Below, one piece after another: positions 1-64,000 of a DNA stretch of 64,000 nt. Every line of letters starts with the position of its first letter. Position 1 is the stretch's first letter. A program made the position numbers and the translations under genes. The stretch covers positions 1 to 64,000 of the IMG/VR virus record IMGVR_UViG_3300028833_000118, one strand, 5' to 3'. This DNA is from a virus (lineage: Duplodnaviria > Caudoviricetes). Below the pieces are notes generated by a model, which saw nothing but the letters and a program-made list of their open reading frames with translations, did no database searches and was not told where the DNA came from.

Positions 1-839
1 AAAACTACTGAACCCGTCACAGATTGATTCACAAGCGTGACCATGTACTCAGGATCATTCGGATCTGAAACTTGCAATACACACTTCAACGAATATCTGT
101 AACTTGTTCCATCATCCGAATCCGACCACAACTCAGGGTACCAGAAAATGCTATTTGTTTCCGAACCCGATACTACATAGGGATAATTCTCATTTCTTAC
201 AGGCATCGCTATGCCGCCATACCCATATCTTTGAGAACTGATCGCACCACTAATAATTGAGGTATACGGTGATCCAATTGGAGCCACGAACTCATTCAAC
301 CCATTGAGATAAAATGTACTCGGTGGTACGATATTCAAACTGGGCGGCGCATAGAACCTTATTATTCTTTGCCCTGCCGATCTATATATTTCTTCATCAT
401 CAAACAATGATTCCAAATTGAAGATTACTTCAAATTCCTGACCATCATAGGGTATATCAATAGATGCATCATAGAATTTTTTGAGCGAAACAGACCCAAC
501 TACATTCCCACTAACACGGTTTTGCACATCGAGGCTTGCCGAAGGGATTGATTTCGTATCATAATCATCTATATCAACATCTCCACCAATCAACCTCACC
601 CGATAATGAATCCGGAATCTATAACGATTTACTCTCTCCGCATCATCATTTTCATAATTCAAACCTGACAGAAAAACCAGACTTTTTGATTCCGAATCAC
701 AATTAAAGAACGTTCCAAGATACCACGCGACTGGCATAACTGTTCCGAGCGTAGTTATCTGCACTCCCTCTGACTCAATCACATCGCCATTTTCATCTAC
801 CGGTCTCCACAAATCATCTTCAAATCGTATCTGCTGCAT
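1..839 (-). CDS. Tail/baseplate-associated protein, 3' end runs off the window
   Basis: Manually translated open frame from ATG at 839 (MQQIRFEDDLWRPVDENG...) with no stop to base 1; follows the baseplate hub gene. Absent from the ORF track because it is truncated. Confidence 0.7.
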   Translation of the reverse strand, partial: MQQIRFEDDLWRPVDENGDVIESEGVQITTLGTVMPVAWYLGTFFNCDSESKSLVFLSGLNYENDDAERVNRYRFRIHYRVRLIGGDVDIDDYDTKSIPSASLDVQNRVSGNVVGSVSLKKFYDASIDIPYDGQEFEVIFNLESLFDDEEIYRSAGQRIIRFYAPPSLNIVPPSTFYLNGLNEFVAPIGSPYTSIISGAISSQRYGYGGIAMPVRNENYPYVVSGSETNSIFWYPELWSDSDDGTSYRYSLKCVLQVSDPNDPEYMVTLVNQSVTGSVV

Positions 840-842
840 ATC

Positions 843-2432
843 TCAATCCTCACCTACCCAGAGCAAGCTTATGTTGCCACTTGTTCTCGGCTGAAACATT
901 GCACCTCCGAGCCGCAAAGATCCTCCATACGGGATTTCCAACTGCGTCGGCGTTCTCTGCTTATTCTGATTCCAATATGACATAACATTTTCACCCATGT
1001 ACATTCCTATTTCCTGATTGGATATTCTCAAACTCGAAGGATCATTCTTGGCCCCTACAATAACAACTCCATCCTTATAACGGATGTAGTATGCTATCTC
1101 ATCGAATTGGTCATCTGCAGATTGTTCGATCCTCTGCATTTCAACACTGAGCTCATCCTTGGTTAACTGCACAGACGATTGAACGATTGAAACCGAATCC
1201 TGCGTTGCATACTGTTCTCCGACCCTCTGCATGATACTCGTTGCAGATTGCTCAATAGAACTATATACACGATTCTCCAACGCCGCTTGGCCTTGCAAAG
1301 CCTTCTTCAAAGTTTTGGCAGACTCAGATTGCACGGTATATTCATGATCTACTTCTTCTTCATAATTGGCTCCAATATTTGCCATGATCTCAGCGCTTAT
1401 GTTCCACTCCGCAGAACAAATCTGATAGAACCCACCATTGATGAAAACCAGATCTCCAACCTCAGCCGCAGGATCTAGATATGCACCCTTCGCCTTGAAC
1501 GGCTTATATACGAAACCGCTTACTTTCGGCAAAGTTACATTGACGATATTTGAATCAGAAAAATTACATAGTGCCTTTATGACATACCCTTCACTTGTTC
1601 CTGCACTCGAAATTACTCCACTTTCGGTCTCTAATTGAACCCCTGTAATCTCACTTAGATTCATACCAACCGAGAACTCTGTGACTTCCATACCAAGATA
1701 AGAAACATCCGAAAGGTCTATCTCTTCGCCACCACTATCTCCTACTATAGCGATACCGGCTATAGCAATTCCGGCGATAGCACTTGTTCCTCCACTCATA
1801 TTAACGAACGGCACAAGCAGGAATTTCCCTTCCGGCGTAATATGCCAATTCCCACCCATCGCCGCTCCAACATCTGCTAATATATCTCTCGCTGTCGTGG
1901 TCGTATCAAGCCCGACAAATGCTACAGTATCATCCAGAACGGTACGGCTATCTATCTCTATTCCTACAGACAATTCCAATAAATCGATTGCCTTTTTTGC
2001 AGTAATAGGCCAACTGGACGGCACATCTTCTTCCGGGATCTTGTCTGTCCAACTTTGCTCTGTTAACATCATCGCATCAAACGCGATTATGTTCAGATTT
2101 CCACTCTCATCCTTCGACCGCTGATCGGTATAATACGTTCCAAGCGTTATCCACTCAGACACCCTTTCTCCATCAGCCGAACAAATACGAACTTCAACAG
2201 AAAACTCTGCCATTCGAGGCCACGTCACGCCACTTGCAAGAAGCGAAACGTTGCACTGGGTTGACCAAGTATTTCCCATACTTGGCCCACTTCCCGAAAA
2301 CAACGCAGGCGTTATCTTGATTGATTTTAGAACATCAACCCCATACGTATTTTCTCCCTGAATCACCCTAGACTCATAATACGAACCTGGTTCAATTCTT
2401 AATTGCTTATATAATTCGGAGGTCGGCCTCAT
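843..2432 (-). CDS. Baseplate hub / tail spike-type protein
   Basis: 529 aa, second gene after tape measure; hub-like N-half, coiled-coil SSIEQSATSI segment and beta-rich C-end typical of siphophage tail-tip proteins. Confidence 0.65.
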   Translation of the reverse strand: MRPTSELYKQLRIEPGSYYESRVIQGENTYGVDVLKSIKITPALFSGSGPSMGNTWSTQCNVSLLASGVTWPRMAEFSVEVRICSADGERVSEWITLGTYYTDQRSKDESGNLNIIAFDAMMLTEQSWTDKIPEEDVPSSWPITAKKAIDLLELSVGIEIDSRTVLDDTVAFVGLDTTTTARDILADVGAAMGGNWHITPEGKFLLVPFVNMSGGTSAIAGIAIAGIAIVGDSGGEEIDLSDVSYLGMEVTEFSVGMNLSEITGVQLETESGVISSAGTSEGYVIKALCNFSDSNIVNVTLPKVSGFVYKPFKAKGAYLDPAAEVGDLVFINGGFYQICSAEWNISAEIMANIGANYEEEVDHEYTVQSESAKTLKKALQGQAALENRVYSSIEQSATSIMQRVGEQYATQDSVSIVQSSVQLTKDELSVEMQRIEQSADDQFDEIAYYIRYKDGVVIVGAKNDPSSLRISNQEIGMYMGENVMSYWNQNKQRTPTQLEIPYGGSLRLGGAMFQPRTSGNISLLWVGED

Positions 2433-2442
2433 ATTTCCCCTC

Positions 2443-2823
2443 CTAACGCTCTATGATATTAAATGCCACATCCTTATGAACAACCACCTTATCTGTGTTG
2501 ACTATCTGAATTCCTCCAGACCGGGTTGAGTTGTACATCTCCATTGTCACCGGCCCATTTGCCGGCACCAAATCCGTCTGACAATAGAAATATGTATTTC
2601 TTAAAATGATAAGCACAGGGTTGACAACGCTTGCCGCTACTGGCATAAGCTTAATGTCCGCCCTGCGCTTACTTGTCACTTTATCTCTATGCATTTTCCC
2701 ATCAAGAGTTCTTCCTGCATTCGGCCCATCCAGATCATTCTCTGACCACTTGATTTCTTCTATAATAGGGGCGATATCGATACTCGCATTCGGTGACGAT
2801 GCATACAACCTCATATACGGCAT
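2443..2823 (-). CDS. Distal tail (Dit)-like protein
   Basis: 126 aa directly after tape measure; DLDGPNAGRTLDGKMHRD motif typical of Clostridia phage Dit-like proteins. Confidence 0.6.
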   Translation of the reverse strand: MPYMRLYASSPNASIDIAPIIEEIKWSENDLDGPNAGRTLDGKMHRDKVTSKRRADIKLMPVAASVVNPVLIILRNTYFYCQTDLVPANGPVTMEMYNSTRSGGIQIVNTDKVVVHKDVAFNIIER

Positions 2824-2826
2824 CTA

Positions 2827-5800
2827 TTATCTCCCCCCTTGTCTTTTGATCTGATTTTGCACTGTTGTGATTTGCTCTACCAACGCACGAATATCTCCAA
2901 ACTGAGCCACCCACTGCATATTCTCGACCGAATTCTGGAAATTACTTATAAGATCTCTAAGCTCTCCAATGGCCGATAACATTGCAGAAGCATTCCCATC
3001 CTGACTCCATCCGACAAGCTCATCATTGATACCATACGGCAAAATGCTTCCACCAGCTATCGCGGGCATTGTGAATGTGACATTATCTGCAATCGCCTGT
3101 AGACGATCCAACATCGTTTCAAAACCATCGACTATTCGATCCGCGAACCCATTCATCGAATAATCTATATCAGATACAGATATCGGCCCGATTGCAAAAT
3201 CTTCATTCTGCATTGCATCCGAAATACCACCGGCAAGATTTCCGACAGCAGACAATACCTTCCCCTCATTTTGCTCGATACCCCGTGTAAAAAGATCCAT
3301 CATATCGGGCGCAAATGTGTGGAAATTTGACAGCGGCCCCTTATCGGGCTCCGAAAACCCGATGTAATTGGTGATCGTGTTGCCGATATTGAGCAACGTA
3401 TTAACCAACCCATAGATCTTCGTGGTTATACCATTGATGAAATTCTGCAACAGATCCGATCCCCAACGCCATGCATTACTGACAAGGGTATTGAATGTCG
3501 TATATACGCTCGACACGGCACTGGATATCGTGTTCCTCAATGTTGCCATCTTTCCACTGATTCCAGAAACCACTTGCCCAATTGCCGTGTTCATGCTATT
3601 GAACGCCGAACGAACCGAATTGAGCATCGTCGAAACACTATTCTGTATTGATTGCTTTATATTGTTGAACGAATCAATAACATTCGACTTCATCACACCG
3701 GCAGCGGCAACCGCAGCAGTTCTCGCATCATTGAAATTCTGCCTCACGGCATTGCCAACCGCCGTCATGCTGTCTCTTACTCTTTCCCTAATATCAGTAA
3801 ACCCAGCCGCTATATTATTCTTCATCTGTCCGGTTTGCTGAGATCCATCGGTAGACGCTTGAGAGAAATTTTCTTTTACATTCTGGGCAACATTTTTAAC
3901 ACTCGTTATTACCCTATCTTTCAAATCAGAGAATTTTTCTGCGATGGATTCACGCATTTCCTCCGACACTTCCAGAGATCGAAGGTTCATATCTGTATAC
4001 GCATCGACAACATTTTGCTTTGCGAGACTCACACTCTCAGATATTTTCTCCTTCAATTCATCAAATGCATCCCCAATTGATGTACTCATGTTTTGGGACA
4101 CCGAAAGAGATGTGGAACTCATGTTCGTATAGTTATCCTTCACGACATTCCACATCGTCTTGACGCTGTTCGACACCCTCGTCTTTATATCCTCGAATGA
4201 TTTCGGAACACTATTCCTTGTCTTTGTCGCTGTATTTACTGCACTATTTCCCATTCCACTGACCGACTCAGATGCACGGCTAGCTCCAGATTCCATCTGG
4301 TTTGCCGCATCTGTTACAGAATCAGCAATACCACTCATGGCAGATCTAATGCCATCCGATGCTTCCTCTGTTTCACTCTTTACATCTCCAATTATATCTA
4401 CTACCATCGGCATTCCATTCGGCCCAATAACGACCTGTGTTCCCCTCGCAAGCGTTTCCATGGCCCTTCCACTATCATCTATTTTATCTGCCGCCTCAGC
4501 CGATTCTCTTGCGGCTCTTTCCATCTCATCATTCAATGAAGCCATATATTCCGAAAGCGTCATGTCCCCAGAGAGAACCTTTAATAATCCTCCACAGGCG
4601 ATACCGAGCAATCGGAACGACGCTGTAAGCGAATCTATCGCCACCGATACGCCATTGATGATATTCGGCAGATCCTTATCTACTAATTCCTTTATAAAAT
4701 CTCCAAAGAAACCGAGAATTTTATCTGCGATGGGCTCCAACTCATTCCAAAGCTTTTGAACTGATTTCCCAAGCCTTTCAAACGCATCAATTATTGGTAG
4801 ATCTTCTCCATCTTCAACTCCCATAAGTCCTCGGAGCAGATCTAACGCGCCATTCCATGCTGCTTCCAACAATCCATAAATGGCATCCCTTATATCTTCC
4901 CACTTGATATTCGCAAAGAACGCCCTTATATTCTTACCTATCGCTTGCCAATCGGCCTTTTCTATTGCATTTGCAATCGAATTGATTGCTCCAACAATAG
5001 TTTCAGACAGAATCCTACCGACTGTAGACCCCAGATTGGAAGTCGAAAGGAACCCCGTCAAAATCCTAAACCCGATTGTGATCTTCGCAACAAGGATCGC
5101 CCCTATATCTTCTCCATTAACATCTTTAAAGGCATTTACAAGGAATTCTCCGATCCCACTCCCTATACCACTCCAATCAACCTCATTCACTATTCTGGCG
5201 ACCATATGGAGAACATCATCAAGCCATTCTCCAACTGTTGTTCCCAACTCTGCCGCCTTTTGCCTAAACGCGGCTATCATAGAATTCATCTTCTCAATGA
5301 TTAAATCCGTGGCCTGATCCCACATTTTATTCTTGAGAAGTTCTATGATTTCTTTCATCCAATCGGCAGGATCAACATCACTTAGCTGCCCATTGGCACC
5401 TCCACCGCCACCATTTCCATTTAAAAGATTTAACTCATCAAATCCCGCAAGCGTTTTCTTGAGATCCCCACCAGCTCCCTTTGCCGTCTTTGAAAGCTGC
5501 GAGGCCGTCTTAGACGTAACCCCAAGCAATCGAAGGAACTCCAAGAAATACGAAACTGCCGTAGTCACCCAGTTTATAATCTGGTTGATAATCGGCCCCA
5601 AAACATTTCCAAGAGCGGTCCAAATCGAATTCATCTGTGCCGCCAATTTCTGATTTTCAGACATATACGCATTGACGGCCTTACTTAATATCCCATAAAC
5701 AGAACTCACACCAATCAACGTTGGCATGAATCTTCTAATACTTCCTAATGCTACATCGAACGATCTTTTTGTCTGGGTACCGAACCCCTTCATCTGATTT

Positions 5801-5931
5801 CCAAGATTCTTTGCCGTTTTGCTCAGACTGTTAATCGCACCCTGTAATTTTTTTGATCCTTTTTCAAATCCGATAGCATCCAACACCGCACTGATCGTGA
5901 TTTCATTCTCTCCACCGCCCATACTGACCAC
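2827..5931 (-). CDS. Tail tape measure protein
   Basis: 1034 aa, helical Ala/Ser/Gly-rich with W-spaced and 11-residue periodic repeats; follows the chaperone pair. Confidence 0.9.
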   Translation of the reverse strand: MVSMGGGENEITISAVLDAIGFEKGSKKLQGAINSLSKTAKNLGNQMKGFGTQTKRSFDVALGSIRRFMPTLIGVSSVYGILSKAVNAYMSENQKLAAQMNSIWTALGNVLGPIINQIINWVTTAVSYFLEFLRLLGVTSKTASQLSKTAKGAGGDLKKTLAGFDELNLLNGNGGGGGANGQLSDVDPADWMKEIIELLKNKMWDQATDLIIEKMNSMIAAFRQKAAELGTTVGEWLDDVLHMVARIVNEVDWSGIGSGIGEFLVNAFKDVNGEDIGAILVAKITIGFRILTGFLSTSNLGSTVGRILSETIVGAINSIANAIEKADWQAIGKNIRAFFANIKWEDIRDAIYGLLEAAWNGALDLLRGLMGVEDGEDLPIIDAFERLGKSVQKLWNELEPIADKILGFFGDFIKELVDKDLPNIINGVSVAIDSLTASFRLLGIACGGLLKVLSGDMTLSEYMASLNDEMERAARESAEAADKIDDSGRAMETLARGTQVVIGPNGMPMVVDIIGDVKSETEEASDGIRSAMSGIADSVTDAANQMESGASRASESVSGMGNSAVNTATKTRNSVPKSFEDIKTRVSNSVKTMWNVVKDNYTNMSSTSLSVSQNMSTSIGDAFDELKEKISESVSLAKQNVVDAYTDMNLRSLEVSEEMRESIAEKFSDLKDRVITSVKNVAQNVKENFSQASTDGSQQTGQMKNNIAAGFTDIRERVRDSMTAVGNAVRQNFNDARTAAVAAAGVMKSNVIDSFNNIKQSIQNSVSTMLNSVRSAFNSMNTAIGQVVSGISGKMATLRNTISSAVSSVYTTFNTLVSNAWRWGSDLLQNFINGITTKIYGLVNTLLNIGNTITNYIGFSEPDKGPLSNFHTFAPDMMDLFTRGIEQNEGKVLSAVGNLAGGISDAMQNEDFAIGPISVSDIDYSMNGFADRIVDGFETMLDRLQAIADNVTFTMPAIAGGSILPYGINDELVGWSQDGNASAMLSAIGELRDLISNFQNSVENMQWVAQFGDIRALVEQITTVQNQIKRQGGR

Positions 5932-5941
5932 CTCTAATCTA

Positions 5942-6499
5942 TTAACTCAGCAACTCATTCAACCTACGCTCCGCCTCTTTTTCTTCTTCGGTCAATTTGA
6001 CCTGAATATCTACGATTTTCTTGTTTTGGGAATAAAACTCCTGCTCCCATTTTTCCAACGGCTTTCCCGCCGCCTTTTTACTCCGTATATTTAAAACCTG
6101 TGAATAGGTACAATCCCCTATCTCCATAAACCATCCCAGAAACGTCCACCAATGAATATCCGGGTCCAATCGGATCTCTCTCCCGGCAACCCGGTTTATC
6201 GCAGGAATTAACAATCTTGCATCTTGGTCGAAATCCACCCTTTTGACATTATCTTTCTTTTCACTCTCCACCCCATTGTCCATGAATTCCTGACCGACCC
6301 TGAAAGCCTCTTCATAATCCTCTTCCGGCATGTCCTCGAAATCCTCATACAAGATATACAAGAACACATATACCTTCTCATTATCTTTCAACTCTCGATC
6401 ATTTATTGCCGAAATGATATCTAAGATGGCTGTATATTGATAGCGAATGGGGCGATCAACCCCATTCACCACCAAACTTGTCGGCAACCGATAACTCAT
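5942..6499 (-). CDS. Gp15-family tail assembly chaperone
   Basis: YRLPTSLVVNG...HWWTFLGWFMEIGDCTYSQVLNIR resembles the A118 gp15-like family; precedes tape measure. Confidence 0.75.
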   Translation of the reverse strand: MSYRLPTSLVVNGVDRPIRYQYTAILDIISAINDRELKDNEKVYVFLYILYEDFEDMPEEDYEEAFRVGQEFMDNGVESEKKDNVKRVDFDQDARLLIPAINRVAGREIRLDPDIHWWTFLGWFMEIGDCTYSQVLNIRSKKAAGKPLEKWEQEFYSQNKKIVDIQVKLTEEEKEAERRLNELLS

Positions 6500-7053
6500 T
6501 ATCGACCGCCATTTTTATGCTTCCCGGTTTTATACCCATGCGTGTACTTTTGTACCCTGGTCGAAATCTGCCGTATTTCAGCATCAAATTTCCGGGAAAT
6601 AAACTGGCCTACCGCATTCAACGCATTCTCGCAATAAAACTTCCCACCTACAGGGGAAAACGCATGCATTTTCCCAAAGAACGCCTCAGCCATGTTACCA
6701 TCAAGCAAATAATCTACTAGCCTAAACAACTCTTCTTCTGCTTCATTCAAGAGCCGAATAGACTCTTCATCCTCGCCCTCACCATTGGTATCAATATTCG
6801 CATCGATCAGCGGCTTCACAACCTTTTCAAAATCAGCCGCCACTTTGTTATACCGATTTACAATATTGAAATCCGTCGGGCGAAAACGGAATTCTCCGAT
6901 CAATTCACCATTCGTATTCTTGATCGGCACCGTAATTGATCCATCATCAACTACAATTTCCAACTCTTCACTCTTTTTCACCATTTCATCTTCCAAAGCA
7001 TCTTTCACCACTTCGATATCTTTAATCTCACTCATTTTTTTGACCTCCATCAA
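6499..7053 (-). CDS. Tail assembly chaperone
   Basis: 184 aa acidic protein between tail tube and Gp15-like gene; TAATG overlap with the next gene. Confidence 0.65.
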   Translation of the reverse strand: MMEVKKMSEIKDIEVVKDALEDEMVKKSEELEIVVDDGSITVPIKNTNGELIGEFRFRPTDFNIVNRYNKVAADFEKVVKPLIDANIDTNGEGEDEESIRLLNEAEEELFRLVDYLLDGNMAEAFFGKMHAFSPVGGKFYCENALNAVGQFISRKFDAEIRQISTRVQKYTHGYKTGKHKNGGR

Positions 7054-7086
7054 AAAAATATAGGCCGTCCATTACAGACGGCCTAT
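7052..7086 (-). terminator. Intrinsic terminator after the tail tube gene
   Basis: Minus strand TAGGCCGTC-7nt-GACGGCCTA followed by a T run. Confidence 0.8.
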
Positions 7087-7106
7087 TGCTTTATTCAATT
7101 TCCACT

Positions 7107-7649
7107 TCAGGGGCTTCCCGTCGCGCCGCCGCCCGTCGCGCCGCCGCCCGTCGCGCCTCCACTCGACGCGCCGCTGATCGGTGTAAACGTCTTGGTGGAC
7201 ACATCGAACGTGCCAGCAACACGATTCCCCGCATTATAGACTCCGAACGGGATCTGCACACCGCTAGTATCACCACCAACGGTATTCGGCACAACCCAAC
7301 AATCCTCACGATACGCCCAGATCTGCGTTCCCTCTTCATCAACAAGAACCTCCACACGGGTGGTCTTGCAATCATCGCCGGTAAGACGCTCATTGGCGAT
7401 CTTGCACAGCGGCTCGAACATGGGATCATCCTGATCGGCATACCAAGGATCAGCCGAGGACTGTACCTGATATCCATTGTGAATAACGTTCTGCTGACCC
7501 AGAATATTTCTGCGGATCTCAACCTGCGGGTTCAGCTCTTCCGCATACGTCTCAAGATCCTGACCAAGCCGGGTATATTCCCGGGTATCTCCTACCCCCA
7601 TGCTTGCATCAATATAATGAGCCAGAAACTTACGTTCCATTCTACCCAT
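7107..7649 (-). CDS. Major tail tube protein
   Basis: 180 aa, RLGQDLETYAEELNPQVE...NILG motif typical of Firmicutes siphophage tube proteins; position and downstream terminator fit. Confidence 0.75.
   Translation of the reverse strand: MGRMERKFLAHYIDASMGVGDTREYTRLGQDLETYAEELNPQVEIRRNILGQQNVIHNGYQVQSSADPWYADQDDPMFEPLCKIANERLTGDDCKTTRVEVLVDEEGTQIWAYREDCWVVPNTVGGDTSGVQIPFGVYNAGNRVAGTFDVSTKTFTPISGASSGGATGGGATGGGATGSP
7117..7161. repeat. 15-bp tandem repeat x3 encoding GGATG units at the tail tube C-terminus
   Basis: cccgtcgcgccgccg twice plus cccgtcgcgcctcca. Confidence 0.9.
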
Positions 7650-7663
7650 AATTGAATCTCTCC

Positions 7664-8167
7664 TTATCGATCAAATTCATTGCGATACCGGATCACAACA
7701 TCCATGATCCAATTCTCGCTTTTATCATCATTGACTCCGACCAAATACGCCGGAGCCTGTCTTGTTACCTCTCGAATTTCACGATTGCCCTCTAACGCAG
7801 GCCAATCTTCCAACTTATATGTCGTTCCATTTATCGTGACTCTCTGCAACTCAATCCATCTTGCGAAAGTGTCCAACCACTCTTTTGCTGTAACACGCCT
7901 TTTGGAATTGAGCCCAGATTTCCGATAAACGACTGTAAACGGATATTGGCACATCTGCGTCACATGACCCGTAATACTTTCCCTCTCATCATAGATAAAA
8001 CTTCCGGTAGTCGGGAAAATTGCAACTCCCTCATCCGCCGGGTCTGTTGCAAACTCAAACGACTCCCCTTCATCCAGACCGGGGAATGTATTAATCAACG
8101 CCATCAACGCATCCGTGATCTGTTCATACCCATCCACATCAAACTTTACTATTTGGACATTTCCCAT
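7664..8167 (-). CDS. Tail completion/terminator-position protein
   Basis: 167 aa immediately upstream of the tail tube gene; assigned by synteny. Confidence 0.5.
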   Translation of the reverse strand: MGNVQIVKFDVDGYEQITDALMALINTFPGLDEGESFEFATDPADEGVAIFPTTGSFIYDERESITGHVTQMCQYPFTVVYRKSGLNSKRRVTAKEWLDTFARWIELQRVTINGTTYKLEDWPALEGNREIREVTRQAPAYLVGVNDDKSENWIMDVVIRYRNEFDR

Positions 8168-8575
8168 TTACTTTCTCCTGAGAATATCCGACACACCTTT
8201 TTGGAATTCATGCCTGTACTCCCGAATCACAAACTGTCCCCAATAAGGCACTGTTCTCGGATTCGTATAATGTAACGGCTTTCCCGAAAACCTAGATACT
8301 CCCTTATACAGATAATGTCCCTGCGGAGGAACAGACATTATGATCTTTCCAGACCCATATCTTCCCCCATTCGCCTCTTTGATCCTTCCAAGAAAATTAC
8401 CTGTCTTATACGGAATAATCGGCTCCGCTTTCAACATGATTTCCTTATCCAACCATACCTGAGCATCCTCAAATTTCTTGTTCCACTTGAACAATCCGAC
8501 TTTTGCCTTGATATAGTCGTTCTTTAAGACAATATCCTTTAATCGAACTTTACCGAACAACGGCATCCATATCAC
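8168..8575 (-). CDS. Minor capsid / neck protein
   Basis: AQVWLDKEIM...IIPYKTGNF pattern of minor-capsid-type neck genes; synteny. Confidence 0.55.
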   Translation of the reverse strand: MIWMPLFGKVRLKDIVLKNDYIKAKVGLFKWNKKFEDAQVWLDKEIMLKAEPIIPYKTGNFLGRIKEANGGRYGSGKIIMSVPPQGHYLYKGVSRFSGKPLHYTNPRTVPYWGQFVIREYRHEFQKGVSDILRRK

Positions 8576-9057
8576 CTCGCCGTAATTTCAAAATGAGGTA
8601 TAAGGTTGAATTTTGAACAATTCGTAATCGCAAAGACCTCATCATAGGTCTTATTCATATAATTGAAAAAACCGCTCCTATAATCCTCATCATTGAAAGG
8701 CCCACTCTCTCCATATTCACCGGCATAAATGAAATCGAAATTGTCACCGAACGCAAAAGTGATATTCTCATCCGGATCTCCCATACTGCGAAACACCTTG
8801 GGTGTCATATAGATCTTTGATCCACCACTCACACTTATTACCGCATCATCGCCACTCGGCTCATACTGAATATGAAGCATTGCATTATCAGACGCTTGCT
8901 CTCCATACGTCGAAATGATAATTGACCTATCGATTTTCAGGTGAACTCCATTGATAACTGTCGCATACCAAAAAATCACGCCATCCAATTCTTTACGATT
9001 GAACAACGTGACCGTCTGCTTATATATCGCATCAAACCCCGGCATCCAACATTCCAA
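8572..9057 (-). CDS. Head closure-position protein
   Basis: 161 aa in the neck cluster, ends PHFEITAR; synteny. Confidence 0.5.
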
Positions 9058-9442
9058 CCCCTCTCACAATATTGATCGGCACAATACACGATCTCAAGAG
9101 CTGTAAATATTGCATACCATACACCGTCATACCATACTCGGCATTGACCGCTGTATTTGATGCCCCACCATTTGCAAAGCTAATACTGCTTCCACCATCT
9201 GACACACTCGACGCAACGAAACTATTTCCGATTTTTCCGAGCGCGCCAAGAGAATTTTCACCATATCCGGCCATCTTCAACTTGTGACAAATCAGCAACG
9301 CCTTGGCACGCTCATACATCTTCCCAAACTGTTTTTTGCTCACCATTGGGCTTACAAACTCATCCCAAGCCATAATCTCTTCATCGGTCATATCATTGAA
9401 TTCATCTCCAGATATTAACCTTACCATCTCAATGACCGTCAC
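9032..9442 (-). CDS. Head-tail adaptor (DUF4054-like)
   Basis: ALLICHKL...[12 protein letters not shown]...[14 protein letters not shown] pattern; position after the capsid gene. Confidence 0.7.
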
Positions 9443-9457
9443 GGCTCATTCCCCCTT

Positions 9458-9781
9458 TTACTCAGCCGCATCCTCCGACTTCTTGGAACGGCTTCTTGTG
9501 GCTTTCTTCTTGGGCTCTTCGGCAACCTCTTCAACAGGCTCTTCTACAGCCGCCACAGGCTCCTCTGCGGGCTTTTCTTCCAAAACCCGAATACTAACAA
9601 ACCCGCGGTTCTCAAGAGCCTTGAGGCCCGGAAGCAGGGCTTTCTTGCCCGTATCACGTCCGTTCTCATCGAACACCGCACAATAGGCATCTTTATCCTG
9701 CACATTGATCTCACGATCCGGCAATACAGACTTTCCCGCAATACCGATAGGACGATTGGACTTGTTGAAAACGACAATCAT
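9458..9781 (-). CDS. Small virion-associated protein with charged tail
   Basis: 107 aa between capsid and adaptor genes. Confidence 0.55.
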   Translation of the reverse strand: MIVVFNKSNRPIGIAGKSVLPDREINVQDKDAYCAVFDENGRDTGKKALLPGLKALENRGFVSIRVLEEKPAEEPVAAVEEPVEEVAEEPKKKATRSRSKKSEDAAE

Positions 9782-9804
9782 TTTTTGACCTCCATAAAAT
9801 TAAA

Positions 9805-9835
9805 TGAAAAAGGGAGAGGCCATTTGACCTCTCCC
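9805..9835 (-). terminator. Intrinsic terminator after the major capsid gene
   Basis: Minus strand GGGAGAGG-8nt-CCTCTCCC then TTTTT. Confidence 0.8.
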
Positions 9836-9855
9836 ACCTTATTGACTTCTATCTA

Positions 9856-10905
9856 TTAGGCCACGCCAGTCGCAATCAGAGCAGACAGGGGGTAATAGAA
9901 GATAACGCCAGCAGTACGAGCCTCGCAAGGAATCACGGTCTCCAGATTGTGGGGCTGCACGGGGTACTGCATAAAGGGCATCGGGTTCTCCAGAGAGAAC
10001 TTTTCAGCACTGTTGGTGAACATGAAAGCAACACCAACGCCAGCACCGGTATTAACACCATCCGCACCCTCGGCATAGGGATTGGTCTCAGGAGAATTGA
10101 CGTTCAGCTCAGGAGTGCTCACGATGTTCTTGAGGTACGGAGCATTATCCAGAATGAACTTCATCACGGTGACGGCGGTGTTGGGAAGCTGACGAGTAGA
10201 GATATCCATGAACACATCGTTGGGAACACACAGGGTATCAGGACGCTCCACATCCTTCGTGGTCATAGACACATAACCCGCCATGCCATTGATATCGGCA
10301 AGGATCTCATCAGCGGTTTTCTCAGTCCACTTGGTCTTACCAGAAGTGGCACCCGCGCCGATGGTGTACATAGGCACATTCTGTCCGGCAGACAGAACAC
10401 CCATCAAACCAGAAGCGGCATCGCCCTTCCACGCGATCTTGTTGTTCAGGTTGTCGATCTGGTAGCGGGCACTCTCGGCCTTACGAGCATCCAGATTCTT
10501 GCCCGCCATGCGAGACGCACGCATCTCCTGAGCGGAATAACCATAGGACGCACCAAGGGACTTCACCTGAGCATAGTTGGGCTTGCCGTTAACGTCCGCA
10601 CGGGGCAGATCATCGGAATAGTTATCGATGATCTTGGCAAAACCTTCACGATCATAGGTGTAGTAGGTAACGGTCTCGGCACCGGGATCAGCCTCAGAAC
10701 TGATCGGGAACAGATTCAGAGCCGTAAACTGAGGATACAGCTTGTCATAGGACTTAGCCTTGACATAATCCAACTCACGAGCGAAGAACGCAGACACGTC
10801 CTCGGCACTATCAAAATGAGTCGCGCCGCTCTGCATCACAGCGGCAGGAATCGCAGAATTGCGAATGGCCTTGTAATCGGCCTTATCATAAGAAGTGTGC
10901 TTCAT
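9856..10905 (-). CDS. Major capsid protein (DUF2184 type)
   Basis: 349 aa, FFARELDYV, PRADV, YGYSAQE and RTAGVIFYYP motifs; strongly biased codon usage; follows DUF2213 and decoration genes. Confidence 0.9.
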   Translation of the reverse strand: MKHTSYDKADYKAIRNSAIPAAVMQSGATHFDSAEDVSAFFARELDYVKAKSYDKLYPQFTALNLFPISSEADPGAETVTYYTYDREGFAKIIDNYSDDLPRADVNGKPNYAQVKSLGASYGYSAQEMRASRMAGKNLDARKAESARYQIDNLNNKIAWKGDAASGLMGVLSAGQNVPMYTIGAGATSGKTKWTEKTADEILADINGMAGYVSMTTKDVERPDTLCVPNDVFMDISTRQLPNTAVTVMKFILDNAPYLKNIVSTPELNVNSPETNPYAEGADGVNTGAGVGVAFMFTNSAEKFSLENPMPFMQYPVQPHNLETVIPCEARTAGVIFYYPLSALIATGVA

Positions 10906-10938
10906 TAACTTTATCCTCCCTCAAATTTCTCTTTCCAA

Positions 10939-11424
10939 TCAAGCCTGAGCCTGATTGAACAGCTCGACGATGGCAATGCCATTCTCAGCCGCGCTCAGGA
11001 AACGTCCCTTGATGGCAATGGCAGAAGCGCCAGAAGTATTGGTGAACTTACCGGCATCATTACCAGAGATAACCAGATAAGCCGCATCACCATAGGCGGG
11101 CTCCACATCGGCGGCGAGCAGAGCATAGATAGTACCATACTGCATAACACCAAGAGCACACTTGTTCCGCAGAGACAGATTTCCCTCCAGATCAAGCTCG
11201 GTAGTACGACGGTTGGTAACGATACCCTCAAAGGTAGCCGCAGTAGCACCGGTGGCAGGCAGCTTGACGGTCAGACCGGCCTTGGTTCCGGTAACAACGC
11301 CCATACCAAATCCCATGACACCATTGGCAGCTTCATTCGTGAAAGAACGAATGTAATGAGGAGCCAGATCGACAATACCGCCGGCGGCCCCCATCGGAGT
11401 GTTGTAAGAATAAGAAGTCTGCAT
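10939..11424 (-). CDS. Head decoration/cement protein
   Basis: 161 aa Ala/Gly-rich protein between scaffold and capsid genes, the usual arrangement in DUF2213/DUF2184 modules. Confidence 0.7.
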   Translation of the reverse strand: MQTSYSYNTPMGAAGGIVDLAPHYIRSFTNEAANGVMGFGMGVVTGTKAGLTVKLPATGATAATFEGIVTNRRTTELDLEGNLSLRNKCALGVMQYGTIYALLAADVEPAYGDAAYLVISGNDAGKFTNTSGASAIAIKGRFLSAAENGIAIVELFNQAQA

Positions 11425-11441
11425 TACTTTTTCCCCCTCAA

Positions 11442-12959
11442 TTACTTATTTTTGTTCAGACGCTCGATCATACGCTGGCGAGCATCAGCAGCAGAATCCT
11501 TGGAAATTCCCGAATCACGAGAATCCTTATTGAACATCTGGCGCTTCTGATAAGAAGTGTCCTTCACCTTACGAGCACGAATGCTCTTCTTGGCATTATC
11601 AAACGCACCATTGATATACGCATCGGACTTACCATCCAGACGCATATCCGGGCGAACGGCCTTCACAATGGCGATCTTCGCACTCTTGAGATCCTTGAAC
11701 TCAAGATTCTTCAAACCGACCTGACGGCCAAGTTTGCCCATCATCATGTGGTTGCGGATCGCACGGCTCGCGGCAGAATCCATCCGCTTTTCTTTACCGC
11801 AATCATCTTCGTCAAACTCTTCCTCTTCCTCGACCATCTCTTCATCCTCGGGAAGCTCCTCATCCTCGGCATCCTCGACGATCTCTTTCTCTTCCTCTTC
11901 CTCGGCAACTTCTTCGTCCTCGGGAATCTCTTCATCATCGGCACCCTCGGCAACCTCTTCCTCATCGACGAACTCTTCATCCTCTTCGGCATCGCCTTTG
12001 AGCTTTTCAAGATCATCGACCTCATCCATCTTCTCTTCCTCTTCGGCAACCTCTTCCACTTCCTCATCAGCAGCATCGAAATCCTGCTTGGCGAGCAACG
12101 TGTCGATAATGTCGAACAGAATATCAAGATCCTCATCCTGATGGGCGATAACACTCATAGCCTCATCGGTGTCCTTCGGATCTCCAGCCTCATCCCGACG
12201 ATCACGCCGAGCCTTGACTTCCTCGACCTGATCTTCAATGCTAAGAGGCTTCTTGGTCTCCTCGACCTCGACTTCCTCCACATCATCCGCATCGGTCTTC
12301 TCACGCTCGGCCTTACGCGCCTTGTACTCGTCAATGGCTTTGGCAAACTCTTCGTCGGACAGAACAGCATCACCACGACGAGCATTCACGATCTTCTTGC
12401 TCATCTTTTTTCCTCCTTTGAGCACATTCTTGTTGTCACGGCTATCCAAATTTAACCGTGCCTGTTCTCCGGCTCTCGCATCACGAACAAGAGCCAAGTG
12501 GTTGATTCTTATGTTCCGCTGAATCGCATCATAATGCTGACCATTCCACTCTCCCGGAGTCTCATCCAGATCAAGGTTATATCCAAGGCTCAATTCCTTG
12601 AATCCCGTATCCTTCATCGCATCAGTATCATGAATTATGATCTCAGCTCTAACATCATCGCCACTTCTCTCTCCTTCGCTCAGAATCGTACCGATCTGAT
12701 TCTCCGCCACATTGTTCTTATCTATTAACCCTGCATCATGGGTTACTACAACCGGCTTTCCTCGATACGATTTAAGGCTCTCCGGAGAAAAAACATCTTC
12801 CGGCAGACGGAGTTCCCTCCGAATGCTGCCGTCCGGGTTGCTATACTCGAAAATTCCCGTTGAGGTAAGGATGGGCTTATCTCTCAAGAAACCTTCGGGT
12901 GTGAAATACGCCTTGACCATTGGAACACTATCAAGTCGTATGACACGCTTTAACTCCAT
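11442..12959 (-). CDS. DUF2213 prohead protease/scaffold protein
   Basis: TPEGFL...TSTGIFEY, KPVVVTH, ELSLGY and NHLALV motifs, followed by a long Glu/Asp-rich segment. Confidence 0.85.
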   Translation of the reverse strand: MELKRVIRLDSVPMVKAYFTPEGFLRDKPILTSTGIFEYSNPDGSIRRELRLPEDVFSPESLKSYRGKPVVVTHDAGLIDKNNVAENQIGTILSEGERSGDDVRAEIIIHDTDAMKDTGFKELSLGYNLDLDETPGEWNGQHYDAIQRNIRINHLALVRDARAGEQARLNLDSRDNKNVLKGGKKMSKKIVNARRGDAVLSDEEFAKAIDEYKARKAEREKTDADDVEEVEVEETKKPLSIEDQVEEVKARRDRRDEAGDPKDTDEAMSVIAHQDEDLDILFDIIDTLLAKQDFDAADEEVEEVAEEEEKMDEVDDLEKLKGDAEEDEEFVDEEEVAEGADDEEIPEDEEVAEEEEEKEIVEDAEDEELPEDEEMVEEEEEFDEDDCGKEKRMDSAASRAIRNHMMMGKLGRQVGLKNLEFKDLKSAKIAIVKAVRPDMRLDGKSDAYINGAFDNAKKSIRARKVKDTSYQKRQMFNKDSRDSGISKDSAADARQRMIERLNKNK

Positions 12960-13015
12960 TCCCCTTCTCTCCCCTTCCTCTATATCAAAAAGATTTATTT
13001 ACATAAACCTTTCGA

Positions 13016-13048
13016 CAAAATAAAAAAGCACCGCAAAAGCGATGCTTT
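13016..13048 (-). terminator. Intrinsic terminator
   Basis: Minus strand AAAGCATCGC-TTTT-GCGGTGCTTT then a T-rich run. Confidence 0.75.
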
Positions 13049-13051
13049 AAG

Positions 13052-15877
13052 TCACGGCATCTTCATCGACTTTACCACCATGCGCCCATCAAAATGACCA
13101 CGACAATCATAATATGAATTGCAAGAATCATTGCGCTTCCCTATTTCCGTTTTCCCGACCTGACGAATAACAACATGGGTCTCATAACAAACATAATACT
13201 TATCTCCCCATCTGTTTTCCCTGATTCCTCGTTCTCTTATGGCCGGGGTAATATCTTTTTCCTCCCTGATATAACCACCACTAATCTCTTTGGAAGAAAC
13301 AGAAACAACCTCAAATTCTCCACAACTTAAATATTCTTGCTGTTTATATCTCGACAAAGCAGATATATCTAACGCATTCGCTCCGGGCTCCAATACATAA
13401 TGTATCTTGTCCCCGAACTTACTCGCAGATAGATCCTCTTCAACATCAAGGCTCGCCGTAAACGAAGTCGGGGCATCCATCTTTATTCTATCTCCGACTT
13501 TCGGCGGGACATACGGCTTTTGATCCCCACGTTTGAATATTCTCCTGTCACTCGTTACCCTATACAACTCCCGATCATACGGTTTGCTGTTATTGATTAT
13601 TCCGATTACATTTACCATTCCCTCTGCCATATTCGCTTCGCTGCTTTTGAGCCCTTGTCCCTTCCACAAATCACGAATTTCATAGAGGTTTCCATTGGCA
13701 TATTCTCCAATGGTCATTGCATCAACATCTTTAATTCCTTCTTTTACAACCTCTTCGGCAGCGGCTCTTTGTTCGGCATAACCACCTTCTGTATAAAGAA
13801 CAATACTGTCAACCACATTTTTGAATTCCGGATCTTTCTTTGCCTTTTTTACAATGCTTTTTCGATCCATCGTTCCAATATCTTTCGCCCACTCTTCACA
13901 TTTCTCTTTATCTGCGGGCTTTATATCAGTGACCATTCCTGCCTCATCCGAACTACCTACGAACCGAACCGGCGGATAATCATACATTTCCATTGCTGCC
14001 CCAACGTCATGGGCTACAAGTTTATCATCGAGTTTTCTCATCCCATGCTTGTTTGTGATGGCCCACTCATTATCCCCTGTTTTCTCAAATAATAACGTTC
14101 CCCTCACAACAAGAGCCCCAACAGGGAGACTTGAAACAAGCTCCTCGCATTCCTTCCTCGCCTCATTTTGCCTTTTCTCAGACTCTTTAAACGGTGTTGG
14201 GTCATAATCCTTCGCCTTATAATTGACTCCTCTTTGAAAGGCCTCTTCTTCCAATACCCTTCTTCTTATATCGTCGAGTTTCGTTTGTGCCTCTTTGATT
14301 TGGTCTCCACTGAGCACGGTTCTCTTGACTTCCACACCCTTCGCAAGCCTCTTTTTGGTGGCACCAACAGATTCCCCACCCGACATTTTGCTAATAACAT
14401 GTGGGTTCCCCTTATCAGGCTCCCCTTCTTCATTCAAATGGACTTTGTGCCCATTTTCCGTAGTTATCCAACGCCCCTCTTCGGTTTTCGCATCCAATCT
14501 TTTTTGTCTGCGTTCCCTAAAACCATCTACCCTTTTCTTCTTTTTATATGCTTCCCAAGCAGAATCAACATCCTCGACGGCTTCTGCATCCTTCGGCTTG
14601 AATCCTCCCCATTCTCCATCCCGAAACTTTATCTGCTCATCATCGCTCTCGAAATCCTCAAGATGTTCCTCTAACCACTCATCCCACGCGGCATCCATAT
14701 TAACCGCCATGCCGCCCGGATAGAGCTTTTCTTTTTCGCCAAGGTCACTATCCAACTCACCCTCAAAAAACGCGCTGTCGCCGTTCTGGGCTTTATGCAG
14801 GGCCGTCATCTGCCCTACGCTACGCTGAATACTATCTATGCACCTCTCAATAACCTTATCGGCTATCTCTTTATCCTTTTCACTCTTACTCGACGCAAAC
14901 AACTCAATCCTCTCTGCATCCTGAATTATTGCATCAAGCAGATCCTCATCTATACTGAATTCCGGTTCAATGATTTTTGACTCAGCATAATCCTCGAACG
15001 CCCATTTTACCGGATCGGCCCACTCCCAATCTCCAGACTTTTTTACATCCTCTTCATCTGTTCGACCGACCGGGGACAACTTCCTCGGAATCCAGATCTC
15101 GGCCTCTCCCACGGCTCTCATCGATCCATAGGTATCTATCGGCCTGACCTCTGCCTCTATGATGTTCCCATTCTCTCCGGCAAAGTGTTCCGCCATCTTT
15201 CTATCAAACGTATAGGCATCGAACACATCATCCTTGATATGCTTCTGCCCTTTTTCTCCCCGATATACCTTGATGGGCGTTACAAGAAACTTTTCAAACG
15301 AAACAGGCTTATCTATGTTATTCCGATAATTCTCATACGCCAAATTCAAACCCGCATTACGCATCTCCGGAGAACTCAGAATCGCATTTGTCAATTTAGG
15401 CTTATACGAACTATCCGCATTCCGAAACCACCCATCATAAAGGCTCTGCGTCACATACGGCGAATCATATATAACCTCATCCGCTTCATCTTGCGATATG
15501 GGATGAATGTCTTTTGTGGTATCCTCCATCCGGAATTTATACCACTCATCATCTATCGCCTGACCTCCGCCCTCATCATACAGATCCTGTAACTTATCTA
15601 CATTCTTCCTGATCCAATCATTTTTATCATCATCCGGCTCAAACTCATAATCCACTCGATTCGGTGACATTTCTTTTGAAATGCTCATCTTTTTGCTTTT
15701 CGGCAGATTACGCAACTTATCCGGGCCACTCTTTATATTTTTCTCGTCATCGACTAATACATGGGTTCCGCCAATCGTGATCCAATCTTCATCCATCCTT
15801 TTCTTCAATCTATCCGCCCGGCGCTTACGATATTCAATTACAGACAAATCAGCGATAGCTATCGCCCCCCTGACCAT
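13052..15877 (-). CDS. Leader-bearing multidomain protein with two putative ADP-ribosyltransferase domains
   Basis: 941 aa; VYRG...AYT...GEAE and LYRV...TSFT...QQEY are R-S/T-E patterns; Arg-rich leader at the N-terminus and repeated internally. Confidence 0.65.
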   Translation of the reverse strand: MVRGAIAIADLSVIEYRKRRADRLKKRMDEDWITIGGTHVLVDDEKNIKSGPDKLRNLPKSKKMSISKEMSPNRVDYEFEPDDDKNDWIRKNVDKLQDLYDEGGGQAIDDEWYKFRMEDTTKDIHPISQDEADEVIYDSPYVTQSLYDGWFRNADSSYKPKLTNAILSSPEMRNAGLNLAYENYRNNIDKPVSFEKFLVTPIKVYRGEKGQKHIKDDVFDAYTFDRKMAEHFAGENGNIIEAEVRPIDTYGSMRAVGEAEIWIPRKLSPVGRTDEEDVKKSGDWEWADPVKWAFEDYAESKIIEPEFSIDEDLLDAIIQDAERIELFASSKSEKDKEIADKVIERCIDSIQRSVGQMTALHKAQNGDSAFFEGELDSDLGEKEKLYPGGMAVNMDAAWDEWLEEHLEDFESDDEQIKFRDGEWGGFKPKDAEAVEDVDSAWEAYKKKKRVDGFRERRQKRLDAKTEEGRWITTENGHKVHLNEEGEPDKGNPHVISKMSGGESVGATKKRLAKGVEVKRTVLSGDQIKEAQTKLDDIRRRVLEEEAFQRGVNYKAKDYDPTPFKESEKRQNEARKECEELVSSLPVGALVVRGTLLFEKTGDNEWAITNKHGMRKLDDKLVAHDVGAAMEMYDYPPVRFVGSSDEAGMVTDIKPADKEKCEEWAKDIGTMDRKSIVKKAKKDPEFKNVVDSIVLYTEGGYAEQRAAAEEVVKEGIKDVDAMTIGEYANGNLYEIRDLWKGQGLKSSEANMAEGMVNVIGIINNSKPYDRELYRVTSDRRIFKRGDQKPYVPPKVGDRIKMDAPTSFTASLDVEEDLSASKFGDKIHYVLEPGANALDISALSRYKQQEYLSCGEFEVVSVSSKEISGGYIREEKDITPAIRERGIRENRWGDKYYVCYETHVVIRQVGKTEIGKRNDSCNSYYDCRGHFDGRMVVKSMKMP

Positions 15878-15878
15878 C

Positions 15879-16835
15879 TCAATTTGACCTCGCTCGCTGT
15901 TGCATCAACATCACTTCTGCCGTATCACCCTCGAACACGGGCTTCGCCGTACACCTACATCCATATGCTTGGCCCGGGTGTAGGTATCTCCCTGTATAAA
16001 CAATCCCCTTGCTCTTGGTTACATACCAATCGGCAGGGGGATTATTCCAACTGAAAATCTTGTTGTTCAACTCTCTATGGCACGGTCTGACCCTTGAATC
16101 ATGTCTTGCCGTCCACTTATATTTATCTACACCGAGACTTTTGTGTTCATACTCGGTCATATGACAATTTAATGTTCCCATCTGATCCGTGGCAATCTGC
16201 TTCGCATGGCTTCTGGTCATACCGACAACCTTTTCCAACCTACGATACACATTGATCCTCGGCTGATGCGTCGTATATCCCCATACGATAATCTCATGAA
16301 CCTTCGACAACGCATCCTGCGTCAACGAACTAATATAACTCACACTGTCCGCAACCCACTTGTTCATAAGATCTTCCATCGTCTCCATATAGAAAGGCTC
16401 GCTTATTTCTCCACCCATCGCATCATCCACAAGGCTTTTCCAATCCCTCACAGACGATCTCTGAGCAATCTTTCCAACCCTTCCCACTTTACGAATCAAC
16501 TTGGTAACATCGATATCCTTTAAGATATCCTCTTCGCACTCCGACAAGATCTCTCCGATCCCATCATCCATGTTTAAATCCGCATCTAATCGAACATTCT
16601 CATCCGACCATACATCATATATGGCCTTTACCCTCTCAATTGCAGGCCGTAATCTCTTCCCAATTACAACCGCAACCTCAAGAGCTACCCTTGCCAACTC
16701 TCTCTCCGCTGACATGGGGAATACCGGTTTTCTTCTCGGTATCTTTGCTCCCTCAGAACTCTCTACGGGAGAACTCTGCATCATTCTTGTTCGTATTTCC
16801 GGCACATTTACAATTGCCGCTACGCCCATCTGCAA
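15879..16835 (-). CDS. MuF / SPP1 gp7-like head morphogenesis protein, short form (likely start 16829)
   Basis: IATDQMGTLN, YKW...DSRVRPCH and HPGQAYGCRCTA motifs; no C-terminal toxin extension. Confidence 0.9.
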   Translation of the reverse strand: MQMGVAAIVNVPEIRTRMMQSSPVESSEGAKIPRRKPVFPMSAERELARVALEVAVVIGKRLRPAIERVKAIYDVWSDENVRLDADLNMDDGIGEILSECEEDILKDIDVTKLIRKVGRVGKIAQRSSVRDWKSLVDDAMGGEISEPFYMETMEDLMNKWVADSVSYISSLTQDALSKVHEIIVWGYTTHQPRINVYRRLEKVVGMTRSHAKQIATDQMGTLNCHMTEYEHKSLGVDKYKWTARHDSRVRPCHRELNNKIFSWNNPPADWYVTKSKGIVYTGRYLHPGQAYGCRCTAKPVFEGDTAEVMLMQQRARSN

Positions 16836-16910
16836 AACCTCCCAAAAGGCAAGGGGCGCTCTTTTCAGAACGCCCCCAGAAACCGTTTGTACTCATGGTA
16901 CATCGGCAAA

Positions 16911-17213
16911 TTATTTATATTTTAACGGGTCGAACTCCCAATCTCCGACTCTCGCTATCTGTCCCTCTTCGATTACACTCTGGTCGAAATCCTCCAGAAT
17001 ATCGAAATAATCTTTTCCGATCTCATCCACACCTTTTCCATTAATCAATGCGGACAAAACCTTGATTTTCTTCCCGAGCATCTTATCACTTTCCAGATCG
17101 AAATATTCACGAACCCCATCATCGATTTCGGCGGCTCTCGAATAAAGATCCTCGACCTTTTCTCTCATCTTCCAACGCTTTTCATACTTCTCCGCCAAAT
17201 CCATATCACTCAC
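16911..17213 (-). CDS. Small acidic partner (candidate immunity) protein
   Basis: 100 aa overlapping the stop of the zincin-bearing gene. Confidence 0.5.
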   Translation of the reverse strand: MSDMDLAEKYEKRWKMREKVEDLYSRAAEIDDGVREYFDLESDKMLGKKIKVLSALINGKGVDEIGKDYFDILEDFDQSVIEEGQIARVGDWEFDPLKYK

Positions 17214-18522
17214 CCCTCAATCTCTTCACTATCGCAACAATTTCTTCATTCAACTTTTGGGCAATCTCTGGCTTATCTCTATCGAACACTTCTGCCAACT
17301 TCGGGTTCGTTGCCTTCAACGCCACATAATCGGCAATCATCTCAATCGCCTTATTCCCTTTATCACTTCTGAAATACCCCTGCGAATGCCCGAATTTGAC
17401 GATTCCAGATGCCCTTAATTGCCCTCCACTCAATGAATCATACAACCCCTGCAAACTCGCCACACCATGCATCAAAGACTCTCTTCTAACAAGGTTCTCT
17501 TCTTCGACGGCCTTTCTCACCTTTTTTATCTCTTTCTCATATGCTCTTATGTCCGACCCAGACATTCCAGATCTAAGCATCCCCGAATAATCCGCCACTC
17601 CATCATCTCGCAACCATTCCGGCCTCTTTCCATACATCCTCTCAGCCGCCTTGAACGTCGCTTCAATTTTGTCCTTCTTCTCCTGATTCCTTAATTCATC
17701 ATACTTGTCATTATATTCTTTGAACAGATTTCCGGTCTCTTTGCTGAATGCCCCATTATCTGCATCTATCGCATTTAAAAGATCTTTGTTCTCTGTCGAA
17801 AAATGACCATACTTTTCATTCTCTCTCGCACACAGATCTATGTAATGAGTCCACTCATGAGCGAATGTTCTGATCGCCTGTTCCTTTTGATCTGGGTCTT
17901 TTATCGCAGAGAAATTTGGAATCGTAACCGTTGTCTCGATCATTCTTCCATCTCGATACATCTTTGTGCTAACAGATCCAGATGTAGGCTTCGTTGTCCT
18001 TCTGCAACTCAATCCGGGCGGAGTTTTTGAACCCGGCAACGTCGCAGCGCTCAAGAACTCTGTTATTTCCCCATCATCACAATGCTCATTGATGAACTTG
18101 GCGAACTCCATCGTATTCTTTTCATAGGTCTTTGAGGTCATTACACTCGGGAAATGACTTCCTTCAATCTTCGTCACAGGCTTCTTTGCCTTTGACGGTT
18201 TCCCGGCTTTCCCGGTTTTCTTTAACTCCTTATATACCTCTCCGGCAGAATACCCTTTTCCTTCAAGGGCTTTCCACGCATCCTTCGGTGTCCACTTCGG
18301 ATCGACATTGATCCCTTCTCTCAGACACAAACCAAAAGGGATTTTCGTGTTCCCATGACCACCAGATCCACCACCCACATTATTCTGATTCTCATCCTCT
18401 TCCGCATCCATACGGGCGATCCATCTCTGGTCGCGGCGTTCTCTATAATCAAAGACAGCCTTGGCATCTAACCTCGACTGCCTCCGCTTTTTATATTCTG
18501 AAACAACATCCAACGAAAACAC
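17206..18522 (-). CDS. Leader-bearing zincin-type metallopeptidase (likely TTG start 18513)
   Basis: AHEWTHYID (HExxH) with distal EMIAD; double Arg-rich leader; RBS GAGGTG before TTG. Confidence 0.6.
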   Translation of the reverse strand: MFSLDVVSEYKKRRQSRLDAKAVFDYRERRDQRWIARMDAEEDENQNNVGGGSGGHGNTKIPFGLCLREGINVDPKWTPKDAWKALEGKGYSAGEVYKELKKTGKAGKPSKAKKPVTKIEGSHFPSVMTSKTYEKNTMEFAKFINEHCDDGEITEFLSAATLPGSKTPPGLSCRRTTKPTSGSVSTKMYRDGRMIETTVTIPNFSAIKDPDQKEQAIRTFAHEWTHYIDLCARENEKYGHFSTENKDLLNAIDADNGAFSKETGNLFKEYNDKYDELRNQEKKDKIEATFKAAERMYGKRPEWLRDDGVADYSGMLRSGMSGSDIRAYEKEIKKVRKAVEEENLVRRESLMHGVASLQGLYDSLSGGQLRASGIVKFGHSQGYFRSDKGNKAIEMIADYVALKATNPKLAEVFDRDKPEIAQKLNEEIVAIVKRLRGE

Positions 18523-18537
18523 CTCGCTAAAGGCGTT

Positions 18538-18708
18538 TCATTCAACGCCCTCATCTTCGACAATTTCAAAATTTCCCGGAAGATACAAATAATCTTCCCC
18601 CGTTTCATCAATCACACGCCAGAAACCATGCTCTTCTCCTATTTTTTCATATTCTTTCCCCTTGATGAACTCCAAGGGGTCGCTCTCACCAATATATCTT
18701 ACTTTCAT
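18538..18708 (-). CDS. Small candidate immunity protein (MKVRYIGES...IDETGEDYLY)
   Basis: 56 aa from ATG 18708 with GGAGGA RBS, overlapping the upstream gene; this type of protein is commonly found beside MuF toxin domains. Confidence 0.6.
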   Translation of the reverse strand: MKVRYIGESDPLEFIKGKEYEKIGEEHGFWRVIDETGEDYLYLPGNFEIVEDEGVE

Positions 18709-19348
18709 CCATGTCCTCCGCAAACTGCTTAATCTTCCATCTGGTTTGCCCGACCTCCGGGCTTTCAAACCAATGTAAATCGGCTTTTCTCTGCTTCCCA
18801 TCCGGTCCGACTACCATTCCAATACCTTTACAATGCTTCCAACTTCCACTTTTTCCACCCGACTGCTCTATCAATTTATCTTCTACTCTCAGTGGAGCCG
18901 ATGTTCCATTCCCCGCAAATACGGTTAAATGCTCTATCTCTCCACGACAGATCTTATACTTATTGCCATCCGGGTCACTGACTCTCACTTGCTTCGTCAC
19001 CCTCATCTTTTCCTCATCATGGTTAAAATGAGTGACTGGCTTCCCGACCTTGTCTCTCATCACCGCCCCGGCATTGCTATACTCTACCTTTACTTCGGGC
19101 ACCATCTTTCCTTTTCTGGTGCTCTTCGCCCCTCCCTTTGACTCGAATCGTCCGCTCTCATCCCTCGGATGGTCAGATTCCTCGAACTCATCCATCCGAT
19201 CTTCCATGCCGATAGACAACGATAGTCTCTGTAATTCGGCAAACAATTTGCGCCTATATGCACTAAAAGCGCCGTCGTCGGACAGCGCTTTCAAGGTCAG
19301 GCAAATACTTTTAATTTTATTCGCACAGCTTAAAATGCCGCCGTCCAA
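18686..19348 (-). CDS. HPR-motif protein with a MuF-toxin-like C-terminal domain
   Basis: DHPRDESGRF motif; C-terminal WKHCKG...ADLHWFE...VG...WKIK resembles a domain recurrent at MuF C-termini. Confidence 0.55.
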   Translation of the reverse strand: MDGGILSCANKIKSICLTLKALSDDGAFSAYRRKLFAELQRLSLSIGMEDRMDEFEESDHPRDESGRFESKGGAKSTRKGKMVPEVKVEYSNAGAVMRDKVGKPVTHFNHDEEKMRVTKQVRVSDPDGNKYKICRGEIEHLTVFAGNGTSAPLRVEDKLIEQSGGKSGSWKHCKGIGMVVGPDGKQRKADLHWFESPEVGQTRWKIKQFAEDMDESKIYW

Positions 19349-19360
19349 ACGACCACTTCC

Positions 19361-19780
19361 TTATTCGGTCAAAATTTCGACCGCCTTTTTATATTTCTCA
19401 AGACGCTCCAAATCCATATCATTTACCACAGGCAACCTTGTGAGATCCATGTTGTGCTCCAAATCGGCAAGCTTCACCTTCCGAGCCAACTCATTCCCGC
19501 GAATTCCCTTGATATACTCCAGATACGGAACGCCCCTCTCATGTGTAATCACACGAACAGCATCGGCAATCTCGTCACCGAAAAGATCCCGAATCTCATC
19601 AATCGTCGCCCCAGTGTCCTCCACAGTGTCGTGAAGCCACGCAACGACCTTCTCTTTCTCTCCCAGAACTTTCCCGGCAACAGCCCTCGGATGCTCGATA
19701 TACGGCACTCCCGCCTTGTCTACTTGACCCCGATGCTTCATCTCAGCGAATTTCTCCGCCATCATCACAATGTCATTCAC
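19361..19780 (-). CDS. HD-domain small alarmone hydrolase (Mesh1/SAH-like)
   Basis: HRGQVDKAGVPYIEHP, WLHDTVED and VKLAD motifs. Confidence 0.9.
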   Translation of the reverse strand: MNDIVMMAEKFAEMKHRGQVDKAGVPYIEHPRAVAGKVLGEKEKVVAWLHDTVEDTGATIDEIRDLFGDEIADAVRVITHERGVPYLEYIKGIRGNELARKVKLADLEHNMDLTRLPVVNDMDLERLEKYKKAVEILTE

Positions 19781-19800
19781 ACTACCACCCCCACACCATG

Positions 19801-19830
19801 ATTATACCATGCTGTGAAGTTTCATGTCAA
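19801..19830 (-). promoter_or_regulatory. sigmaA promoter for the HD hydrolase
   Basis: TTGACA-18nt-TATAAT with TG extension. Confidence 0.75.
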
Positions 19831-19846
19831 CATTTTTAATGACAGA

Positions 19847-20134
19847 TTACCACCAAGGATATTTTCTTGTGGCTCCATCAGGCTTGGGTTTCGGGCTAAA
19901 CTCCGAAGTTTTAGGAAAACGATCAATCATTTTCTTCGCATACTCTTCCCAATAATCCTCATCAAGATCCCAATTTCCTCGCTGATCCAGAATCGTCTCC
20001 CAAGCATCGGCATCCGGCACCCACTTCTCATTTTTGTAATCCCACGCCTCTGCAACACAACTATCCCCATCAATTGCTAAACGCACGATATAGATGGGAA
20101 GAGTGCCATCCCGATAATACGCATATTTCTTCAT
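19847..20134 (-). CDS. Candidate immunity protein between synthetase and hydrolase
   Basis: 95 aa from ATG 20134 (GGAGGTG RBS); the ORF-track start at 20164 lies inside the promoter. Confidence 0.6.
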   Translation of the reverse strand: MKKYAYYRDGTLPIYIVRLAIDGDSCVAEAWDYKNEKWVPDADAWETILDQRGNWDLDEDYWEEYAKKMIDRFPKTSEFSPKPKPDGATRKYPWW

Positions 20135-20152
20135 ATTCTCACCTCCGCCATG

Positions 20153-20181
20153 ATTATACCACAACCGAAATCAAATGTCAT
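20153..20181 (-). promoter_or_regulatory. sigmaA promoter for the 95-aa gene
   Basis: ATGACA-17nt-TATAAT with TG extension. Confidence 0.7.
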
Positions 20182-20195
20182 CATTTTTGACAACA

Positions 20196-21404
20196 TTATT
20201 TCTTCTTTTTAAATGTCGGTAGATTCATGATTCCGGGCGGCTCGCTCATCTCATTCACATTATCCACCATCGTTTTCTCTAAACGGTCATACTCATCCTT
20301 CATCTCCGGATGCTCTTTGAGATCGATTGCCCTCTGCTTTTCAAAATGACGATGGTTTTTGTTCTTGACTTTGATAGTTTCCTCAGACTGGACTTGCACC
20401 TCAAACAACTCACCGCTAGGAGCTTTTACTTGTAGATGAACAGCCTTATAATTCCGGGGGCCTCCCTTGGGATCGGGGAGGAACTTGTTATCTCTTTCAG
20501 TAATCTCATACCCAGACTTTTTTAATTCATCTTCCAATCCGGTTATCTGATCTACCATCTTATCATGATCGCACTTGAAAGAAAACCTCACAACATCATC
20601 CATCATCCCCAACGCTTCTTCATCCGTGAGGTTTTTATCTGCATACTTTTTCTTGACCTTATCGATCTTTCTTGCGGTAGATCCTCCACCCTTGAACATG
20701 TTTTCAAGCCCCATCATACGAGAACCGAGCTTATTGCTGATCTCCACCATATCGGCACCGATCTTTTTTCCACCCTCTATTCTCTTATCATAAGCCGCTT
20801 GAACTTCCGGCCCTTTCCCAATGACTTTTTTATCCCACATTTGAGACAATCCGGGAATTGCCGCGACAACAGTTCCATCCGGATCTTTCTGATACACCAG
20901 ATCCTTACTTGTGAGGTTTTTCAACACTTCTTCCTGCTGTTTCGTCTTTGACGGCTGGTTTCCATCTCCGGCCTCATCAGCAAGACGATTAACCTCTTTC
21001 AAGGTATCCTCATCATATACCGCTCCACGCTTCGGCTTCGGATAATCCACTCCACCACTTGTTTTAAACGACTTGGTATAAGTGCTGCCCCTCACTTCTT
21101 CATTCTGCAAATTTCCATTCTTTACTTTCTTCGGCCCATTCTCTTCTTTCTTACCGCCATTCTTCTTTCCATTGAGTTTATTCCAAGCCTCAAACGCATC
21201 ATCCACAGACATTCCTTCTGTATCTACACCATTCGACTTTAAAGCTCCGAACACCCACCCGATTCCGGCATCCATTCTCTCTCTCAAACGTCCCTCACGA
21301 CGCTTTTTATACTCTTCCACACTATCGAATTGGGGAATAACCCCATTCTTCTTTTCAATTCTTTCCTTCCTACGGGCTTTATATCTTTTAACGGCGTTGT
21401 CCAT
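20196..21404 (-). CDS. Leader-bearing RelA/SpoT-type nucleotidyltransferase (small alarmone synthetase-like)
   Basis: FKGGGSTARK, DDVVRF, NYKAVH and EVQV motifs in canonical order; double Arg-rich leader. Confidence 0.8.
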   Translation of the reverse strand: MDNAVKRYKARRKERIEKKNGVIPQFDSVEEYKKRREGRLRERMDAGIGWVFGALKSNGVDTEGMSVDDAFEAWNKLNGKKNGGKKEENGPKKVKNGNLQNEEVRGSTYTKSFKTSGGVDYPKPKRGAVYDEDTLKEVNRLADEAGDGNQPSKTKQQEEVLKNLTSKDLVYQKDPDGTVVAAIPGLSQMWDKKVIGKGPEVQAAYDKRIEGGKKIGADMVEISNKLGSRMMGLENMFKGGGSTARKIDKVKKKYADKNLTDEEALGMMDDVVRFSFKCDHDKMVDQITGLEDELKKSGYEITERDNKFLPDPKGGPRNYKAVHLQVKAPSGELFEVQVQSEETIKVKNKNHRHFEKQRAIDLKEHPEMKDEYDRLEKTMVDNVNEMSEPPGIMNLPTFKKKK

Positions 21405-23521
21405 TAAGACTCACCATCCCAAGAATTTTTGTTTTCCGAAATACCAGACTCGGCCTTTTTCTTCAAAATATCCAGACCATCTTTAAACGGCTTAAACAAC
21501 CGGTCATCCATCACATACAGATCTTGTAGATCTCTCCACACAGGCAAGGCCATCTCTTTTCCATCGCAATCCGGCTCTCCCTTGAAATCTGTGCAGAGGA
21601 AAATATGACTTCTCAGATGTTCCGCATTATCCCCTCCAACTTTTGTTTCATCTCCGGTCTCCAACTTGCTACCGATACGAACCAGATCTTTGGGGATAAT
21701 ATTGAATTCCTCAAACATCTCTCTAATTGCCGCTTCCTCGGGGCTCTCTCCCTCTTCTATGTGACCTCCCGGCCCTCCGATCAATCCAACACCTTTGCCC
21801 TTCAACCTTGTTCCGGTAAGGACTTTTCCATCTTTAACAACAATAACGCCGACTCCACCGAGCCGACGCTTTACATCCTCTTCATCCTCTTCGACTTCTT
21901 TTTTTACCTCAGATCCCTCAGAAGCCGTCTCTTTGCCATTTTCGGGCTTTTCCCCTCCACCTATATTCGGCATTTGAGGATTTCCCTGAGCCCCTTCTGG
22001 TGCTCCTCCTGGCATTCCTCCGGGTGCTCCGCCTCCAGGCGCTCCACCCATCATACCCATCATCGCTGCCATCGGATCTTGCTGTTTATTCGCCGGATCA
22101 TTCTCTTCGAGCTCTTCATCGGTATAATCATCCAACATCGTCTCAATATCGAACTCACCATCATCCGCGAGTTTCTTTCTTATCTCAGACGGATCTACTG
22201 CCTGCATCTGCACATAGATATTCGCTGTATTGGCATTCGTCTGGGCAACCTGAGCTTTCTGCAGATCCAACGCAACCTTTTCCTGCTCAGACATAGACCA
22301 CAACGAATTGAACTCTACATCCAACGGAGGAACTTCATCGATCTCATGATTATGCAACCCCGCCTTTGACAGCACAGCCAAAACATACCGCAGATTACTC
22401 TTTACCATCCTTTTCTGGATTCTCTCTACATAATTGTAGTAATTCTCCAGATCCGAACTACCCGTTGCGTTCATTCCCGCAGGAGAACGACCGAAAAGAA
22501 TTGTCTGCGGAATATTCGTAATCGCAGACAGATAATTGCACGTTGTATTGATTACATCCGAAACCCCGGCAAAAGAGAATGATTTAAAATCATAATCCTC
22601 ACCATCGGCATCCAGAACGATACTGTTTAGCAGACCTCTCGCCAGATCTATAATCTGCAACCGCTTGAGAACATTCGCCTCTCCCTCGTCGGTTGCTAAC
22701 TCCAACGCCAAATTCTGCATTTTATAAATCGCCTGAATAGACCGATCCAACATCTTCGGTGCCATTCCATGAGCAACTTCAACATCTTTTACCGCTCTGT
22801 GAATTCTCAGATATTCCGGGATGCCCCACAACTGATAAATCGAATTAACCGATCTCTCCGGCAATCTCCCATTCTGGAATATCAGGCATCTCGACTCATG
22901 AACCGTAAACGTCCCATACTTGCTCGTGACCATATATGTCTCAGGCATACCGAACCGACTTCCACGAACATTGTACGGGTCTCGGCTCTCATACTTGTAC
23001 ATACTCGAATAATCCGGCACAAGCAACGACCGATCATATATCTGAATCTCATCCAGAGACTTAATGTGTTTCCAATCCAACGGCTCTTCCAGGCCACGAC
23101 CATCATCAATAAGCATTACGCCAATTGATCCGCCAAACAATCTCGCCCACTTGATCCCGAGCATGAACTTCTCTTCCCAATCGAGCTCATCCATGCACTT
23201 ATTATAGAAATCCTTGGTCTTTCCATCCGCCAGATCTTTTATTTCAAAGCCGTGCTTAATAGCCTCTTCCGCGGGGAGATCTATGATCCTCGAAAACAGA
23301 CCATTTCCCTCATAGAAAAGCTCAAGCTCATCATCCATCACCGGATCTTCGGCTTCATAATGATAATGTTCAGATGAATCTCTCTGCGTACCATAATTGG
23401 TCAACAGATTTACAAAACCATCTTCACGATACGGACGCACAGAATGGCCCGTCTGCTTCTCCAATACCTTGCCGCTCTTATCCGCGAACTCGGAGAAATC
23501 TATTACCGCTTTATCAGCCAA
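21404..23521 (-). CDS. Portal protein (DUF1073 type) fused to a C-terminal Nudix hydrolase
   Basis: Y..NGLFSRIIDLPAEEA, RLFGGS and PQTILFGRSPAGMNATGSSD portal motifs; Nudix box GHIEEGESPEEAAIREMFEEFNI. Confidence 0.9.
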   Translation of the reverse strand: MADKAVIDFSEFADKSGKVLEKQTGHSVRPYREDGFVNLLTNYGTQRDSSEHYHYEAEDPVMDDELELFYEGNGLFSRIIDLPAEEAIKHGFEIKDLADGKTKDFYNKCMDELDWEEKFMLGIKWARLFGGSIGVMLIDDGRGLEEPLDWKHIKSLDEIQIYDRSLLVPDYSSMYKYESRDPYNVRGSRFGMPETYMVTSKYGTFTVHESRCLIFQNGRLPERSVNSIYQLWGIPEYLRIHRAVKDVEVAHGMAPKMLDRSIQAIYKMQNLALELATDEGEANVLKRLQIIDLARGLLNSIVLDADGEDYDFKSFSFAGVSDVINTTCNYLSAITNIPQTILFGRSPAGMNATGSSDLENYYNYVERIQKRMVKSNLRYVLAVLSKAGLHNHEIDEVPPLDVEFNSLWSMSEQEKVALDLQKAQVAQTNANTANIYVQMQAVDPSEIRKKLADDGEFDIETMLDDYTDEELEENDPANKQQDPMAAMMGMMGGAPGGGAPGGMPGGAPEGAQGNPQMPNIGGGEKPENGKETASEGSEVKKEVEEDEEDVKRRLGGVGVIVVKDGKVLTGTRLKGKGVGLIGGPGGHIEEGESPEEAAIREMFEEFNIIPKDLVRIGSKLETGDETKVGGDNAEHLRSHIFLCTDFKGEPDCDGKEMALPVWRDLQDLYVMDDRLFKPFKDGLDILKKKAESGISENKNSWDGES

Positions 23522-23544
23522 GCCATCTCATCCCTTTCCTCCAG

Positions 23545-23583
23545 AATAAAACAAGAACCCCAGCCTTTTCAGGCCGGGGTTCT
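23545..23583 (-). terminator. Intrinsic terminator just upstream of the portal gene
   Basis: Minus strand AGAACCCCGGCC-loop-GGCTGGGGTTCT then TGTTTTATT. Confidence 0.8.
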
Positions 23584-23593
23584 CTCTATATTT

Positions 23594-23615
23594 ATCCACG
23601 ATATTAATCTTAGCA
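23594..23615 (-). promoter_or_regulatory. Candidate late promoter (extended -10)
   Basis: TGCTAAGATTAATATCGTGGAT, 19/22 identical to 37308-37329. Confidence 0.55.
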
Positions 23616-23697
23616 TTTTTAACTGACAAATGCATGAACAAAATGTTAACTTTGAATAAAATAACTTTACTTAAATCAATATGATCTCACAGAGAAA

Positions 23698-24051
23698 TTA
23701 TAGCTCATCGCTATATGCTCCCTCCATATAATCATACTCCCTACCTTCATCAAGGCTATCATAGAACGTATCCTGCTCTTCCAACCAAGCCTTGCCACTC
23801 TCACTTTCCACATTCTCATGATAATCCTTCACCTGTTTGAGAATCCGATCCTTATTCCTCTCTATGATCTCGATACATTTTTCATCATCCGGGTTTTCTC
23901 CACCCTTTGTGAACGTATCGAAATTTCTTCCAAGATTTCCAAACCAGATCCATGTCGTGATAACCTTCTCCGATTCCGGGTTGACTATCACATACGCCCC
24001 TCTCTTGAATTCATAAACAGGCAAATCATCCAACTTACCGATATAATTCAT
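23698..24051 (-). CDS. Small acidic candidate immunity protein
   Basis: 117 aa directly downstream of the 1077-aa cargo gene, with its own promoter. Confidence 0.55.
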   Translation of the reverse strand: MNYIGKLDDLPVYEFKRGAYVIVNPESEKVITTWIWFGNLGRNFDTFTKGGENPDDEKCIEIIERNKDRILKQVKDYHENVESESGKAWLEEQDTFYDSLDEGREYDYMEGAYSDEL

Positions 24052-24076
24052 TTTCTCACCAACCTTTTTTCTTTCT

Positions 24077-24105
24077 ATTATACACCAAACCTGGTTTTAT
24101 GTCTA
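24077..24105 (-). promoter_or_regulatory. sigmaA promoter for the 117-aa gene
   Basis: TAGACA-17nt-TATAAT. Confidence 0.75.
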
Positions 24106-27100
24106 TCACAACGACGCATTATATTTCTTGTTCAAATGCTCCCTCGCATCGGCGAACTGATTTCCACTTCTAAACTCTATCTGAATTCCATTTGTTCTAA
24201 TACTGTCAAACACTTTTTTCCTTTTTCCCTCAGACAACCCATCGAACGCCTTGTCCATCTGGTCTAAGGTTTTGAACCTCATCGACTCAATATCCTGCGG
24301 CGTTACCATCCCATGAAACTGTAATTCCACATATTCGTTGTTCGCCCGATCTTTCGCCTGTTTAAAGAACTCCGAATAACTAATCATACCATTTTTATAT
24401 GCCCGATACGAATCAACGGCATCCATCACGTCACCCTCGCTATACAGAGAACTCATTCCCTCGATCGTCGGGTGTTCTCCACCATATCCGGCGCTTGCGA
24501 TCCGATACTCCGTATTAAGTGAATCTCCATAAGTATACGTCGTTCTATCCTTCATTCGATCCTTTTTGAATGTATACATTATCGGGCTCGACCCACCATA
24601 AGCATCCGCCGCGGTATTATCCCAATCTTCCGCGGGGTCAGGTAATCCAAGATACCCACATTTTTCATACTCTGTATTATCTACACCTTTATGCCCGAAA
24701 AACTTCTTTGATGCATCTCTTCGGCCCTCCGGGTCGTGTGCCGCCGCCGCACCGCCATGTCCCACTTCCGGCTGGCTCTTATAATGATCCGTCAACATGC
24801 CGAACATGCTCTTCGGACTTCGGAACGCTCTATATGCTCCCTGATTGAACATTTCGGTCAACATATCCGCCGTTGCCTGTTTATCTTCGGCAGACATATT
24901 ATCCAAGAAAGATTTTTCTATTCTCTCCGCTCTGTATGTATCAAAATTATCAAGCGTCTTTTCCGTATGAGTTCTCGGTACATCATCATTCGGATTCATA
25001 CCCTTTGTCTTTACGCTCGACGCCGGAACATTATTATCTTCCAACCACTTTCTCGCATCCGCCTCATTGTCCGACTCATATACCACAGATCTCGGTTTGC
25101 TTCTGGTAGATGCAATGACAGAATACTTTCCATCCGGTTTTCTTACCAACCTGACCGCATGAATACCATCCTTCGGCATTCCGAGCTCTTTATCTCCATC
25201 CTTGATCTTATAATCCTTGACACCGAATTTTTCCATCTCTCCGACGGCCTCATCCCAAGAACTCTTAGGCATCCCAAAGCCGCGTTCCTTTCCATCCATA
25301 TCTTTTCCGATAATCAGCCAATCTCCGGTATCTTTCGCTTTCTCTATCCTCAGATCCGTAAACGCCGTATCATTTCCTCCAAGGCTATACCAATTTCCGG
25401 TATCAATAAGCTCCTTCGCTTTCTTTGCTCTCTCCATTCGACTTTTTGCCGCATCATCCATCGGGAATGTCTCAGAATTATACCCATAATTACTCAGCGT
25501 CTTTTCCAGGCCCCCGAAAGAACTTTCTCTCGCAATCTCTTTCATTCTTCCACGTTCATCATATCCACGAACATGGAATATATGTCCATCATGCGTTATC
25601 TCAATACCGGCGTATTTTCCAAGATCCCCAAACGACTTCGCCTTAGCGTCGAACTCTTTTCTCACCTCTAAATACTTGTCATACGCCGCTTCAACCTTCG
25701 GGTCTTTAATAAACTGCCTCGGGTCATATCCATACCTCTCACAGGTTCGGGCCATGTCATACATATCCCCATAACCAGAGATAGACATTTTATCTCCATC
25801 ACGATCATAACCCCAAAGCTTATAATCCCCATCCGAATCGACTTCAATGACCGGATCTGTATATTTGCTCATTCCGAACGGAATAGCTTTTGCTTCAAAT
25901 TCTTTTCTCCGCTTTTCTCTCTCTTCCTCATATTTTTCTATCGCCGCTATCTTCTCTTTATCCTCATCACTAATGGTTAAGATATCATCCGAAACCCCAT
26001 ACGTTTTCATTAACCGCTCTTTAAACTGCCCATATGTTTCACCCGAGCTTTTCCTTTCATAATTCGCTCTATTACCATCCAGGTCAACACCATAGAACCT
26101 AACATCTCCATATGTACCTACTTTTATACCAACTTCCTGATACTCTTTATTTCCGAACTTTGCTACCGTCGCAGGGGGCTCATACTCCATCGGGTTAAGT
26201 CTCTCTTTACCCTCTCTTGCCTTTTCTACTCCTTGTTCCTTCATGAACTTCATTGCCTCGGATCTGGTGCCGAAATTCCATGTTTTCTTATGTCCATTCT
26301 CATCTTCACCTACAACATCCCACGACGTAGCCCAATACGATTCACTCTTCTTTAATTCCAGATCTCCATATTTGATTCCATCATCCCCGGTGACATATTC
26401 CTTCTTATCCGACGTAAGCCAACTGACTCGTTCTTTCTCTCTCTTCTTCAAAGACGGCGACAACTTCGCATCATCCGGGTTCATCCCTTTGGCACTTAAA
26501 TAATCTCTCGCCATATCTAAAGACGGATACTCGGCTATTACCCTCTTCTTACCATCGAAATCTTTCCCGACCACAGAATACTTGCCTCCACGCAAACCAA
26601 TAGAAACCTCTTCATATCCTCGCTCTCCATCATCGAACACCTTTTTCGGTAATTCCATTTCTTGAGGATTTACCATCTCTCCAGAATCGGGATCTTGAAA
26701 TTCTTCAACACCTTTTTCTTTGAGCCAATAGTACATATCACTCTTTGTATAGAATCTCTTGTACATATAACTCGGACTATAATGACCATCTTCGGGCGCT
26801 TTTATTTTCTCCGCTCTCAAACTCCACGGGGCCTCTCCACGCCCTGCCCAACTCCGATACGATGCAGACAAGCTCCCATACTCTGCTCCACCATACCCTT
26901 CCATTTTTACACTCTTTACCGGCTCTTTCACGGGTTCCACATCAGGCGTTCCCGGATCTTCCCCTCTCTTTAATCTCTCATAAGCCCCTTCTGCTGTGAT
27001 TCCCTTACCCGCCAGAGCATCCCAAGCCTCTTTCGGCCCCCATCCTTCTCCGATCTCAATACCAAACCTCATACAAAGCCCGAACGGAAGCCTCGTATTA

Positions 27101-27339
27101 CCATGGCCTCCACCAGAACTTCCACCACCCTGATTATTGTTTTCATTCTCTTCATCATCTGGGGCGTCCATCCGAAACGGGTTTACACTTTTTTCTTTTT
27201 TGATGGTTTCTACTTCGCCTTTTTGATAACTCATCACATCCAACGGAGCATCCCAATTGGGATTATACTTCGGTTTGATTCCCCTCAATCCAAGCCGTTT
27301 CTCTCTTCTTTTCCTATATCTCAATATTGCATTGTCCAT
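24106..27339 (-). CDS. Leader-bearing repeat protein with a DUF3626-like C-terminal domain
   Basis: 1077 aa; about 8 degenerate internal repeats; C-terminal YGG...FKK...RTTYTYGDSL...YVELQFHG pattern. Confidence 0.6.
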   Translation of the reverse strand: MDNAILRYRKRREKRLGLRGIKPKYNPNWDAPLDVMSYQKGEVETIKKEKSVNPFRMDAPDDEENENNNQGGGSSGGGHGNTRLPFGLCMRFGIEIGEGWGPKEAWDALAGKGITAEGAYERLKRGEDPGTPDVEPVKEPVKSVKMEGYGGAEYGSLSASYRSWAGRGEAPWSLRAEKIKAPEDGHYSPSYMYKRFYTKSDMYYWLKEKGVEEFQDPDSGEMVNPQEMELPKKVFDDGERGYEEVSIGLRGGKYSVVGKDFDGKKRVIAEYPSLDMARDYLSAKGMNPDDAKLSPSLKKREKERVSWLTSDKKEYVTGDDGIKYGDLELKKSESYWATSWDVVGEDENGHKKTWNFGTRSEAMKFMKEQGVEKAREGKERLNPMEYEPPATVAKFGNKEYQEVGIKVGTYGDVRFYGVDLDGNRANYERKSSGETYGQFKERLMKTYGVSDDILTISDEDKEKIAAIEKYEEEREKRRKEFEAKAIPFGMSKYTDPVIEVDSDGDYKLWGYDRDGDKMSISGYGDMYDMARTCERYGYDPRQFIKDPKVEAAYDKYLEVRKEFDAKAKSFGDLGKYAGIEITHDGHIFHVRGYDERGRMKEIARESSFGGLEKTLSNYGYNSETFPMDDAAKSRMERAKKAKELIDTGNWYSLGGNDTAFTDLRIEKAKDTGDWLIIGKDMDGKERGFGMPKSSWDEAVGEMEKFGVKDYKIKDGDKELGMPKDGIHAVRLVRKPDGKYSVIASTRSKPRSVVYESDNEADARKWLEDNNVPASSVKTKGMNPNDDVPRTHTEKTLDNFDTYRAERIEKSFLDNMSAEDKQATADMLTEMFNQGAYRAFRSPKSMFGMLTDHYKSQPEVGHGGAAAAHDPEGRRDASKKFFGHKGVDNTEYEKCGYLGLPDPAEDWDNTAADAYGGSSPIMYTFKKDRMKDRTTYTYGDSLNTEYRIASAGYGGEHPTIEGMSSLYSEGDVMDAVDSYRAYKNGMISYSEFFKQAKDRANNEYVELQFHGMVTPQDIESMRFKTLDQMDKAFDGLSEGKRKKVFDSIRTNGIQIEFRSGNQFADAREHLNKKYNASL

Positions 27340-27359
27340 ATATATTCCCCTCTCTATAA

Positions 27360-27394
27360 AGAAAAAAGAGGCATCGATTTCTCGACACCTCTTT
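27360..27394 (-). terminator. Intrinsic terminator after terL
   Basis: Imperfect stem AAAGAGGTGTCGA/TCGATGCCTCTTT then a T run. Confidence 0.7.
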
Positions 27395-27397
27395 GAA

Positions 27398-28798
27398 TTA
27401 CAACAGACTCTTTACATTGAACATCGGCTCTGCGAGCTCATTGAACGCATCCGAACTTCCATCCACCATATCATCATGTTTCCCATCCGGGAAGAACTCT
27501 AACTGCGACAAATACATATCATTCCAATCCGCCGCCAACACTTCCACATTCCCATTCTGCCATTGAGTCGCAAACGGCATTGCTCTCAAGATCTTACTTC
27601 CCGTTACTCTCTCACTCTTCACCGCATATCCCGCCAACTTCTTCACATACGCATCCGAGGCAATTTTTCCTGCCGCGCCCGGGTCAATCGGGATGTGTAT
27701 CTTGATCTTTCTTCCATACTTTGTCCTATCTGCCAAGGCCGTATTTAACAAGATCTTCTCCACATCTCCCGCCGCCACTCGAACATTTATCACATTCAAG
27801 ACGATGAAATTTCCATTCTTCCTTCTACCCATCAATATACCAGCCGTGAAGTCTGGATCGTTATTTTCTGTTTTCTCCGTCGCCGCAAAGTCCCACGCCC
27901 GACATACCGAAACTATATCATCCGGCTCTTTCTCTACAATCCGAATCTGTGACCTCTTGAAATACAAGCCTCCTGCGGGTTTGATCTTCCAGTTACCCTT
28001 CAATAGACGCTCTCTCTCTACCTCAGGCAACGCTTTCAGATTTCCAAGATACTGCGGGTTTACCTTCAACAAAGCCTTATTGTCATAGACTGACGATGCA
28101 ATAAACGTCACCGACCTTGGCTCACTCAATTCCTCTTCTGTCTTGAGATTGAACCTATCTATGAGCTCTTTTTTGCTATCCGCCCAATATACGGTATTCT
28201 CTCTTCGGATCATCCACCTTACCACTCCTGATCTCTCCGGAATGGCATATCCAGTATCTTGATCGATCCACCATGAAATAAAATTAGCTACCCACGAATC
28301 CGGGTCTGGGTTGCATGATGCCAACACATACGGCCTGACACCACACATACTCCGGTTTCGGGATAGCATATAAAAGAAAACATATTCCGAAAAATGCGTT
28401 AACTCATCGAATTCAATACCACATATCTGAGCGCCCTGATAATTATGAGCCTCTTCATCTCTTTCAATATGCTTGAATGATACCCTCGAAAGAATGCTTC
28501 CATCTGTATCATGAAACTCCCAAGCCGCATCGCCCTTCTTGACCTCTGCCCCATCTATGCGAGAATACATATCCCGGGCATTGTCCCATAGCGCACCCTC
28601 GGTAAATATCTGGTTTGAATTCTTCCGGAATATTACGCAACCGAATCCCCTTACATCTATGAACCTCAATGGATACGCGAGCTCCGCCCACGTTTTCCCT
28701 CCACCCGCAGCCCCACCATAGATAATAACATCCGCCGCGCTTCTAAGACATTTCTCCTGCGGACCTTTTTGGGGCTTTATGATAATGGGCTCATCCAT
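27398..28798 (-). CDS. terL: Terminase large subunit
   Basis: Walker A GGAAGGGKT, Walker B IEFDELTHF, nuclease motif HDDMVDG. Confidence 0.95.
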   Translation of the reverse strand: MDEPIIIKPQKGPQEKCLRSAADVIIYGGAAGGGKTWAELAYPLRFIDVRGFGCVIFRKNSNQIFTEGALWDNARDMYSRIDGAEVKKGDAAWEFHDTDGSILSRVSFKHIERDEEAHNYQGAQICGIEFDELTHFSEYVFFYMLSRNRSMCGVRPYVLASCNPDPDSWVANFISWWIDQDTGYAIPERSGVVRWMIRRENTVYWADSKKELIDRFNLKTEEELSEPRSVTFIASSVYDNKALLKVNPQYLGNLKALPEVERERLLKGNWKIKPAGGLYFKRSQIRIVEKEPDDIVSVCRAWDFAATEKTENNDPDFTAGILMGRRKNGNFIVLNVINVRVAAGDVEKILLNTALADRTKYGRKIKIHIPIDPGAAGKIASDAYVKKLAGYAVKSERVTGSKILRAMPFATQWQNGNVEVLAADWNDMYLSQLEFFPDGKHDDMVDGSSDAFNELAEPMFNVKSLL

Positions 28799-29301
28799 TA
28801 CTCGGGATCTTCATCCCTTTCAGGAAGATAAATTTGCACTCGGGATTTGGTTGTCAGCTCTCCATCGATATTAAGATTGATGCTCGCACCATTCTCTTTC
28901 ATATACTCCATCTGCTCTTCCTTCAATACGGTCAAAGAATCCAACCCTGCACTATCTCTCACATACTTCGCCGCATTCGCATCTCCCGCCATGGCCTTTA
29001 CGATCATAGACGCTAAAATAGAAGCCGCATAACTCATCTCATCATTCGGGACTCCGAACCTCTCCATAATGGCCTTATGGTTCTTATATGCGTCTCCTAC
29101 GGGCATTTCCAACATCTTTCGTGCCAGATCCATCATCATCCGATTGTTTCTTCTCTTTTCTCCAGACTTCTTTCCGGCGATTGACGCTTTCTCTTTTCTC
29201 TCTTCTGGAGTTCTCCTCGCGTTTATTTCCTCTATAGGCATAAGGTTCTGATTGCTTTTTTCTCTTCCCTTCACCTTTTCTTCTTTTTCCTTCTTTTCCA
29301 T
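28798..29301 (-). CDS. Terminase small subunit (probable)
   Basis: Coupled to terL; ASIAGKKSGEKRR and KAMAGDANAAKY patterns. Confidence 0.7.
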   Translation of the reverse strand: MEKKEKEEKVKGREKSNQNLMPIEEINARRTPEERKEKASIAGKKSGEKRRNNRMMMDLARKMLEMPVGDAYKNHKAIMERFGVPNDEMSYAASILASMIVKAMAGDANAAKYVRDSAGLDSLTVLKEEQMEYMKENGASINLNIDGELTTKSRVQIYLPERDEDPE

Positions 29302-29309
29302 TATTTAAC

Positions 29310-30095
29310 TCACACTCCCTTTATAGGCACATGGATTATAGGATTATAATCCAACGTCTTTCTCGTTTTCTTCTGATTGTGGTTATCTGTCGTATCATTC
29401 TTTACGATCTTCTTACCCCACTTTTTCTGTAGGGCTTTTAACTGTTGCTCTTCACGTTCCAGATTCCTATATGTGGCGCATCCTCCGGCCTGTTTCGACT
29501 GTTTACAATCATAATGGATTTTGTTCACTCTCAGACAGCCACGATACATCTCACAATTCTGCAACGTCATATCATAATCTTCCTTTAACGGAAGGTTCTC
29601 ATCATATCTCAAGGGGTTTCCATGAAGGAACGCCTGAAACGGCCCACCAATATACGATATCGTGCTGAAAGGAGTCGCCTGTCTATATGACAACGCATCC
29701 ATATTACACATGACTCCCCAATACTTGAATCCGAAATCATCGCACAGAATCGTATACTTCTCTATCATCCATAGAAACTCATCTGCATCTATCGGTATAT
29801 CATCATACCCATATACGCCTTTCGGCTCGAATCTCCCCATGATCTTCAAATCATCATCCACGATTACCACCACATCATTATCCGGTAGTTCTTTGTCTAA
29901 GATATAATTCCGAATCCGGCACAGATTTCCTTGCACTTCATTCGGCACCGAAATGATGTTTTCCTCATACCCCTTATTGGCTTTCAAATAATCCTTATAC
30001 TCATTTTCCGCTACCCAGACCTTGCAATACGGCAGATATTCCAACGTCTCTACATACGGTCTCTTATACGAAGGACAATTAATGCTGATGTTCAT
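29310..30095 (-). CDS. GT-A fold glycosyltransferase (TET-associated/GREB1-like type)
   Basis: PSYKRP, VIVDDD and KEDYD motifs, with a GGC near the C-terminus. Confidence 0.7.
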   Translation of the reverse strand: MNISINCPSYKRPYVETLEYLPYCKVWVAENEYKDYLKANKGYEENIISVPNEVQGNLCRIRNYILDKELPDNDVVVIVDDDLKIMGRFEPKGVYGYDDIPIDADEFLWMIEKYTILCDDFGFKYWGVMCNMDALSYRQATPFSTISYIGGPFQAFLHGNPLRYDENLPLKEDYDMTLQNCEMYRGCLRVNKIHYDCKQSKQAGGCATYRNLEREEQQLKALQKKWGKKIVKNDTTDNHNQKKTRKTLDYNPIIHVPIKGV

Positions 30096-30747
30096 AATGC
30101 TCCCTCAGCTTCTCCAACGCCACATTACCCTTGAGAACTCTGCCGATTCCCCTTCTCTGCATATTGGCCTTTACTACTCCGTCTTTTCTTGTACTCAGAT
30201 TCTTTACTTCCTTGATATCGAACAAAGACTCGGCCTGCAGCCAATCCACCTCATTGTCGAAATACAACACCAAATAATTGTGATCTTCCCCCAACACTTC
30301 GGTGAAAGGCACATCCCCCTTCTCTTCTTCCTTTTCCTTGGCTTTCTCATCCATGGCAAGGTCGAACCCGAACATCTCCATGTCGATATTGATAATGGCA
30401 TTCAATTCCCCATTCAACAATTCAAGATCCCAATTGCTTAATTCAGCCGTCTTGTTGTGGGCTAATGCATACGCCCTTCTCTGCTCTTCATTCAAATGAT
30501 CCAACCGAATAACGGGTACTTTCTCCATTCCAAGCTGTTTCGCCGCAAGAAGTCTGCCATGCCCTTCGACAATGACATTCTCGTCTCCCCATATTCCTAT
30601 CGGATCATCAAAACCGAATTCCTTTATTGAATTCGCTATCGCCAGAACATCCCACTCATGGTGCTCTCTGGCATTGTCCTCATACGCCATGATTTCATCT
30701 ACCGGCAAATACTCTATTTTGAGCTCCGCCTCTTTAACGACCTCCAT
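30079..30747 (-). CDS. ParB N-terminal domain protein
   Basis: NAREH, SIKEFGFDDPI and EGHGRLLAA motifs; ATG at 30747 with AGGAGG RBS. Confidence 0.85.
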   Translation of the reverse strand: MEVVKEAELKIEYLPVDEIMAYEDNAREHHEWDVLAIANSIKEFGFDDPIGIWGDENVIVEGHGRLLAAKQLGMEKVPVIRLDHLNEEQRRAYALAHNKTAELSNWDLELLNGELNAIINIDMEMFGFDLAMDEKAKEKEEEKGDVPFTEVLGEDHNYLVLYFDNEVDWLQAESLFDIKEVKNLSTRKDGVVKANMQRRGIGRVLKGNVALEKLREHYEHQH

Positions 30748-30948
30748 GATTGACCTCCTAAAATAATAAATCCCCGCTGTTTCCGGCACAGACGGGGGAA
30801 GCCTTTATACACCCCAAACTATCAGTAAAGGGCTATTTTCTCCACGAATTACACTTTTCCGATAATTACTGGCGAAAATAATACACACCGGCAAATTCTC
30901 CCGAAATTACCGATGTGTACTACCTTTTCGGTGACTCCACCGATATGG

Positions 30949-31134
30949 TCAGAACTCGCACTTATCTTCACCGCAACCGCAACCTTTTTCTGACGGCATC
31001 TTCATGACTTCCTCATGCAATTTATCCAACAAATCATTGATTTCCCTTTTCCATGTATAGAAACGAGAAATCAAACCAAGAACTTTTGCCTTATCGATCA
31101 AATCATTCATTTTTTCCTCCAGATGAACTAACAA
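30949..31134 (-). CDS. Hypothetical protein
   Basis: 61-aa ORF in strand and spacing context. Confidence 0.45.
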   Translation of the reverse strand: MLVHLEEKMNDLIDKAKVLGLISRFYTWKREINDLLDKLHEEVMKMPSEKGCGCGEDKCEF

Positions 31135-31191
31135 AATCTAAATTTCTGCTAACAAATCTTCAAAATCTTCTAATTTCATATAACTATACTT

Positions 31192-31392
31192 TCAATATCC
31201 CAATCTTCTCAAACTCTCATCCACGCATTTCCATATCTCCAACGGAAATCTACGGGCATTTAACATCCCTACCAAAACCCTGATCCCTATATTGTCTGGA
31301 CATTCCTTCTCCAATTTCCCTAATCCAATCCCATTTTTCCTCGCTTCATTGATCCGCCTTATAATATCTTTCTTGTACTCTGATTCTTGCAT
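31192..31392 (-). CDS. Small hypothetical protein
   Basis: 66 aa directly downstream of a leader-bearing gene. Confidence 0.55.
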   Translation of the reverse strand: MQESEYKKDIIRRINEARKNGIGLGKLEKECPDNIGIRVLVGMLNARRFPLEIWKCVDESLRRLGY

Positions 31393-31409
31393 TTCTACAT
31401 TCCTCAGAA

Positions 31410-31943
31410 TTATTCCTTCACCTTTTTGGCACCATTAGCGATAAACTTTTCAACATTCGCTCGGCTCATTTCTACCGGCCTACTTGATCCGCCCATCCAT
31501 TGCAACGCCATTTTCCCACGGCTTCGCACTACTTTAAATTTTGATCCGCCACTTCCGAATCCTCCTCCGGCAGAATATACGTCTCCCTCATTGGCATTCT
31601 TCATAAATCTATCTATCGTTTCTTTTCTTTTCTTTTTTTCTTCTGCCGTAGCATATTTCACTCCGCCTACTCGAAATACCACCGGAATCTTCTCATATAC
31701 ATCATCCCCACCAGAAATAACCCGCGCTCCATTCTTAGGCTCGGCCTCTTTTTCCGGCAAATCTTCTACCTTAATAGCCCTGTTCTTATTTGACAACCCG
31801 CGCAATTTTTCAGGCCCCTTGGTGATGTTCTTATCATCATCCACCATTACATGAGTTCCCTTTATGGTAATCCAATCATCATCCATGCGCTTTTTCAGCC
31901 TTGAATCTCTTCGCTCTTTATATTTCTTTACCGACTCATCCAT
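31410..31943 (-). CDS. Leader-bearing protein, cargo unknown
   Basis: N-terminus nearly identical to that of 13052-15877 (KKRMD.DWITI.GTHV.VDD.KNI..GP.KLR). Confidence 0.7.
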   Translation of the reverse strand: MDESVKKYKERRDSRLKKRMDDDWITIKGTHVMVDDDKNITKGPEKLRGLSNKNRAIKVEDLPEKEAEPKNGARVISGGDDVYEKIPVVFRVGGVKYATAEEKKKRKETIDRFMKNANEGDVYSAGGGFGSGGSKFKVVRSRGKMALQWMGGSSRPVEMSRANVEKFIANGAKKVKE

Positions 31944-31946
31944 TGA

Positions 31947-32543
31947 TTATCCCCCTATAATCAATTCACTATACGGCAACGTCTCGATCCATTCACAAAA
32001 CGCTCTCCACTCCGGGAGCCTATGCGTCTTTCTCTGCTTATAGATCGTTTTCAACTGTCTATAATTGGTTGTCATCCCCGCTGTCAACTTGAACCCGGCT
32101 GGATTGCTATACAAGATCTCCAGATACTTCTTTTTCTTTTCCTCCGGCTGGAATATATCGATCATCGAATTATACTCATTGATCTTCTCTTTCATGATAT
32201 CTATGATCCTCTGATCTACATACTCATTATAAGATTTATCCAGATCGAACTTTGTAATCCGATGCATGGTTGACTCGGAACTGATAATATCCGCAAAATG
32301 ATATCGTTCCATCTCTACCCACGCCTTATTTGTAAACGTCAAATCGAACTGGACCACAATTCCCAAAAGGAAATTATCATGCCCTTCACCGATCCGACTT
32401 TTTGCCAACACCTTGATCCCATCCGTCAGCTCATTGTTGACAGACTCCGAATCAACCGACATAGGAAATTTCGCTCTCCGAAAACTGTCCTCCAGACCAT
32501 ACACCTGTGCATGGCTTACGCAAGAACAACCTTTGACCTCCAT
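31947..32543 (-). CDS. ThyX-like (flavin-dependent thymidylate synthase fold) protein, divergent
   Basis: EMERYHFADIISSESTMHR and TTNYRQL...R..HRLPEW resemble degenerate ThyX motifs. Confidence 0.45.
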   Translation of the reverse strand: MEVKGCSCVSHAQVYGLEDSFRRAKFPMSVDSESVNNELTDGIKVLAKSRIGEGHDNFLLGIVVQFDLTFTNKAWVEMERYHFADIISSESTMHRITKFDLDKSYNEYVDQRIIDIMKEKINEYNSMIDIFQPEEKKKKYLEILYSNPAGFKLTAGMTTNYRQLKTIYKQRKTHRLPEWRAFCEWIETLPYSELIIGG

Positions 32544-32561
32544 ATAATCCTCCCGATAAAT

Positions 32562-32595
32562 AACAAAAGCCCGGTCACTTCTCGACCGAGCTTTT
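32562..32595. terminator. Intrinsic terminator, possibly bidirectional
   Basis: aaaagcccggtc/gaccgagctttt stem with T runs on both strands. Confidence 0.7.
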
Positions 32596-32675
32596 CTTTT
32601 CTTCTTTTGGCTTTTTCTTAATCACAATAACATCGCTGTCTGTGAACCTCGAAATATTCTTATCTTCCTCTTTCT

Positions 32676-33581
32676 TCATACTTCCTCCACCTCTAACATC
32701 ACATACTTGCTATTTTTGAACGCTGCCTTATTGATCTTTAACTGCTGATTTATCATATTCATCATTGACCTTTCCCTATCGGTCAGATCTTTCTTCTCAC
32801 TATACTCTTTAACCAACTCATTGGCAAGGTCAAACTTTGAATACACCTTTTTCCCTACAACTCTCCACTTACTCGTGCTTGGCGCTAACACCTCCGCCTC
32901 ATAATCCCTAAATCGGCTCAAATGCTGCACACCCACCGCACTCTTATTATTCTTACACACCAACATCACACTTGACATTGATGGCCTATCCACTTCTGCA
33001 AAATCTCTCGCCGCCGTTTTATCGCTGCTCCAACTTGATACAGACTTCATCTCTACCTCATCGCCATCCTCAAGATCGGCGAATCGATCCACATCTCCCT
33101 TTCCATTCCAATCCGTAAAACTCATTCCACGATAGATTTCCCCATCATACGTTCCCATTCTGGCGAGTCCATCATCTATAATCTTCTCTTGATCTTTCTT
33201 CTTCCCCTCTGTGAACTCTCTATAATCCCCACCGAAATATCCCATCAACGTCTGATGCAATTTTTTTGCTTCTTTTTGCGAATACCCAGTCTCATCCATG
33301 ATGCTATCCAACGCCTTTTTATTAAACGCCGTCAGATCCTTATCCGGCACTCTCCCCCCCTTTGCTTCAACCTGTCCTCTTCTTTCTCCATTCTTCTTAC
33401 CATTCGCCGGGATATATTTATCTATTACATAGAAGTCCCCCTTCACCGGGCCTCCCACCGCTTTCCCATCCTTCACCGGGACATGAACCCCATTTTTCAA
33501 CGTGATCCAATCCAACTTATCAAATCTTTCTTCTAACCTCTTCTTCCGCCTCTTTTGATATCTCTTTACAGCATCATCCAC
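32676..33581 (-). CDS. Leader-bearing ADP-ribosyltransferase (R-S-E, VIP2/exotoxin-like)
   Basis: IYRGM, VSSWSS and EAEVL motifs; GTG start at 33581 gives MDDAVKRYQKRR. Confidence 0.8.
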   Translation of the reverse strand: MDDAVKRYQKRRKKRLEERFDKLDWITLKNGVHVPVKDGKAVGGPVKGDFYVIDKYIPANGKKNGERRGQVEAKGGRVPDKDLTAFNKKALDSIMDETGYSQKEAKKLHQTLMGYFGGDYREFTEGKKKDQEKIIDDGLARMGTYDGEIYRGMSFTDWNGKGDVDRFADLEDGDEVEMKSVSSWSSDKTAARDFAEVDRPSMSSVMLVCKNNKSAVGVQHLSRFRDYEAEVLAPSTSKWRVVGKKVYSKFDLANELVKEYSEKKDLTDRERSMMNMINQQLKINKAAFKNSKYVMLEVEEV

Positions 33582-33930
33582 TCTCCACCACCTCTTTTCT
33601 CTCGACCCCATACACAGCCTCTATGAATCGATCCGCATTCTCTATTGACGGATTCTTTCTATACTCATCTGCCGCAGACTCGATCTCTTTCCACATCCTC
33701 GAATGATGACCGACGATCTTTTTCGCATATACCAACACATCATTATCTGCCTTGAATCTCTTCAACGCATCTTTCTTCTGATTTTCACCCTCAGATCTTG
33801 TTATCTCTCCCGCACGAAATCTTCCATACGAATCTTTCAACTCCCAATATAACGCTCTCTCCGCACAATTCATCTCGATTTCCGGCATCTTTCCACTCGC
33901 CGCATACTTACTGATTTCTTCCCCTGTCAT
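33574..33930 (-). CDS. Hypothetical protein
   Basis: 118-aa ORF coupled to its neighbours. Confidence 0.6.
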   Translation of the reverse strand: MTGEEISKYAASGKMPEIEMNCAERALYWELKDSYGRFRAGEITRSEGENQKKDALKRFKADNDVLVYAKKIVGHHSRMWKEIESAADEYRKNPSIENADRFIEAVYGVERKEVVESG

Positions 33931-33934
33931 CTTC

Positions 33935-34393
33935 TCACCCCACCTTATAAACTCTCAATTCGCACCCATCCAACACCTTCATTTCCGGCCTCACTATCCT
34001 CTCCCATCCCAATTCTCTTTCTACAGCATCCCAGAACCCCTTAGCTCCATCATTCCTATCAAGGATATATAAACACACATCCCCATTCCAACCTTCCACA
34101 AGGCCCCTTGCAGCCTCCAATCCAACTTTCCTATTTCTCTCATCCTTTGCTATATAGAACTCACTGATATATAAGATCTTTTTCCTTCCCCTGAATGAAA
34201 CTTCATTCTTGCACACGAACCCGCACAACACCCCACCATCGACAATGAAATCCGCATCCCACATTGTCTTGCTCCACATATCCTCATCCCATACGATCCT
34301 TCGATCATATTCACTGAGCTCATCTACATATTCTTTTGCCAAACATATAAAGAATCCCCTGTCTTTATGGCAGGGGACAAACTCTATGCTCAT
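33935..34393 (-). CDS. GNAT-family acetyltransferase (probable)
   Basis: ISEFYIAKDERNRKVG (motif A-like) and N..A..FW. Confidence 0.65.
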   Translation of the reverse strand: MSIEFVPCHKDRGFFICLAKEYVDELSEYDRRIVWDEDMWSKTMWDADFIVDGGVLCGFVCKNEVSFRGRKKILYISEFYIAKDERNRKVGLEAARGLVEGWNGDVCLYILDRNDGAKGFWDAVERELGWERIVRPEMKVLDGCELRVYKVG

Positions 34394-34635
34394 CCGGCTA
34401 TCTCCCTCATTAATTTTCTCCCCCTTTTTTGCCCTTCACTTCTTCTGCGCCGGCTTTCTTCATCATAAGCCTTTTCATATTTTCTCATGCAATTCCACCC
34501 ACAAAAATACTTGATATTCCCATTCGCATGATGGTCGGCTTTTTTATATGTCCACATCCCTATCACCGGTACAAACACATTCTTCCCGCATACTTCACAT
34601 TGGCACAGTACCGACTTATCCTGCTTCGACTCCAT
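34390..34635 (-). CDS. Small Cys-rich (zinc-binding) protein
   Basis: CEVCG...YFCGWNC. Confidence 0.6.
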   Translation of the reverse strand: MESKQDKSVLCQCEVCGKNVFVPVIGMWTYKKADHHANGNIKYFCGWNCMRKYEKAYDEESRRRRSEGQKRGRKLMREIAG

Positions 34636-34651
34636 TAATGACCTCCTATAA

Positions 34652-34678
34652 TTAAAAATGCGGGATTTTCACCCGCGC
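34652..34678 (-). terminator. Intrinsic terminator downstream of the tRNA pair
   Basis: GCGGG-TGAAAAT-CCCGC then ATTTTT. Confidence 0.6.
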
Positions 34679-35045
34679 TGCTTGTTTCAGCCCACGGCTC
34701 ACGCTCCATGAGTCATCAACCTTGTGGCAAGGAGTAAAACAAAAGAAGAGAACCATCAATATTTGATTTTCTTGCCTATCTTGATCTCATATAGCCATCC
34801 CATTTTCACTCGGCACCTATCGCAATAATCTCTTTCATTCGACCATATCAGATAAACCCGATATCCCGCCTCACGATACTCAGATAAGCAAGAAGGGCAA
34901 AGTGTGCGAATATCTTTTCCACCCCGCACTCCTCATTCCCCCTTACGAAACGTCGCTGTGCGGTTAAGCACAGCGACATTCGTCATCTATAAGGGAAACC
35001 ACAAGAAACTTTCAATCCGAAAGCACTTATCAGGAAATCCCTTTT

Positions 35046-35119
35046 TGGAGCGCCAAAGGGGAATCGAACCCCTACACTCAGATTGGAAATCTGACAGACT
35101 ACCATTATCCTACTGGCGC
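35046..35119 (-). tRNA. tRNA-Gly(TCC), CCA encoded
   Basis: Acceptor GCGCCAG/TTGGCGC, anticodon stem TCAGA/TCTGA, TTCGA T-loop; D-stem weak. Confidence 0.9.
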
Positions 35120-35260
35120 ATATCGTACGGGGCCGATGTACTCATGTTCGGTCTGTGCGAAAGGTCATTCCTCTCTGGGGCACAGACACTTTCCACCGGC
35201 TTTTCATTCTCTGTTGGTGTTGCCCGCGCAGCCAACATCATCCGGGAGCGACCCGGCCTC

Positions 35261-35348
35261 TGGCGCTTGCGGTAGGATTTGAACCCACAAGGACTTCCAT
35301 CCTCTCTCGGTTTTCAAGACCGGGCAGTTACCATTACTGTACGCAAGC
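35261..35348 (-). tRNA. tRNA-Ser(TGA), CCA encoded
   Basis: Acceptor GCTTGCG/CGCAAGC, loop CTTGAAA, long variable arm, G73. Confidence 0.9.
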
Positions 35349-35474
35349 ATTAAAATCGGCCGCCTCTCCACTCATGCCGATTGTCTGTGTCGTACACAGC
35401 AGATTGGCGGTCGCGAGAACATAGACCAGATCCCGACACCCGGTCTATTCAAGAACACATCCGCGAACGGCCTA

Positions 35475-36092
35475 CTATGCTCTTTCGTTTTTTATTTTTA
35501 CTTCACCAAAACATATCCCATTTTTCAAGATCTGCTCCCCGATATCATTTCCGCCTTCTGCACCATCCGGTGTTCCCACCAAATACAAAGTAGGCATATC
35601 TCCATAAGCATATTGCCCGACAAGATTTATCGCTTTTTCCAAATCTTCTTTTTTTAAGCCGCCATTCCCATCTTTAATCCCTACCGTTGATACTCCATCT
35701 AATTCTCCCGCATCCCACATTCCTTTTCTTTTACTGAACTTGGCTTCTTCTCCCCACTCTCTCGGATCATCTTGATACCATTGATGCGAATTCTTAAACA
35801 CATGCCCCGCCTTTTTCCCCGGCTTATCTGCTCGCAACCCGAAACTCCACCATTGTCCTGATTTTTCATAATAATCATTTATCAGATCTGCCACATCTTG
35901 CAGATCATCAAATGTTTTTGAAAATTTACCTACAGGCCCACTTTCAAAATCAAAATTACCGTCACCGGAATTATCAACCCCTCCAGATGAAATGAACCTC
36001 CCATTTTCCCCTCTTGGATGCTTGCTCGAATTCCACTCTTTTTCATCCATCCTTCTTTTTCGCCTTTTTCTGTATTTTTCTACCGCATCCAT
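35475..36092 (-). CDS. Leader-bearing HPR-motif protein, cargo unassigned
   Basis: MDAVEKYRKRRKRRMDE then KHPRGENGRF. Confidence 0.7.
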   Translation of the reverse strand: MDAVEKYRKRRKRRMDEKEWNSSKHPRGENGRFISSGGVDNSGDGNFDFESGPVGKFSKTFDDLQDVADLINDYYEKSGQWWSFGLRADKPGKKAGHVFKNSHQWYQDDPREWGEEAKFSKRKGMWDAGELDGVSTVGIKDGNGGLKKEDLEKAINLVGQYAYGDMPTLYLVGTPDGAEGGNDIGEQILKNGICFGEVKIKNERA

Positions 36093-36258
36093 ACATCTAC
36101 CCCCTCAATGTACTTTCATCTCGGTTTTCCTTTTGGCAGACCGAAAACTGCCATCCCGTTTCTCCCAATTATTCTACCATACCAAGAAATAAGAGGGAAC
36201 TATAACACTTCAATCCCCCACGCATAACGCAAGGTTTCAAGGCAAGGCAAACATCAAA

Positions 36259-36489
36259 TCAATACAACAAACTCAGATTTTCGGCCGCTGTACTGATGCA
36301 ATATCCGAACGCAATTTTCTCATTCGGATTCTTTTTGAACCTCTCGACTCCCTCTTTATAGAACTTCTCCATGATCTCCACGCTGTCATCTTCTTCAAGA
36401 TACTTTTCAAGATCCTCCGGGTCATCCGCTTTTCTCTCATCGACTAACTCTTTCAAACATCTCTTCTTAAACTCTTTGAACGAAATCAC
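36259..36489 (-). CDS. Small partner protein
   Basis: 76 aa overlapping the stop of the upstream leader-bearing gene. Confidence 0.55.
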   Translation of the reverse strand: MISFKEFKKRCLKELVDERKADDPEDLEKYLEEDDSVEIMEKFYKEGVERFKKNPNEKIAFGYCISTAAENLSLLY

Positions 36490-37244
36490 AACTTCCCATC
36501 CCTTTCTTTGTATGCCTCATCATATTCTTTTGGCTCCGCCATTTTCATAAACTCTTCAATCGGCGTTGTGTTGACTTTACCGGTATATTTGAAAAATACT
36601 ATTGGCTCTCTCTTTACCGCAAGTTGTTCGTCTCCCGGCTTTTCCTTCATGCCATTCCACTGTTCTCTCGTAAACCCATTCGCTTCAAGCCAATCATCAT
36701 TCGCATATTCATCATCCCACTTCGTCCAACTCACAGGCTCGAATCCGCACTTTTGATAGAACCCATATATTCCGGCATAAGCATCCAACTTATTTCCACC
36801 GGCTTTGACGGCATCTGCAAGTATATCTCTTCCCCTATCTCCCTTTTCAGCATTCGCGGCAACACTCACGATATCCGTCCCATGCAACGCAAAGGTTGAT
36901 CCATTCTCATTCATATACTTGTCCATTCCCTTGTAATCATCGGCAGAATAATCATCACTCACACGCCATCTTTTGTCCGGCTTCATCCCACTTCTCAATT
37001 TGGAAAATCCACCTTTGAAATCGACCGCAGAGCTCGTTTTCCCAAATTTTGGCGTTGATCCTCTCGGCTTCGGTTCGGCCTTTACCGCTCCACCGCCATT
37101 ACCGGGCGCGAACTTTCCATCTTCATCTCTAGGATGCTTTTTTTCTTCCCAATCAACGTCTAACCGAAAACCTCGTTTCTTTAACCGCCCATCTCTCCGA
37201 ATTTTATATTTTTTGATTGCTCTTTTATCCACCATAAGTGTCAC
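36486..37244 (-). CDS. Leader-bearing HPR-motif protein with a GNAT-like C-terminal domain (likely start 37235)
   Basis: KHPRDEDGKF; G.DIL..AV..GGNKLD...GFYQKCGF pattern. Confidence 0.6.
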   Translation of the reverse strand: MTLMVDKRAIKKYKIRRDGRLKKRGFRLDVDWEEKKHPRDEDGKFAPGNGGGAVKAEPKPRGSTPKFGKTSSAVDFKGGFSKLRSGMKPDKRWRVSDDYSADDYKGMDKYMNENGSTFALHGTDIVSVAANAEKGDRGRDILADAVKAGGNKLDAYAGIYGFYQKCGFEPVSWTKWDDEYANDDWLEANGFTREQWNGMKEKPGDEQLAVKREPIVFFKYTGKVNTTPIEEFMKMAEPKEYDEAYKERDGKL

Positions 37245-37247
37245 CTC

Positions 37248-37283
37248 AAAAAGAAAAAGAGCAACCGATCACCGGCTGCTCTT
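37248..37283 (-). terminator. Intrinsic terminator between the candidate late promoter and the first late gene
   Basis: AAGAGCAGCCGG-TGA-TCGGTTGCTCTT then TTTCTTTTT. Confidence 0.85.
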
Positions 37284-37307
37284 AATTTATTTCATGTATT
37301 TATAAAA

Positions 37308-37329
37308 ATCCACGATATAAATTATAGCA
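37308..37329 (-). promoter_or_regulatory. Candidate late promoter (extended -10)
   Basis: TGCTATAATTTATATCGTGGAT. Confidence 0.6.
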
Positions 37330-37388
37330 GAAACGGCTGACACTTTGATGAACTTTTTGTTAATTATACCAAACCCTATTGACAACCA

Positions 37389-37880
37389 TTATTCCTTACC
37401 AATCAACCAATCTATTGTAACCCCACACTTCTCCGCGATCCTTTTCAAAGCATATACCGACGGCACTGACATTCCACTGATATACTGTTGCACAGTTCCG
37501 GGGATTAATTCTATCTGTTCCGAAAACTCCATCAATGATCTGTCTCCTTTCAACTCGGCTAATCTAATTACAATAGTCTTTTTGACAGCCTCCATCTCTT
37601 CTTTCGTTATCCCACGAATAGTTTTCTTCCACTTGAAAGAATTCTCCCTTACTCCCCTTGCAACCTCATCTTCCTTTTTCTTCTGATTCCTTACGATCTG
37701 CTTCAATGCCCCTGTCAGAGTTCCGAGGCTTTTATACTCTCTCAAAAACTCTCCACTTGAATCATATAACCGAACGACATATACTTCTCCATTTTCTCTA
37801 TAGAACGTCTGGTAATACCACTCTACACCTCCAACTGTGATTTTTACCGGGCTATCACAATTCTCGATGTACTCATCCAT
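37389..37880 (-). CDS. Protein with C-terminal XRE-type helix-turn-helix
   Basis: FSEQIELIPGTVQQYISGMSVPSVYALKRIAEKCGVTIDWLIG; likely start ATG 37880. Confidence 0.8.
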   Translation of the reverse strand: MDEYIENCDSPVKITVGGVEWYYQTFYRENGEVYVVRLYDSSGEFLREYKSLGTLTGALKQIVRNQKKKEDEVARGVRENSFKWKKTIRGITKEEMEAVKKTIVIRLAELKGDRSLMEFSEQIELIPGTVQQYISGMSVPSVYALKRIAEKCGVTIDWLIGKE

Positions 37881-38475
37881 CTCCCTCTTCATCTTCACTA
37901 AACTCCTTCTTAAAATCAGCCACCGCTGGAAGATCATCCAGACGATACGCCTTTCTCAATTTAACACCATAATACCCTTTCCTCTCCTTATCTTTCAAGA
38001 AGAAAAATCTATCTTCCATCTCCAACGGTTTATCTTTATTAAACCCTTCATATACCTCGAATGTTCCCTTGTCCAGATCCAACACATACGCCCACTCGCA
38101 AAACAGACTATCCGCGGCAAACTCAATATCATTTTTCAAGGCGAGGCCATCATCGGAATCGTTAATCATCCCCAAAACTTTCTCGCTTGTATCTCTCGAA
38201 AGCTCGGGCCACTCTTTTGTCCAATCCTCGATTTCGCCACTTCGAATCCGGGCATTTCTTTCATCAATCTCATCCTGCGTAATCCAACGGCACTTCTCCA
38301 CCTTATCCCTGAATACACTCCGAAAATACGGGTTCGAAATAGATTGCGCGAACTTCAACACGTCGGCCCCTACTCCATCCGGGTATCCATCCCATTGTCC
38401 ATACTGGGCAACTTTATAATCTCCGCCACTATATACCGCGATCAAATGTCTTGTTCCCATACTGTGCCTCCCCAA
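37873..38475 (-). CDS. Conserved phage hypothetical protein
   Basis: MGTRHLI...AQYGQWDGYP...EWAYVLDLD pattern recurrent in phages. Confidence 0.7.
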   Translation of the reverse strand: MGRHSMGTRHLIAVYSGGDYKVAQYGQWDGYPDGVGADVLKFAQSISNPYFRSVFRDKVEKCRWITQDEIDERNARIRSGEIEDWTKEWPELSRDTSEKVLGMINDSDDGLALKNDIEFAADSLFCEWAYVLDLDKGTFEVYEGFNKDKPLEMEDRFFFLKDKERKGYYGVKLRKAYRLDDLPAVADFKKEFSEDEEGDG

Positions 38476-38669
38476 TTATTCCAATGTTTTACCGCCGCAT
38501 CTATCGTCCGAAAATCTCCACTCTTTGCCCCACAACTCAAACACTTCACCCGATACGGGAATTCCTTGTGTTTGTCTCTCTCCTGAATCACCGCATCATC
38601 CTCATTGCAGAAAGGACAACTTCTTAGCCTAATCTTTAAGTCAGAACGGGAGTTCACCATCGTCCTCAT
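38442..38669 (-). CDS. Lar-like restriction alleviation zinc-ribbon protein
   Basis: LRSCPFC...VKCLSCGA...AVKHWN. Confidence 0.7.
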   Translation of the reverse strand: MRTMVNSRSDLKIRLRSCPFCNEDDAVIQERDKHKEFPYRVKCLSCGAKSGDFRTIDAAVKHWNNWGGTVWEQDI

Positions 38670-39102
38670 CTACCTCCACAAATACTCCACTCGGCTTATC
38701 AATTCTCTCAGACGTATCTACCGCAACCCCATTGAAATTCTTCTGCTCGGCTCTTTCATCCCCATCTCTCTTGCTATCGCCGAAATACGCACTATCTACG
38801 ATGATCTCAATTGATGTTCTCTTGTTTCCATCTTTATCTTCCCACTTTCGGGACTGTAACCGACCATCGACAATGATTACACGGCCTTTTGAGAAATACT
38901 TGCTGACAAACTCACCTGTACTTCTCCACGCCACACAATCAAAGAAATCTGTGACCTTATCCCCATCTTTACTCTTGATGTCCCGGTCAACCGCAATTGT
39001 GAACGACGCAACCGGCGTGTTATTCCCGGTATATCTGAGTTCCGGGTCTCTCGTTAATCTTCCCCCGATAAGGACTCTATTAAGCATCTTCAAACTCCTC
39101 AC
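38641..39102 (-). CDS. ssb: Single-stranded DNA-binding protein
   Basis: LNRV...GRLTRDPELRYT, C-terminal ELPF. Confidence 0.95.
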   Translation of the reverse strand: MRSLKMLNRVLIGGRLTRDPELRYTGNNTPVASFTIAVDRDIKSKDGDKVTDFFDCVAWRSTGEFVSKYFSKGRVIIVDGRLQSRKWEDKDGNKRTSIEIIVDSAYFGDSKRDGDERAEQKNFNGVAVDTSERIDKPSGVFVEVDEDDGELPF

Positions 39103-39931
39103 AGAAATTCATATTTGAATTATTAAGGCTACGCTTAGCCATGAAGATCTTCCAATCCAGATAAATGTCTTTCAACATACTATCCAGATATCGAAGCCCC
39201 ATGTCCTTGATTTCATCCGGCACTCCATACATCGCTTCTGCCATTCCCCCGGCAATTGCCGCCGTTGTATCTGTATCTCCACCGATATAGATACAATTCC
39301 GGATCACCGATTCATAATCATTCCCCTCAAAGAACGCTGCGAACGCCTGCGGACACGAAATCTGGCAGAGCTCTTTCCCATGCCCATTCGTCTCTTTATG
39401 ATATTCTTCCACACTTTTGATTTCCGGGTAATACGTCTCTTCGATATACTCTCTGATCTCTTCCTTTGACTTCCCCTCACGAGCCAGAAAAATCGCCGCA
39501 GCCGTAGCCTGCGCACCTTTGATTCCCTCCGGATGATTGTGCGATACAAGCGTAACATCGTATGCCATGCTCTCCGCCTCATCCAAACTCCGAGCTGCGA
39601 ACCCAACCGGGCTCACCCGCATCGCCGCACCATTTCCACACGAAAAATACGGGACCTGCTCTTCATAGATCCATTTGTAGAACCTTCTCCCATATCCTGC
39701 ATGAGGGTACCAATACCCAATATTCGCCATTGCATTTTTCGCGGTTCTCTGCAAAGAGATTCCATCCCGGTAATGATCCATGATTCCCTTCGCCACCGAA
39801 AGCGTCATCACAGTATCATCCGTGAAACAATCATCCCATGTAAAGAGCTCGAAATCTCTTGTCTTTTCATTCTTGAACTCGAACCGACTTCCAACGATAT
39901 CACCAATTACCGCACCAATCAAATAGCCCAC
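39080..39931 (-). CDS. ADP-ribosylglycohydrolase (DraG/ARH family)
   Basis: GAVIGDIVGS, FTDDT, GNGAAMR and GGDTDTTAAIAG motifs. Confidence 0.92.
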   Translation of the reverse strand: MGYLIGAVIGDIVGSRFEFKNEKTRDFELFTWDDCFTDDTVMTLSVAKGIMDHYRDGISLQRTAKNAMANIGYWYPHAGYGRRFYKWIYEEQVPYFSCGNGAAMRVSPVGFAARSLDEAESMAYDVTLVSHNHPEGIKGAQATAAAIFLAREGKSKEEIREYIEETYYPEIKSVEEYHKETNGHGKELCQISCPQAFAAFFEGNDYESVIRNCIYIGGDTDTTAAIAGGMAEAMYGVPDEIKDMGLRYLDSMLKDIYLDWKIFMAKRSLNNSNMNFCEEFEDA

Positions 39932-39937
39932 CCTCTC

Positions 39938-40795
39938 TTATGCTATGTTGCTCATATATACTTTATCCCACTCTTTTCCCTTAAAACGTTCCCACAAGGG
40001 GGAAAAGAACACCTTTTTTTCCTGCTTATAGTTGTATACTCTCTCGAACTTCCGCAGCGTCTCTTCTTCTCTCACAAATTCTTCCAACACATCAGTGTTA
40101 CCGTATTTCTCAATTTTCTCTAACCACCGCCTATTTGAAATTTCAGGACAATACCATGCGAACTTTGTGATTGCAACGATCTTTCTCTGCGCCCCTTTCC
40201 CCTTGCAAGCCTCACTTGTCCTAACGAAAAAATCCATGATATTCCTTGCGCTTGCCTTGTCGTATACCTTAAATCTCCCTTCGGTGACGTCTCCACCTTT
40301 CCCAATCGTCTTCCCCGTCGTTGAAGGCACACCCAACAGAATCGCAACAATTTCGGCACCACAATACGCTTTATACTCTTCACAAATTGACCTCAAAAAC
40401 TGATAATCAGGATACCCGAGGTCTGCATAACAACTAATAAAATCCATAGGCTTCCAATTGAGCTGCTTCATGTTCAAGGCTATGCAATCATCAATCGTCG
40501 CGCCCTCCGAAACAACATATTCTATGGGGAGCCCCAATTCTTTAAGCGCCTCAAATCTCCCCTGCCCATCAATCAACTCAAACTTTTCATTCACTACAAT
40601 GGGATTCCTGATCCATCCTCTTTTTTCGATGCTGGACTTAATCATCTTTTTTCTTCCTTCGAGGACTTCCCTATTCCCATTCAACTTCTTGAATTTTGAA
40701 TAATCGCATTCGCTATAAACGAAATCAACAGGCTCTCCATACTCTTTTCTCATCATTTCTCCCTCATTTCTCGAATTCTTTTCTATCATTTTCAT
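39938..40795 (-). CDS. ParB/Srx-like N-terminal domain protein
   Basis: GNR.V, PIVVNE...IDGQGRFEA. Confidence 0.7.
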   Translation of the reverse strand: MKMIEKNSRNEGEMMRKEYGEPVDFVYSECDYSKFKKLNGNREVLEGRKKMIKSSIEKRGWIRNPIVVNEKFELIDGQGRFEALKELGLPIEYVVSEGATIDDCIALNMKQLNWKPMDFISCYADLGYPDYQFLRSICEEYKAYCGAEIVAILLGVPSTTGKTIGKGGDVTEGRFKVYDKASARNIMDFFVRTSEACKGKGAQRKIVAITKFAWYCPEISNRRWLEKIEKYGNTDVLEEFVREEETLRKFERVYNYKQEKKVFFSPLWERFKGKEWDKVYMSNIA

Positions 40796-40814
40796 TTTGC
40801 TCTTATTCCCTTCC

Positions 40815-41216
40815 TTACTCTTCCACTACTTCACATTCCGGCAGATCCCCATACGAAAACGGCTCTCTACCATCATACGGGAACTTTTCTCTCAAAACTT
40901 GATAGATGTCAAAACTCATATCCGCATCTTCAAATTTCCCGATCCCATAACTATGTCCCGCACCTCCGAGCTCCGGGTAAATCGCTTTCTTTGCCGCCGC
41001 AAGGCAGCACTCAGCAATATCTCTCCGATAAAACCAATCATCTCCCTCTTGTCCCAACATCATCCTGTATGAGATCTCATTGAACTGGCCCATCTTGATC
41101 CTCGCATAGAACTCGCAGGCCATCGCACAGATCTTCGCCTGTTCCTCATTCAACTTCAACAGATATTTCATTTTCCCTCGCCTCCAGAAAATCCAACACC
41201 TTATTTCCCATCTCAT
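40815..41216 (-). CDS. Hypothetical protein
   Basis: Tightly packed minus-strand ORF. Confidence 0.6.
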   Translation of the reverse strand: MRWEIRCWIFWRRGKMKYLLKLNEEQAKICAMACEFYARIKMGQFNEISYRMMLGQEGDDWFYRRDIAECCLAAAKKAIYPELGGAGHSYGIGKFEDADMSFDIYQVLREKFPYDGREPFSYGDLPECEVVEE

Positions 41217-41433
41217 TACAGATATTGAAAATCGTATTGAAATTATCCGAATTCACTACCAGAGCCTTCATCGCCTCGATCCTCGCATTGAATTCGACCA
41301 TCATATCTACAATCTCTTCCGGCTCATATCCAGTTTCCTCATACCGAGCTAACTTTTCCCGAATGCTATAACTATCCGTGTTCTCATACACCGCATTCGT
41401 CAACGGATCTCTTCTCGTATAACGCTCTACCAT
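41146..41433 (-). CDS. Hypothetical protein
   Basis: KLARYEETGYEPEEI is a common phage motif. Confidence 0.6.
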   Translation of the reverse strand: MVERYTRRDPLTNAVYENTDSYSIREKLARYEETGYEPEEIVDMMVEFNARIEAMKALVVNSDNFNTIFNICNEMGNKVLDFLEARENEISVEVE

Positions 41434-41453
41434 TTACTTTTGCTCCGATCACT

Positions 41454-41648
41454 TTATTCAAATAAACTATCTGGGTTAATAAAAGGGGTGGCCCACACCC
41501 GATTATCTTTTCCGAGACCTACGATCTCACCATAAATGATATCTCCCATATACCGAAGCCCGATCCAGCAATCCTCATCCCAAATCAACAGATCGTCTCC
41601 GATTTTGTAGATCCCCTTATCAATCACTTTTGCTCTCACTTTTCTCAC
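41454..41648 (-). CDS. Hypothetical protein
   Basis: First ORF after the 41662 promoter. Confidence 0.55.
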   Translation of the reverse strand: MRKVRAKVIDKGIYKIGDDLLIWDEDCWIGLRYMGDIIYGEIVGLGKDNRVWATPFINPDSLFE

Positions 41649-41661
41649 CCCCTACGCTGAC

Positions 41662-41715
41662 ATTTTACTGAATTTCCAATGCAAAGTCAATCGTATATAT
41701 GCACGTTTTTTCGTG
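41662..41715 (-). promoter_or_regulatory. sigmaA promoter with upstream CACG-N6-CGTG site
   Basis: TTGACT-17-TAAAAT; palindrome at 41702-41715, 11 nt upstream of the -35. Confidence 0.75.
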
Positions 41716-41732
41716 ATTTATTTTGTACATAA

Positions 41733-42128
41733 TCACAACACATCCATTACGCTTTTCCGGATCTTGTTATAATATTCCACCCTTCTGCTGATGTTTACCC
41801 AACTCGATTCAAACAAACTCACTGTCTCATCATATGCCAAGATATTTCCAGACTCAAAAGAGATGTCATCCCCCGGCACATTGACACCGAACAGCCCCTC
41901 CGCCGTCTTAAACACTTTCAACGCCTTTTCTTTATCGATGATATACATGAAATCTGCTTTCCCAAAGAAATCTTCAAACCCATTCTTCTCTACACTCAAT
42001 TCTCGATATTTATCATCGAATGTCCGAACTCCGCTCACATCCATAAGCTTCATCTCATAATTGATGCACTCTTCTTCTGTATCGAACTGTTCTCCATCTT
42101 CTGCAAGCCAATAAACAACTTTTTCCAT
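41733..42128 (-). CDS. Hypothetical protein
   Basis: Packed ORF. Confidence 0.6.
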   Translation of the reverse strand: MEKVVYWLAEDGEQFDTEEECINYEMKLMDVSGVRTFDDKYRELSVEKNGFEDFFGKADFMYIIDKEKALKVFKTAEGLFGVNVPGDDISFESGNILAYDETVSLFESSWVNISRRVEYYNKIRKSVMDVL

Positions 42129-42137
42129 CTCTTCACC

Positions 42138-42530
42138 TCACCATTGCACATATAACAGATCCGCCGGGATCTCCTGCCACGCCCAATCGCCTGTTACATT
42201 CTTCCTGATACACTCTTCCAGAGATTGCAGAACACGCAACGCATCATGCGTATTCCCCCATCCATTTTCTGCATTATACTTCCGATACTCTTTTTCGTTG
42301 AATTTGAGCTCATTGATACCGTGCTGAATCAACGGCAGAACATCCGACACCTTATAATATTCGCCCTGCTCAAAATCCCATCCGGTACATTTGCGGAACA
42401 TCAGGCCCAGATTATATGTCGGACTATCCAACTCCGGCTCATCGATCACTGCATACAGATTATCTCCGCCCTCGACCTTGACACTTAATCTCAGATCATA
42501 ACTCATGCGCTTTCCTCCACATAGAAGCAA
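42138..42530 (-). CDS. Conserved phage hypothetical protein
   Basis: MSYDL...PTYNL..MF...Y...NGWG pattern. Confidence 0.65.
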   Translation of the reverse strand: MLLCGGKRMSYDLRLSVKVEGGDNLYAVIDEPELDSPTYNLGLMFRKCTGWDFEQGEYYKVSDVLPLIQHGINELKFNEKEYRKYNAENGWGNTHDALRVLQSLEECIRKNVTGDWAWQEIPADLLYVQW

Positions 42531-42886
42531 AAATCCGATCCGATAAAATCATCCGCCGAACACTCCACATTCGCGAACAATCTCAGGCACCGGCTTTTTG
42601 TCAGGCAATCGATTGACCATCCAATCGGCTTGACCATTTCAACCCTAACATCTTTCCCATATCCACCGATTCCATTAATGTGTACCACATCTGACCATCC
42701 AGATACTACACCGACTATCCCATCTTTCCCGATCAAGATAAACTTCATACACCGATAACCGCTATCATGCTTATCATTGGTCGGCACAATGACGATACTT
42801 GTAAACAACCCTTCCGGCCCAAAATTCTTCATATCAAGGAACTCTTTCTTTGTGTACTCTGTAAGCGGTTTTGTTAATCGTTCCAT
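42503..42886 (-). CDS. Hypothetical protein
   Basis: Packed ORF. Confidence 0.6.
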   Translation of the reverse strand: MERLTKPLTEYTKKEFLDMKNFGPEGLFTSIVIVPTNDKHDSGYRCMKFILIGKDGIVGVVSGWSDVVHINGIGGYGKDVRVEMVKPIGWSIDCLTKSRCLRLFANVECSADDFIGSDFCFYVEESA

Positions 42887-43149
42887 GGTTCCTCCCTTCC
42901 ATAAGAACAGAAAGCATCAGGTCTCATCTCATCCTCCAAAATCGGGCAATAATACTCTTCGATAAAGCCCTTTGCTCTCCCCAGCTCTTTGCCTTTCCCA
43001 AAGAAATAACAATCCTCACATCGGACTACCTTTACAAGATCAACCTCCGGCGCTTCTTCGATCAACTTTCTCGCCCCACCCGGAGGCCCTACATGATGCT
43101 TGTCATACTCTTCTAAAAGGGCATTTTTGCTGATATATGCCTCTCTCAT
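42874..43149 (-). CDS. Small Cys-rich phage protein
   Basis: VVRCEDC...FCSYG. Confidence 0.65.
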   Translation of the reverse strand: MREAYISKNALLEEYDKHHVGPPGGARKLIEEAPEVDLVKVVRCEDCYFFGKGKELGRAKGFIEEYYCPILEDEMRPDAFCSYGREEPWND

Positions 43150-43586
43150 TTCCCCTCCAACAATTCCGGGTTATCATACACATTCCCGATCACCTCAATC
43201 TGGTTATCATTCAACAGATACATATGCGCCGCCGTTGAACTTCCGCCACCGAACCCACAATTGAACGCTCCGAAACTGAAAACTACTCTTTCCGGCGTTT
43301 TCCCATGATATGTGCGTTTAAGAACAATATCCCCTTCAAAGATCTTTTTCCCCTTCTTGTCGATCATTCCAGACCATTCACCAACCGTTTCCGGATCAAC
43401 ATGAATACCCATTATCCCTCTTGGCATATTCCAATCTGAAAACTCATCTTGAATGATTACATGTTCAATGTCCTCATCTTTGACACCATATCCGACGGGA
43501 GACGGAGTTCTGTTGATATGCTTGAAATATGATCCATAAATCCATCTCCCATGATTATTTTTCGCTCTAAAAAGAATCTCTCTCAT
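43146..43586 (-). CDS. YopX-family protein
   Basis: MREILFRAK, ETVG...DKKGKKIFEGDI, EVIGNVYDNPELL. Confidence 0.9.
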   Translation of the reverse strand: MREILFRAKNNHGRWIYGSYFKHINRTPSPVGYGVKDEDIEHVIIQDEFSDWNMPRGIMGIHVDPETVGEWSGMIDKKGKKIFEGDIVLKRTYHGKTPERVVFSFGAFNCGFGGGSSTAAHMYLLNDNQIEVIGNVYDNPELLEGK

Positions 43587-43794
43587 CTTTTTCCTCCAAC
43601 AGATTTCTCAATCTCTGGATCTCATTCTGCATCCCGATCAAATCACTCATCCGTATCGTCACATAATCGCTCTTGATACATCCGGTGGTCTTACAATAAC
43701 CAAGATCTGTCTTATTATCGCACACTACCGGGCAAGGCCCGATTCCTGTGACCCTCTGCATCCTTTGGGCCTCCCACCAATCCGCTATCTTCAT
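43567..43794 (-). CDS. Hypothetical protein
   Basis: Packed ORF. Confidence 0.5.
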   Translation of the reverse strand: MKIADWWEAQRMQRVTGIGPCPVVCDNKTDLGYCKTTGCIKSDYVTIRMSDLIGMQNEIQRLRNLLEEKDERDSF

Positions 43795-44540
43795 TCTTCC
43801 TCTACCAGGCCAACATAATCGCTATCTTTATAATTCTTCATCCAATCCACCAGAATCAACCCCGCCACATACGGATCAAGATCGAATTCCCTTTCAAGAT
43901 ACGGTCTCGCTCCATACATATTTGTCTCTCCAGACCGACGCAACTTTTCAAGATAGATCCAATAATCATTGTTCGTCATCTTTACCTCCGCAGGACTTTT
44001 GATATACGAAACCCATTTCTCCAAACACTCGTCTTTCCCGATCTGCCGACCATCGCACTCAAATGTCATCGGGCAGAGGAAACAAGGGACATATGTACTA
44101 CAATAACCCGCCAACCCTTCATCCGACTCAGAACGGATTTTGTCGCCCCACGTCATCGGCTGATAATCCTCACATTCTGTTATTCTGTGGTCGTACCCAT
44201 AACAAGACTTATCGGCACAGTTCATACAAAGATCGCTCTTCATTTCTTTGATTTTAAACCTTTCTTTTGGGTTATAATCATTTTCCCCTTTGGTATCGAA
44301 AACCATAATCTTTTCTTCCTCATCCTCCGGGTGCTTGTCTCTCATCTTATGCTTTCGATTATTCACACACCATTCACACGATCCATGGTTACGGCAAGTG
44401 CCATCTATGGCTTTACTTCCACGATAAGGTTTTCTCTTTTCCTTTCCATGCTCAATCGCTTTATCGAGGCTCATTCTTCCTCCTCCACCGGCTCCACCGG
44501 GCTTTTGAGCCAATAAAGCCAACACTGCCACGGAGTACAA
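43791..44540 (-). CDS. Hypothetical fusion of several small phage modules
   Basis: Likely start at MSLDKAIEHGKE; three dissimilar segments. Confidence 0.6.
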   Translation of the reverse strand: MYSVAVLALLAQKPGGAGGGGRMSLDKAIEHGKEKRKPYRGSKAIDGTCRNHGSCEWCVNNRKHKMRDKHPEDEEEKIMVFDTKGENDYNPKERFKIKEMKSDLCMNCADKSCYGYDHRITECEDYQPMTWGDKIRSESDEGLAGYCSTYVPCFLCPMTFECDGRQIGKDECLEKWVSYIKSPAEVKMTNNDYWIYLEKLRRSGETNMYGARPYLEREFDLDPYVAGLILVDWMKNYKDSDYVGLVEEE

Positions 44541-44800
44541 GTTTCGTTTTCCCTGACACCCTCAGGGCAATCTCCCACTGTCGGACAATCCCCATTGGAA
44601 ATCTCATTGATGTATTTTGCCAATTCCTCCACGCTCATTGCCTTGATTCCGTCGAAATGGGTCATGGACTTTAGGCCTTTCTTCTGCGTGTACATGGGGC
44701 AAGACAATCCATCGCATTTAAGATACCCAGCCTCGCAAGTCGCTTTTCCGACAAAACCAGTCCACAAATTGTGGACGCAATCAAAGTATTCTTTGTTCAT
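44471..44800 (-). CDS. Hypothetical Cys-rich protein
   Basis: Packed ORF. Confidence 0.6.
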   Translation of the reverse strand: MNKEYFDCVHNLWTGFVGKATCEAGYLKCDGLSCPMYTQKKGLKSMTHFDGIKAMSVEELAKYINEISNGDCPTVGDCPEGVRENETCTPWQCWLYWLKSPVEPVEEEE

Positions 44801-45108
44801 CTCTTTCCCTCCTGGTCTGACGGGATAATGGTTGGAGCAAGGATTATTGACCTCAAAACGCTTCTGTAACTTGCTCCGACTACTCCATCCGGACGCCCTA
44901 ACTGACTGTAATAATCTTCATTGTCGGCAAGTGCCTTATCCGCATCAATCAATCTCCCATGCTCCGAGACTTCACTTATTGGGCACTCTGGATGGACGAT
45001 ATGCGCTGGGAGATCAACTTGTCTCCATAACTGACACCAATTACGGATTTTGCACGGAGCACACCCTGTTGGTTTATAAAACGCATCCCCCTTGATGTAT
45101 ATGCTCAT
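44797..45108 (-). CDS. Hypothetical protein (HGRLIDAD family)
   Basis: Motif shared with 45693-46082 and 46684-47007. Confidence 0.65.
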   Translation of the reverse strand: MSIYIKGDAFYKPTGCAPCKIRNWCQLWRQVDLPAHIVHPECPISEVSEHGRLIDADKALADNEDYYSQLGRPDGVVGASYRSVLRSIILAPTIIPSDQEGKR

Positions 45109-45344
45109 TCTGTTTTCTCCCGGAACGAATTATAAAATTCCTCCAATTCTGTGAAATCTTCATCTGAAAGTCCAAATACTTCAAAATACGAATAAAAATA
45201 ACAAATGTCTATCGTAAGACCCGCATCATCATAAACTGTAACCATCGGGTCTCCTACCCAATTACGGCAATCGAATATTCCACAATCCGCCTCCTCAAAA
45301 TGCTCTTCTATGACCCTCTTTGCAATTTCAAGATTTGTTTTCAT
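45105..45344 (-). CDS. Hypothetical protein
   Basis: Packed ORF. Confidence 0.6.
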   Translation of the reverse strand: MKTNLEIAKRVIEEHFEEADCGIFDCRNWVGDPMVTVYDDAGLTIDICYFYSYFEVFGLSDEDFTELEEFYNSFREKTE

Positions 45345-45547
45345 TCTGTTTCCTCCTTTACACTATCCCAAATATCGCATTGCAAAATGATTTCTTTTGC
45401 CCATCCTCGGATAAGGATTCTGCGTGAGTCACCATGACCATCTTCTGCATAACGGTTAATCGCTCCCGCCAATTCAGCAATTCTTTGTACGGCGCAAAGC
45501 CACCCCGGTTTTGCGCCTATTGGCGTTACCAATTCGTTGTTACTCAT
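45341..45547 (-). CDS. Hypothetical protein
   Basis: Packed ORF. Confidence 0.6.
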   Translation of the reverse strand: MSNNELVTPIGAKPGWLCAVQRIAELAGAINRYAEDGHGDSRRILIRGWAKEIILQCDIWDSVKEETE

Positions 45548-45692
45548 CCCTCTCCCTCCCCTGCCTCTCTGAGCGCTCTGTCAATCGCATCATAGCATAT
45601 TTGAATTATTTGTTTGAACTCCATATCAGAAAACAAATCGCTTTTAACACAAACATCCACCGCTTCAATAAGTTCTCTTTTTTCGACTATTG

Positions 45693-46082
45693 TCATTTCT
45701 CTTCCTCCTTATCTGTCGTGCTTGCCGGGATGATGGTTGGAGTGTCTTCTACAAATGCAGCGGCTGCAACGTGCCAATTGAATCTTCGAATCCCGACTCT
45801 TCCTAACAGCTTCAAGCTTCTGTGCTCGGTACAGAACTCATCCGCATCAATCAGCCGTCCGTGGTCGGGGACAGGGATAACCTCACACACCCAATGGTTA
45901 CTATCAACCATAATATGTAGTTTTGATTTCCCATCGGGGTAAACCATCCAAAACCCGTGGACATTATAAGTTTCGGATGTTTTGAAATGACATACTGGCA
46001 TCTCCATACCGGGAATATAGATACCGCTCACTTGCTTTTCCTCCCCATATAAATACCAAGAATAAATATTCCAACAGCCCAC
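45693..46082 (-). CDS. Hypothetical protein (HGRLIDAD family)
   Basis: Motif; true start probably internal (VSGIYIPG). Confidence 0.6.
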   Translation of the reverse strand: MGCWNIYSWYLYGEEKQVSGIYIPGMEMPVCHFKTSETYNVHGFWMVYPDGKSKLHIMVDSNHWVCEVIPVPDHGRLIDADEFCTEHRSLKLLGRVGIRRFNWHVAAAAFVEDTPTIIPASTTDKEEEK

Positions 46083-46274
46083 ATTCCAATAAAAACGGAA
46101 AATGTGATTCCACTCATCCTACTTCCTCCTTCGGCACTTTCTTGCGCTGCTTATCGAACCGCATTGCTTTTCTGATAATTTGCTCCATGTGTTCACATCG
46201 TTCACCACGGTCAACGGTATAGTTGTATTCCTTGCAATAACAGATGAACGGGCAATCCAATGATACGCAAGTTG

Positions 46275-46733
46275 TCATGCTTCCTCCTTTGGCGGTGTAG
46301 GTAGTGGCATATAGTGCGTTACATCCGGCTCATGCTTTCCATCCACATGAAAGTACGGCACGTTGTCAAACTTGTCTGTCGTGTAGTCAGCGACTTCATA
46401 ATAACCATTTGCAAAAACAAGATAGCCATTATATCCATCATCTCCGACTTTAAGTGTCGGCTCCTCCGCCACGGGTATCCACTTCGGTTTATAGTCTCGC
46501 CGTCCCGCCCAATAACCGACATCGTATCCCTCATTGTGGGCATCATTCACAGCATCGAGTGTTTTTTGAAGTTCCTCTATGGCATCGGCGGCTTCGCTCA
46601 CGCAATCCCAACACTCCTGTATCATCTCATCAGAGACCAAACCATTATAATCTCTCAGCGCCTTACAGCGCTTCACTAATTCCTCATACATCAAATCCAC
46701 CTTTTCTCTCTCCAGAAATAACGGCAGGCTCAT
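46275..46733 (-). CDS. DUF551-like protein
   Basis: KWIPVAEEP...VTHYMPLPTPP. Confidence 0.7.
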   Translation of the reverse strand: MSLPLFLEREKVDLMYEELVKRCKALRDYNGLVSDEMIQECWDCVSEAADAIEELQKTLDAVNDAHNEGYDVGYWAGRRDYKPKWIPVAEEPTLKVGDDGYNGYLVFANGYYEVADYTTDKFDNVPYFHVDGKHEPDVTHYMPLPTPPKEEA

Positions 46734-47007
46734 CTTCGATCATCATTCTCGAAAAACCACTGTCGGAATAACCTCCACCATACGTTTCGCAAACATCCTC
46801 TGTTTTCTTTAACAGAACATCCCGATCTATCAGATCGCCATGATCCGGGACAGAAACGGCCTCTTTCCAATCAGTAAGGCCACCCGCTCGGTAGTGGTAT
46901 AGCCTCGCATACATCTTTCCATCAATACCACAGGCGAATTCAATAGATAGTCCCGGTTCAATTGCCTCCTTGCTCGGAAGATCCAGATCCTTGATATACA
47001 ATCCCAT
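46684..47007 (-). CDS. Hypothetical protein (HGDLIDRD family)
   Basis: Motif. Confidence 0.6.
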   Translation of the reverse strand: MGLYIKDLDLPSKEAIEPGLSIEFACGIDGKMYARLYHYRAGGLTDWKEAVSVPDHGDLIDRDVLLKKTEDVCETYGGGYSDSGFSRMMIEDEPAVISGERKGGFDV

Positions 47008-47181
47008 CTTCTCTCCCCCATTACCACAGACCTTGAATGTGCGTCACAACTCCTGTAACGCCTGCAGCCATAATTGCAAAATTCCACCAAGGAACATACT
47101 GGCCCCGAACCCCCTTCATGATATTAAGAGGCACATACCAGATAGACACGAACAACACAAGAACATACAACCAGATCATCT

Positions 47182-47442
47182 TCACTTCACCTCACTCTTT
47201 AACCATTTCAGGAGTGCATGAGCCTTTCCCTCATATTCGGGGAGCCACCCGGCTATATCGCTCAGATATTCGGCAAATTCCTCCACATTCATACTCTTTA
47301 TCTCATCAAAACGTGTCTTTGGCTTTGGAATTTCTTTTCTTCCAGAACACGCCGTAACAGCCGTTCCTCTGCGAGCCGACAACCTTTCAGACGCACAATC
47401 TCCATGCTTGAGGCAACCCAAACAACGGTTTTCCATTAACAT
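47182..47442 (-). CDS. Hypothetical protein
   Basis: RFDEIKSMNVEEFAEYL motif. Confidence 0.6.
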   Translation of the reverse strand: MLMENRCLGCLKHGDCASERLSARRGTAVTACSGRKEIPKPKTRFDEIKSMNVEEFAEYLSDIAGWLPEYEGKAHALLKWLKSEVK

Positions 47443-47454
47443 TAAACACCTCCA

Positions 47455-48345
47455 TTAAAGCCCCGTCTGTTTCGCCACAAAGTTCATTTTCTCGCCGGTT
47501 TTCTTGTTGATTCCCTTTCCGATTACACGAACATCAAAATCCCAACATTTTTTACCACCAAAAAAGTACGAATAATGTTTCACCTCAAATTGAACAATCC
47601 CCTTGAAATCCTTTATAAGAGCCGTCGTCCACTCTTTCTCAATATGATAATTGAATTCCGGGTTGTATTTCAGAACTTCATCCAGAGATACGACAGCCAC
47701 CATCCCCGCATCTGCACAGAATCTTCCAATAACCTCTTTACTCTCGGCATCGAACACGCTGCATGACCAATCCCCATAAATCGTGTCCCTCGCCATGTAA
47801 TGAATCAGCCCGAGCTCTTCAACATCCTCTCCATAATCGCTTCGCCCCCAATCCTCATCTTTGATGAAATAACACGGATCGGTAATGATGATATCCCCAT
47901 CAAACTCCATCGGTTCAGAATCCAGATACCGATCATAGTCCCGGCGATATTCCATCAACTCCTTAATTAACGGCTTCACATCTTTTTCTGCAACTAACAA
48001 CTTAAAAGCGAATTCACCCTTCTTTTTATTGTCATCTCCATACATCTCTTTGCGCTTTTCCCACACCTCAGATGTCGGCAAAAAGCACATTCCAAACCTT
48101 ACATTTTCATGCATCGCCTCAAATATGGACTTTAGCTCTTCATCCTCTAAGAAATTTGCTTTTTCCAAACGCTCGCAAATCTCAAAGATAACCGCATCTC
48201 TTTTTGCTTCCTGCTCTTTTTTCTTTTTCTCTACCCATCTCTTTTTCATTCTTTTTCCCCCCCTCAATACCGGTTGTGACAATACAGAACAATCGAATGA
48301 ATCGCCCCGGCAATTGCCTCTTCCAACGTGTGATAGTCGGCCCAC
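47455..48345 (-). CDS. Hypothetical protein
   Basis: IIITDPCY...DTIYGDWS...FCADAGMV is a recurrent phage motif; start probably MKKRW. Confidence 0.7.
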   Translation of the reverse strand: MGRLSHVGRGNCRGDSFDCSVLSQPVLRGGKRMKKRWVEKKKKEQEAKRDAVIFEICERLEKANFLEDEELKSIFEAMHENVRFGMCFLPTSEVWEKRKEMYGDDNKKKGEFAFKLLVAEKDVKPLIKELMEYRRDYDRYLDSEPMEFDGDIIITDPCYFIKDEDWGRSDYGEDVEELGLIHYMARDTIYGDWSCSVFDAESKEVIGRFCADAGMVAVVSLDEVLKYNPEFNYHIEKEWTTALIKDFKGIVQFEVKHYSYFFGGKKCWDFDVRVIGKGINKKTGEKMNFVAKQTGL

Positions 48346-48638
48346 CGATCCTCACCCACGAACAGAATCACACTATGTCCATGAGGTTCTACGCAACGAA
48401 CAATGATCCCGATGTTCTCATCTTCCTCGGCGGTCAGAACGAAATCTTTCTTCTCCCCAAGAAAATCCGTGTAACCCCATCCGAACTTCGCAGAACTCTT
48501 GTTGATCGCTCGAATCCTCCATGCCCAATTCTCATCGTGATTTCTCTCGAACCGGATCGCCTCACGAATCACACCCTTGTAATCCCTCAGATCAATCATC
48601 AATCCCGCTCTCCTTCTCAATCCAATCCCAAAGATCAT
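48264..48638 (-). CDS. Hypothetical protein
   Basis: Packed ORF. Confidence 0.55.
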   Translation of the reverse strand: MIFGIGLRRRAGLMIDLRDYKGVIREAIRFERNHDENWAWRIRAINKSSAKFGWGYTDFLGEKKDFVLTAEEDENIGIIVRCVEPHGHSVILFVGEDRWADYHTLEEAIAGAIHSIVLYCHNRY

Positions 48639-48936
48639 CCTCGAAACAGATATCCCGAAGGACTTTGTAGAGCTTATTCCCCTCTACCTTCGTGACCACT
48701 CGGTAGAACATATTGATCCTGTTCCGGTTCTCCACACGAACACGGCGGTTTTTCTCCTTCCAAGAGGTGTCCCACACAGGCTTCGGGCAATCACTCATCG
48801 GCCCTCGAACATCCTCATCAAGAGTCTCAAACACGATGCTCAGGCTTCCGACCTGAATCCTTCTGTTCTCTCTCCAGATTTCCATATCGCACCTCCTAAA
48901 AGCATCGCTTCTCCGGGGAAGAATTACCCTCCCCAC
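48592..48936 (-). CDS. Hypothetical protein
   Basis: Likely start MEIWRE after GGAGGTG. Confidence 0.55.
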   Translation of the reverse strand: MGRVILPRRSDAFRRCDMEIWRENRRIQVGSLSIVFETLDEDVRGPMSDCPKPVWDTSWKEKNRRVRVENRNRINMFYRVVTKVEGNKLYKVLRDICFEDDLWDWIEKESGIDD

Positions 48937-48943
48937 GATCCAA

Positions 48944-48997
48944 ATTATACCCGTTTTTCAATGCTTTTACAATTGACGATATTCACGTTTTTTCGTG
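48944..48997 (-). promoter_or_regulatory. sigmaA promoter with upstream CACG-N6-CGTG site
   Basis: TTGTAA-17-TATAAT; palindrome at 48984-48997, 11 nt upstream of the -35. Confidence 0.75.
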
Positions 48998-49020
48998 CTC
49001 TTTTTTGTGAATTGTTAACG

Positions 49021-50067
49021 TCACACGATCAGCAGGGCCGTTTCATTTACATCTTCGACAAACTCTTCAATCTTCTCCATATCCGGCGATTTTGGGAGCG
49101 ACGTATTCTTCTTCGCATACTCCAACCGCTTTTCATACTCATTGACCATATCAAAGAACTCCGGCATATATGTTCCATCCGGATTCATATACGCGCCATT
49201 TCGGATGCTCATCAACAGATCATGATCTTCCTCCCGGTAGGTCACGATCTCTTCTTTCTCCAGAATATCCAGACACATGAGGTAAAGGCGAATAAGGTGC
49301 ATGGCGTGCTTATTAAGATGCGCCTCGTCTTTCTTCTTGTTCCGCCCATTCAACTTCTCATATGTTCCGATCACATTCGTCATATCATTTATCATCGAAT
49401 TAAACTCTCTGGCGGGGAAATGCTTGAGGTTGATATCTGCGAACACCTCCCGATCCAGATAGTCCTTTTCGCTCTCATCTGTAAACAACCGAATAGATCC
49501 ATTCTTGAACGATGTATATTTCTTTTCGAACGCGGCAACCGAATTCTCCATAGACTTCTTCATATACTCTTCTCGCTTACCCTGCGGAAGTTTGTCCCGC
49601 GCTATGGCATTTTCAAGCCGTCTGAGCTGTTGATTCGCATATCCTCCAAACGACGCTACGGCACGCCTCGAAAGAAAGAGCTTTCGGTTCTCTCTCATCT
49701 TCTTTCCGATCACGCTGTCCATGATGTAGTGTTCCGGCTTGCATCCTAACATCTCAATCACATTCGGGTTGCAATTCAAAAGAAGCTGTACCAACTTATT
49801 GAATGAATACACGGTCGTGTCCGTCTCACTATTGACCACCTGTTCGAAATTGGTCAACCCCAGAATGTCCGAACGGCTATTTATCGCACATCCTCGAACA
49901 TCTACATCCGATCCCTCTGCATTCGTCCCATAGGCATGACTTCCACCCAATGTGAGAAAGATGATGCGGCCTTTTAGATGCTCATTCTCTCTCAGAAAAC
50001 TATATTTAGGCCCATTTACGAGCTCCTTGATTTCTTCAATCGTCATAACAACCTCCTGATCGGCCAC
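49021..50067 (-). CDS. RlaP/YcgL-like DNA polymerase beta superfamily nucleotidyltransferase
   Basis: GGSHAYGTNAEGSDVDVRG, NPNVIE and KHAMHLIRL motifs. Confidence 0.85.
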   Translation of the reverse strand: MADQEVVMTIEEIKELVNGPKYSFLRENEHLKGRIIFLTLGGSHAYGTNAEGSDVDVRGCAINSRSDILGLTNFEQVVNSETDTTVYSFNKLVQLLLNCNPNVIEMLGCKPEHYIMDSVIGKKMRENRKLFLSRRAVASFGGYANQQLRRLENAIARDKLPQGKREEYMKKSMENSVAAFEKKYTSFKNGSIRLFTDESEKDYLDREVFADINLKHFPAREFNSMINDMTNVIGTYEKLNGRNKKKDEAHLNKHAMHLIRLYLMCLDILEKEEIVTYREEDHDLLMSIRNGAYMNPDGTYMPEFFDMVNEYEKRLEYAKKNTSLPKSPDMEKIEEFVEDVNETALLIV

Positions 50068-50624
50068 TCAAACCCAAAATCTTTTCTCCGGATTTTGCAC
50101 ATCGGCTCCCCATCTTTCCAAAAAACAACACCCTCAATAGGCATCACAGAAAGATAATCCATGATACCATTAAACGTCCTTTCCACGCTGCACTCCACCC
50201 CACCATGCCTCACAAGTGTATCAAAATCCAACCCATACGGATTTCCACGAAAATGCTTTCCGATTGCCTCAAATGTCCAATCTGACAAATTCTCTCTACG
50301 TTCTTTGGCATTATCATACGCTGCCCAAAACCACTTATCTCCGGGCTCTTTTCTATCACACTTGACCCAATGAGGCCAATGCCCCGTTACCGGGTCGGGC
50401 TCGCAACAAGGGATGGCTCCTTCTGGCGGCTTTTTACCATGTTTCGCATCATACCTTTTATAAAACTCTCCATCAATGACAGCACAACATGCACCATCGA
50501 ACTTCACTGTTGCAATTCCTTCACCTTCTAAAACCCATTCCATGCCGGGCGCGACTTTATCAACTATTCCGATAAACTTATTTCCTTCAAAGATTCTTTC
50601 AAACAGAACGGGTAATTTCTTCAC
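50043..50624 (-). CDS. RNA ligase-like protein (DUF5565 type)
   Basis: ATVKFDG (KxDG), FE, EGVVF and CKIRRKDFG motifs. Confidence 0.65.
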   Translation of the reverse strand: MKKLPVLFERIFEGNKFIGIVDKVAPGMEWVLEGEGIATVKFDGACCAVIDGEFYKRYDAKHGKKPPEGAIPCCEPDPVTGHWPHWVKCDRKEPGDKWFWAAYDNAKERRENLSDWTFEAIGKHFRGNPYGLDFDTLVRHGGVECSVERTFNGIMDYLSVMPIEGVVFWKDGEPMCKIRRKDFGFEWPIRRLL

Positions 50625-51246
50625 GCTCTTCCTCCATCAGACCGCCAAACCGATTGTAGATCCGATCCACTTTCTGACTCAATTTCTTTCCAAGATAATC
50701 GACCTTCGCACGATCCCAAACCCTCTTGTTCGGGTCGATACCATAACCATAGACCACATTATAATGGTCTCCCTTATATGTCATCGAAAAGAGGAAAACC
50801 CTCTTCCCGATCTTCTTCGCATGAACATCAACGTCTGCATACTTTTTTCTCAGAGAACGCCACTTATCTTCCCAAACACTATCAATCTTTTCTCCGTCGA
50901 CCACTACCAGAAAATGCGTTTTATAGAAACAGACGGTCAGGTGCTTATCTCCGATATAAGCATAATAATTCCCATCTAACTTTCCCGAATATCCGCCAAG
51001 TTCTTTACCCCGGCAATCCGCAATAGCATAATCCCACACATCAGGGATAGGAGGATTATTGTACTTGTACAACGCTCTCCGACACACGCCACAATCCGAT
51101 CTTCCATCGTAGAGGCAATCACAATCCTCATACTTTAATCTCGGCACATCTACCCATCCGACCGCCTCTTGCATATCCATGAAAAGCTCACTATTTACAT
51201 GAGCTCCATTCTTGAAAACCACAGCGCCATAATCAATAGCCGCCAT
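50599..51246 (-). CDS. Hypothetical protein
   Basis: Packed ORF. Confidence 0.65.
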   Translation of the reverse strand: MAAIDYGAVVFKNGAHVNSELFMDMQEAVGWVDVPRLKYEDCDCLYDGRSDCGVCRRALYKYNNPPIPDVWDYAIADCRGKELGGYSGKLDGNYYAYIGDKHLTVCFYKTHFLVVVDGEKIDSVWEDKWRSLRKKYADVDVHAKKIGKRVFLFSMTYKGDHYNVVYGYGIDPNKRVWDRAKVDYLGKKLSQKVDRIYNRFGGLMEEEREEITRSV

Positions 51247-51258
51247 CTTTACTCCCCC

Positions 51259-51621
51259 TTAAAACAATGACACTTGCCCATATTCTTCTACCTCATAGCC
51301 GCCCAGATGCTTCATGTTCTGGTCAAACCATTCCTTAAACGATTCCCAATTCTCGAACATTTCTTTTTTCTCGGTACAGAACCCTCGACCGCTATAATCG
51401 CCTTTCCCCCAATGATCTTCCTGAAACCCTATCAGATAATCTTTGCCGTGCCAGACCTCATCTGCCAGACTTTTATCCACGAACCGACCATCTATCCTTA
51501 CCGAAAAAACTCTCCCGCCAGACTTGATTTCAGACTTAAAATCGAATGCCTCTTCCTTGTCTGCACGATCCTTCATTTTCTCAAAATCCGCGGGCTTTAC
51601 CCAGCTTCTTATGTTTGCCAT
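51259..51621 (-). CDS. Hypothetical protein
   Basis: Packed ORF. Confidence 0.6.
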   Translation of the reverse strand: MANIRSWVKPADFEKMKDRADKEEAFDFKSEIKSGGRVFSVRIDGRFVDKSLADEVWHGKDYLIGFQEDHWGKGDYSGRGFCTEKKEMFENWESFKEWFDQNMKHLGGYEVEEYGQVSLF

Positions 51622-51622
51622 A

Positions 51623-52219
51623 TCAAGAATGAAACTCGAATTTCACGAGCCACTTTACCGTTCCGCTATGCTTTTCCTGCTCTTCTTTGATCTTCTCTAT
51701 GATTTTCATCTGCTTATTGTGATACCCTTCAAGAGCCTTTTTCGTTGTTTCCGACCTCAGATCATTCCGGCACAGCGGACAACATTCTCCAACAATCAGA
51801 TTTCTTTTCAATCTCGAACCGCACTTCTGGCACCCGATATATTCTGCCTTGAGGTTCTTGATAGAATGCTCACTCTCATACTTAGAGATCTTCAAGACCG
51901 TTTCCGAAAACCGTTTCTGCAGATCCTCTATCTTTTTCGTCACGACTTGGCTATTATCGAAATACCTTACCGCATGATCGTCATACCACCCTCTGTCGTG
52001 TTCCTGAATCCACTTTTCGGCCTCATCCCTATTCTTTAACGGTTGTACCTCATCATGCCACTTGATTGGGCCACTATACCCGTCTCCCTCTCTTTCGGCA
52101 TAACCTTCGACCTCGGCCATTACCATACCCCGGTCGCATTCCTCTTCATAACTCCAATACTGAATGTTGTGCATCCTCTTTCCCCTTACCGAACACCACA
52201 TCAAAGATTCCTTTTTCAT
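51623..52219 (-). CDS. Hypothetical zinc-ribbon protein
   Basis: CQKCGS...CPLC. Confidence 0.65.
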   Translation of the reverse strand: MKKESLMWCSVRGKRMHNIQYWSYEEECDRGMVMAEVEGYAEREGDGYSGPIKWHDEVQPLKNRDEAEKWIQEHDRGWYDDHAVRYFDNSQVVTKKIEDLQKRFSETVLKISKYESEHSIKNLKAEYIGCQKCGSRLKRNLIVGECCPLCRNDLRSETTKKALEGYHNKQMKIIEKIKEEQEKHSGTVKWLVKFEFHS

Positions 52220-52586
52220 TCAACGTCGGAAAGAACCCTCTGAGGTATTCCTGATACTCTTTTGAGGTCTCCCGAATCTTCCCACCCATGATTTTGTCAA
52301 AATCCTCTCTCCACTTCTCAGGGACTCTAAAGACATACGTTGCATAGGTACTATCGAAATCATCGTCATAGCTGGTCACGAAATTCGGGTCTTTATAAAG
52401 TTCCTCTTCCCCATATCCGCAACCCCGGTTCCCACCGCCGACGCGGGTGTAGATTTCAATTTCCTCTCCGCTTTCCGACACGAAGCAATCCCGAAACCGG
52501 GGCCACTCATCCTGCTTTCTCCCGAGCATAGGCATGATAAACACACACGCCGGGTTAAACCCATTCACCATGTTATACAGACTCAT
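52146..52586 (-). CDS. Hypothetical protein
   Basis: RFRDC...YTRVGGGNR...DDFDSTYA. Confidence 0.65.
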   Translation of the reverse strand: MSLYNMVNGFNPACVFIMPMLGRKQDEWPRFRDCFVSESGEEIEIYTRVGGGNRGCGYGEEELYKDPNFVTSYDDDFDSTYATYVFRVPEKWREDFDKIMGGKIRETSKEYQEYLRGFFPTLNEKGIFDVVFGKGKEDAQHSVLEL

Positions 52587-52594
52587 ATTTCACC

Positions 52595-53266
52595 TCACCA
52601 AGAACTACTGTAATAAATCATTTCTTTCTCAAAATCCGTCTCTTTGAGAATCTTCGTCATCACCTCATAGGTGTACTTGATATCCTCCATATACCACTCA
52701 TCATACTCTGTGCTTCCAAAGAAATATCCATCCTCACACGGCAGATATTTCTCGCAGATCTCTTTGTTGAGAACATACCTCCCATTTTCCCAATTCCAGA
52801 TCTTCTCGCCGTTCTCACCGATCTTATATCCATTCTTTACCTTCCCATCTACCAGAACGGCGCTTTCCAGAATCTTCTCGCAACGGTTAATCAGATCTTT
52901 GATCTTTTCCTCCGTTACCTCATCATGATATTCGCAATCATCCACACCATCCTGCACAGTGTCCACAAACCACTTATGAATCTCATTCGCCTTGCGCCAA
53001 TACGCAATGCTGTCATAATTTGCCATATGAGGCCACCGATGCTTTTTATCCCACACATAATATCGGATAGAACACATACCCTTCATCTTCTCGAAATCCT
53101 TGCCCTTCGGCAAATCTTCCTCTTCAACGCCACACCATTTGGTGAAGGTATGCCCCCTTGCCTTATCATCCTGCTCCCAATCGGCATATTCGCTGACATT
53201 GCAAAAATCCTTCGGCCCATAATGCTTATACCGAGGAAACCGCTCCAGATACATATCAAGCCCCAT
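52595..53266 (-). CDS. Conserved phage hypothetical protein
   Basis: MGLDMYL...YWRKANEIHKWF...YFFGSTEYDEWY...YYSSSW. Confidence 0.75.
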   Translation of the reverse strand: MGLDMYLERFPRYKHYGPKDFCNVSEYADWEQDDKARGHTFTKWCGVEEEDLPKGKDFEKMKGMCSIRYYVWDKKHRWPHMANYDSIAYWRKANEIHKWFVDTVQDGVDDCEYHDEVTEEKIKDLINRCEKILESAVLVDGKVKNGYKIGENGEKIWNWENGRYVLNKEICEKYLPCEDGYFFGSTEYDEWYMEDIKYTYEVMTKILKETDFEKEMIYYSSSW

Positions 53267-53268
53267 TG

Positions 53269-53604
53269 TTATTCAACCTCCTTAAACCATTTGTCGTAAT
53301 CATCCGCAGGGCAATACCCGGCGATACTCTCAAAGAACTCTTTGCCCTTCCGCAGCTTTCTTTCACAGACCTTTTCATCCGGGTCATCACACTTCACGAT
53401 CACACACCCATACCCGGAAGGCGCGGGAAGAATCTCAATCTCATAATCCATGACCTCGGAAAACTCTTTTTCTCCCTCTTCGGTCAGCTCCATAGGCCCA
53501 CAGAAAGCGATTGCAATTTCCTCGCAAACATCGTCATACACATCAATGTCCCCATCCATTTTCAGCAGATCACGAACCTTCATTCTTCTTCCTCCTCTTC
53601 CCAA
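53269..53604 (-). CDS. Hypothetical protein
   Basis: Packed ORF. Confidence 0.6.
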   Translation of the reverse strand: MGRGGRRMKVRDLLKMDGDIDVYDDVCEEIAIAFCGPMELTEEGEKEFSEVMDYEIEILPAPSGYGCVIVKCDDPDEKVCERKLRKGKEFFESIAGYCPADDYDKWFKEVE

Positions 53605-54029
53605 TACTCTTCCTCATCATCCTCATCCTCATAGTGGGTATCTTCCCACTCTCGACAATCCCACATGTCCTCATCATTCTTCTCATTGAACAAATCCGGG
53701 TTCTTCTCCAGATAATCCACAATGAGCTCTTCCAGAACATTCAGGCCCGCATCATAGACCTTTTCAGAATAGCAACCCCAGATCCCCCAAACGGCATCAG
53801 CGATCTCATCCGGGCACTTATTCATCAAATACCGGGCGGCAGCATTACACGTCTCATTCCCATATCCAACGCCCACTTGATCGCCATCATTAAACCAACG
53901 ATAACCGATCCGGCAGATGGCCCGAACGATCTCTCCACCGACGGTATCGGCCTTACCGCTCATCGGAACATACTGCTCAAACATCTCATTGATCTTCTTC
54001 ATCGCAACCGTTTCATCAAACATTCTCAA
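53580..54029 (-). CDS. Hypothetical protein
   Basis: G.ADTVGGEIVRA..RIGYRWFNDGD. Confidence 0.65.
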   Translation of the reverse strand: MRMFDETVAMKKINEMFEQYVPMSGKADTVGGEIVRAICRIGYRWFNDGDQVGVGYGNETCNAAARYLMNKCPDEIADAVWGIWGCYSEKVYDAGLNVLEELIVDYLEKNPDLFNEKNDEDMWDCREWEDTHYEDEDDEEEYWEEEEEE

Positions 54030-54080
54030 ACCCTCCCTTGAGCTTCAAGCACTTTATTCAAATAAACATCCGGACAAAAA

Positions 54081-54359
54081 TTAAGTCACACTGAAACGGC
54101 GACCTTTGACTTCCTTCACATATTCGGCATACATCTCAGGCTCCGCCTTTCTGAACCCGGTGCTGTCGAAACGCTGAGACACATAAGGAGTCCAACGAAC
54201 AACACGGTTTCCAACCTCAAGCTCCGTCACGCCGCGCCGATCCATCTCGCCCTTCATCTCATTCTCAAGGCGTTCCTTGCGGGCCTTAATCTCTTTCTCA
54301 AGAACTTCGACCTCATCCCATTCGATCAACTTACGCATCAGGCTCTTTTTGTTAATCAT
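54081..54359 (-). CDS. Hypothetical protein
   Basis: ATG 54359 with GGAGG RBS; RFDSTGFRK...Y pattern. Confidence 0.65.
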   Translation of the reverse strand: MINKKSLMRKLIEWDEVEVLEKEIKARKERLENEMKGEMDRRGVTELEVGNRVVRWTPYVSQRFDSTGFRKAEPEMYAEYVKEVKGRRFSVT

Positions 54360-54410
54360 TCCGATGCCTCCTATCTCAAACATCTCACTAACTCTCCCGA
54401 TCACGCCATA

Positions 54411-54439
54411 ATAATACCAAATGCTTTATTTAGTGTCTA
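54411..54439 (-). promoter_or_regulatory. sigmaA promoter
   Basis: TAGACA-17-TATTAT; only a half-site of the CACG-N6-CGTG box lies upstream. Confidence 0.6.
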
Positions 54440-54481
54440 TTGACTTTATTAACGTAAATATCCCGTCATTGTTGTTCATTG

Positions 54482-54697
54482 TTAACAAACTCTCATTTTC
54501 TCTGAAACCTCATACCTTTTCACAAGTATGCTGGGCTCTTTTTCTCTTCCCAATTTCTTAAATGATCCATCGATATACTCATACAGATAATACCATTCCC
54601 TCGCCGCCTTGCTTGTAACAATGAACAATAATTCTCCCTTTTTATTATAATAACCCGCCCAGACGATTTCACCGGGCGGGTATTTCACTTTTTCCAA
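54482..54697 (-). CDS. Hypothetical protein
   Basis: Packed ORF. Confidence 0.55.
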   Translation of the reverse strand: MEKVKYPPGEIVWAGYYNKKGELLFIVTSKAAREWYYLYEYIDGSFKKLGREKEPSILVKRYEVSEKMRVC

Positions 54698-54897
54698 TAT
54701 TCTCCTCCTGTCACTAGATCTCTGACCTCTTCATACGTCATGTTCGGAACGACACAATTTTCTTCATAATCTCCGAGGTCTATTACAATGTTCCCCTCAT
54801 ACTCATACACGCTCTGGATATAATCTACATTCACCAGAATCGGTTTATTACTAACTGCCCCATTCACTTCAATCCATTTCATTCTCTTGTCCTTCAT
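54685..54897 (-). CDS. Hypothetical protein
   Basis: Packed ORF. Confidence 0.55.
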   Translation of the reverse strand: MKDKRMKWIEVNGAVSNKPILVNVDYIQSVYEYEGNIVIDLGDYEENCVVPNMTYEEVRDLVTGGEYWKK

Positions 54898-55331
54898 TCA
54901 ATTATTCCCCACTCGCGCCAAAGCTCATGTACTTTTTTCCTCTTTTTAGCCTCTACAGCAAGACGATCATTACCATTATCATCTTCCATATCCTCTATTG
55001 CGATATACGCCGAAGGTCTTACCGCACTGTCATCCCAATACTCGTTGGCAAAGATCTTCCTTGTATCTTCATATCCCCATGCTTCAAGGACTTCCGGCAA
55101 ATTCTCATTCACCGCATCGAACTCCAGACCATGCAATCTGCACCACGCAACGGCGGCAGCTAACTCATCCCCACTTCTGCAAGTCCACAGAATGATCTTA
55201 TCGCCATTTTCTTTCCTGCTCTTGACCATATCCATTACCGGCTTGTTTACTGGCCCCACATCGGGCCAATCTCCCAAAGACAAGGTTTTATCGAAATCCA
55301 CGGCGATAATCATATCTCTTCGATCTCCCAA
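54894..55331 (-). CDS. HAD-superfamily phosphatase-like protein
   Basis: IIAVDFDKTL, ILWTCR and YWDD motifs. Confidence 0.75.
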   Translation of the reverse strand: MGDRRDMIIAVDFDKTLSLGDWPDVGPVNKPVMDMVKSRKENGDKIILWTCRSGDELAAAVAWCRLHGLEFDAVNENLPEVLEAWGYEDTRKIFANEYWDDSAVRPSAYIAIEDMEDDNGNDRLAVEAKKRKKVHELWREWGIIE

Positions 55332-55582
55332 TCTTTCTCGGCATACATAGTTTTTCTCATATCACTTGTGGAAAGTTCACCGAATAAATGACATTTCATA
55401 TTCTTTATGAACCTCTCATTAAAGAAATCCAACCACTCATCTGACATATCACAATCACACCCTATTGTATATATCATCACATCCATAAAATCTCTCCTAC
55501 CTTCATACAGGCCCTTTTGGTACGCCTTATCAACATCCGCCTGTGTACGAGGGATTTTATTCGGGTTTGTTTTCTTTCCCAT
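55310..55582 (-). CDS. Hypothetical protein
   Basis: Packed ORF. Confidence 0.55.
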   Translation of the reverse strand: MGKKTNPNKIPRTQADVDKAYQKGLYEGRRDFMDVMIYTIGCDCDMSDEWLDFFNERFIKNMKCHLFGELSTSDMRKTMYAEKDWEIEEI

Positions 55583-55586
55583 CCTT

Positions 55587-55796
55587 TTACATCTCCAGAT
55601 TCAAGAATTTCTTGTCCAAATCTACATGAAGCCTATGTCTCTCATTCCAACAATCATTACACAACTCGCACCGATAACCGACAAACCAGATCTCACCATC
55701 CTCATCCCTCTCTGTGAAACAATCATCTGTCATCATTTCATTTGTCGGCAAATACGTGATATCTTTCCCGCAATGGTCACAGAATATCTTCCTCAT
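55587..55796 (-). CDS. Small zinc-binding protein
   Basis: FCDHCGK...ELCNDC. Confidence 0.6.
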   Translation of the reverse strand: MRKIFCDHCGKDITYLPTNEMMTDDCFTERDEDGEIWFVGYRCELCNDCWNERHRLHVDLDKKFLNLEM

Positions 55797-55804
55797 AATT
55801 CACC

Positions 55805-56215
55805 TCAAAACACGGTATACTCATCCGTGTTCAACATCTTCAATTCCTCAAAACCATCATACTCAGAAATGCGAAACGGTTCTCCCTTCACCACCCACTT
55901 TAATACAAGATTCTTGAAACCTCCAAAATACACACCTTTATAACCCCAACTATTAAACAACTCTTCCGCCTTGCTTGCTTCCTCCCCAAAAAGCAGATCA
56001 TCCTTTTTGTGATTCAGCCAATACTCAATCACCCTTTTGTCATACGCCAACTGCGGACAATTCCACGTAGACCAACCCGCACCGAATCCGGGGCTTACAA
56101 GGACTCCGACCTTTCCATTTTTCTGATACAACTCAGTTCCTTTATAGAACATCGAAATTCCCCCTGTCTTAAATAACTCCTTTATATGTTCTCCACGTGG
56201 GTACATAACTATCAT
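55805..56215 (-). CDS. Conserved phage hypothetical protein
   Basis: VLVSPGFGAGWSTWN...FRISEYDGFE. Confidence 0.7.
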   Translation of the reverse strand: MIVMYPRGEHIKELFKTGGISMFYKGTELYQKNGKVGVLVSPGFGAGWSTWNCPQLAYDKRVIEYWLNHKKDDLLFGEEASKAEELFNSWGYKGVYFGGFKNLVLKWVVKGEPFRISEYDGFEELKMLNTDEYTVF

Positions 56216-56795
56216 CCGCCTGATCTCCCCACATATCCCATCCTTCTCTCATTCCTCTGGCAAACAATTCAATGTACGGCCCCGCAGAACACTTTTCAAT
56301 GATCGAAATAACCTCATCCGGTTTTCTCGAATGTTCCCTTTTCTGTGCTCTCACAATATTCACTTGCGAACGCGCAGGGGCCAACGTCCTATTGGGTGCT
56401 CCCTTGATTCCGAACAAAAGAATCTCCGTGACATTCCTGAAATAGAACCCTACACCCCTTCCATCCGGCAAACCATCTTTTCTTACCTTCTCCCATATTA
56501 TGTTTCCTTTATACTGAAACCCCCATGCTTCCATCACCCTTAAGCCATCAGGCAACAGCGCATTCGGAACCCATAGATACAAATGCGCTTTTTCTGCGGC
56601 AATCTCTTCGACCGGCAAACCCATGATCTCTTCCATCGAAAGCGTATTATACCTATTTAATCTCTTGTGTTCCGGGGCGATCTTCCCCGTTCGGTTTTGA
56701 AATCTCCATGGAGGGTCGACTAAAATCGTTCGGTATTTTTCCCCCCCACAGAAATTCAACAAACTCTCATTCGTTTCAATCCCCATGCAACTCAA
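56169..56795 (-). CDS. MT-A70 family adenine methyltransferase
   Basis: ILVDPPW, HLYLW, HSRKP and ELFAR motifs. Confidence 0.92.
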   Translation of the reverse strand: MSCMGIETNESLLNFCGGEKYRTILVDPPWRFQNRTGKIAPEHKRLNRYNTLSMEEIMGLPVEEIAAEKAHLYLWVPNALLPDGLRVMEAWGFQYKGNIIWEKVRKDGLPDGRGVGFYFRNVTEILLFGIKGAPNRTLAPARSQVNIVRAQKREHSRKPDEVISIIEKCSAGPYIELFARGMREGWDMWGDQADDSYVPTWRTYKGVI

Positions 56796-57052
56796 AACCC
56801 TTCTTTCCTCTCATGCCTCTCATCATCCGACTCCAACCCCTGTATCGTTTCCTGCAACTTCAAGCAAAGATTACTCAGATCCATCCGACTCTTTTGCAGA
56901 TATTCGATGGCATCAGCGGCTTCGCGCATAGTCTTTAATGTTGTATACGGTACGCACGTCTCAGAGCGCAGTTGCTTTACCAATTCGGCATAATCCATCA
57001 ATCCACCTTCTTCCACTCTCGATTTTTTTGATCTAACAGACTCAGCTTCCAC
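56792..57052 (-). CDS. Hypothetical protein
   Basis: YAELVKQLR...EAADAIE motif. Confidence 0.55.
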   Translation of the reverse strand: MEAESVRSKKSRVEEGGLMDYAELVKQLRSETCVPYTTLKTMREAADAIEYLQKSRMDLSNLCLKLQETIQGLESDDERHERKEGF

Positions 57053-57180
57053 TCACGCCACTTCGGATCTGCTTCGGTGCAGTACATGCAGGTGCGCTCA
57101 TCGACGCCCCATCTCTCATTCGGATGAAGTGAGCACATCGTAATAGATGCATTCCCATCTCGCTCAAAATACATAGGCAT
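56998..57180 (-). CDS. Hypothetical Cys-containing protein
   Basis: Packed ORF. Confidence 0.45.
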   Translation of the reverse strand: MPMYFERDGNASITMCSLHPNERWGVDERTCMYCTEADPKWREWKLSLLDQKNREWKKVD

Positions 57181-57264
57181 ATCCGACGGCTCTTAATGTT
57201 CCATCCTTTTCTTCCTCATACTTCGTATACAGAGACAACCCTGTATTGTCACTACCGATCTCAC

Positions 57265-57444
57265 TCATTTCAATTCCTCTACATACATCCAACTCATCGG
57301 CGGACGCTTCACCTGATACTTCCAATCCGCTGTCGCTCCACAATATGGGAATCTCTTACAATTGGTACTGCAATACGGCTTCTGGCACACCACCCAAAAA
57401 TCTTCCAACTTTTTCGGCACATCTTCGGTCGCATCCTTTTCTTG
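57265..57444 (-). pseudogene. Start-less 3' remnant of an ASCH-like gene
   Basis: Open frame ...PKKLEDF...C...RPPMSWMYVEELK* with no credible start; matching N-terminal remnant MGQAVLLSVRP at 58543-58511. Confidence 0.5.
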
Positions 57445-58476
57445 TTAAGAATAGCTACATTCAAATCCATTTTCTGAATAACGGATATCGGTTATTCGCT
57501 CAACGTGCAAAGCCGTTTCTTGTCTCGTTTTTACAAAAAATCCATGTGGTATGTTTATATAGCACTTCTCTTTTTTATCTGTTGGCAATTCCTCAATAAA
57601 TGCCATATGATCTGACAAACGCTTGTCGATAACGGCATTAAGGTCAGCCAAGCGAGAATTTATATACTCTTCTGCAAGTGCTGTTATATCTGCCGAAATC
57701 TCAACTCCAATACTGTTTCTTTGAGCAGCCATACATGCAAGCGTGGTTGTTCCCATCCCACAAAAAGGATCCAAAATAATATCGCCTTTTACAGAATACA
57801 TATTTATCAAACGATACGGAATATCAAAAGGGAATGATGCATTTCGTGTTCTTTCTGCATTCTTTTTTGCGATTTGTTGAGATGTTCCTTTAATATCCCA
57901 CAAATCTGAAAACCACACGTTTCTTTCTTCCCAAAAATAAGCGCTCTCTTGCCGAGCTTTTTTGGAATCCCCATTAAAAACACGCTTGTTCCCTTTCCTG
58001 AAAATCAAGATGTATTCATGTTCATAAGTAACATACGCTCCCGCAGGATACATTCCTGATCCCATAAACTTATTGGGGGCGTTTGACTGCTTTCTCCAAT
58101 GAATATCAGGAAGAACAGTATATCCCATCTTCAAAAAAGACTGAATAATTCTTGAATGATTAGAAAAAAGTGCAAATGAACCGTCTATAGTTCTTGTAGC
58201 ATCTCCAATGTTTATGCAAACAAAACCATTATCTATCAAAACGCGGTCGCACTCTTTCCATACTTCATCAAGAACACGATGCATTTTCTCAAAAGCCTCA
58301 TAGCAAGCACCAGAGTGTAGAGCATCAGAAATTGTATTATCTTGTGAAGCGAACTGCTCATCCCACATTTCTATCATCGGATAAGGCGGAGAAGTCACCA
58401 CAAGATGTAAAGAATTATCTGGAATACAACTAATAGCGTTAGCATTCATGTTGAGAATCTTGTGTGTTGTTTTCAT
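57445..58476 (-). CDS. N4-cytosine/N6-adenine DNA methyltransferase (beta type)
   Basis: VVTSPPY before DPFCGMGTT; ATG 58476 with GAAAGGGA RBS; AT-richer than the flanks. Confidence 0.92.
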   Translation of the reverse strand: MKTTHKILNMNANAISCIPDNSLHLVVTSPPYPMIEMWDEQFASQDNTISDALHSGACYEAFEKMHRVLDEVWKECDRVLIDNGFVCINIGDATRTIDGSFALFSNHSRIIQSFLKMGYTVLPDIHWRKQSNAPNKFMGSGMYPAGAYVTYEHEYILIFRKGNKRVFNGDSKKARQESAYFWEERNVWFSDLWDIKGTSQQIAKKNAERTRNASFPFDIPYRLINMYSVKGDIILDPFCGMGTTTLACMAAQRNSIGVEISADITALAEEYINSRLADLNAVIDKRLSDHMAFIEELPTDKKEKCYINIPHGFFVKTRQETALHVERITDIRYSENGFECSYS

Positions 58477-58542
58477 TGGGAAATCCCTTTCTGCGTTCAT
58501 TTTTCCCATTCGGTCTGACAGACAACAGAACCGCTTGCCCCA

Positions 58543-58968
58543 TTACCACTCTCTCACTTTCTGGTGCAACGTCTCTGCTCCATCATAATCGTCAATGACA
58601 TATTCCATGCCATCCGGGATCTCTACCACAACCAGATTCGACACATTTGAACTCGCCTTATCTCCGAGCTCTTCCACCACCTCTACCAAGACCGGATCTT
58701 CCCTATAATCATCTCTCAGAACCAACGCATATTTCTCATAATCATCATTACCGATCTCTACATTTTCCCCGAAATCCCTTGTGAAATACTGCACCCACAT
58801 ATTATCATTCTCACAATCATCCGCCTTTTTGTATCTCACCCGGCTAAATCCGGACACATAATCCATTATATATGGATAGACCTCAATTCCTTTCTTTTTG
58901 GCATACAACCTATACGCCTCCACAGAAGGGTGAAACCCACCATAACACTTATTCAATATTACCTTCAC
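58543..58968 (-). CDS. Conserved phage hypothetical protein
   Basis: MKVILNKCYGGF...REDPVLVEVVEELG...YDGAE. Confidence 0.75.
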   Translation of the reverse strand: MKVILNKCYGGFHPSVEAYRLYAKKKGIEVYPYIMDYVSGFSRVRYKKADDCENDNMWVQYFTRDFGENVEIGNDDYEKYALVLRDDYREDPVLVEVVEELGDKASSNVSNLVVVEIPDGMEYVIDDYDGAETLHQKVREW

Positions 58969-59000
58969 ACCAATTCTCCTTTACTCACATCAACAACAGA

Positions 59001-59537
59001 TTAAAAAATATCATAAGATCCGAGCTTTGCAAAAAGCTCTCCAACTTCCGGCATTTTTGAGCTCGTTCTTGTCACGCCATCATAGGCTACTCTCTGTGTT
59101 GACCCATCTTTATTCAAAACATCTACCCACATTCCATCTACGGCAATAACAACGCCGAACATACTGCGAACTTTCACAACATCTCCAACCTTGAAATTGC
59201 TTTCCTCATCATACTTTTTGATTGCCTCAATCGCATCTTCTGGCTTTACGCTCCGAAGCATCTCCCAAAGATTCCCCGTTCCATCCTTCAAGATGGCATG
59301 ACGTACAGGCCAATCCTCTTCCACGATCCGAATCGCGGCATTCCACGCATCATTCAGGCCCTTCTTATATACATCCGAATTTACCGCAACATCCACGATC
59401 AATTCATCAGCGGCCTGTCTCAGAACATCCGGCAGATCCACGGGAACTTCCCAAATGTTTCCCTCGGCCCAATCTGCATACTCCCGGCACTTTTCAACCA
59501 ACTCTTCAATATTCATCGTCTCATCTGCCATATTCAT
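59001..59537 (-). CDS. Hypothetical protein
   Basis: Packed ORF. Confidence 0.6.
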   Translation of the reverse strand: MNMADETMNIEELVEKCREYADWAEGNIWEVPVDLPDVLRQAADELIVDVAVNSDVYKKGLNDAWNAAIRIVEEDWPVRHAILKDGTGNLWEMLRSVKPEDAIEAIKKYDEESNFKVGDVVKVRSMFGVVIAVDGMWVDVLNKDGSTQRVAYDGVTRTSSKMPEVGELFAKLGSYDIF

Positions 59538-59784
59538 CCCCCCACTTCTTCATCTCTGCCAATGCGACCGCCACTTTATTCTGACACTCAGAACACAAAA
59601 TCACATGATTTTTATCATCCATACTGTGCCGAAACGGCACCATCTCCAACTCCCACCAATCGCTTTTTAGTCCAGACTCTACGAACGCCTCTCTCCCACA
59701 CAATTCGCAGGTTAACCAATATCCTTCCTTCTTCATGCACTCTTCCTCCATTCCTCGTGTAACCTCTTCTGCTCTTCGATCCAA
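59521..59784 (-). CDS. Small zinc-binding protein
   Basis: CELCG...LCSEC. Confidence 0.55.
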   Translation of the reverse strand: MDRRAEEVTRGMEEECMKKEGYWLTCELCGREAFVESGLKSDWWELEMVPFRHSMDDKNHVILCSECQNKVAVALAEMKKWGDEYGR

Positions 59785-59930
59785 TCATCATCAACATCCT
59801 TATAACACTTGATCCCATGATTGCAGACCACACAGAGCTTCGCCCCATTATACTTGTTGATAATCCTCCACCCATTCTTTCCATACGAAACCGCATGGCA
59901 ATTCGGGCACACATTAACCATCTTTACCAC
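59733..59930 (-). CDS. Small zinc-binding protein
   Basis: CPNC...CVVC. Confidence 0.55.
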   Translation of the reverse strand: MVKMVNVCPNCHAVSYGKNGWRIINKYNGAKLCVVCNHGIKCYKDVDDDWIEEQKRLHEEWRKSA

Positions 59931-60511
59931 CCCATGAAAAGCATGGACTTATTGTCCCAATCAAAGGTCTTATAGATCCTAACCAAATCGAAAAACGTGT
60001 GTTCATACAACCAAGAATGTACCAAATTATCATGTTCCATATTGAGGTCAGCCGGGCCATACTCCCACCATCTCAGATAATCTTTTGCATTCTCAATCAA
60101 CCTATCCAACTGCGGTCTTGAATCCCATTCCCGGGCAGATTTTTCTCTAAGCAGATCTCTATACATCTCAATGATGTGATTTCTCTGCCACTCAATCGCA
60201 CATAAAACCCCTTCTGGATCAAGAACGATTGCGCCATAGTCTCTGTAATACTCATTCAACTCCTCAGATGTGAACAGACTATCTCCATGCTTGTACATCT
60301 CATCCGAATTCTCATAATACTTCCCGAACTCAAAGAGCTCATCCCCGATATGATGAAGCGACACATAATAATGTTCATTGAACGGATCATACTCCACGAT
60401 GTCATTCCGGAACTTCTGCATGTTCTTGATGAATTCTTCATTGGTCTTGCATTTTCTGATCTCATCGACCAACCATGTATCTACCGAATAAAGGTACTGC
60501 CTATAACCCAT
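59924..60511 (-). CDS. Hypothetical protein
   Basis: Packed ORF. Confidence 0.65.
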   Translation of the reverse strand: MGYRQYLYSVDTWLVDEIRKCKTNEEFIKNMQKFRNDIVEYDPFNEHYYVSLHHIGDELFEFGKYYENSDEMYKHGDSLFTSEELNEYYRDYGAIVLDPEGVLCAIEWQRNHIIEMYRDLLREKSAREWDSRPQLDRLIENAKDYLRWWEYGPADLNMEHDNLVHSWLYEHTFFDLVRIYKTFDWDNKSMLFMGW

Positions 60512-60774
60512 TATTCCATCAACCCTTCCTTCGTATCTGCGATTTTTACGATCCTCCCCGTCTTATCTTCCTGCTTGATCCATACCAACGGCGTATAACA
60601 CGCAAACATGGTTCTTGATTCCTCATCCTCTGCCAATAACTTCAAGAGAGAAACAACACATTCTTTATACTGCTTCTTTGATTTGCAATAATGATCTATC
60701 AACCTTTCCCCTTGAAAAAAGTTGTACAGATCCAATATTGCCTTGTGATACCCTCCAGAGTAGTTGTCTAACAT
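60511..60774 (-). CDS. Hypothetical protein
   Basis: Packed ORF. Confidence 0.55.
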   Translation of the reverse strand: MLDNYSGGYHKAILDLYNFFQGERLIDHYCKSKKQYKECVVSLLKLLAEDEESRTMFACYTPLVWIKQEDKTGRIVKIADTKEGLME

Positions 60775-61157
60775 AAGCCAAGCTTCTCCGCCAACATCTG
60801 AGTCCTTGTATCAATTGCGATTTTTCTTGCAACATCTCTATCTCTGGCTACTATTTTGGCATAAAACTCATTACCATATCGAAAACCGAAATAATTCTCA
60901 TACTTATCATCAAACGTCCATTCCTCATCCCCCTCAGAAATATCTCCATTTTCTAAAATGCAGAAATTCCAGACTCTTCTTGGCTCTCCTACAACAATAT
61001 CATCTTCGGTATCATACACTTCTATGCGTGGTTCATCGCTCCAACTCTCTGACCTCGAATACCATTTTCTAAGGAGCTCTGCCCTGTCAGGGTCAACCGC
61101 GACAGCATTAATATGATAATCCGAATAACGACCGCTTGTAATTACATATACTTTCAT
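60768..61157 (-). CDS. Hypothetical protein
   Basis: VYVITSGRYSDYHI motif. Confidence 0.65.
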   Translation of the reverse strand: MKVYVITSGRYSDYHINAVAVDPDRAELLRKWYSRSESWSDEPRIEVYDTEDDIVVGEPRRVWNFCILENGDISEGDEEWTFDDKYENYFGFRYGNEFYAKIVARDRDVARKIAIDTRTQMLAEKLGLC

Positions 61158-61366
61158 TTTCCTTCCTCCCCAAACACCGACTCGATGTATGCTTTCAATT
61201 CCTCTTCATCCCATGATCCGACAGGCTCCGAACTCGGCATAAAGCCGAATACGCCATCATCTTCCCACCATTCTTCGCCACACCATACTCCCGGCAAATC
61301 TCTCATAACGATCCTCCCTAAATGGTCTGTTGGGAGAGCCCCGCCGTGCCTGACGGGAACGATCAA
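61154..61366 (-). CDS. Hypothetical protein
   Basis: Packed ORF. Confidence 0.45.
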   Translation of the reverse strand: MIVPVRHGGALPTDHLGRIVMRDLPGVWCGEEWWEDDGVFGFMPSSEPVGSWDEEELKAYIESVFGEEGK

Positions 61367-61489
61367 CCTTTACTGATACCATAAGCCCATCACTCAAGAC
61401 TCTCTTCTAATAACGCCTGACATACGATCCAGACGGTCGGCCTACTCTCTCAGATATTTCTTTGACCGCTTGCACTACTCTCCCAACAA

Positions 61490-61574
61490 TGGTGCGCAAG
61501 GCGAGGTTCGAACTCGCACACCTTTCGGTATCTGATTTTAAGTCAGATGCGTCTACCTATTCCGCCACTCGCGC
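61490..61574 (-). tRNA. tRNA-Leu(TAA), CCA encoded
   Basis: GCGCGAG/CTTGCGC acceptor, TCTGA-CTTAAAA-TCAGA anticodon arm, long variable arm. Confidence 0.93.
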
Positions 61575-61808
61575 ATAGAACGGGACATTGTTGCCATTCA
61601 TCTTGCCATCGACTTCTGGCGGCTGGTGTTAGTCCCATTTACCAGCACTTCCCTCCTCAACGGGCGAGGTGTCCGGGATTCTTAAAGATACGTACCTGAC
61701 CTTTTGGGTGTCGCATCACCCTCACCGCCATATGCGACAGGCGGAGGCTTAATTCAACGGGCTTTCATCAGAGGTGCAACCCTAACCCTCACAGACCCTA
61801 GGCCCTGT

Positions 61809-61893
61809 TGGTACTCCCGGAGGGGCTCGAACCCTCACACCTCTCGGCACAGCATTTTGAGCGCTACGTGTCTACCAATTCCACCACGGGAGC
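61809..61893 (-). tRNA. tRNA-Leu(CAA), CCA encoded
   Basis: GCTCCCG/CGGGAGT acceptor, loop CTCAAAA, long variable arm. Confidence 0.92.
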
Positions 61894-62250
61894 ATATAGT
61901 TTGTTCCGACACTTCTTTGCCAAATCTGAGCTCGGAACCGGGCGGGCAGAACCCCTCCATAGAGGTAACAAAGACCCGATCCGGATTTACTTTCTCACTC
62001 ATCGTCCTCCGGTAAGGCGACTTTTTCGGAGTGAAAGCTACTCCCACCGATTCGATGATTCCCCAATCGATGCTAGGGGGGCTTATCTCGTTGCGCACCG
62101 ACACATAAGCCAAGTGTTTTTCCACGGTAAAAGCGGGCAATAGAAACCCGTGGCATCGGGCATTTACAGCTACCCTCAGTTTTGGATAACCATCTGTAAA
62201 TGGATTACCCTCCCCTCAGCAACAAGGGGTTTTATCAACACCCACTATCA

Positions 62251-62325
62251 TGGTGGGCCCTCCGGGGGTCGAACCCGGGCAACACAGATTATGAGTCTGC
62301 CGCTCTTCCTCTGAGCTAAGGGCCC
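62251..62325 (-). tRNA. tRNA with CAT anticodon, most likely Ile2 (lysidine type)
   Basis: G1-C72 pair and no GGG/CCC anticodon stem exclude the initiator; C4-G69 and C5-G68 match TilS determinants. Confidence 0.85.
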
Positions 62326-62634
62326 TCATTCCAACATCTTATATAAAGTGCCTGTCTTGTTTGGTCTGCGGCACCCACAGAATGGCACTTACACGGCACA
62401 AGACAACCGTTTCCGTACACGCCGACAACCTCTGTACGGTGAGGCTTTATCCTCAAAGACCTCCGAACAACTTTGAGGCACTTGTAGCGGAAGGTGTATC
62501 CGGGCCGCACAGTAGCCCTTCGTCTCCACGTCCAGACCTACGGTTTACGCTGTTTTAAGGTATCATCCGATTATTAATTTCTCCCACCCCATAGGGCACA
62601 GCGGCAGGTTTTTCTTGAAATCATCAACACTTCT

Positions 62635-63051
62635 TCATGCCACTCGCACCAGACCGGCACCAGATCCGAGCCGAAAACCGATACTGCCAAACTCAGAACA
62701 ATCCGGCATATCATAATTGATCGTGTACGTCATAACGATCTTGTCCTTGATATCCTCATGATCCATCTCCCACTCTTCGGGATAATCGCTCACATAGAGT
62801 AAACTGTCCATCTTCCCGAACGAGGTGAACGCCCGAACGACCATATACACCAGAGCATTATTCTCTTTCTCAAACTCCTTGATCTTCTCAGCAAGCTCCG
62901 GCTCAGGATCATACACGGCCCCAAACGGAGGCTCATTCACAAACACCTTGTTCTGGCGGCGAAACGCCTCTTTCGCGCGGCCCCAATATCCGAGCTCCTT
63001 CATACGCCCGATAGCTTCAACCTTTTTCTCTTCACGGCTCACATTCATCAT
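62635..63051 (-). CDS. Hypothetical protein
   Basis: ORF with RBS; ends upstream of the tRNA cluster. Confidence 0.65.
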   Translation of the reverse strand: MMNVSREEKKVEAIGRMKELGYWGRAKEAFRRQNKVFVNEPPFGAVYDPEPELAEKIKEFEKENNALVYMVVRAFTSFGKMDSLLYVSDYPEEWEMDHEDIKDKIVMTYTINYDMPDCSEFGSIGFRLGSGAGLVRVA

Positions 63052-63062
63052 TCAACCCCTCC

Positions 63063-63326
63063 TCAATGTTCGGTTCCATATCCGACAACTCTTTCTCCAT
63101 CTCCGACAATGACCATCTTCAACGGATCTTTTACATCATGCCACTTCCCATAGAACGAAACCTCGACCGGCGCTTCCCCGAATCCATTGATCTTCCACAG
63201 ATCGATCCCGATTCCGCCGGGGACACAATCAGCCATGTCCATCATTCCGAAAATCTCATTTTCCGTCATCACCCGGGAGAACTCTTCATCATCCTCACCA
63301 TAGATTCCATTCACTAAATACCTCAT
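63063..63326 (-). CDS. Hypothetical protein
   Basis: First ORF after the 63423 promoter. Confidence 0.6.
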   Translation of the reverse strand: MRYLVNGIYGEDDEEFSRVMTENEIFGMMDMADCVPGGIGIDLWKINGFGEAPVEVSFYGKWHDVKDPLKMVIVGDGERVVGYGTEH

Positions 63327-63422
63327 TCTCCCACCTCACTTTCATTTCACAGGGGACGGGGCGTGAGTCCGTTCGCGCCGCTGGCCTAATGGGGAATGCG
63401 TTTCCCGTCCCCTACGCTCTGA

Positions 63423-63476
63423 ATTATATAGGTTTTCCAACCTTATTTCAATTGACATTGTACACGTATTTTCGTG
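63423..63476 (-). promoter_or_regulatory. sigmaA promoter with upstream CACG-N6-CGTG site
   Basis: TTGAAA-17-TATAAT; palindrome at 63463-63476, 11 nt upstream of the -35. Confidence 0.75.
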
Positions 63477-63501
63477 ACCATTTTCGTTTACGTTGAACGT
63501 C

Positions 63502-63705
63502 TTACCTCCAATTCTTCACGATCTTAGAAACTTCAAGGACCTCATAATCTTCGGCATCATGGCTATGCCACTCCCTCACACGATCAACCGCATGCTGAGT
63601 ATTCATTGCCCAAACATACTCATCATAATTGTTCATCCCCGAATCCTGACCATACACACGATACTGCTTGAGGGCATTCATTTCTTTTTCCATCTTATTC
63701 ATCAC
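63502..63705 (-). CDS. Hypothetical protein
   Basis: Packed ORF. Confidence 0.55.
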   Translation of the reverse strand: MMNKMEKEMNALKQYRVYGQDSGMNNYDEYVWAMNTQHAVDRVREWHSHDAEDYEVLEVSKIVKNWR

Positions 63706-64000
63706 TCCACCTCTCCAAGAATGAACTCCACAGCCTTATCTGCCTTACCCGCCGCTGCAACGATCAGGGTTGGATCACCCTTGATCGCCTTTGTCCATCC
63801 ATCCAGATAGGCGGCAGAATTCCGAAAACTGTACTTGCTCTCGACTCCACATTTTCCACAAAGAGCAGCCGCACCGAGCTCGGCAATCAGCTCTTCCTTT
63901 CCATAATCCTCGCCACCGAACGCCGCCACAAGGCCGCTCTCTTTGAAACGTCCCAGGCGGCTCCAATGTCCGGTCGAATGCGTCATTTCATGAAACAGAG
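63702..64000 (-). CDS. ardC: ArdC-type antirestriction protein, C-terminal zincin domain (5' end outside the window)
   Basis: Frame reads LFHEMTHSTGH..RL.R...YGKEELIAELGAA...SAAYLDGW. Confidence 0.8.
   Translation of the reverse strand, partial: LFHEMTHSTGHWSRLGRFKESGLVAAFGGEDYGKEELIAELGAAALCGKCGVESKYSFRNSAAYLDGWTKAIKGDPTLIVAAAGKADKAVEFILGEVE

Follow-up and report, generated by a model that had tools for sequence, protein, structure and literature searches.

Eight genes in and near the head module of a gut or rumen phage that has not been cultured, a relative of Faecalibacterium phage FP_Brigit, begin with one and the same arginine-rich leader and continue into different proteins, and the question raised by this locus is what such a leader is for. 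The DNA analysed covers positions 1-64,000 of the record IMGVR_UViG_3300028833_000118 (hereafter the window), and the whole record has 89,387 bp. A sequence-only reading had counted nine leader genes with unrelated cargoes and proposed that they are capsid-targeted effectors. Eight of them are bona fide, while the ninth (start at 19348) is without the Arg helix and has only D-R-M-D and HPRDxxGRF. What the data show is a leader module that selection maintains at the protein level, that occurs only within the head-gene block, mostly at N-termini, and that has been recombined with different cargoes. For its function, we give about even weight to an undescribed, non-covalent capsid-loading tag for injected effectors, which possibly serves also as a cleavage site.

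Detection of the leader

The core motif [YF][KRQ].[RK]R.{2}R[LIMW] was searched in six frames of the window and of the whole record. It was found 11 times in the window, and the same 11 matches were obtained in the 89,387-bp record, in which none of the six frames has a match outside the eight leader genes. All copies are read in frame from the minus strand, in 8 real ORFs at 14.5-37.2 kb. When residues were shuffled within ORFs 2000 times, the mean number of matches was 0.06 and the maximum 2, and 0.004 matches are expected when the eight leader proteins are shuffled alone; a leader common to head-module genes, as had been claimed, is thus well founded. The copies have 48% of residues in common, and identical residues are coded by identical codons in 33% only, showing that the conservation is at the protein level and is not that of a DNA repeat. 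A compositional artefact or a repeated DNA element was considered, given the high K, R, E and D content of the proteins; we rejected it, leaving it practically no probability, on the shuffles, the codon divergence and the fixed spacing conserved in hundreds of protein clusters (561, see below).

Shine-Dalgarno-like GAGG/GGGG sequences are located 6-10 nt 5' of the starts of all eight leader genes (Table 1), which sets the N-terminus as M-D-x-[AS]-[VI]-x-x-Y in seven of the eight proteins. The Arg helix begins at residues 2-5, likewise in seven of eight.

Table 1. Coordinates of leader genes, head genes and motif copies in the window.
Feature	Position	Strand	Remarks
Leader gene 1	36486..37235	-	Arg helix 37164-37220, R-L-D, HPRDxxGKF junction
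Leader gene 2	35475..36092	-	Arg helix 36030-36086 ending R-R-M-D, HPRGxxGRF junction
Leader gene 3	32676..33581	-	Arg helix 33516-33572 ending R-F-D, W-I-T hairpin, ADP-ribosyltransferase (ART) cargo
Leader gene 4	31410..31943	-	Arg helix 31878-31934 ending R-M-D, W-I-T hairpin, disordered linker, small alpha/beta cargo
Leader gene 5 (1077 aa)	24106..27339	-	Arg helix 27274-27330, F-R-M-D at residue 55, GGHGNTxPFGLC adaptor, then a repeat region and a C-terminal cargo
Leader gene 6	20196..21404	-	Tandem Arg helices 21339-21395 and 21267-21323, G-W-V-F-G adaptor, small-alarmone-synthetase-like cargo
Leader gene 7	17206..18513	-	Tandem Arg helices 18451-18507 and 18403-18459, GGHGNTxPFGLC adaptor, zincin-like cargo
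Leader gene 8 (941 aa)	13052..15877	-	N-terminal Arg helix 15788-15844 with W-I-T; internal Arg helix 14477-14533 with W-I-T at residue 453
Ninth gene	18686..19348	-	D-R-M-D and HPRDxxGRF junction only, no Arg helix
HD_4 phosphohydrolase	19361..19780	-	Accompanies synthetase cargo
Large terminase	27398..28798	-	Terminase_6N/6C
Portal with C-terminal NUDIX fusion	21404..23521	-	
Short MuF head-morphogenesis protein, toxin-free	15879..16835	-	318 aa, PF04233 at residues 196-297
PF09979 head-maturation protease/scaffold (phrog_530)	11442..12959	-	Acidic tract of ~100 aa
Cement protein and PF09950 major capsid protein	9856..11424	-	
Y/F codons of the motif copies	37208, 36074, 33560, 31922, 27318, 21383, 21311, 18495, 18447, 15832, 14521	-	

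Architecture and cargoes

The leader is an Arg-rich amphipathic helix of ~20 residues, predicted at residues 2-21, which opens with M-D-x-A-V-x-x-Y and closes with R-(M/L/F)-D and further acidic residues; in a set of 90 tagged proteins, R19 and D21 both reach a conservation of at least 90%. In each cassette it is followed by a short adaptor motif (a W-I-T beta-hairpin, HPRDxxGxF, or a GGHGNTxPFGLC / G-W-V-F-G mini-domain), a disordered linker of 30-100 residues and a variable enzyme. The AF2 model of the protein of leader gene 4 has this order, with the helix at residues 2-21, strands at 24-42, disorder at 48-80 and then a domain. The leader had been described as N-terminal, which holds for most copies, but the helix is found also inside proteins, where one cassette meets the next (residue 453 in that of gene 8, P0013-P0024, and L021 residues 463 and 952). 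Tandem leaders, which had also been pointed out, overlap, the L-D-A ending one copy being the D-A-x-A-V opening of the next, and the tandem form is kept in orthologues. W-I-T, HPRD and GGHGNT have a wider distribution, as junctions in giant polyvalent-type proteins, and often occur without the Arg helix. Neither the tag nor these junctions matched the Pfam LPD and PolyVal models, and no description of this tag was found in the literature.

Three of the enzyme labels given by the sequence-only reading obtained some support. The ART of leader gene 3 is 72% identical to P0104, which is assigned to Pfam ADPrib_exo_Tox (25.9 bits, cut-off 23.4); the cargo of gene 6 matches a RelA/SpoT-type synthetase (PDB 8vx3, E 1.2e-4); and the zincin label of gene 7 is based on an HExxH motif and weak lethal-factor-like fold matches (Z about 5). 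For the labels GNAT-like (leader gene 1), DUF3626-like and MuF-toxin-type, searches of Pfam, PDB sequences and the Atlas gave nothing in favour. In leader gene 8, two R-S-E-type ART-like modules are read from motifs only. The HD_4 phosphohydrolase travels with the synthetase cargo in five relatives and is therefore likely to be its antidote or partner. The ninth gene has the appearance of what is left of a portal-NUDIX-cargo fusion, its residues 28-68 aligning with the NUDIX-end/junction of the FP_Brigit portal.

As for placement, four of the eight leader genes lie upstream of ParB/terS and not among the head genes proper, which speaks against a loading tag. Leader gene 8 starts 2 nt past the stop of MuF, as it does in L004, L012, L020 and L021, and MuF itself is a short protein, free of a toxin domain as had been noted.

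Relatives and exchange of cargoes

Ten related phage contigs have the same arrangement, with 3-11 tag copies each. An HMM search, which the sequence-only reading had proposed, was run with 42 leader copies on four whole related virus records and detected 6-11 copies per record; every match with E <= 1e-4 is inside one ~20 kb block with terL, portal, MuF, scaffold and MCP, so that confident copies are restricted to the head-gene block. A tag+WIT profile matched 561 protein clusters (E <= 1e-3) among 1.84e9 representatives, with full-length matches mostly at residues 2-55 in proteins of 60-700 aa. No cultured phage in a collection of 50,697 records carries the tag, which counts against the loading reading.

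The claim that the cargoes are unrelated is supported by 28 BLAST clusters among 99 cargo regions, for which ADPrib_exo_Tox, Gln_amidase and ATLF are the only Pfam matches. The leader is also portable, as had been suggested, since the tag stays constant while cargo is exchanged among close relatives. Other cargo follows the tag of the leader gene 4 type (g31943) in L002 and L006, a non-zincin that of the gene 7 type (g18513) in L004, and Zeta_toxin that of the gene 6 type (g21404) in L020, and the homologue of leader gene 1 in L002 has been cut down to a leader-only ORF of 51 aa. In L008 the synthetase cargo follows an HPRD adaptor, and in L009 it is preceded by a GPGSGN junction with no tag. 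Neither L009 nor FP_Brigit has the Arg helix; there the portal-NUDIX protein itself carries cargo, joined on through the same W-I-T or DRMD-HPRD junctions, and relatives hold concatenated proteins of 1.4-2.5 kaa with 3-7 W-I-T junctions.

Possible functions of the leader

If the helix is a loading tag, each of the eight genes would be a stand-alone effector cassette, in a lineage of Brigit-like Clostridia phages. The helix would act as a handle, to which an internal component of the head may bind non-covalently while the procapsid is built, capturing the cargo; the scaffold/protease, the capsid interior, the portal or MuF are candidate receptors. One co-occurrence that would favour the scaffold was checked, that of its acidic tract with the Arg helices, and it failed, G005 having the tract and no Arg helices. 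Such capture would replace the covalent portal/MuF fusion of sister phages; cargo covalently on the portal in L009 and FP_Brigit fits free-standing cassettes that need another entry route. The enzymes would then ride in the capsid and reach the next host with the DNA, and toxin-type cargo with conserved small downstream ORFs or an HD hydrolase is compatible with injected effectors.

A second function at the end of the helix is suggested more tentatively, namely that R-(M/L/F)-D may be cut by the PF09979 head protease or the tagged zincin, freeing the cargo and splitting two-cassette proteins. In the protease/scaffold, R-L-D-S occupies residues 8-11, and K-R-M-D-S is found near residue 392; R-(L/M/F)-D-S at residues 8-11 is present in all 5 homologues whose N-terminus was examined, while K-R-M-D-S behind the acidic tract is retained by two of six only. 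H-F-D-S is invariant in three capsid proteins. R-x-D at the predicted helix end could also have a purely structural role.

Internal and tandem copies are conserved although they are not needed for one address per protein, which points to a processing or linker role. The helix and R-x-D might be nothing other than an inter-module processing site or linker from concatenated polyvalent proteins, recognised by the head protease or zincin; the adaptors or something else would do the loading, and the N-terminal helix would have been left behind when genes were split. This accounts for internal copies exactly at cassette boundaries, for the overlap of tandem copies and for E-R-M-D-E-E ahead of W-I-T, without the full helix, in the giant L009 protein, and zincin-mediated processing was predicted for polyvalent proteins by Iyer et al. 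2017 (PMC5512222), a tagged zincin being conserved in the present set. We nevertheless consider it rather unlikely. The Arg helix is present at 106 of 124 N-terminal and 22 of 112 internal W-I-T junctions, leaving 90 internal ones without it, in a census biased because the search profile included the helix. Few residues suffice for cleavage, so that no invariant basic helix of 20 residues is needed, and a leftover linker would not be expected to be so conserved at N-termini across 561 clusters.

The helix might instead act at or after ejection, by binding phage DNA or RNA, threading through the tail or localising effectors in the new host. It has a net charge of +1 to +9, with 5-10 Lys/Arg per 19 residues, its composition resembles that of arginine-rich nucleic-acid-binding motifs, and the long disordered linker behind it would suit such a role. 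However, the procapsid is assembled first and DNA is packaged later, so that a tag binding DNA could not by itself bring a protein into the procapsid; one cellular address is hardly likely to serve unrelated enzymes that act on different targets, and a specific protein partner is suggested by the invariant spacing and by a hydrophobic stripe (V, Y, L, M) that is conserved. Action at ejection thus appears improbable to us.

A role unrelated to packaging, as an inhibitory propeptide or an immunity-protein docking site keeping toxic enzymes inactive in the producing cell, is very improbable. Small ORFs of 66-117 aa directly 3' of six of the eight leader genes and the HD hydrolase beside the synthetase could be partners of this kind, and in T4, Alt too undergoes processing in the head; but a single common peptide cannot inhibit active sites of unrelated folds, the linker parts the tag from the cargo, and the small ORFs are mutually unrelated.

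Returning to capsid loading, a broader form of it is possible, though we hold it with less than even confidence: the helix and adaptors may be a general, transferable address code read by one conserved internal component of the head in Brigit-like Clostridia phages, so that cargo placed behind it would be loaded and injected.

Significance

If the tag loads capsids, it would provide a sequence-only list of proteins injected with DNA by many gut and rumen Clostridia phages. Since most of the ~560 tagged clusters have no known family, this would be a candidate catalogue of anti-defence or host-takeover enzymes. If the address code is real, the injected repertoire, comprising hundreds of mostly unknown enzyme families, could be read from sequence. 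Loading by the tag would also mean that polyvalent or portal/MuF-fused effectors can split into exchangeable genes with delivery kept, and a short peptide for packaging foreign proteins in phage heads would become available outside the T4 system.

Comparison with known systems

Heads of the Pa193/E217 type are built of the same families, with PF09979 scaffold gp24, PF22758 cement and PF09950 capsid proteins (PMC11456595). In Pa193, for which a tagged cargo set is not reported, a helix-turn-helix of the PF09979 protein remains attached on the inner side of the 5-fold vertex, and below the hexons there are unassigned helices of ~16 residues (PMC11456595). The interior of this capsid type thus binds short helices, and a link between these densities and such a tag is only a lead.

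The MuF polymorphic toxins of temperate phages (Jamet et al. 2017, PMC5576092) are similar in that variable toxin domains are tied to the head module and small ORFs follow, and here the 941-aa protein comes right after MuF. They differ in that the tagged proteins have no MuF domain: MuF is separate and short, and each cargo has its own tag, at several positions of the module.

Phage-type polyvalent proteins were described by Iyer, Burroughs, Anand, de Souza and Aravind in 2017 (PMC5512222), who noted solo forms near structural genes; the words 'leader' and 'linker' are absent from that text. Virion-borne polyvalent proteins are established (PMC5512222), and phi24B gp47 has been detected in virions. 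Common to both are ART, RelA/SpoT-type and zincin cargoes among late/virion genes, and relatives of the present phage concatenate the same modules or fuse them to the portal (L009, FP_Brigit). Here, in contrast, the modules mostly stand as genes of their own, every one with an Arg-rich tag; only the protein of leader gene 8 (two cassettes) and perhaps that of gene 5 are multi-module, the other six having a single cargo.

In T4, the internal proteins IPI-III and Alt carry a capsid-targeting sequence (CTS), which ends in L/I-x-E and is removed by the prohead protease gp21. The leader is like the CTS in being a short N-terminal peptide common to unrelated proteins, in a phage with a prohead protease, in having an end motif with an acidic last residue, R-(M/L/F)-D, and in the logic of load, perhaps cut, and inject, which is here a proposal only. 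It has no sequence similarity to the CTS, is twice as long, strongly basic and helical, occurs also internally and in tandem, and always has a second adaptor motif behind it; the protease is of PF09979/phrog_530 and not of the gp21 family. In the reading that we favour, the tag would be functionally like the CTS of T4, and the system may be a split form of polyvalent proteins.

Tag Module and its Second Motifs

A six-frame search of the window and of the complete record for the pattern [YF][KRQ].[RK]R.{2}R[LIMW] gave 11 matches, each lying in the reading frame of a genuine minus-strand ORF; the eight ORFs concerned are at 14.5-37.2 kb. When residues are shuffled in all long ORFs, 0.06 matches are expected by chance, and none of 2000 trials gave more than 2. 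The Arg-rich leader that the sequence-only reading had proposed for head-module genes is thus shared well beyond chance, and the gene starts used there are supported by Shine-Dalgarno sequences and give seven proteins the common beginning M-D-x-[AS]-[VI]-x-x-Y-[KR]-x-R-R-x-x-R-[LIM]. Nine leader genes had been counted; eight carry the Arg helix, whereas the ninth, 19348 (genes are named by their starts), has only D-R-M-D followed by HPRDxxGRF in common with them. In an alignment with the portal of the cultured Faecalibacterium phage FP_Brigit, the N-terminal part of the 19348 protein matches the NUDIX end and the junction, so this gene appears to be left over from a portal fusion. Two genes have tandem tag copies, and a second copy is found at residue 453 of the 941-aa protein (15877). 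Between tag copies, identical residues have identical codons in just one third of cases, which indicates that the protein and not the DNA is conserved.

In AlphaFold2 models of moderate confidence, the tag forms a helix at residues 2-21 of the 177-aa protein (31943), and in the zincin protein (18513) a single helix at residues 3-35 spans the tandem copies. Behind the helix, AlphaFold2 predicts a small hairpin first, then a disordered stretch of 30-100 residues, and finally the cargo domain. The R-(M/L/F)-D, which lies at the helix end, and a few acidic residues are always followed by a second motif, drawn from a small set that the table lists with the coordinates of other features. A fourth adaptor type, G-G-P-G-S-G-N-(W/F)-G-H-x-G-R-P-G after R-Q-R-M-D or R-A-R-L-D, occurs in some relatives (contig L009 and database protein P0050) and is absent from the window.

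Second motifs behind the tag and coordinates of features in the window and in related contigs (minus strand, -)
Feature	Position	Observation
D-W-I-T-x-x-G-x-H-V		second motif behind tag, four times
HPRDxxGxF		second motif behind tag, three times
GGHGNTxPFGLC / G-W-V-F-G mini-domains		second motif behind tag, three times
PF09979 protease/scaffold protein	11442-12959 (-)	head-maturation protease in PHROGs (phrog_530)
Tag-like scaffold segment	12320-12360 (-)	residues 207-219, just past protease domain; K-A-I-D-E-Y-K-A-R-K-A-E-R, similar to first half of tag
HD_4 hydrolase	19361-19780 (-)	after synthetase gene, a 105-aa ORF between
Small-alarmone-synthetase-like cargo gene	20196-21404 (-)	
Portal protein	21404-23521 (-)	C-terminal NUDIX hydrolase domain behind Gly/Pro/Met-rich, acidic linker
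1077-aa tagged protein	24106-27339 (-)	about five repeats of ~100 aa each at residues ~230-780
ParB-N nuclease-like and weak TET-associated-glycosyltransferase-like proteins	29310-30789 (-)	immediately upstream of terminase genes; also in L002
ThyX-like protein (phrog_6721)	31947-32543 (-)	flanked by two tagged genes; kept in L001, L002
Gap	34636-35474	840 bp without minus-strand ORF of at least 60 aa, between second tagged gene and zinc-ribbon ORF
51-aa ORF of L002	4264-4419	tag alone
Large terminase of L009	3463-5895	810 aa owing to intein-like insertion
Fourth adaptor type in L009	11874-14249	

Genome and Head Block

The virus record is a single contig of 89,387 bp, of which the window covers the first 64 kb; the minus strand carries all genes. 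Encoded in the head block are a small terminase candidate and TerL (Terminase_6N/6C), a Phage_portal_3 portal with a fused NUDIX domain, a short MuF protein, the PF22758 cement protein, the PF09950 capsid protein, and the PF09979 protein. Since the closest cultured phage is FP_Brigit, with a capsid identity of 61% and the same gene order, the host is probably a Clostridia bacterium of gut or rumen.

Several neighbours of the tagged genes were also recorded. The ParB-N nuclease-like and glycosyltransferase-like pair may serve DNA modification. The motif N-Y-R-Q-L-K-T-I-Y-K-Q-R of the ThyX-like protein is a false regex match in L001. The gene array around the 840-bp gap is otherwise tightly packed.

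Distribution of the Tag

In each of ten related contigs (IMG/VR, ENA, and Logan) the tag occurs 3-11 times, always on the coding strand and close to an ORF start. A tag HMM built from 42 copies was applied to four complete records of related viruses, 30-159 kb in length, and all matches at E <= 1e-4 fell inside one stretch of about 20 kb, the head block, in agreement with the restriction to head modules that had been proposed for the leader. A fifth relative, G005, gave no matches with this HMM.

Among 1.84 billion representative proteins, a profile of the tag plus W-I-T matched 561 clusters at E <= 1e-3, of which 127 pass E <= 1e-10. About ninety of the best 150 matches have the module at residues 2-55, in proteins 60-700 aa long; some further matches have a second, internal copy, and in giant proteins of 1.4-2.5 kaa the W-I-T junctions, 3-7 per protein, come without the Arg helix. 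The cargo regions of the tagged proteins form 28 BLAST clusters. A toxin- or peptidase-type Pfam family was assigned to nine of the 90 tagged proteins (ADPrib_exo_Tox 6, Gln_amidase 2, ATLF 1); two more single, low-scoring matches to unrelated families look like chance. The module was in no record of a GenBank collection of 50,697 phages, and no tag-bearing prophage was found in 185,579 species genomes. A JGI metagenome scan for the tag gave just 2 loci, both short; in IMG/VR, a degenerate DNA pattern of the tag likewise gave 2.

Cargo Domains and Their Exchange

Two of the enzyme labels given to the cargo by the sequence-only reading held: the 33581 product has 72% identity to a protein passing Pfam ADPrib_exo_Tox, and the 21404 product matches a solved small alarmone synthetase. 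The zincin label of 18513 draws on a conserved HExxH and on weak lethal-factor-like fold matches (VIA-align Z ~5), while Foldseek with the zincin model gave no match. The other labels were not confirmed by Pfam, PDB sequence, or Atlas searches. Pfam gave no match at E <= 0.01 for the nine proteins, with noise alone up to E = 10, and none for four giant W-I-T proteins; PDB sequence searches with the proteins labelled 33611, 15877, 18522, and 27339 found nothing, and the 37244 cargo scored below 0.9 in the Atlas feature search. The repeats of the 1077-aa protein each finish in a short helix-hairpin-like motif (e.g., A-R-D-Y-L-S-A-K-G-M-N-P-D-D), and the region has a weak Pfam match to Ish1. The synthetase and the HD_4 phosphohydrolase, kept together in five relatives (L001, L004, L005, L006, and L021), resemble a pair of toxic synthetase and hydrolase antidote.

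Gene-content comparison revealed different cargo behind similar tags. L002 and L006 have another cargo behind the tag and hairpin of the 31943 type, and L004 has a non-zincin behind the tandem tag and adaptor of the 18513 type. Behind those of the 21404 type, L020 has a Zeta_toxin/AAA_33 kinase and L002 another unknown domain. The synthetase cargo is preceded by the HPRD adaptor in L008, and by a GPGSGNxGHxGR junction with no Arg helix in L009. The 51-aa ORF of L002 corresponds by homology to residues 1-28 of the 37235 gene and ends directly after R-G-F-R-L, which suggests loss of the cargo at the tag boundary. In L001, L005, and L006 the block of synthetase, hydrolase, and zincin precedes the terminase; in the window phage and L004 it follows the portal.

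Free Cassettes and Fused Cargo

The C-terminal NUDIX of the portal is conserved in L002, L004, L009, L020, and FP_Brigit. The relative G005/L009 shares its portal (62%) and terminase with the window phage but is without Arg helices; its portal-NUDIX runs via a W-I-T junction into a zincin cargo (1390 aa), and a protein of >1472 aa has ART and other modules chained by W-I-T junctions. In FP_Brigit, portal-NUDIX runs via K-D-R-M-D ... HPRDENGQF into a C-terminal domain. Among the pooled matches, 106 of 124 W-I-T motifs at N-termini come with the Arg helix in front, vs 22 of 112 internal ones, a census that is biased because the search profile included the Arg helix. These comparisons show a modular tag marking putative stand-alone effector cassettes of one phage lineage, and sister phages in which the same predicted cargo is joined covalently to the portal or strung together in polyvalent proteins. 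The terminase insertion of L009 is located just after the Walker A region and has LAGLIDADG-type motifs.

Possible Role of the Tag

The most economical reading is that the tag would be a non-covalent handle bringing stand-alone cargo into the procapsid. This fits the finding that polyvalent proteins are virion cargo (PMC5512222), one of them, phi24B gp47, having been detected in virions, and that the PF09979 scaffold of Pa193, which has the same head type, binds the capsid interior by short helices (PMC11456595). The R-(M/L/F)-D of the tag could be a cleavage site. In favour, R-(L/M/F)-D-S is kept at the N-terminus of the protease/scaffold in all homologues with this terminus read, and the capsid protein has an invariant H-F-D-S; against it, the K-R-M-D-S behind the scaffold acidic tract is not conserved, and R-(M/L/F)-D lies at a helix end.

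Pairing of the tag with this acidic tract was considered and dropped, since the two do not co-vary: G005 has the tract without tags, and FP_Brigit has neither. The tag-like scaffold segment is found at the same place in six homologues with only 2.5-13.6 bits by the tag HMM, most clearly in FP_Brigit (A-V-E-A-F-K-K-R-R-A-E-R, 13.6 bits), and could be scaffold mimicry or chance.

Neither the tag nor the W-I-T, HPRD, and GGHGNT junctions were found described in Pfam, in the papers on polyvalent proteins or MuF toxins, or in full-text literature searches, which also covered DUF2213/DUF2184 cleavage sites and virion-packaging signals. The main interest, if the proposed role is true, is that injected effectors would become recognisable by sequence. 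We rate the system as putative CTS-like tagging of polyvalent-type effectors, in which the role in procapsid incorporation proposed for the tag would be analogous to that of the T4 capsid-targeting sequence.

Follow-up and report, generated by a model that had tools for sequence, protein, structure and literature searches.

A candidate leader-tagged alarmone synthetase toxin with two predicted immunity genes, coupled to the portal gene of a temperate phage

How might a phage deliver an alarmone synthetase toxin that is not fused to a MuF protein? Temperate phages of Bacteroides caccae, S. pneumoniae, M. haemolytica, and P. multocida encode MuF polymorphic-toxin modules made up of Apk2, IapK (BcTis1), and Aph1 (PMC10083569, PMC12226406), and nobody knows whether MuF toxins travel in virions and get injected (PMC10083569, PMC11699363). 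The question is raised by a cassette of three minus-strand genes, encoding a synthetase toxin, a 95-aa protein, and an HD hydrolase, at positions 19361-21404 of the window, by which we mean the whole 64,000-nucleotide stretch of DNA that was analyzed. The stretch comes from an 89-kb phage that is temperate (integrase gene present). A preliminary description, made from the letters alone, had proposed that the cassette is a MuF-independent, leader-delivered version of the Apk2 modules. We favor this reading at a probability of roughly 60%: the cassette would be a counterpart of Apk2-IapK-Aph1 in which a leader takes the place of MuF, and the toxin would probably be loaded into the capsid.

Every element that had been described was found at its place in the cassette. 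The synthetase open reading frame (402 aa; 20196-21404, minus strand) begins within a TAATG at position 21404, where the portal stop and the synthetase ATG have one base in common, as previously read. The portal gene itself (Phage_portal_3; 21404-23521, minus strand; Pfam PF06381, 6.4e-75) carries a C-terminal NUDIX domain (PF00293, 5.8e-16) that is nearest to MTH1/MutT-type enzymes. The proposed independence from MuF also held up, with the MuF of this phage being a distinct 318-aa gene at 15879-16835 and Phage_Mu_F having no match in the 402-aa protein. The 95-aa gene (19847-20134, minus strand) and the hydrolase gene (139 aa; 19361-19780, minus strand) follow. This order of synthetase, small protein, and HD hydrolase, together with the domains encoded by the first and third genes, matches the published module of Apk2, an IapK/Tis1-like protein, and Aph1 (PMC10083569, PMC12226406). 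Unlike in the Apk2 modules, the toxin here bears no MuF domain, the carrier being a duplicated Arg-rich leader of about 100 aa with its adaptor, and the toxin gene follows the portal gene.

The RelA/SpoT-type domain that had been recognized in the 402-aa protein lies below Pfam detection, with PF04607 (RelA_SpoT) giving no match even at E ≤ 10; P0091 and P0098, more remote proteins in the toxin's phmmer family, just reach this model. Its identity was nevertheless supported by several searches. With phmmer, the protein matched 8vx3, the structure of the exported synthetase SaEAS from Streptomyces albidoflavus, at 1.2e-4; a profile search of the PDB returned 8vx3 at 6.8e-28 and Tas1 at 4.2e-5, and the NCBIfam model of the XopAD C-terminus matched the synthetase at 3e-16. 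A further match to the toxin came from phrog_7625, annotated as "head morphogenesis" (1.2e-10; profile positions 321-472, in the last third of 504). The AF2 model of the synthetase has a pLDDT of 90, rising to 95-98 in the toxin domain (aa 100-402; 20199-21107, minus strand), which comprises a clade-specific N-terminal subdomain (about aa 100-182) and an Apk1/SaEAS-type SYNTH fold (about aa 183-402). Foldseek gave 28 PDB matches at E ≤ 1e-3, and among the matches listed all were RSH synthetases; 8vx3 was the best (E 1.3e-9, TM 0.81, rmsd 2.3 Å), followed by Tas1 (6ox6_A; E 1.4e-5, TM 0.60) and RelP/RelQ, with CapRel (TM 0.25) and the long Rel enzymes lower. For subfamily placement, the ranked PDB profile and fold scores were combined with an architecture-labeled domain tree, in which the toxin falls inside a well-supported clade of 24 that are mostly leader-tagged, away from the MuF-fused forms. 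Judged by sequence profile and modeled fold, the toxin domain is closest to SaEAS and next to Tas1/Apk1.

These neighbors differ from the phage protein in how they are carried and neutralized. SaEAS is likewise a stand-alone SYNTH domain behind an N-terminal export signal, but that signal is a Sec signal peptide, there are no adjacent immunity genes, and the enzyme acts outside the cell (PMC12691689), whereas here a phage leader occupies the N-terminus and two predicted immunity genes come after the toxin. Tas1 (Apk1), the P. aeruginosa type VI effector that is paired with Tis1, has a (p)ppApp-synthetase toxin domain, an N-terminal carrier, and a small immunity protein encoded downstream; however, it is carried by a PAAR domain for type VI secretion and lacks a hydrolase partner. 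The Apk2 toxin domain and that of the phage protein share a Tas1-related clade, but the extra N-terminal subdomain sets the phage toxin apart from Apk2.

A scan of viral contigs with the single synthetase protein found nothing, and a profile scan of viral contigs with a closer alignment (A2) recovered eight loci (L001-L008). The order of portal, toxin, small gene, and HD hydrolase recurs in L002 and L003, and in L001 the same three genes follow MuF. In four others (L004-L007), the cassette is located upstream of terL, outside the head-gene block and beside other leader-tagged genes. The remaining locus (L008) encodes a single portal-NUDIX-SYNTH polypeptide followed by a small gene and lacks the hydrolase, which is sometimes absent from Apk2 modules as well. 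Independent fusions of the same toxin domain were found to Phage_portal_3 (P0089, P0097, and P0140), to Phage_Mu_F (five proteins), and to Phage_min_cap2 (two proteins). Searching 50,697 GenBank phage records by tblastn with the domain returned no match, neither A2 nor A3 found a relative among the GTDB species genomes, and the L001 contig was the sole return of a metagenome scan. The same toxin domain is found on four head-associated carriers, namely the leader, portal, MuF, and minor capsid protein 2. This extends the published delivery modules of exported alarmone synthetases, a list without portal fusions or leaders of this kind (PMC12691689).

The leader was described at the outset as double, and we found the motif [YF]xx[RK]RxxR[LIM] twice, at aa 8 and aa 32, with both copies kept in close homologues. 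Copy 1 (aa 1-20; 21345-21404, minus strand) is an Arg-rich helix bearing YKARRKERI, modeled by AF2 as helical over aa 2-20, and copy 2 (aa 25-46; 21267-21332, minus strand) bears YKKRREGRL, is modeled as a helix over aa 28-47, and ends in the junction RMD-A. A small helical adaptor follows (aa 47-78; 21171-21266, minus strand; GIGW...G.DT.GM...EAW; pLDDT about 83-90), and then a disordered linker rich in Gly, Lys, and Asn (aa 79-99; 21108-21170, minus strand; pLDDT about 41-45, below 50 for aa 80-98), which varies in length and sequence among homologues. The 402-aa protein may be viewed as modular and polymorphic-toxin-like, with a double Arg-rich leader, an adaptor, a flexible linker, and an Apk1/SaEAS-clade synthetase.

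This leader is common to the toxin and seven other proteins of the same phage. The eight are otherwise unrelated and clustered around the packaging and head genes, and Y8, R11, R12, and R15 are invariant among their N-termini in the window. The adaptor is conserved in close homologues and also occurs in P0026 and P0027 with other cargo; P0027 has a Zeta toxin on the same N-terminal module. Since the leader is found on seven other phage proteins, the module also carries a Zeta toxin, and the toxin domain is fused elsewhere to portal, MuF, and minor capsid protein 2, a role as head cargo fits these observations. Phage T4 offers a precedent, in which the internal proteins IPI-III and Alt are loaded into the prohead by a short N-terminal capsid-targeting sequence, which the prohead protease removes, and injected with the DNA. 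In both cases a short N-terminal peptide is common to unrelated proteins of one phage, but the two have no sequence relationship, and the peptide of the phage studied here is a basic helix present in two copies. We are evenly balanced on whether the duplicated leader serves generally as an address tag, by which exchangeable toxins would be loaded into the capsid and then injected; its cargoes so far include an alarmone synthetase and a Zeta toxin, among others. If it does, leader tags and fusions to portal, MuF, or minor capsid protein would be four exchangeable ways of solving a single problem, and phage alarmone toxins would be virion cargo whose action in a new host is timed by immunity genes on host-type promoters. 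The leader region, at about 100 aa, is small and separable and could be tested directly as a packaging tag.

The toxin gene lacks a dedicated promoter and is coupled to the portal gene. Its transcription would accompany that of the late head genes and its start codon overlaps the portal stop, so that the toxin would be made during procapsid assembly. The other two genes each have a promoter of their own, as had been anticipated, and both are sigma-70-type with an extended -10: P1, before the small gene (20153-20181, minus strand; ATGACA, 17 nt, TGgTATAAT), matches the consensus at 11/12 positions and P2, before the hydrolase gene (19801-19830, minus strand; TTGACA, 18 nt, TGgTATAAT), at 12/12. 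On the coding strand of the whole 64 kb, there are only four sites scoring at least 11/12, three of them at 19.8-24.1 kb, compared to a mean of 1.0 in shuffled sequence. P1 has an equivalent in L001, L002, L003, L004, and L007, and P2 has one in L002 and L003.

We propose that the leader would send the toxin to the procapsid interior, which would be the job of the MuF, portal, or minor-capsid-protein fusion in relatives, and that the enzyme would exit the virion together with the DNA. Once in the cytoplasm of the recipient, it would move pyrophosphate from ATP onto the 3'-OH of ATP or ADP, possibly also of GTP or GDP, so that (p)ppApp would be made, ATP drained, and growth arrested. The 95-aa protein would bind and inhibit the toxin, while the Aph1-type hydrolase would break down its product. 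Because both immunity genes appear to be on host-type constitutive promoters, they would guard the lysogen, shield the cell that makes the phage while late genes are expressed, and stop the toxin pulse soon after infection. The occurrence of one toxin domain on four head-associated carriers, with the two-antidote layout and its private promoters kept, provides strong comparative support for the idea of capsid cargo.

A different account, which we consider unlikely, is that the toxin acts only in the cell that encodes it, as an unpackaged late or prophage toxin-antitoxin or exclusion module. Its role would then be host shut-off, prophage addiction, or superinfection exclusion, and the leader would have another task, such as binding nucleic acid or a scaffold or regulating the enzyme. 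The toxin gene is indeed free-standing, with no fusion to a structural protein, the immunity promoters are constitutive as in prophage morons, and the location of the L004-L007 cassettes outside the head-gene block would suit such a module, as would the existence of toxSAS toxin-antitoxin modules with hydrolase antitoxins (PMC7229694). However, this account does not anticipate that the toxin domain is repeatedly fused to components of the capsid interior, that its leader recurs on unrelated proteins around the packaging and head genes, or that the toxin gene is promoterless and portal-coupled, and PADLOC has no defense model that matches any of the three cassette proteins. Loading into the capsid remains the reading that we prefer.

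The toxin domain has all five syn motifs (RxKxxxS..K; DxxxR; YxxxH; ExQxR/Q; HxxY/F), with only the first Arg of syn1 missing. The unusual first motif that had been pointed out, MFKGGGS, proved to be a real feature of the protein, with Met at the Arg position (Cys in most close homologues) and K238, S242, and K246 retained. Among 59 sequences, down to 25% identity, K238, K246, D270, R273, Y319, E335, and Q337 are invariant, and H323 and H351 are retained in at least 90%, a level that every syn-motif residue other than the syn1 Arg reaches. By its residues, the synthetase is predicted to be catalytically intact. The caution that the synthetase sequence does not reveal its product was justified. 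The syn motifs do not disclose specificity, a swap of syn2-4 having left that of Apk2 unchanged (PMC12226406).

The partner hydrolase is more informative on this point. It had been called Mesh1-like, and although the assignment as an HD hydrolase stood, the protein is specifically Aph1-like: its best PDB match, over the full length, is the (p)ppApp hydrolase 7smg (3.1e-26) versus 2e-10 to 2e-11 for MESH1, with SpoT/Rel also far weaker, and phrog_990 matches at 1.4e-50. We regard it as a predicted Aph1-type (p)ppApp hydrolase that would confer enzymatic immunity. Aph1 residues D24, D116, R119, K133, and Y134 correspond to D21, D112, R115, K129, and Y130 here and are invariant in six loci. In total, 5/6 of the Aph1 signature is present, the exception being R96, which is replaced by G92; R96 lies outside the five signature residues near the Aph1 active site, and double mutation of D24 and R119 allows Aph1 to hydrolyze ppGpp too (PMC10083569). 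Because the partner hydrolase is a clear Aph1 homologue with this signature, as in the Apk2 modules, (p)ppApp is favored as the product.

Still less probable than action confined to the encoding cell is a product other than (p)ppApp, in which case the toxin would be a tRNA 3'-CCA pyrophosphokinase like CapRel, FaRel2, and PhRel2, or would make only (p)ppGpp like VpEAS and AaEAS, and the HD protein would reverse that reaction. The syn motifs leave room for this since they do not give specificity, some members of the exported-synthetase clade make (p)ppGpp only (PMC12691689), syn1 is atypical, and CapRel is among the fold matches. On the other hand, SaEAS and Tas1 rank far above CapRel in that comparison (TM 0.81 and 0.60 versus 0.25), and a hydrolase with the (p)ppApp-specific Aph1 signature, including the counterparts of D24 and R119, would be pointless against (p)ppGpp. 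That the domain is a degenerate, inactive remnant with a structural or cargo-filler role only, as its lack of a Pfam match and of the syn1 Arg might suggest, is very improbable given that the catalytic Lys, Asp, Arg, Tyr, His, Glu, and Gln are so widely conserved and that two immunity genes and conserved promoters are maintained alongside it in diverged loci.

We also considered the hydrolase on its own as a marker of the cassette and rejected it. In 68/80 sampled viral Aph1-like loci no synthetase was detectable upstream, with little upstream DNA in 6 of these 68, so the hydrolase alone is not diagnostic.

The 95-aa gene, which had been called from the sequence, was confirmed by an ATG at 20134 with a GGAGGTG Shine-Dalgarno upstream and an MKK start common to all homologues. 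In every related locus it immediately follows the toxin gene, and its AF2 model has a pLDDT of 89. We consider it a probable cognate immunity protein that binds the toxin. Pfam at E ≤ 10 gave nothing for the 95-aa protein, PF24154 (Tis1_ImmP) had no match in the phage genome at the same threshold, phmmer against the PDB returned no match, 6ox6_B included, and Foldseek with the model found none; sequence similarity to Tis1_ImmP is not detectable, which is a difference from the Apk2 modules. In VIA-align, Tis1 (6ox6_B) ranked 3 of 48,161 chains (Z 3.9, rmsd 3.5 Å, 64/76 residues), tied with unrelated chains, and in the ESM Atlas the nearest Pfam-bearing cluster is Tis1_ImmP with a score of only 0.75. 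As weak leads, these would suggest at most a possible kinship with IapK/Tis1.

Across loci, the hydrolase stays 60-66% identical, while the toxin drops from 64% to 36%. The small protein is 67-68% identical in loci where the toxin is at 55-64%; elsewhere it diverges along with the toxin and leaves blastp range in diverged loci, where hhalign links to the 95-aa protein are weak (9% for L004 and 5% for L008, compared to 89% for the small protein of L003). In the Apk2 modules, too, the hydrolase is conserved and the small protein tracks the toxin, and the covariation seen here agrees with the contrast drawn in the literature between immunity that is specific and immunity that is universal (PMC12226406).

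Every gene in the window lies on the minus strand, and the triad (19361-21404) is located within the packaging and head block, whose order is terL, a 1077-aa leader-tagged protein, a 117-aa gene, the portal-NUDIX gene, the triad, more leader-tagged proteins, MuF, and then scaffold, protease and capsid genes. The 402-aa synthetase, the toxin of the triad (20196-21404, minus strand), begins at a TAATG in which the A of its ATG is the last base of the portal TAA. The best start of the 95-aa small gene is the minus-strand ATG at 20134, which has GGAGGTG upstream and gives an MKK start identical in all homologues, and the 139-aa HD gene (19361-19780, minus strand) follows downstream. These ORFs, the TAATG overlap and the promoters described below confirm the triad noted in the preliminary description. 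The IMG/VR record that holds the window is 89,387 bp long, with a completeness of about 90% by CheckV, and since it encodes a tyrosine integrase beyond the window, the phage is temperate.

No promoter-like site was seen upstream of the 402-aa ORF. The small and HD genes had each been said to carry a promoter of their own, and we located both as minus-strand sigma-70 sites with an extended -10: one at 20181-20153 preceding the 95-aa gene (11/12 match) and one at 19830-19801 preceding the HD gene (12/12). Only four sites of at least 11/12 occur on the coding strand across the full 64 kb, compared to about one in shuffled sequence. Three of the four cluster within 19.8-24.1 kb, each immediately 5' of a small gene, and the arrangement is not due to chance. 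Among the related loci, the small-gene promoter scores 10/12 in L001, 11/12 in L002 and 12/12 in L003, L004 and L007, and the second promoter, ahead of HD, is present in L002 and L003. In several loci, an ATGTTG(T/C)(C/A)A.AAA element lies a few bases 5' of the -35 hexamer (window, 20182-20200 and ~19831-19845; L002, 9240-9262 and 9610-9632; L003, 7520-7541 and 7778-7800), with the copy at the window's second promoter overlapping that hexamer. It may serve as an operator, as an UP-like element or as a tandem -35.

Pfam did not detect a synthetase domain in the 402-aa protein, but separate lines of evidence concur on it. With phmmer, we matched the protein to SaEAS (8vx3), an exported alarmone synthetase, at 1.2e-4, and aa 215-397 align to the C-terminus of XopAD effectors (NCBIfam, 3e-16), a region reported to be Rel-like (PMC12691689). 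Exhaustive phmmer searching returned 1,121 relatives, and a 59-sequence profile matched 8vx3 at 6.8e-28 and Tas1 (6ox6) at 4.2e-5, with long Rel enzymes weak. The AF2 model (pLDDT 90 overall, 95-98 across aa 110-400) ranks 8vx3 first (TM 0.81, rmsd 2.3 Å), followed by Tas1 (0.60), RelP/RelQ, and then CapRel and long Rel. K238, K246, D270, R273, Y319, E335 and Q337 are invariant in the 59 sequences, at identities down to 25%, and H323 and H351 almost so; together, these are the residues of syn motifs 1-5. Motif 1 is indeed atypical, as first described: its leading Arg is replaced by Met, with Cys at this position in close homologues, while the Lys, Ser and second Lys are retained. The model also contains a well-folded subdomain (~aa 100-182) that SaEAS lacks and that is kept across the clade despite differing N-termini.

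The best solved relative of the HD protein is the (p)ppApp hydrolase Aph1 (7smg; 3.1e-26, full length), with MESH1 and SpoT/Rel hydrolase domains at 2e-11 or weaker. The Aph1 signature comprises D24, R96, D116, R119, K133 and Y134, and the D24R and R119A substitutions together make Aph1 cleave ppGpp as well (PMC10083569). By alignment to Aph1, the equivalent residues are D21, G92, D112, R115, K129 and Y130, so that five of the six are present (R96 being G92). These five include the two specificity residues and do not vary among six loci. Viral contigs often carry Aph1-like HD genes (at least 467 loci); in only 12 of the best 80 of these could a synthetase domain be detected in the 1.5 kb upstream, of which three are leader-tagged, four MuF-fused, four carry another N-terminus and one is bare.

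The 95-aa protein has only nine database relatives and matched nothing in Pfam, PDB-sequence or Foldseek searches. Its AF2 model is confident (pLDDT 89), and an exhaustive structural comparison placed Tis1 (6ox6_B), the Tas1 immunity protein, third among 48,161 chains, with a Z of 3.9 tied with unrelated chains and the longest coverage (64 of 76 residues). The nearest Pfam-bearing cluster in the ESM Atlas is Tis1_ImmP, at a low score, and a search with PF24154 found nothing in this phage. Homology to Tis1 or IapK is thus a lead and not a result, and it is position and covariation that point to an immunity role. Across all loci bearing HD, the hydrolase is 60-66% identical to that of the window, whereas toxin identity drops from 64% to 36% and that of the small protein from 68% to below blastp detection, with the L003 small protein still linked to the window's by hhalign (89%). 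In Apk2 systems, the immunity that acts by binding is reported to be specific to its partner and the hydrolase to be interchangeable (PMC12226406), and the pattern here is the same. L007 carries tandem paralogous small genes of 88 and 72 aa between toxin and hydrolase (9192-9683), where other loci have one.

Residues 1-46 of the synthetase form two helices, each carrying [YF]xx[RK]RxxR[LIM], and beyond them come a small helical adaptor at aa 47-78 and, at aa 79-99, a Gly/Lys linker that is disordered. The first helix aligns to the N-termini of seven further window proteins, with Y, RR and R invariant. The complete module of double leader and adaptor recurs over ~85-94 aa on two metagenome proteins, P0027 (65% identity), whose cargo is a Zeta-toxin kinase domain, and P0026 (55%), whose C-terminal domain is another one and matches HD-CE weakly, below threshold. 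The module behaves like a polymorphic-toxin carrier. An R(M/F/L)D junction conserved at the end of all leaders could be a processing site.

Relatives were found in eight IMG/VR loci. Two (L002 and L003) share the window's order of portal, toxin, small gene and HD; in L001, the three genes follow immediately after MuF; and in L004-L007, the cassette lies upstream of terL, between thyX and another leader-tagged gene. In L008, portal, NUDIX and synthetase are joined in one polypeptide of 972 aa; a 91-aa gene and MuF come next, and HD is absent. Head-protein fusions sought among the exhaustive-search hits comprised Phage_portal_3 (P0089, P0097 and P0140, the last with NUDIX), Phage_Mu_F (five by Pfam, seven by custom HMM) and Phage_min_cap2 (two proteins). 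In a quick-search tree of 164 domains that includes no named references, the window toxin belongs to a clade of 24 (SH-aLRT 98%), 17 of them leader-tagged, MuF and portal forms fall outside it, and portal fusion requires about six origins on this tree. The portal's C-terminal NUDIX domain (window 21407-21904, minus strand) is closest to MTH1/MutT-type enzymes, and in L008 (10-2928) and P0140 the same portal-NUDIX continues into the synthetase domain.

This kind of system is already known as Apk2-IapK-Aph1. Since the 402-aa protein lacks the MuF fusion that defines Apk2, the locus is not an Apk2 member, although by analogy it may work like one. Gene order, domain identities and the shared leader support the earlier proposal of a MuF-independent, leader-carried Apk2 counterpart, in which packaging, ejection, product and neutralization are inferred. 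MuF has been proposed as a capsid-targeting domain without proof (PMC11699363), and injection of Apk2-type toxins has been posed as a question (PMC10083569). The simplest account of the toxin's attachment, in different lineages, to three capsid-interior proteins or to a leader common to eight head-region proteins is that these are all routes into the capsid. The toxin would be produced only together with late genes and both antidotes transcribed from host-type promoters, which fits antidotes that would protect the lysogen and the producing cell and rapidly quench the toxin after injection. A toxin-antitoxin or exclusion module that acts solely inside the cell, with the same genes but no virion route, seems unlikely. 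The Aph1 signature gives the best indication available that the products of the leader-carried toxin probably include (p)ppApp, and a toxin that instead pyrophosphorylates tRNA or makes only (p)ppGpp is distinctly improbable. That the locus is an inactive remnant is scarcely credible.

In a published survey of alarmone synthetases that are exported (PMC12691689), the carriers are Sec, LXG, XopAD, MuF, DUF4157 and PAAR; portal fusions and leaders of this type are absent from it. No relatives were found in the 50,697 GenBank phage records or GTDB species genomes searched. The locus is relevant to whether toxins associated with phage heads travel as cargo of the virion.

Other leader-tagged genes lie nearby on the minus strand: a 438-aa gene with an overlapping 100-aa gene downstream (16911-18522), a pair kept in L001, L002 and L007, and a 941-aa gene directly after MuF (13052-15877). 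The third near-consensus promoter (TAGACA, 17 nt, TATAAT; 11/12) immediately follows the leader-tagged gene of 1077 aa and precedes the 117-aa gene (23698-24105, minus strand), which is followed by a strong terminator (23584-23553, minus strand). L002 has the same arrangement with a 121-aa homologue, and the 1077-aa and 117-aa genes look like a second cargo-plus-immunity pair.
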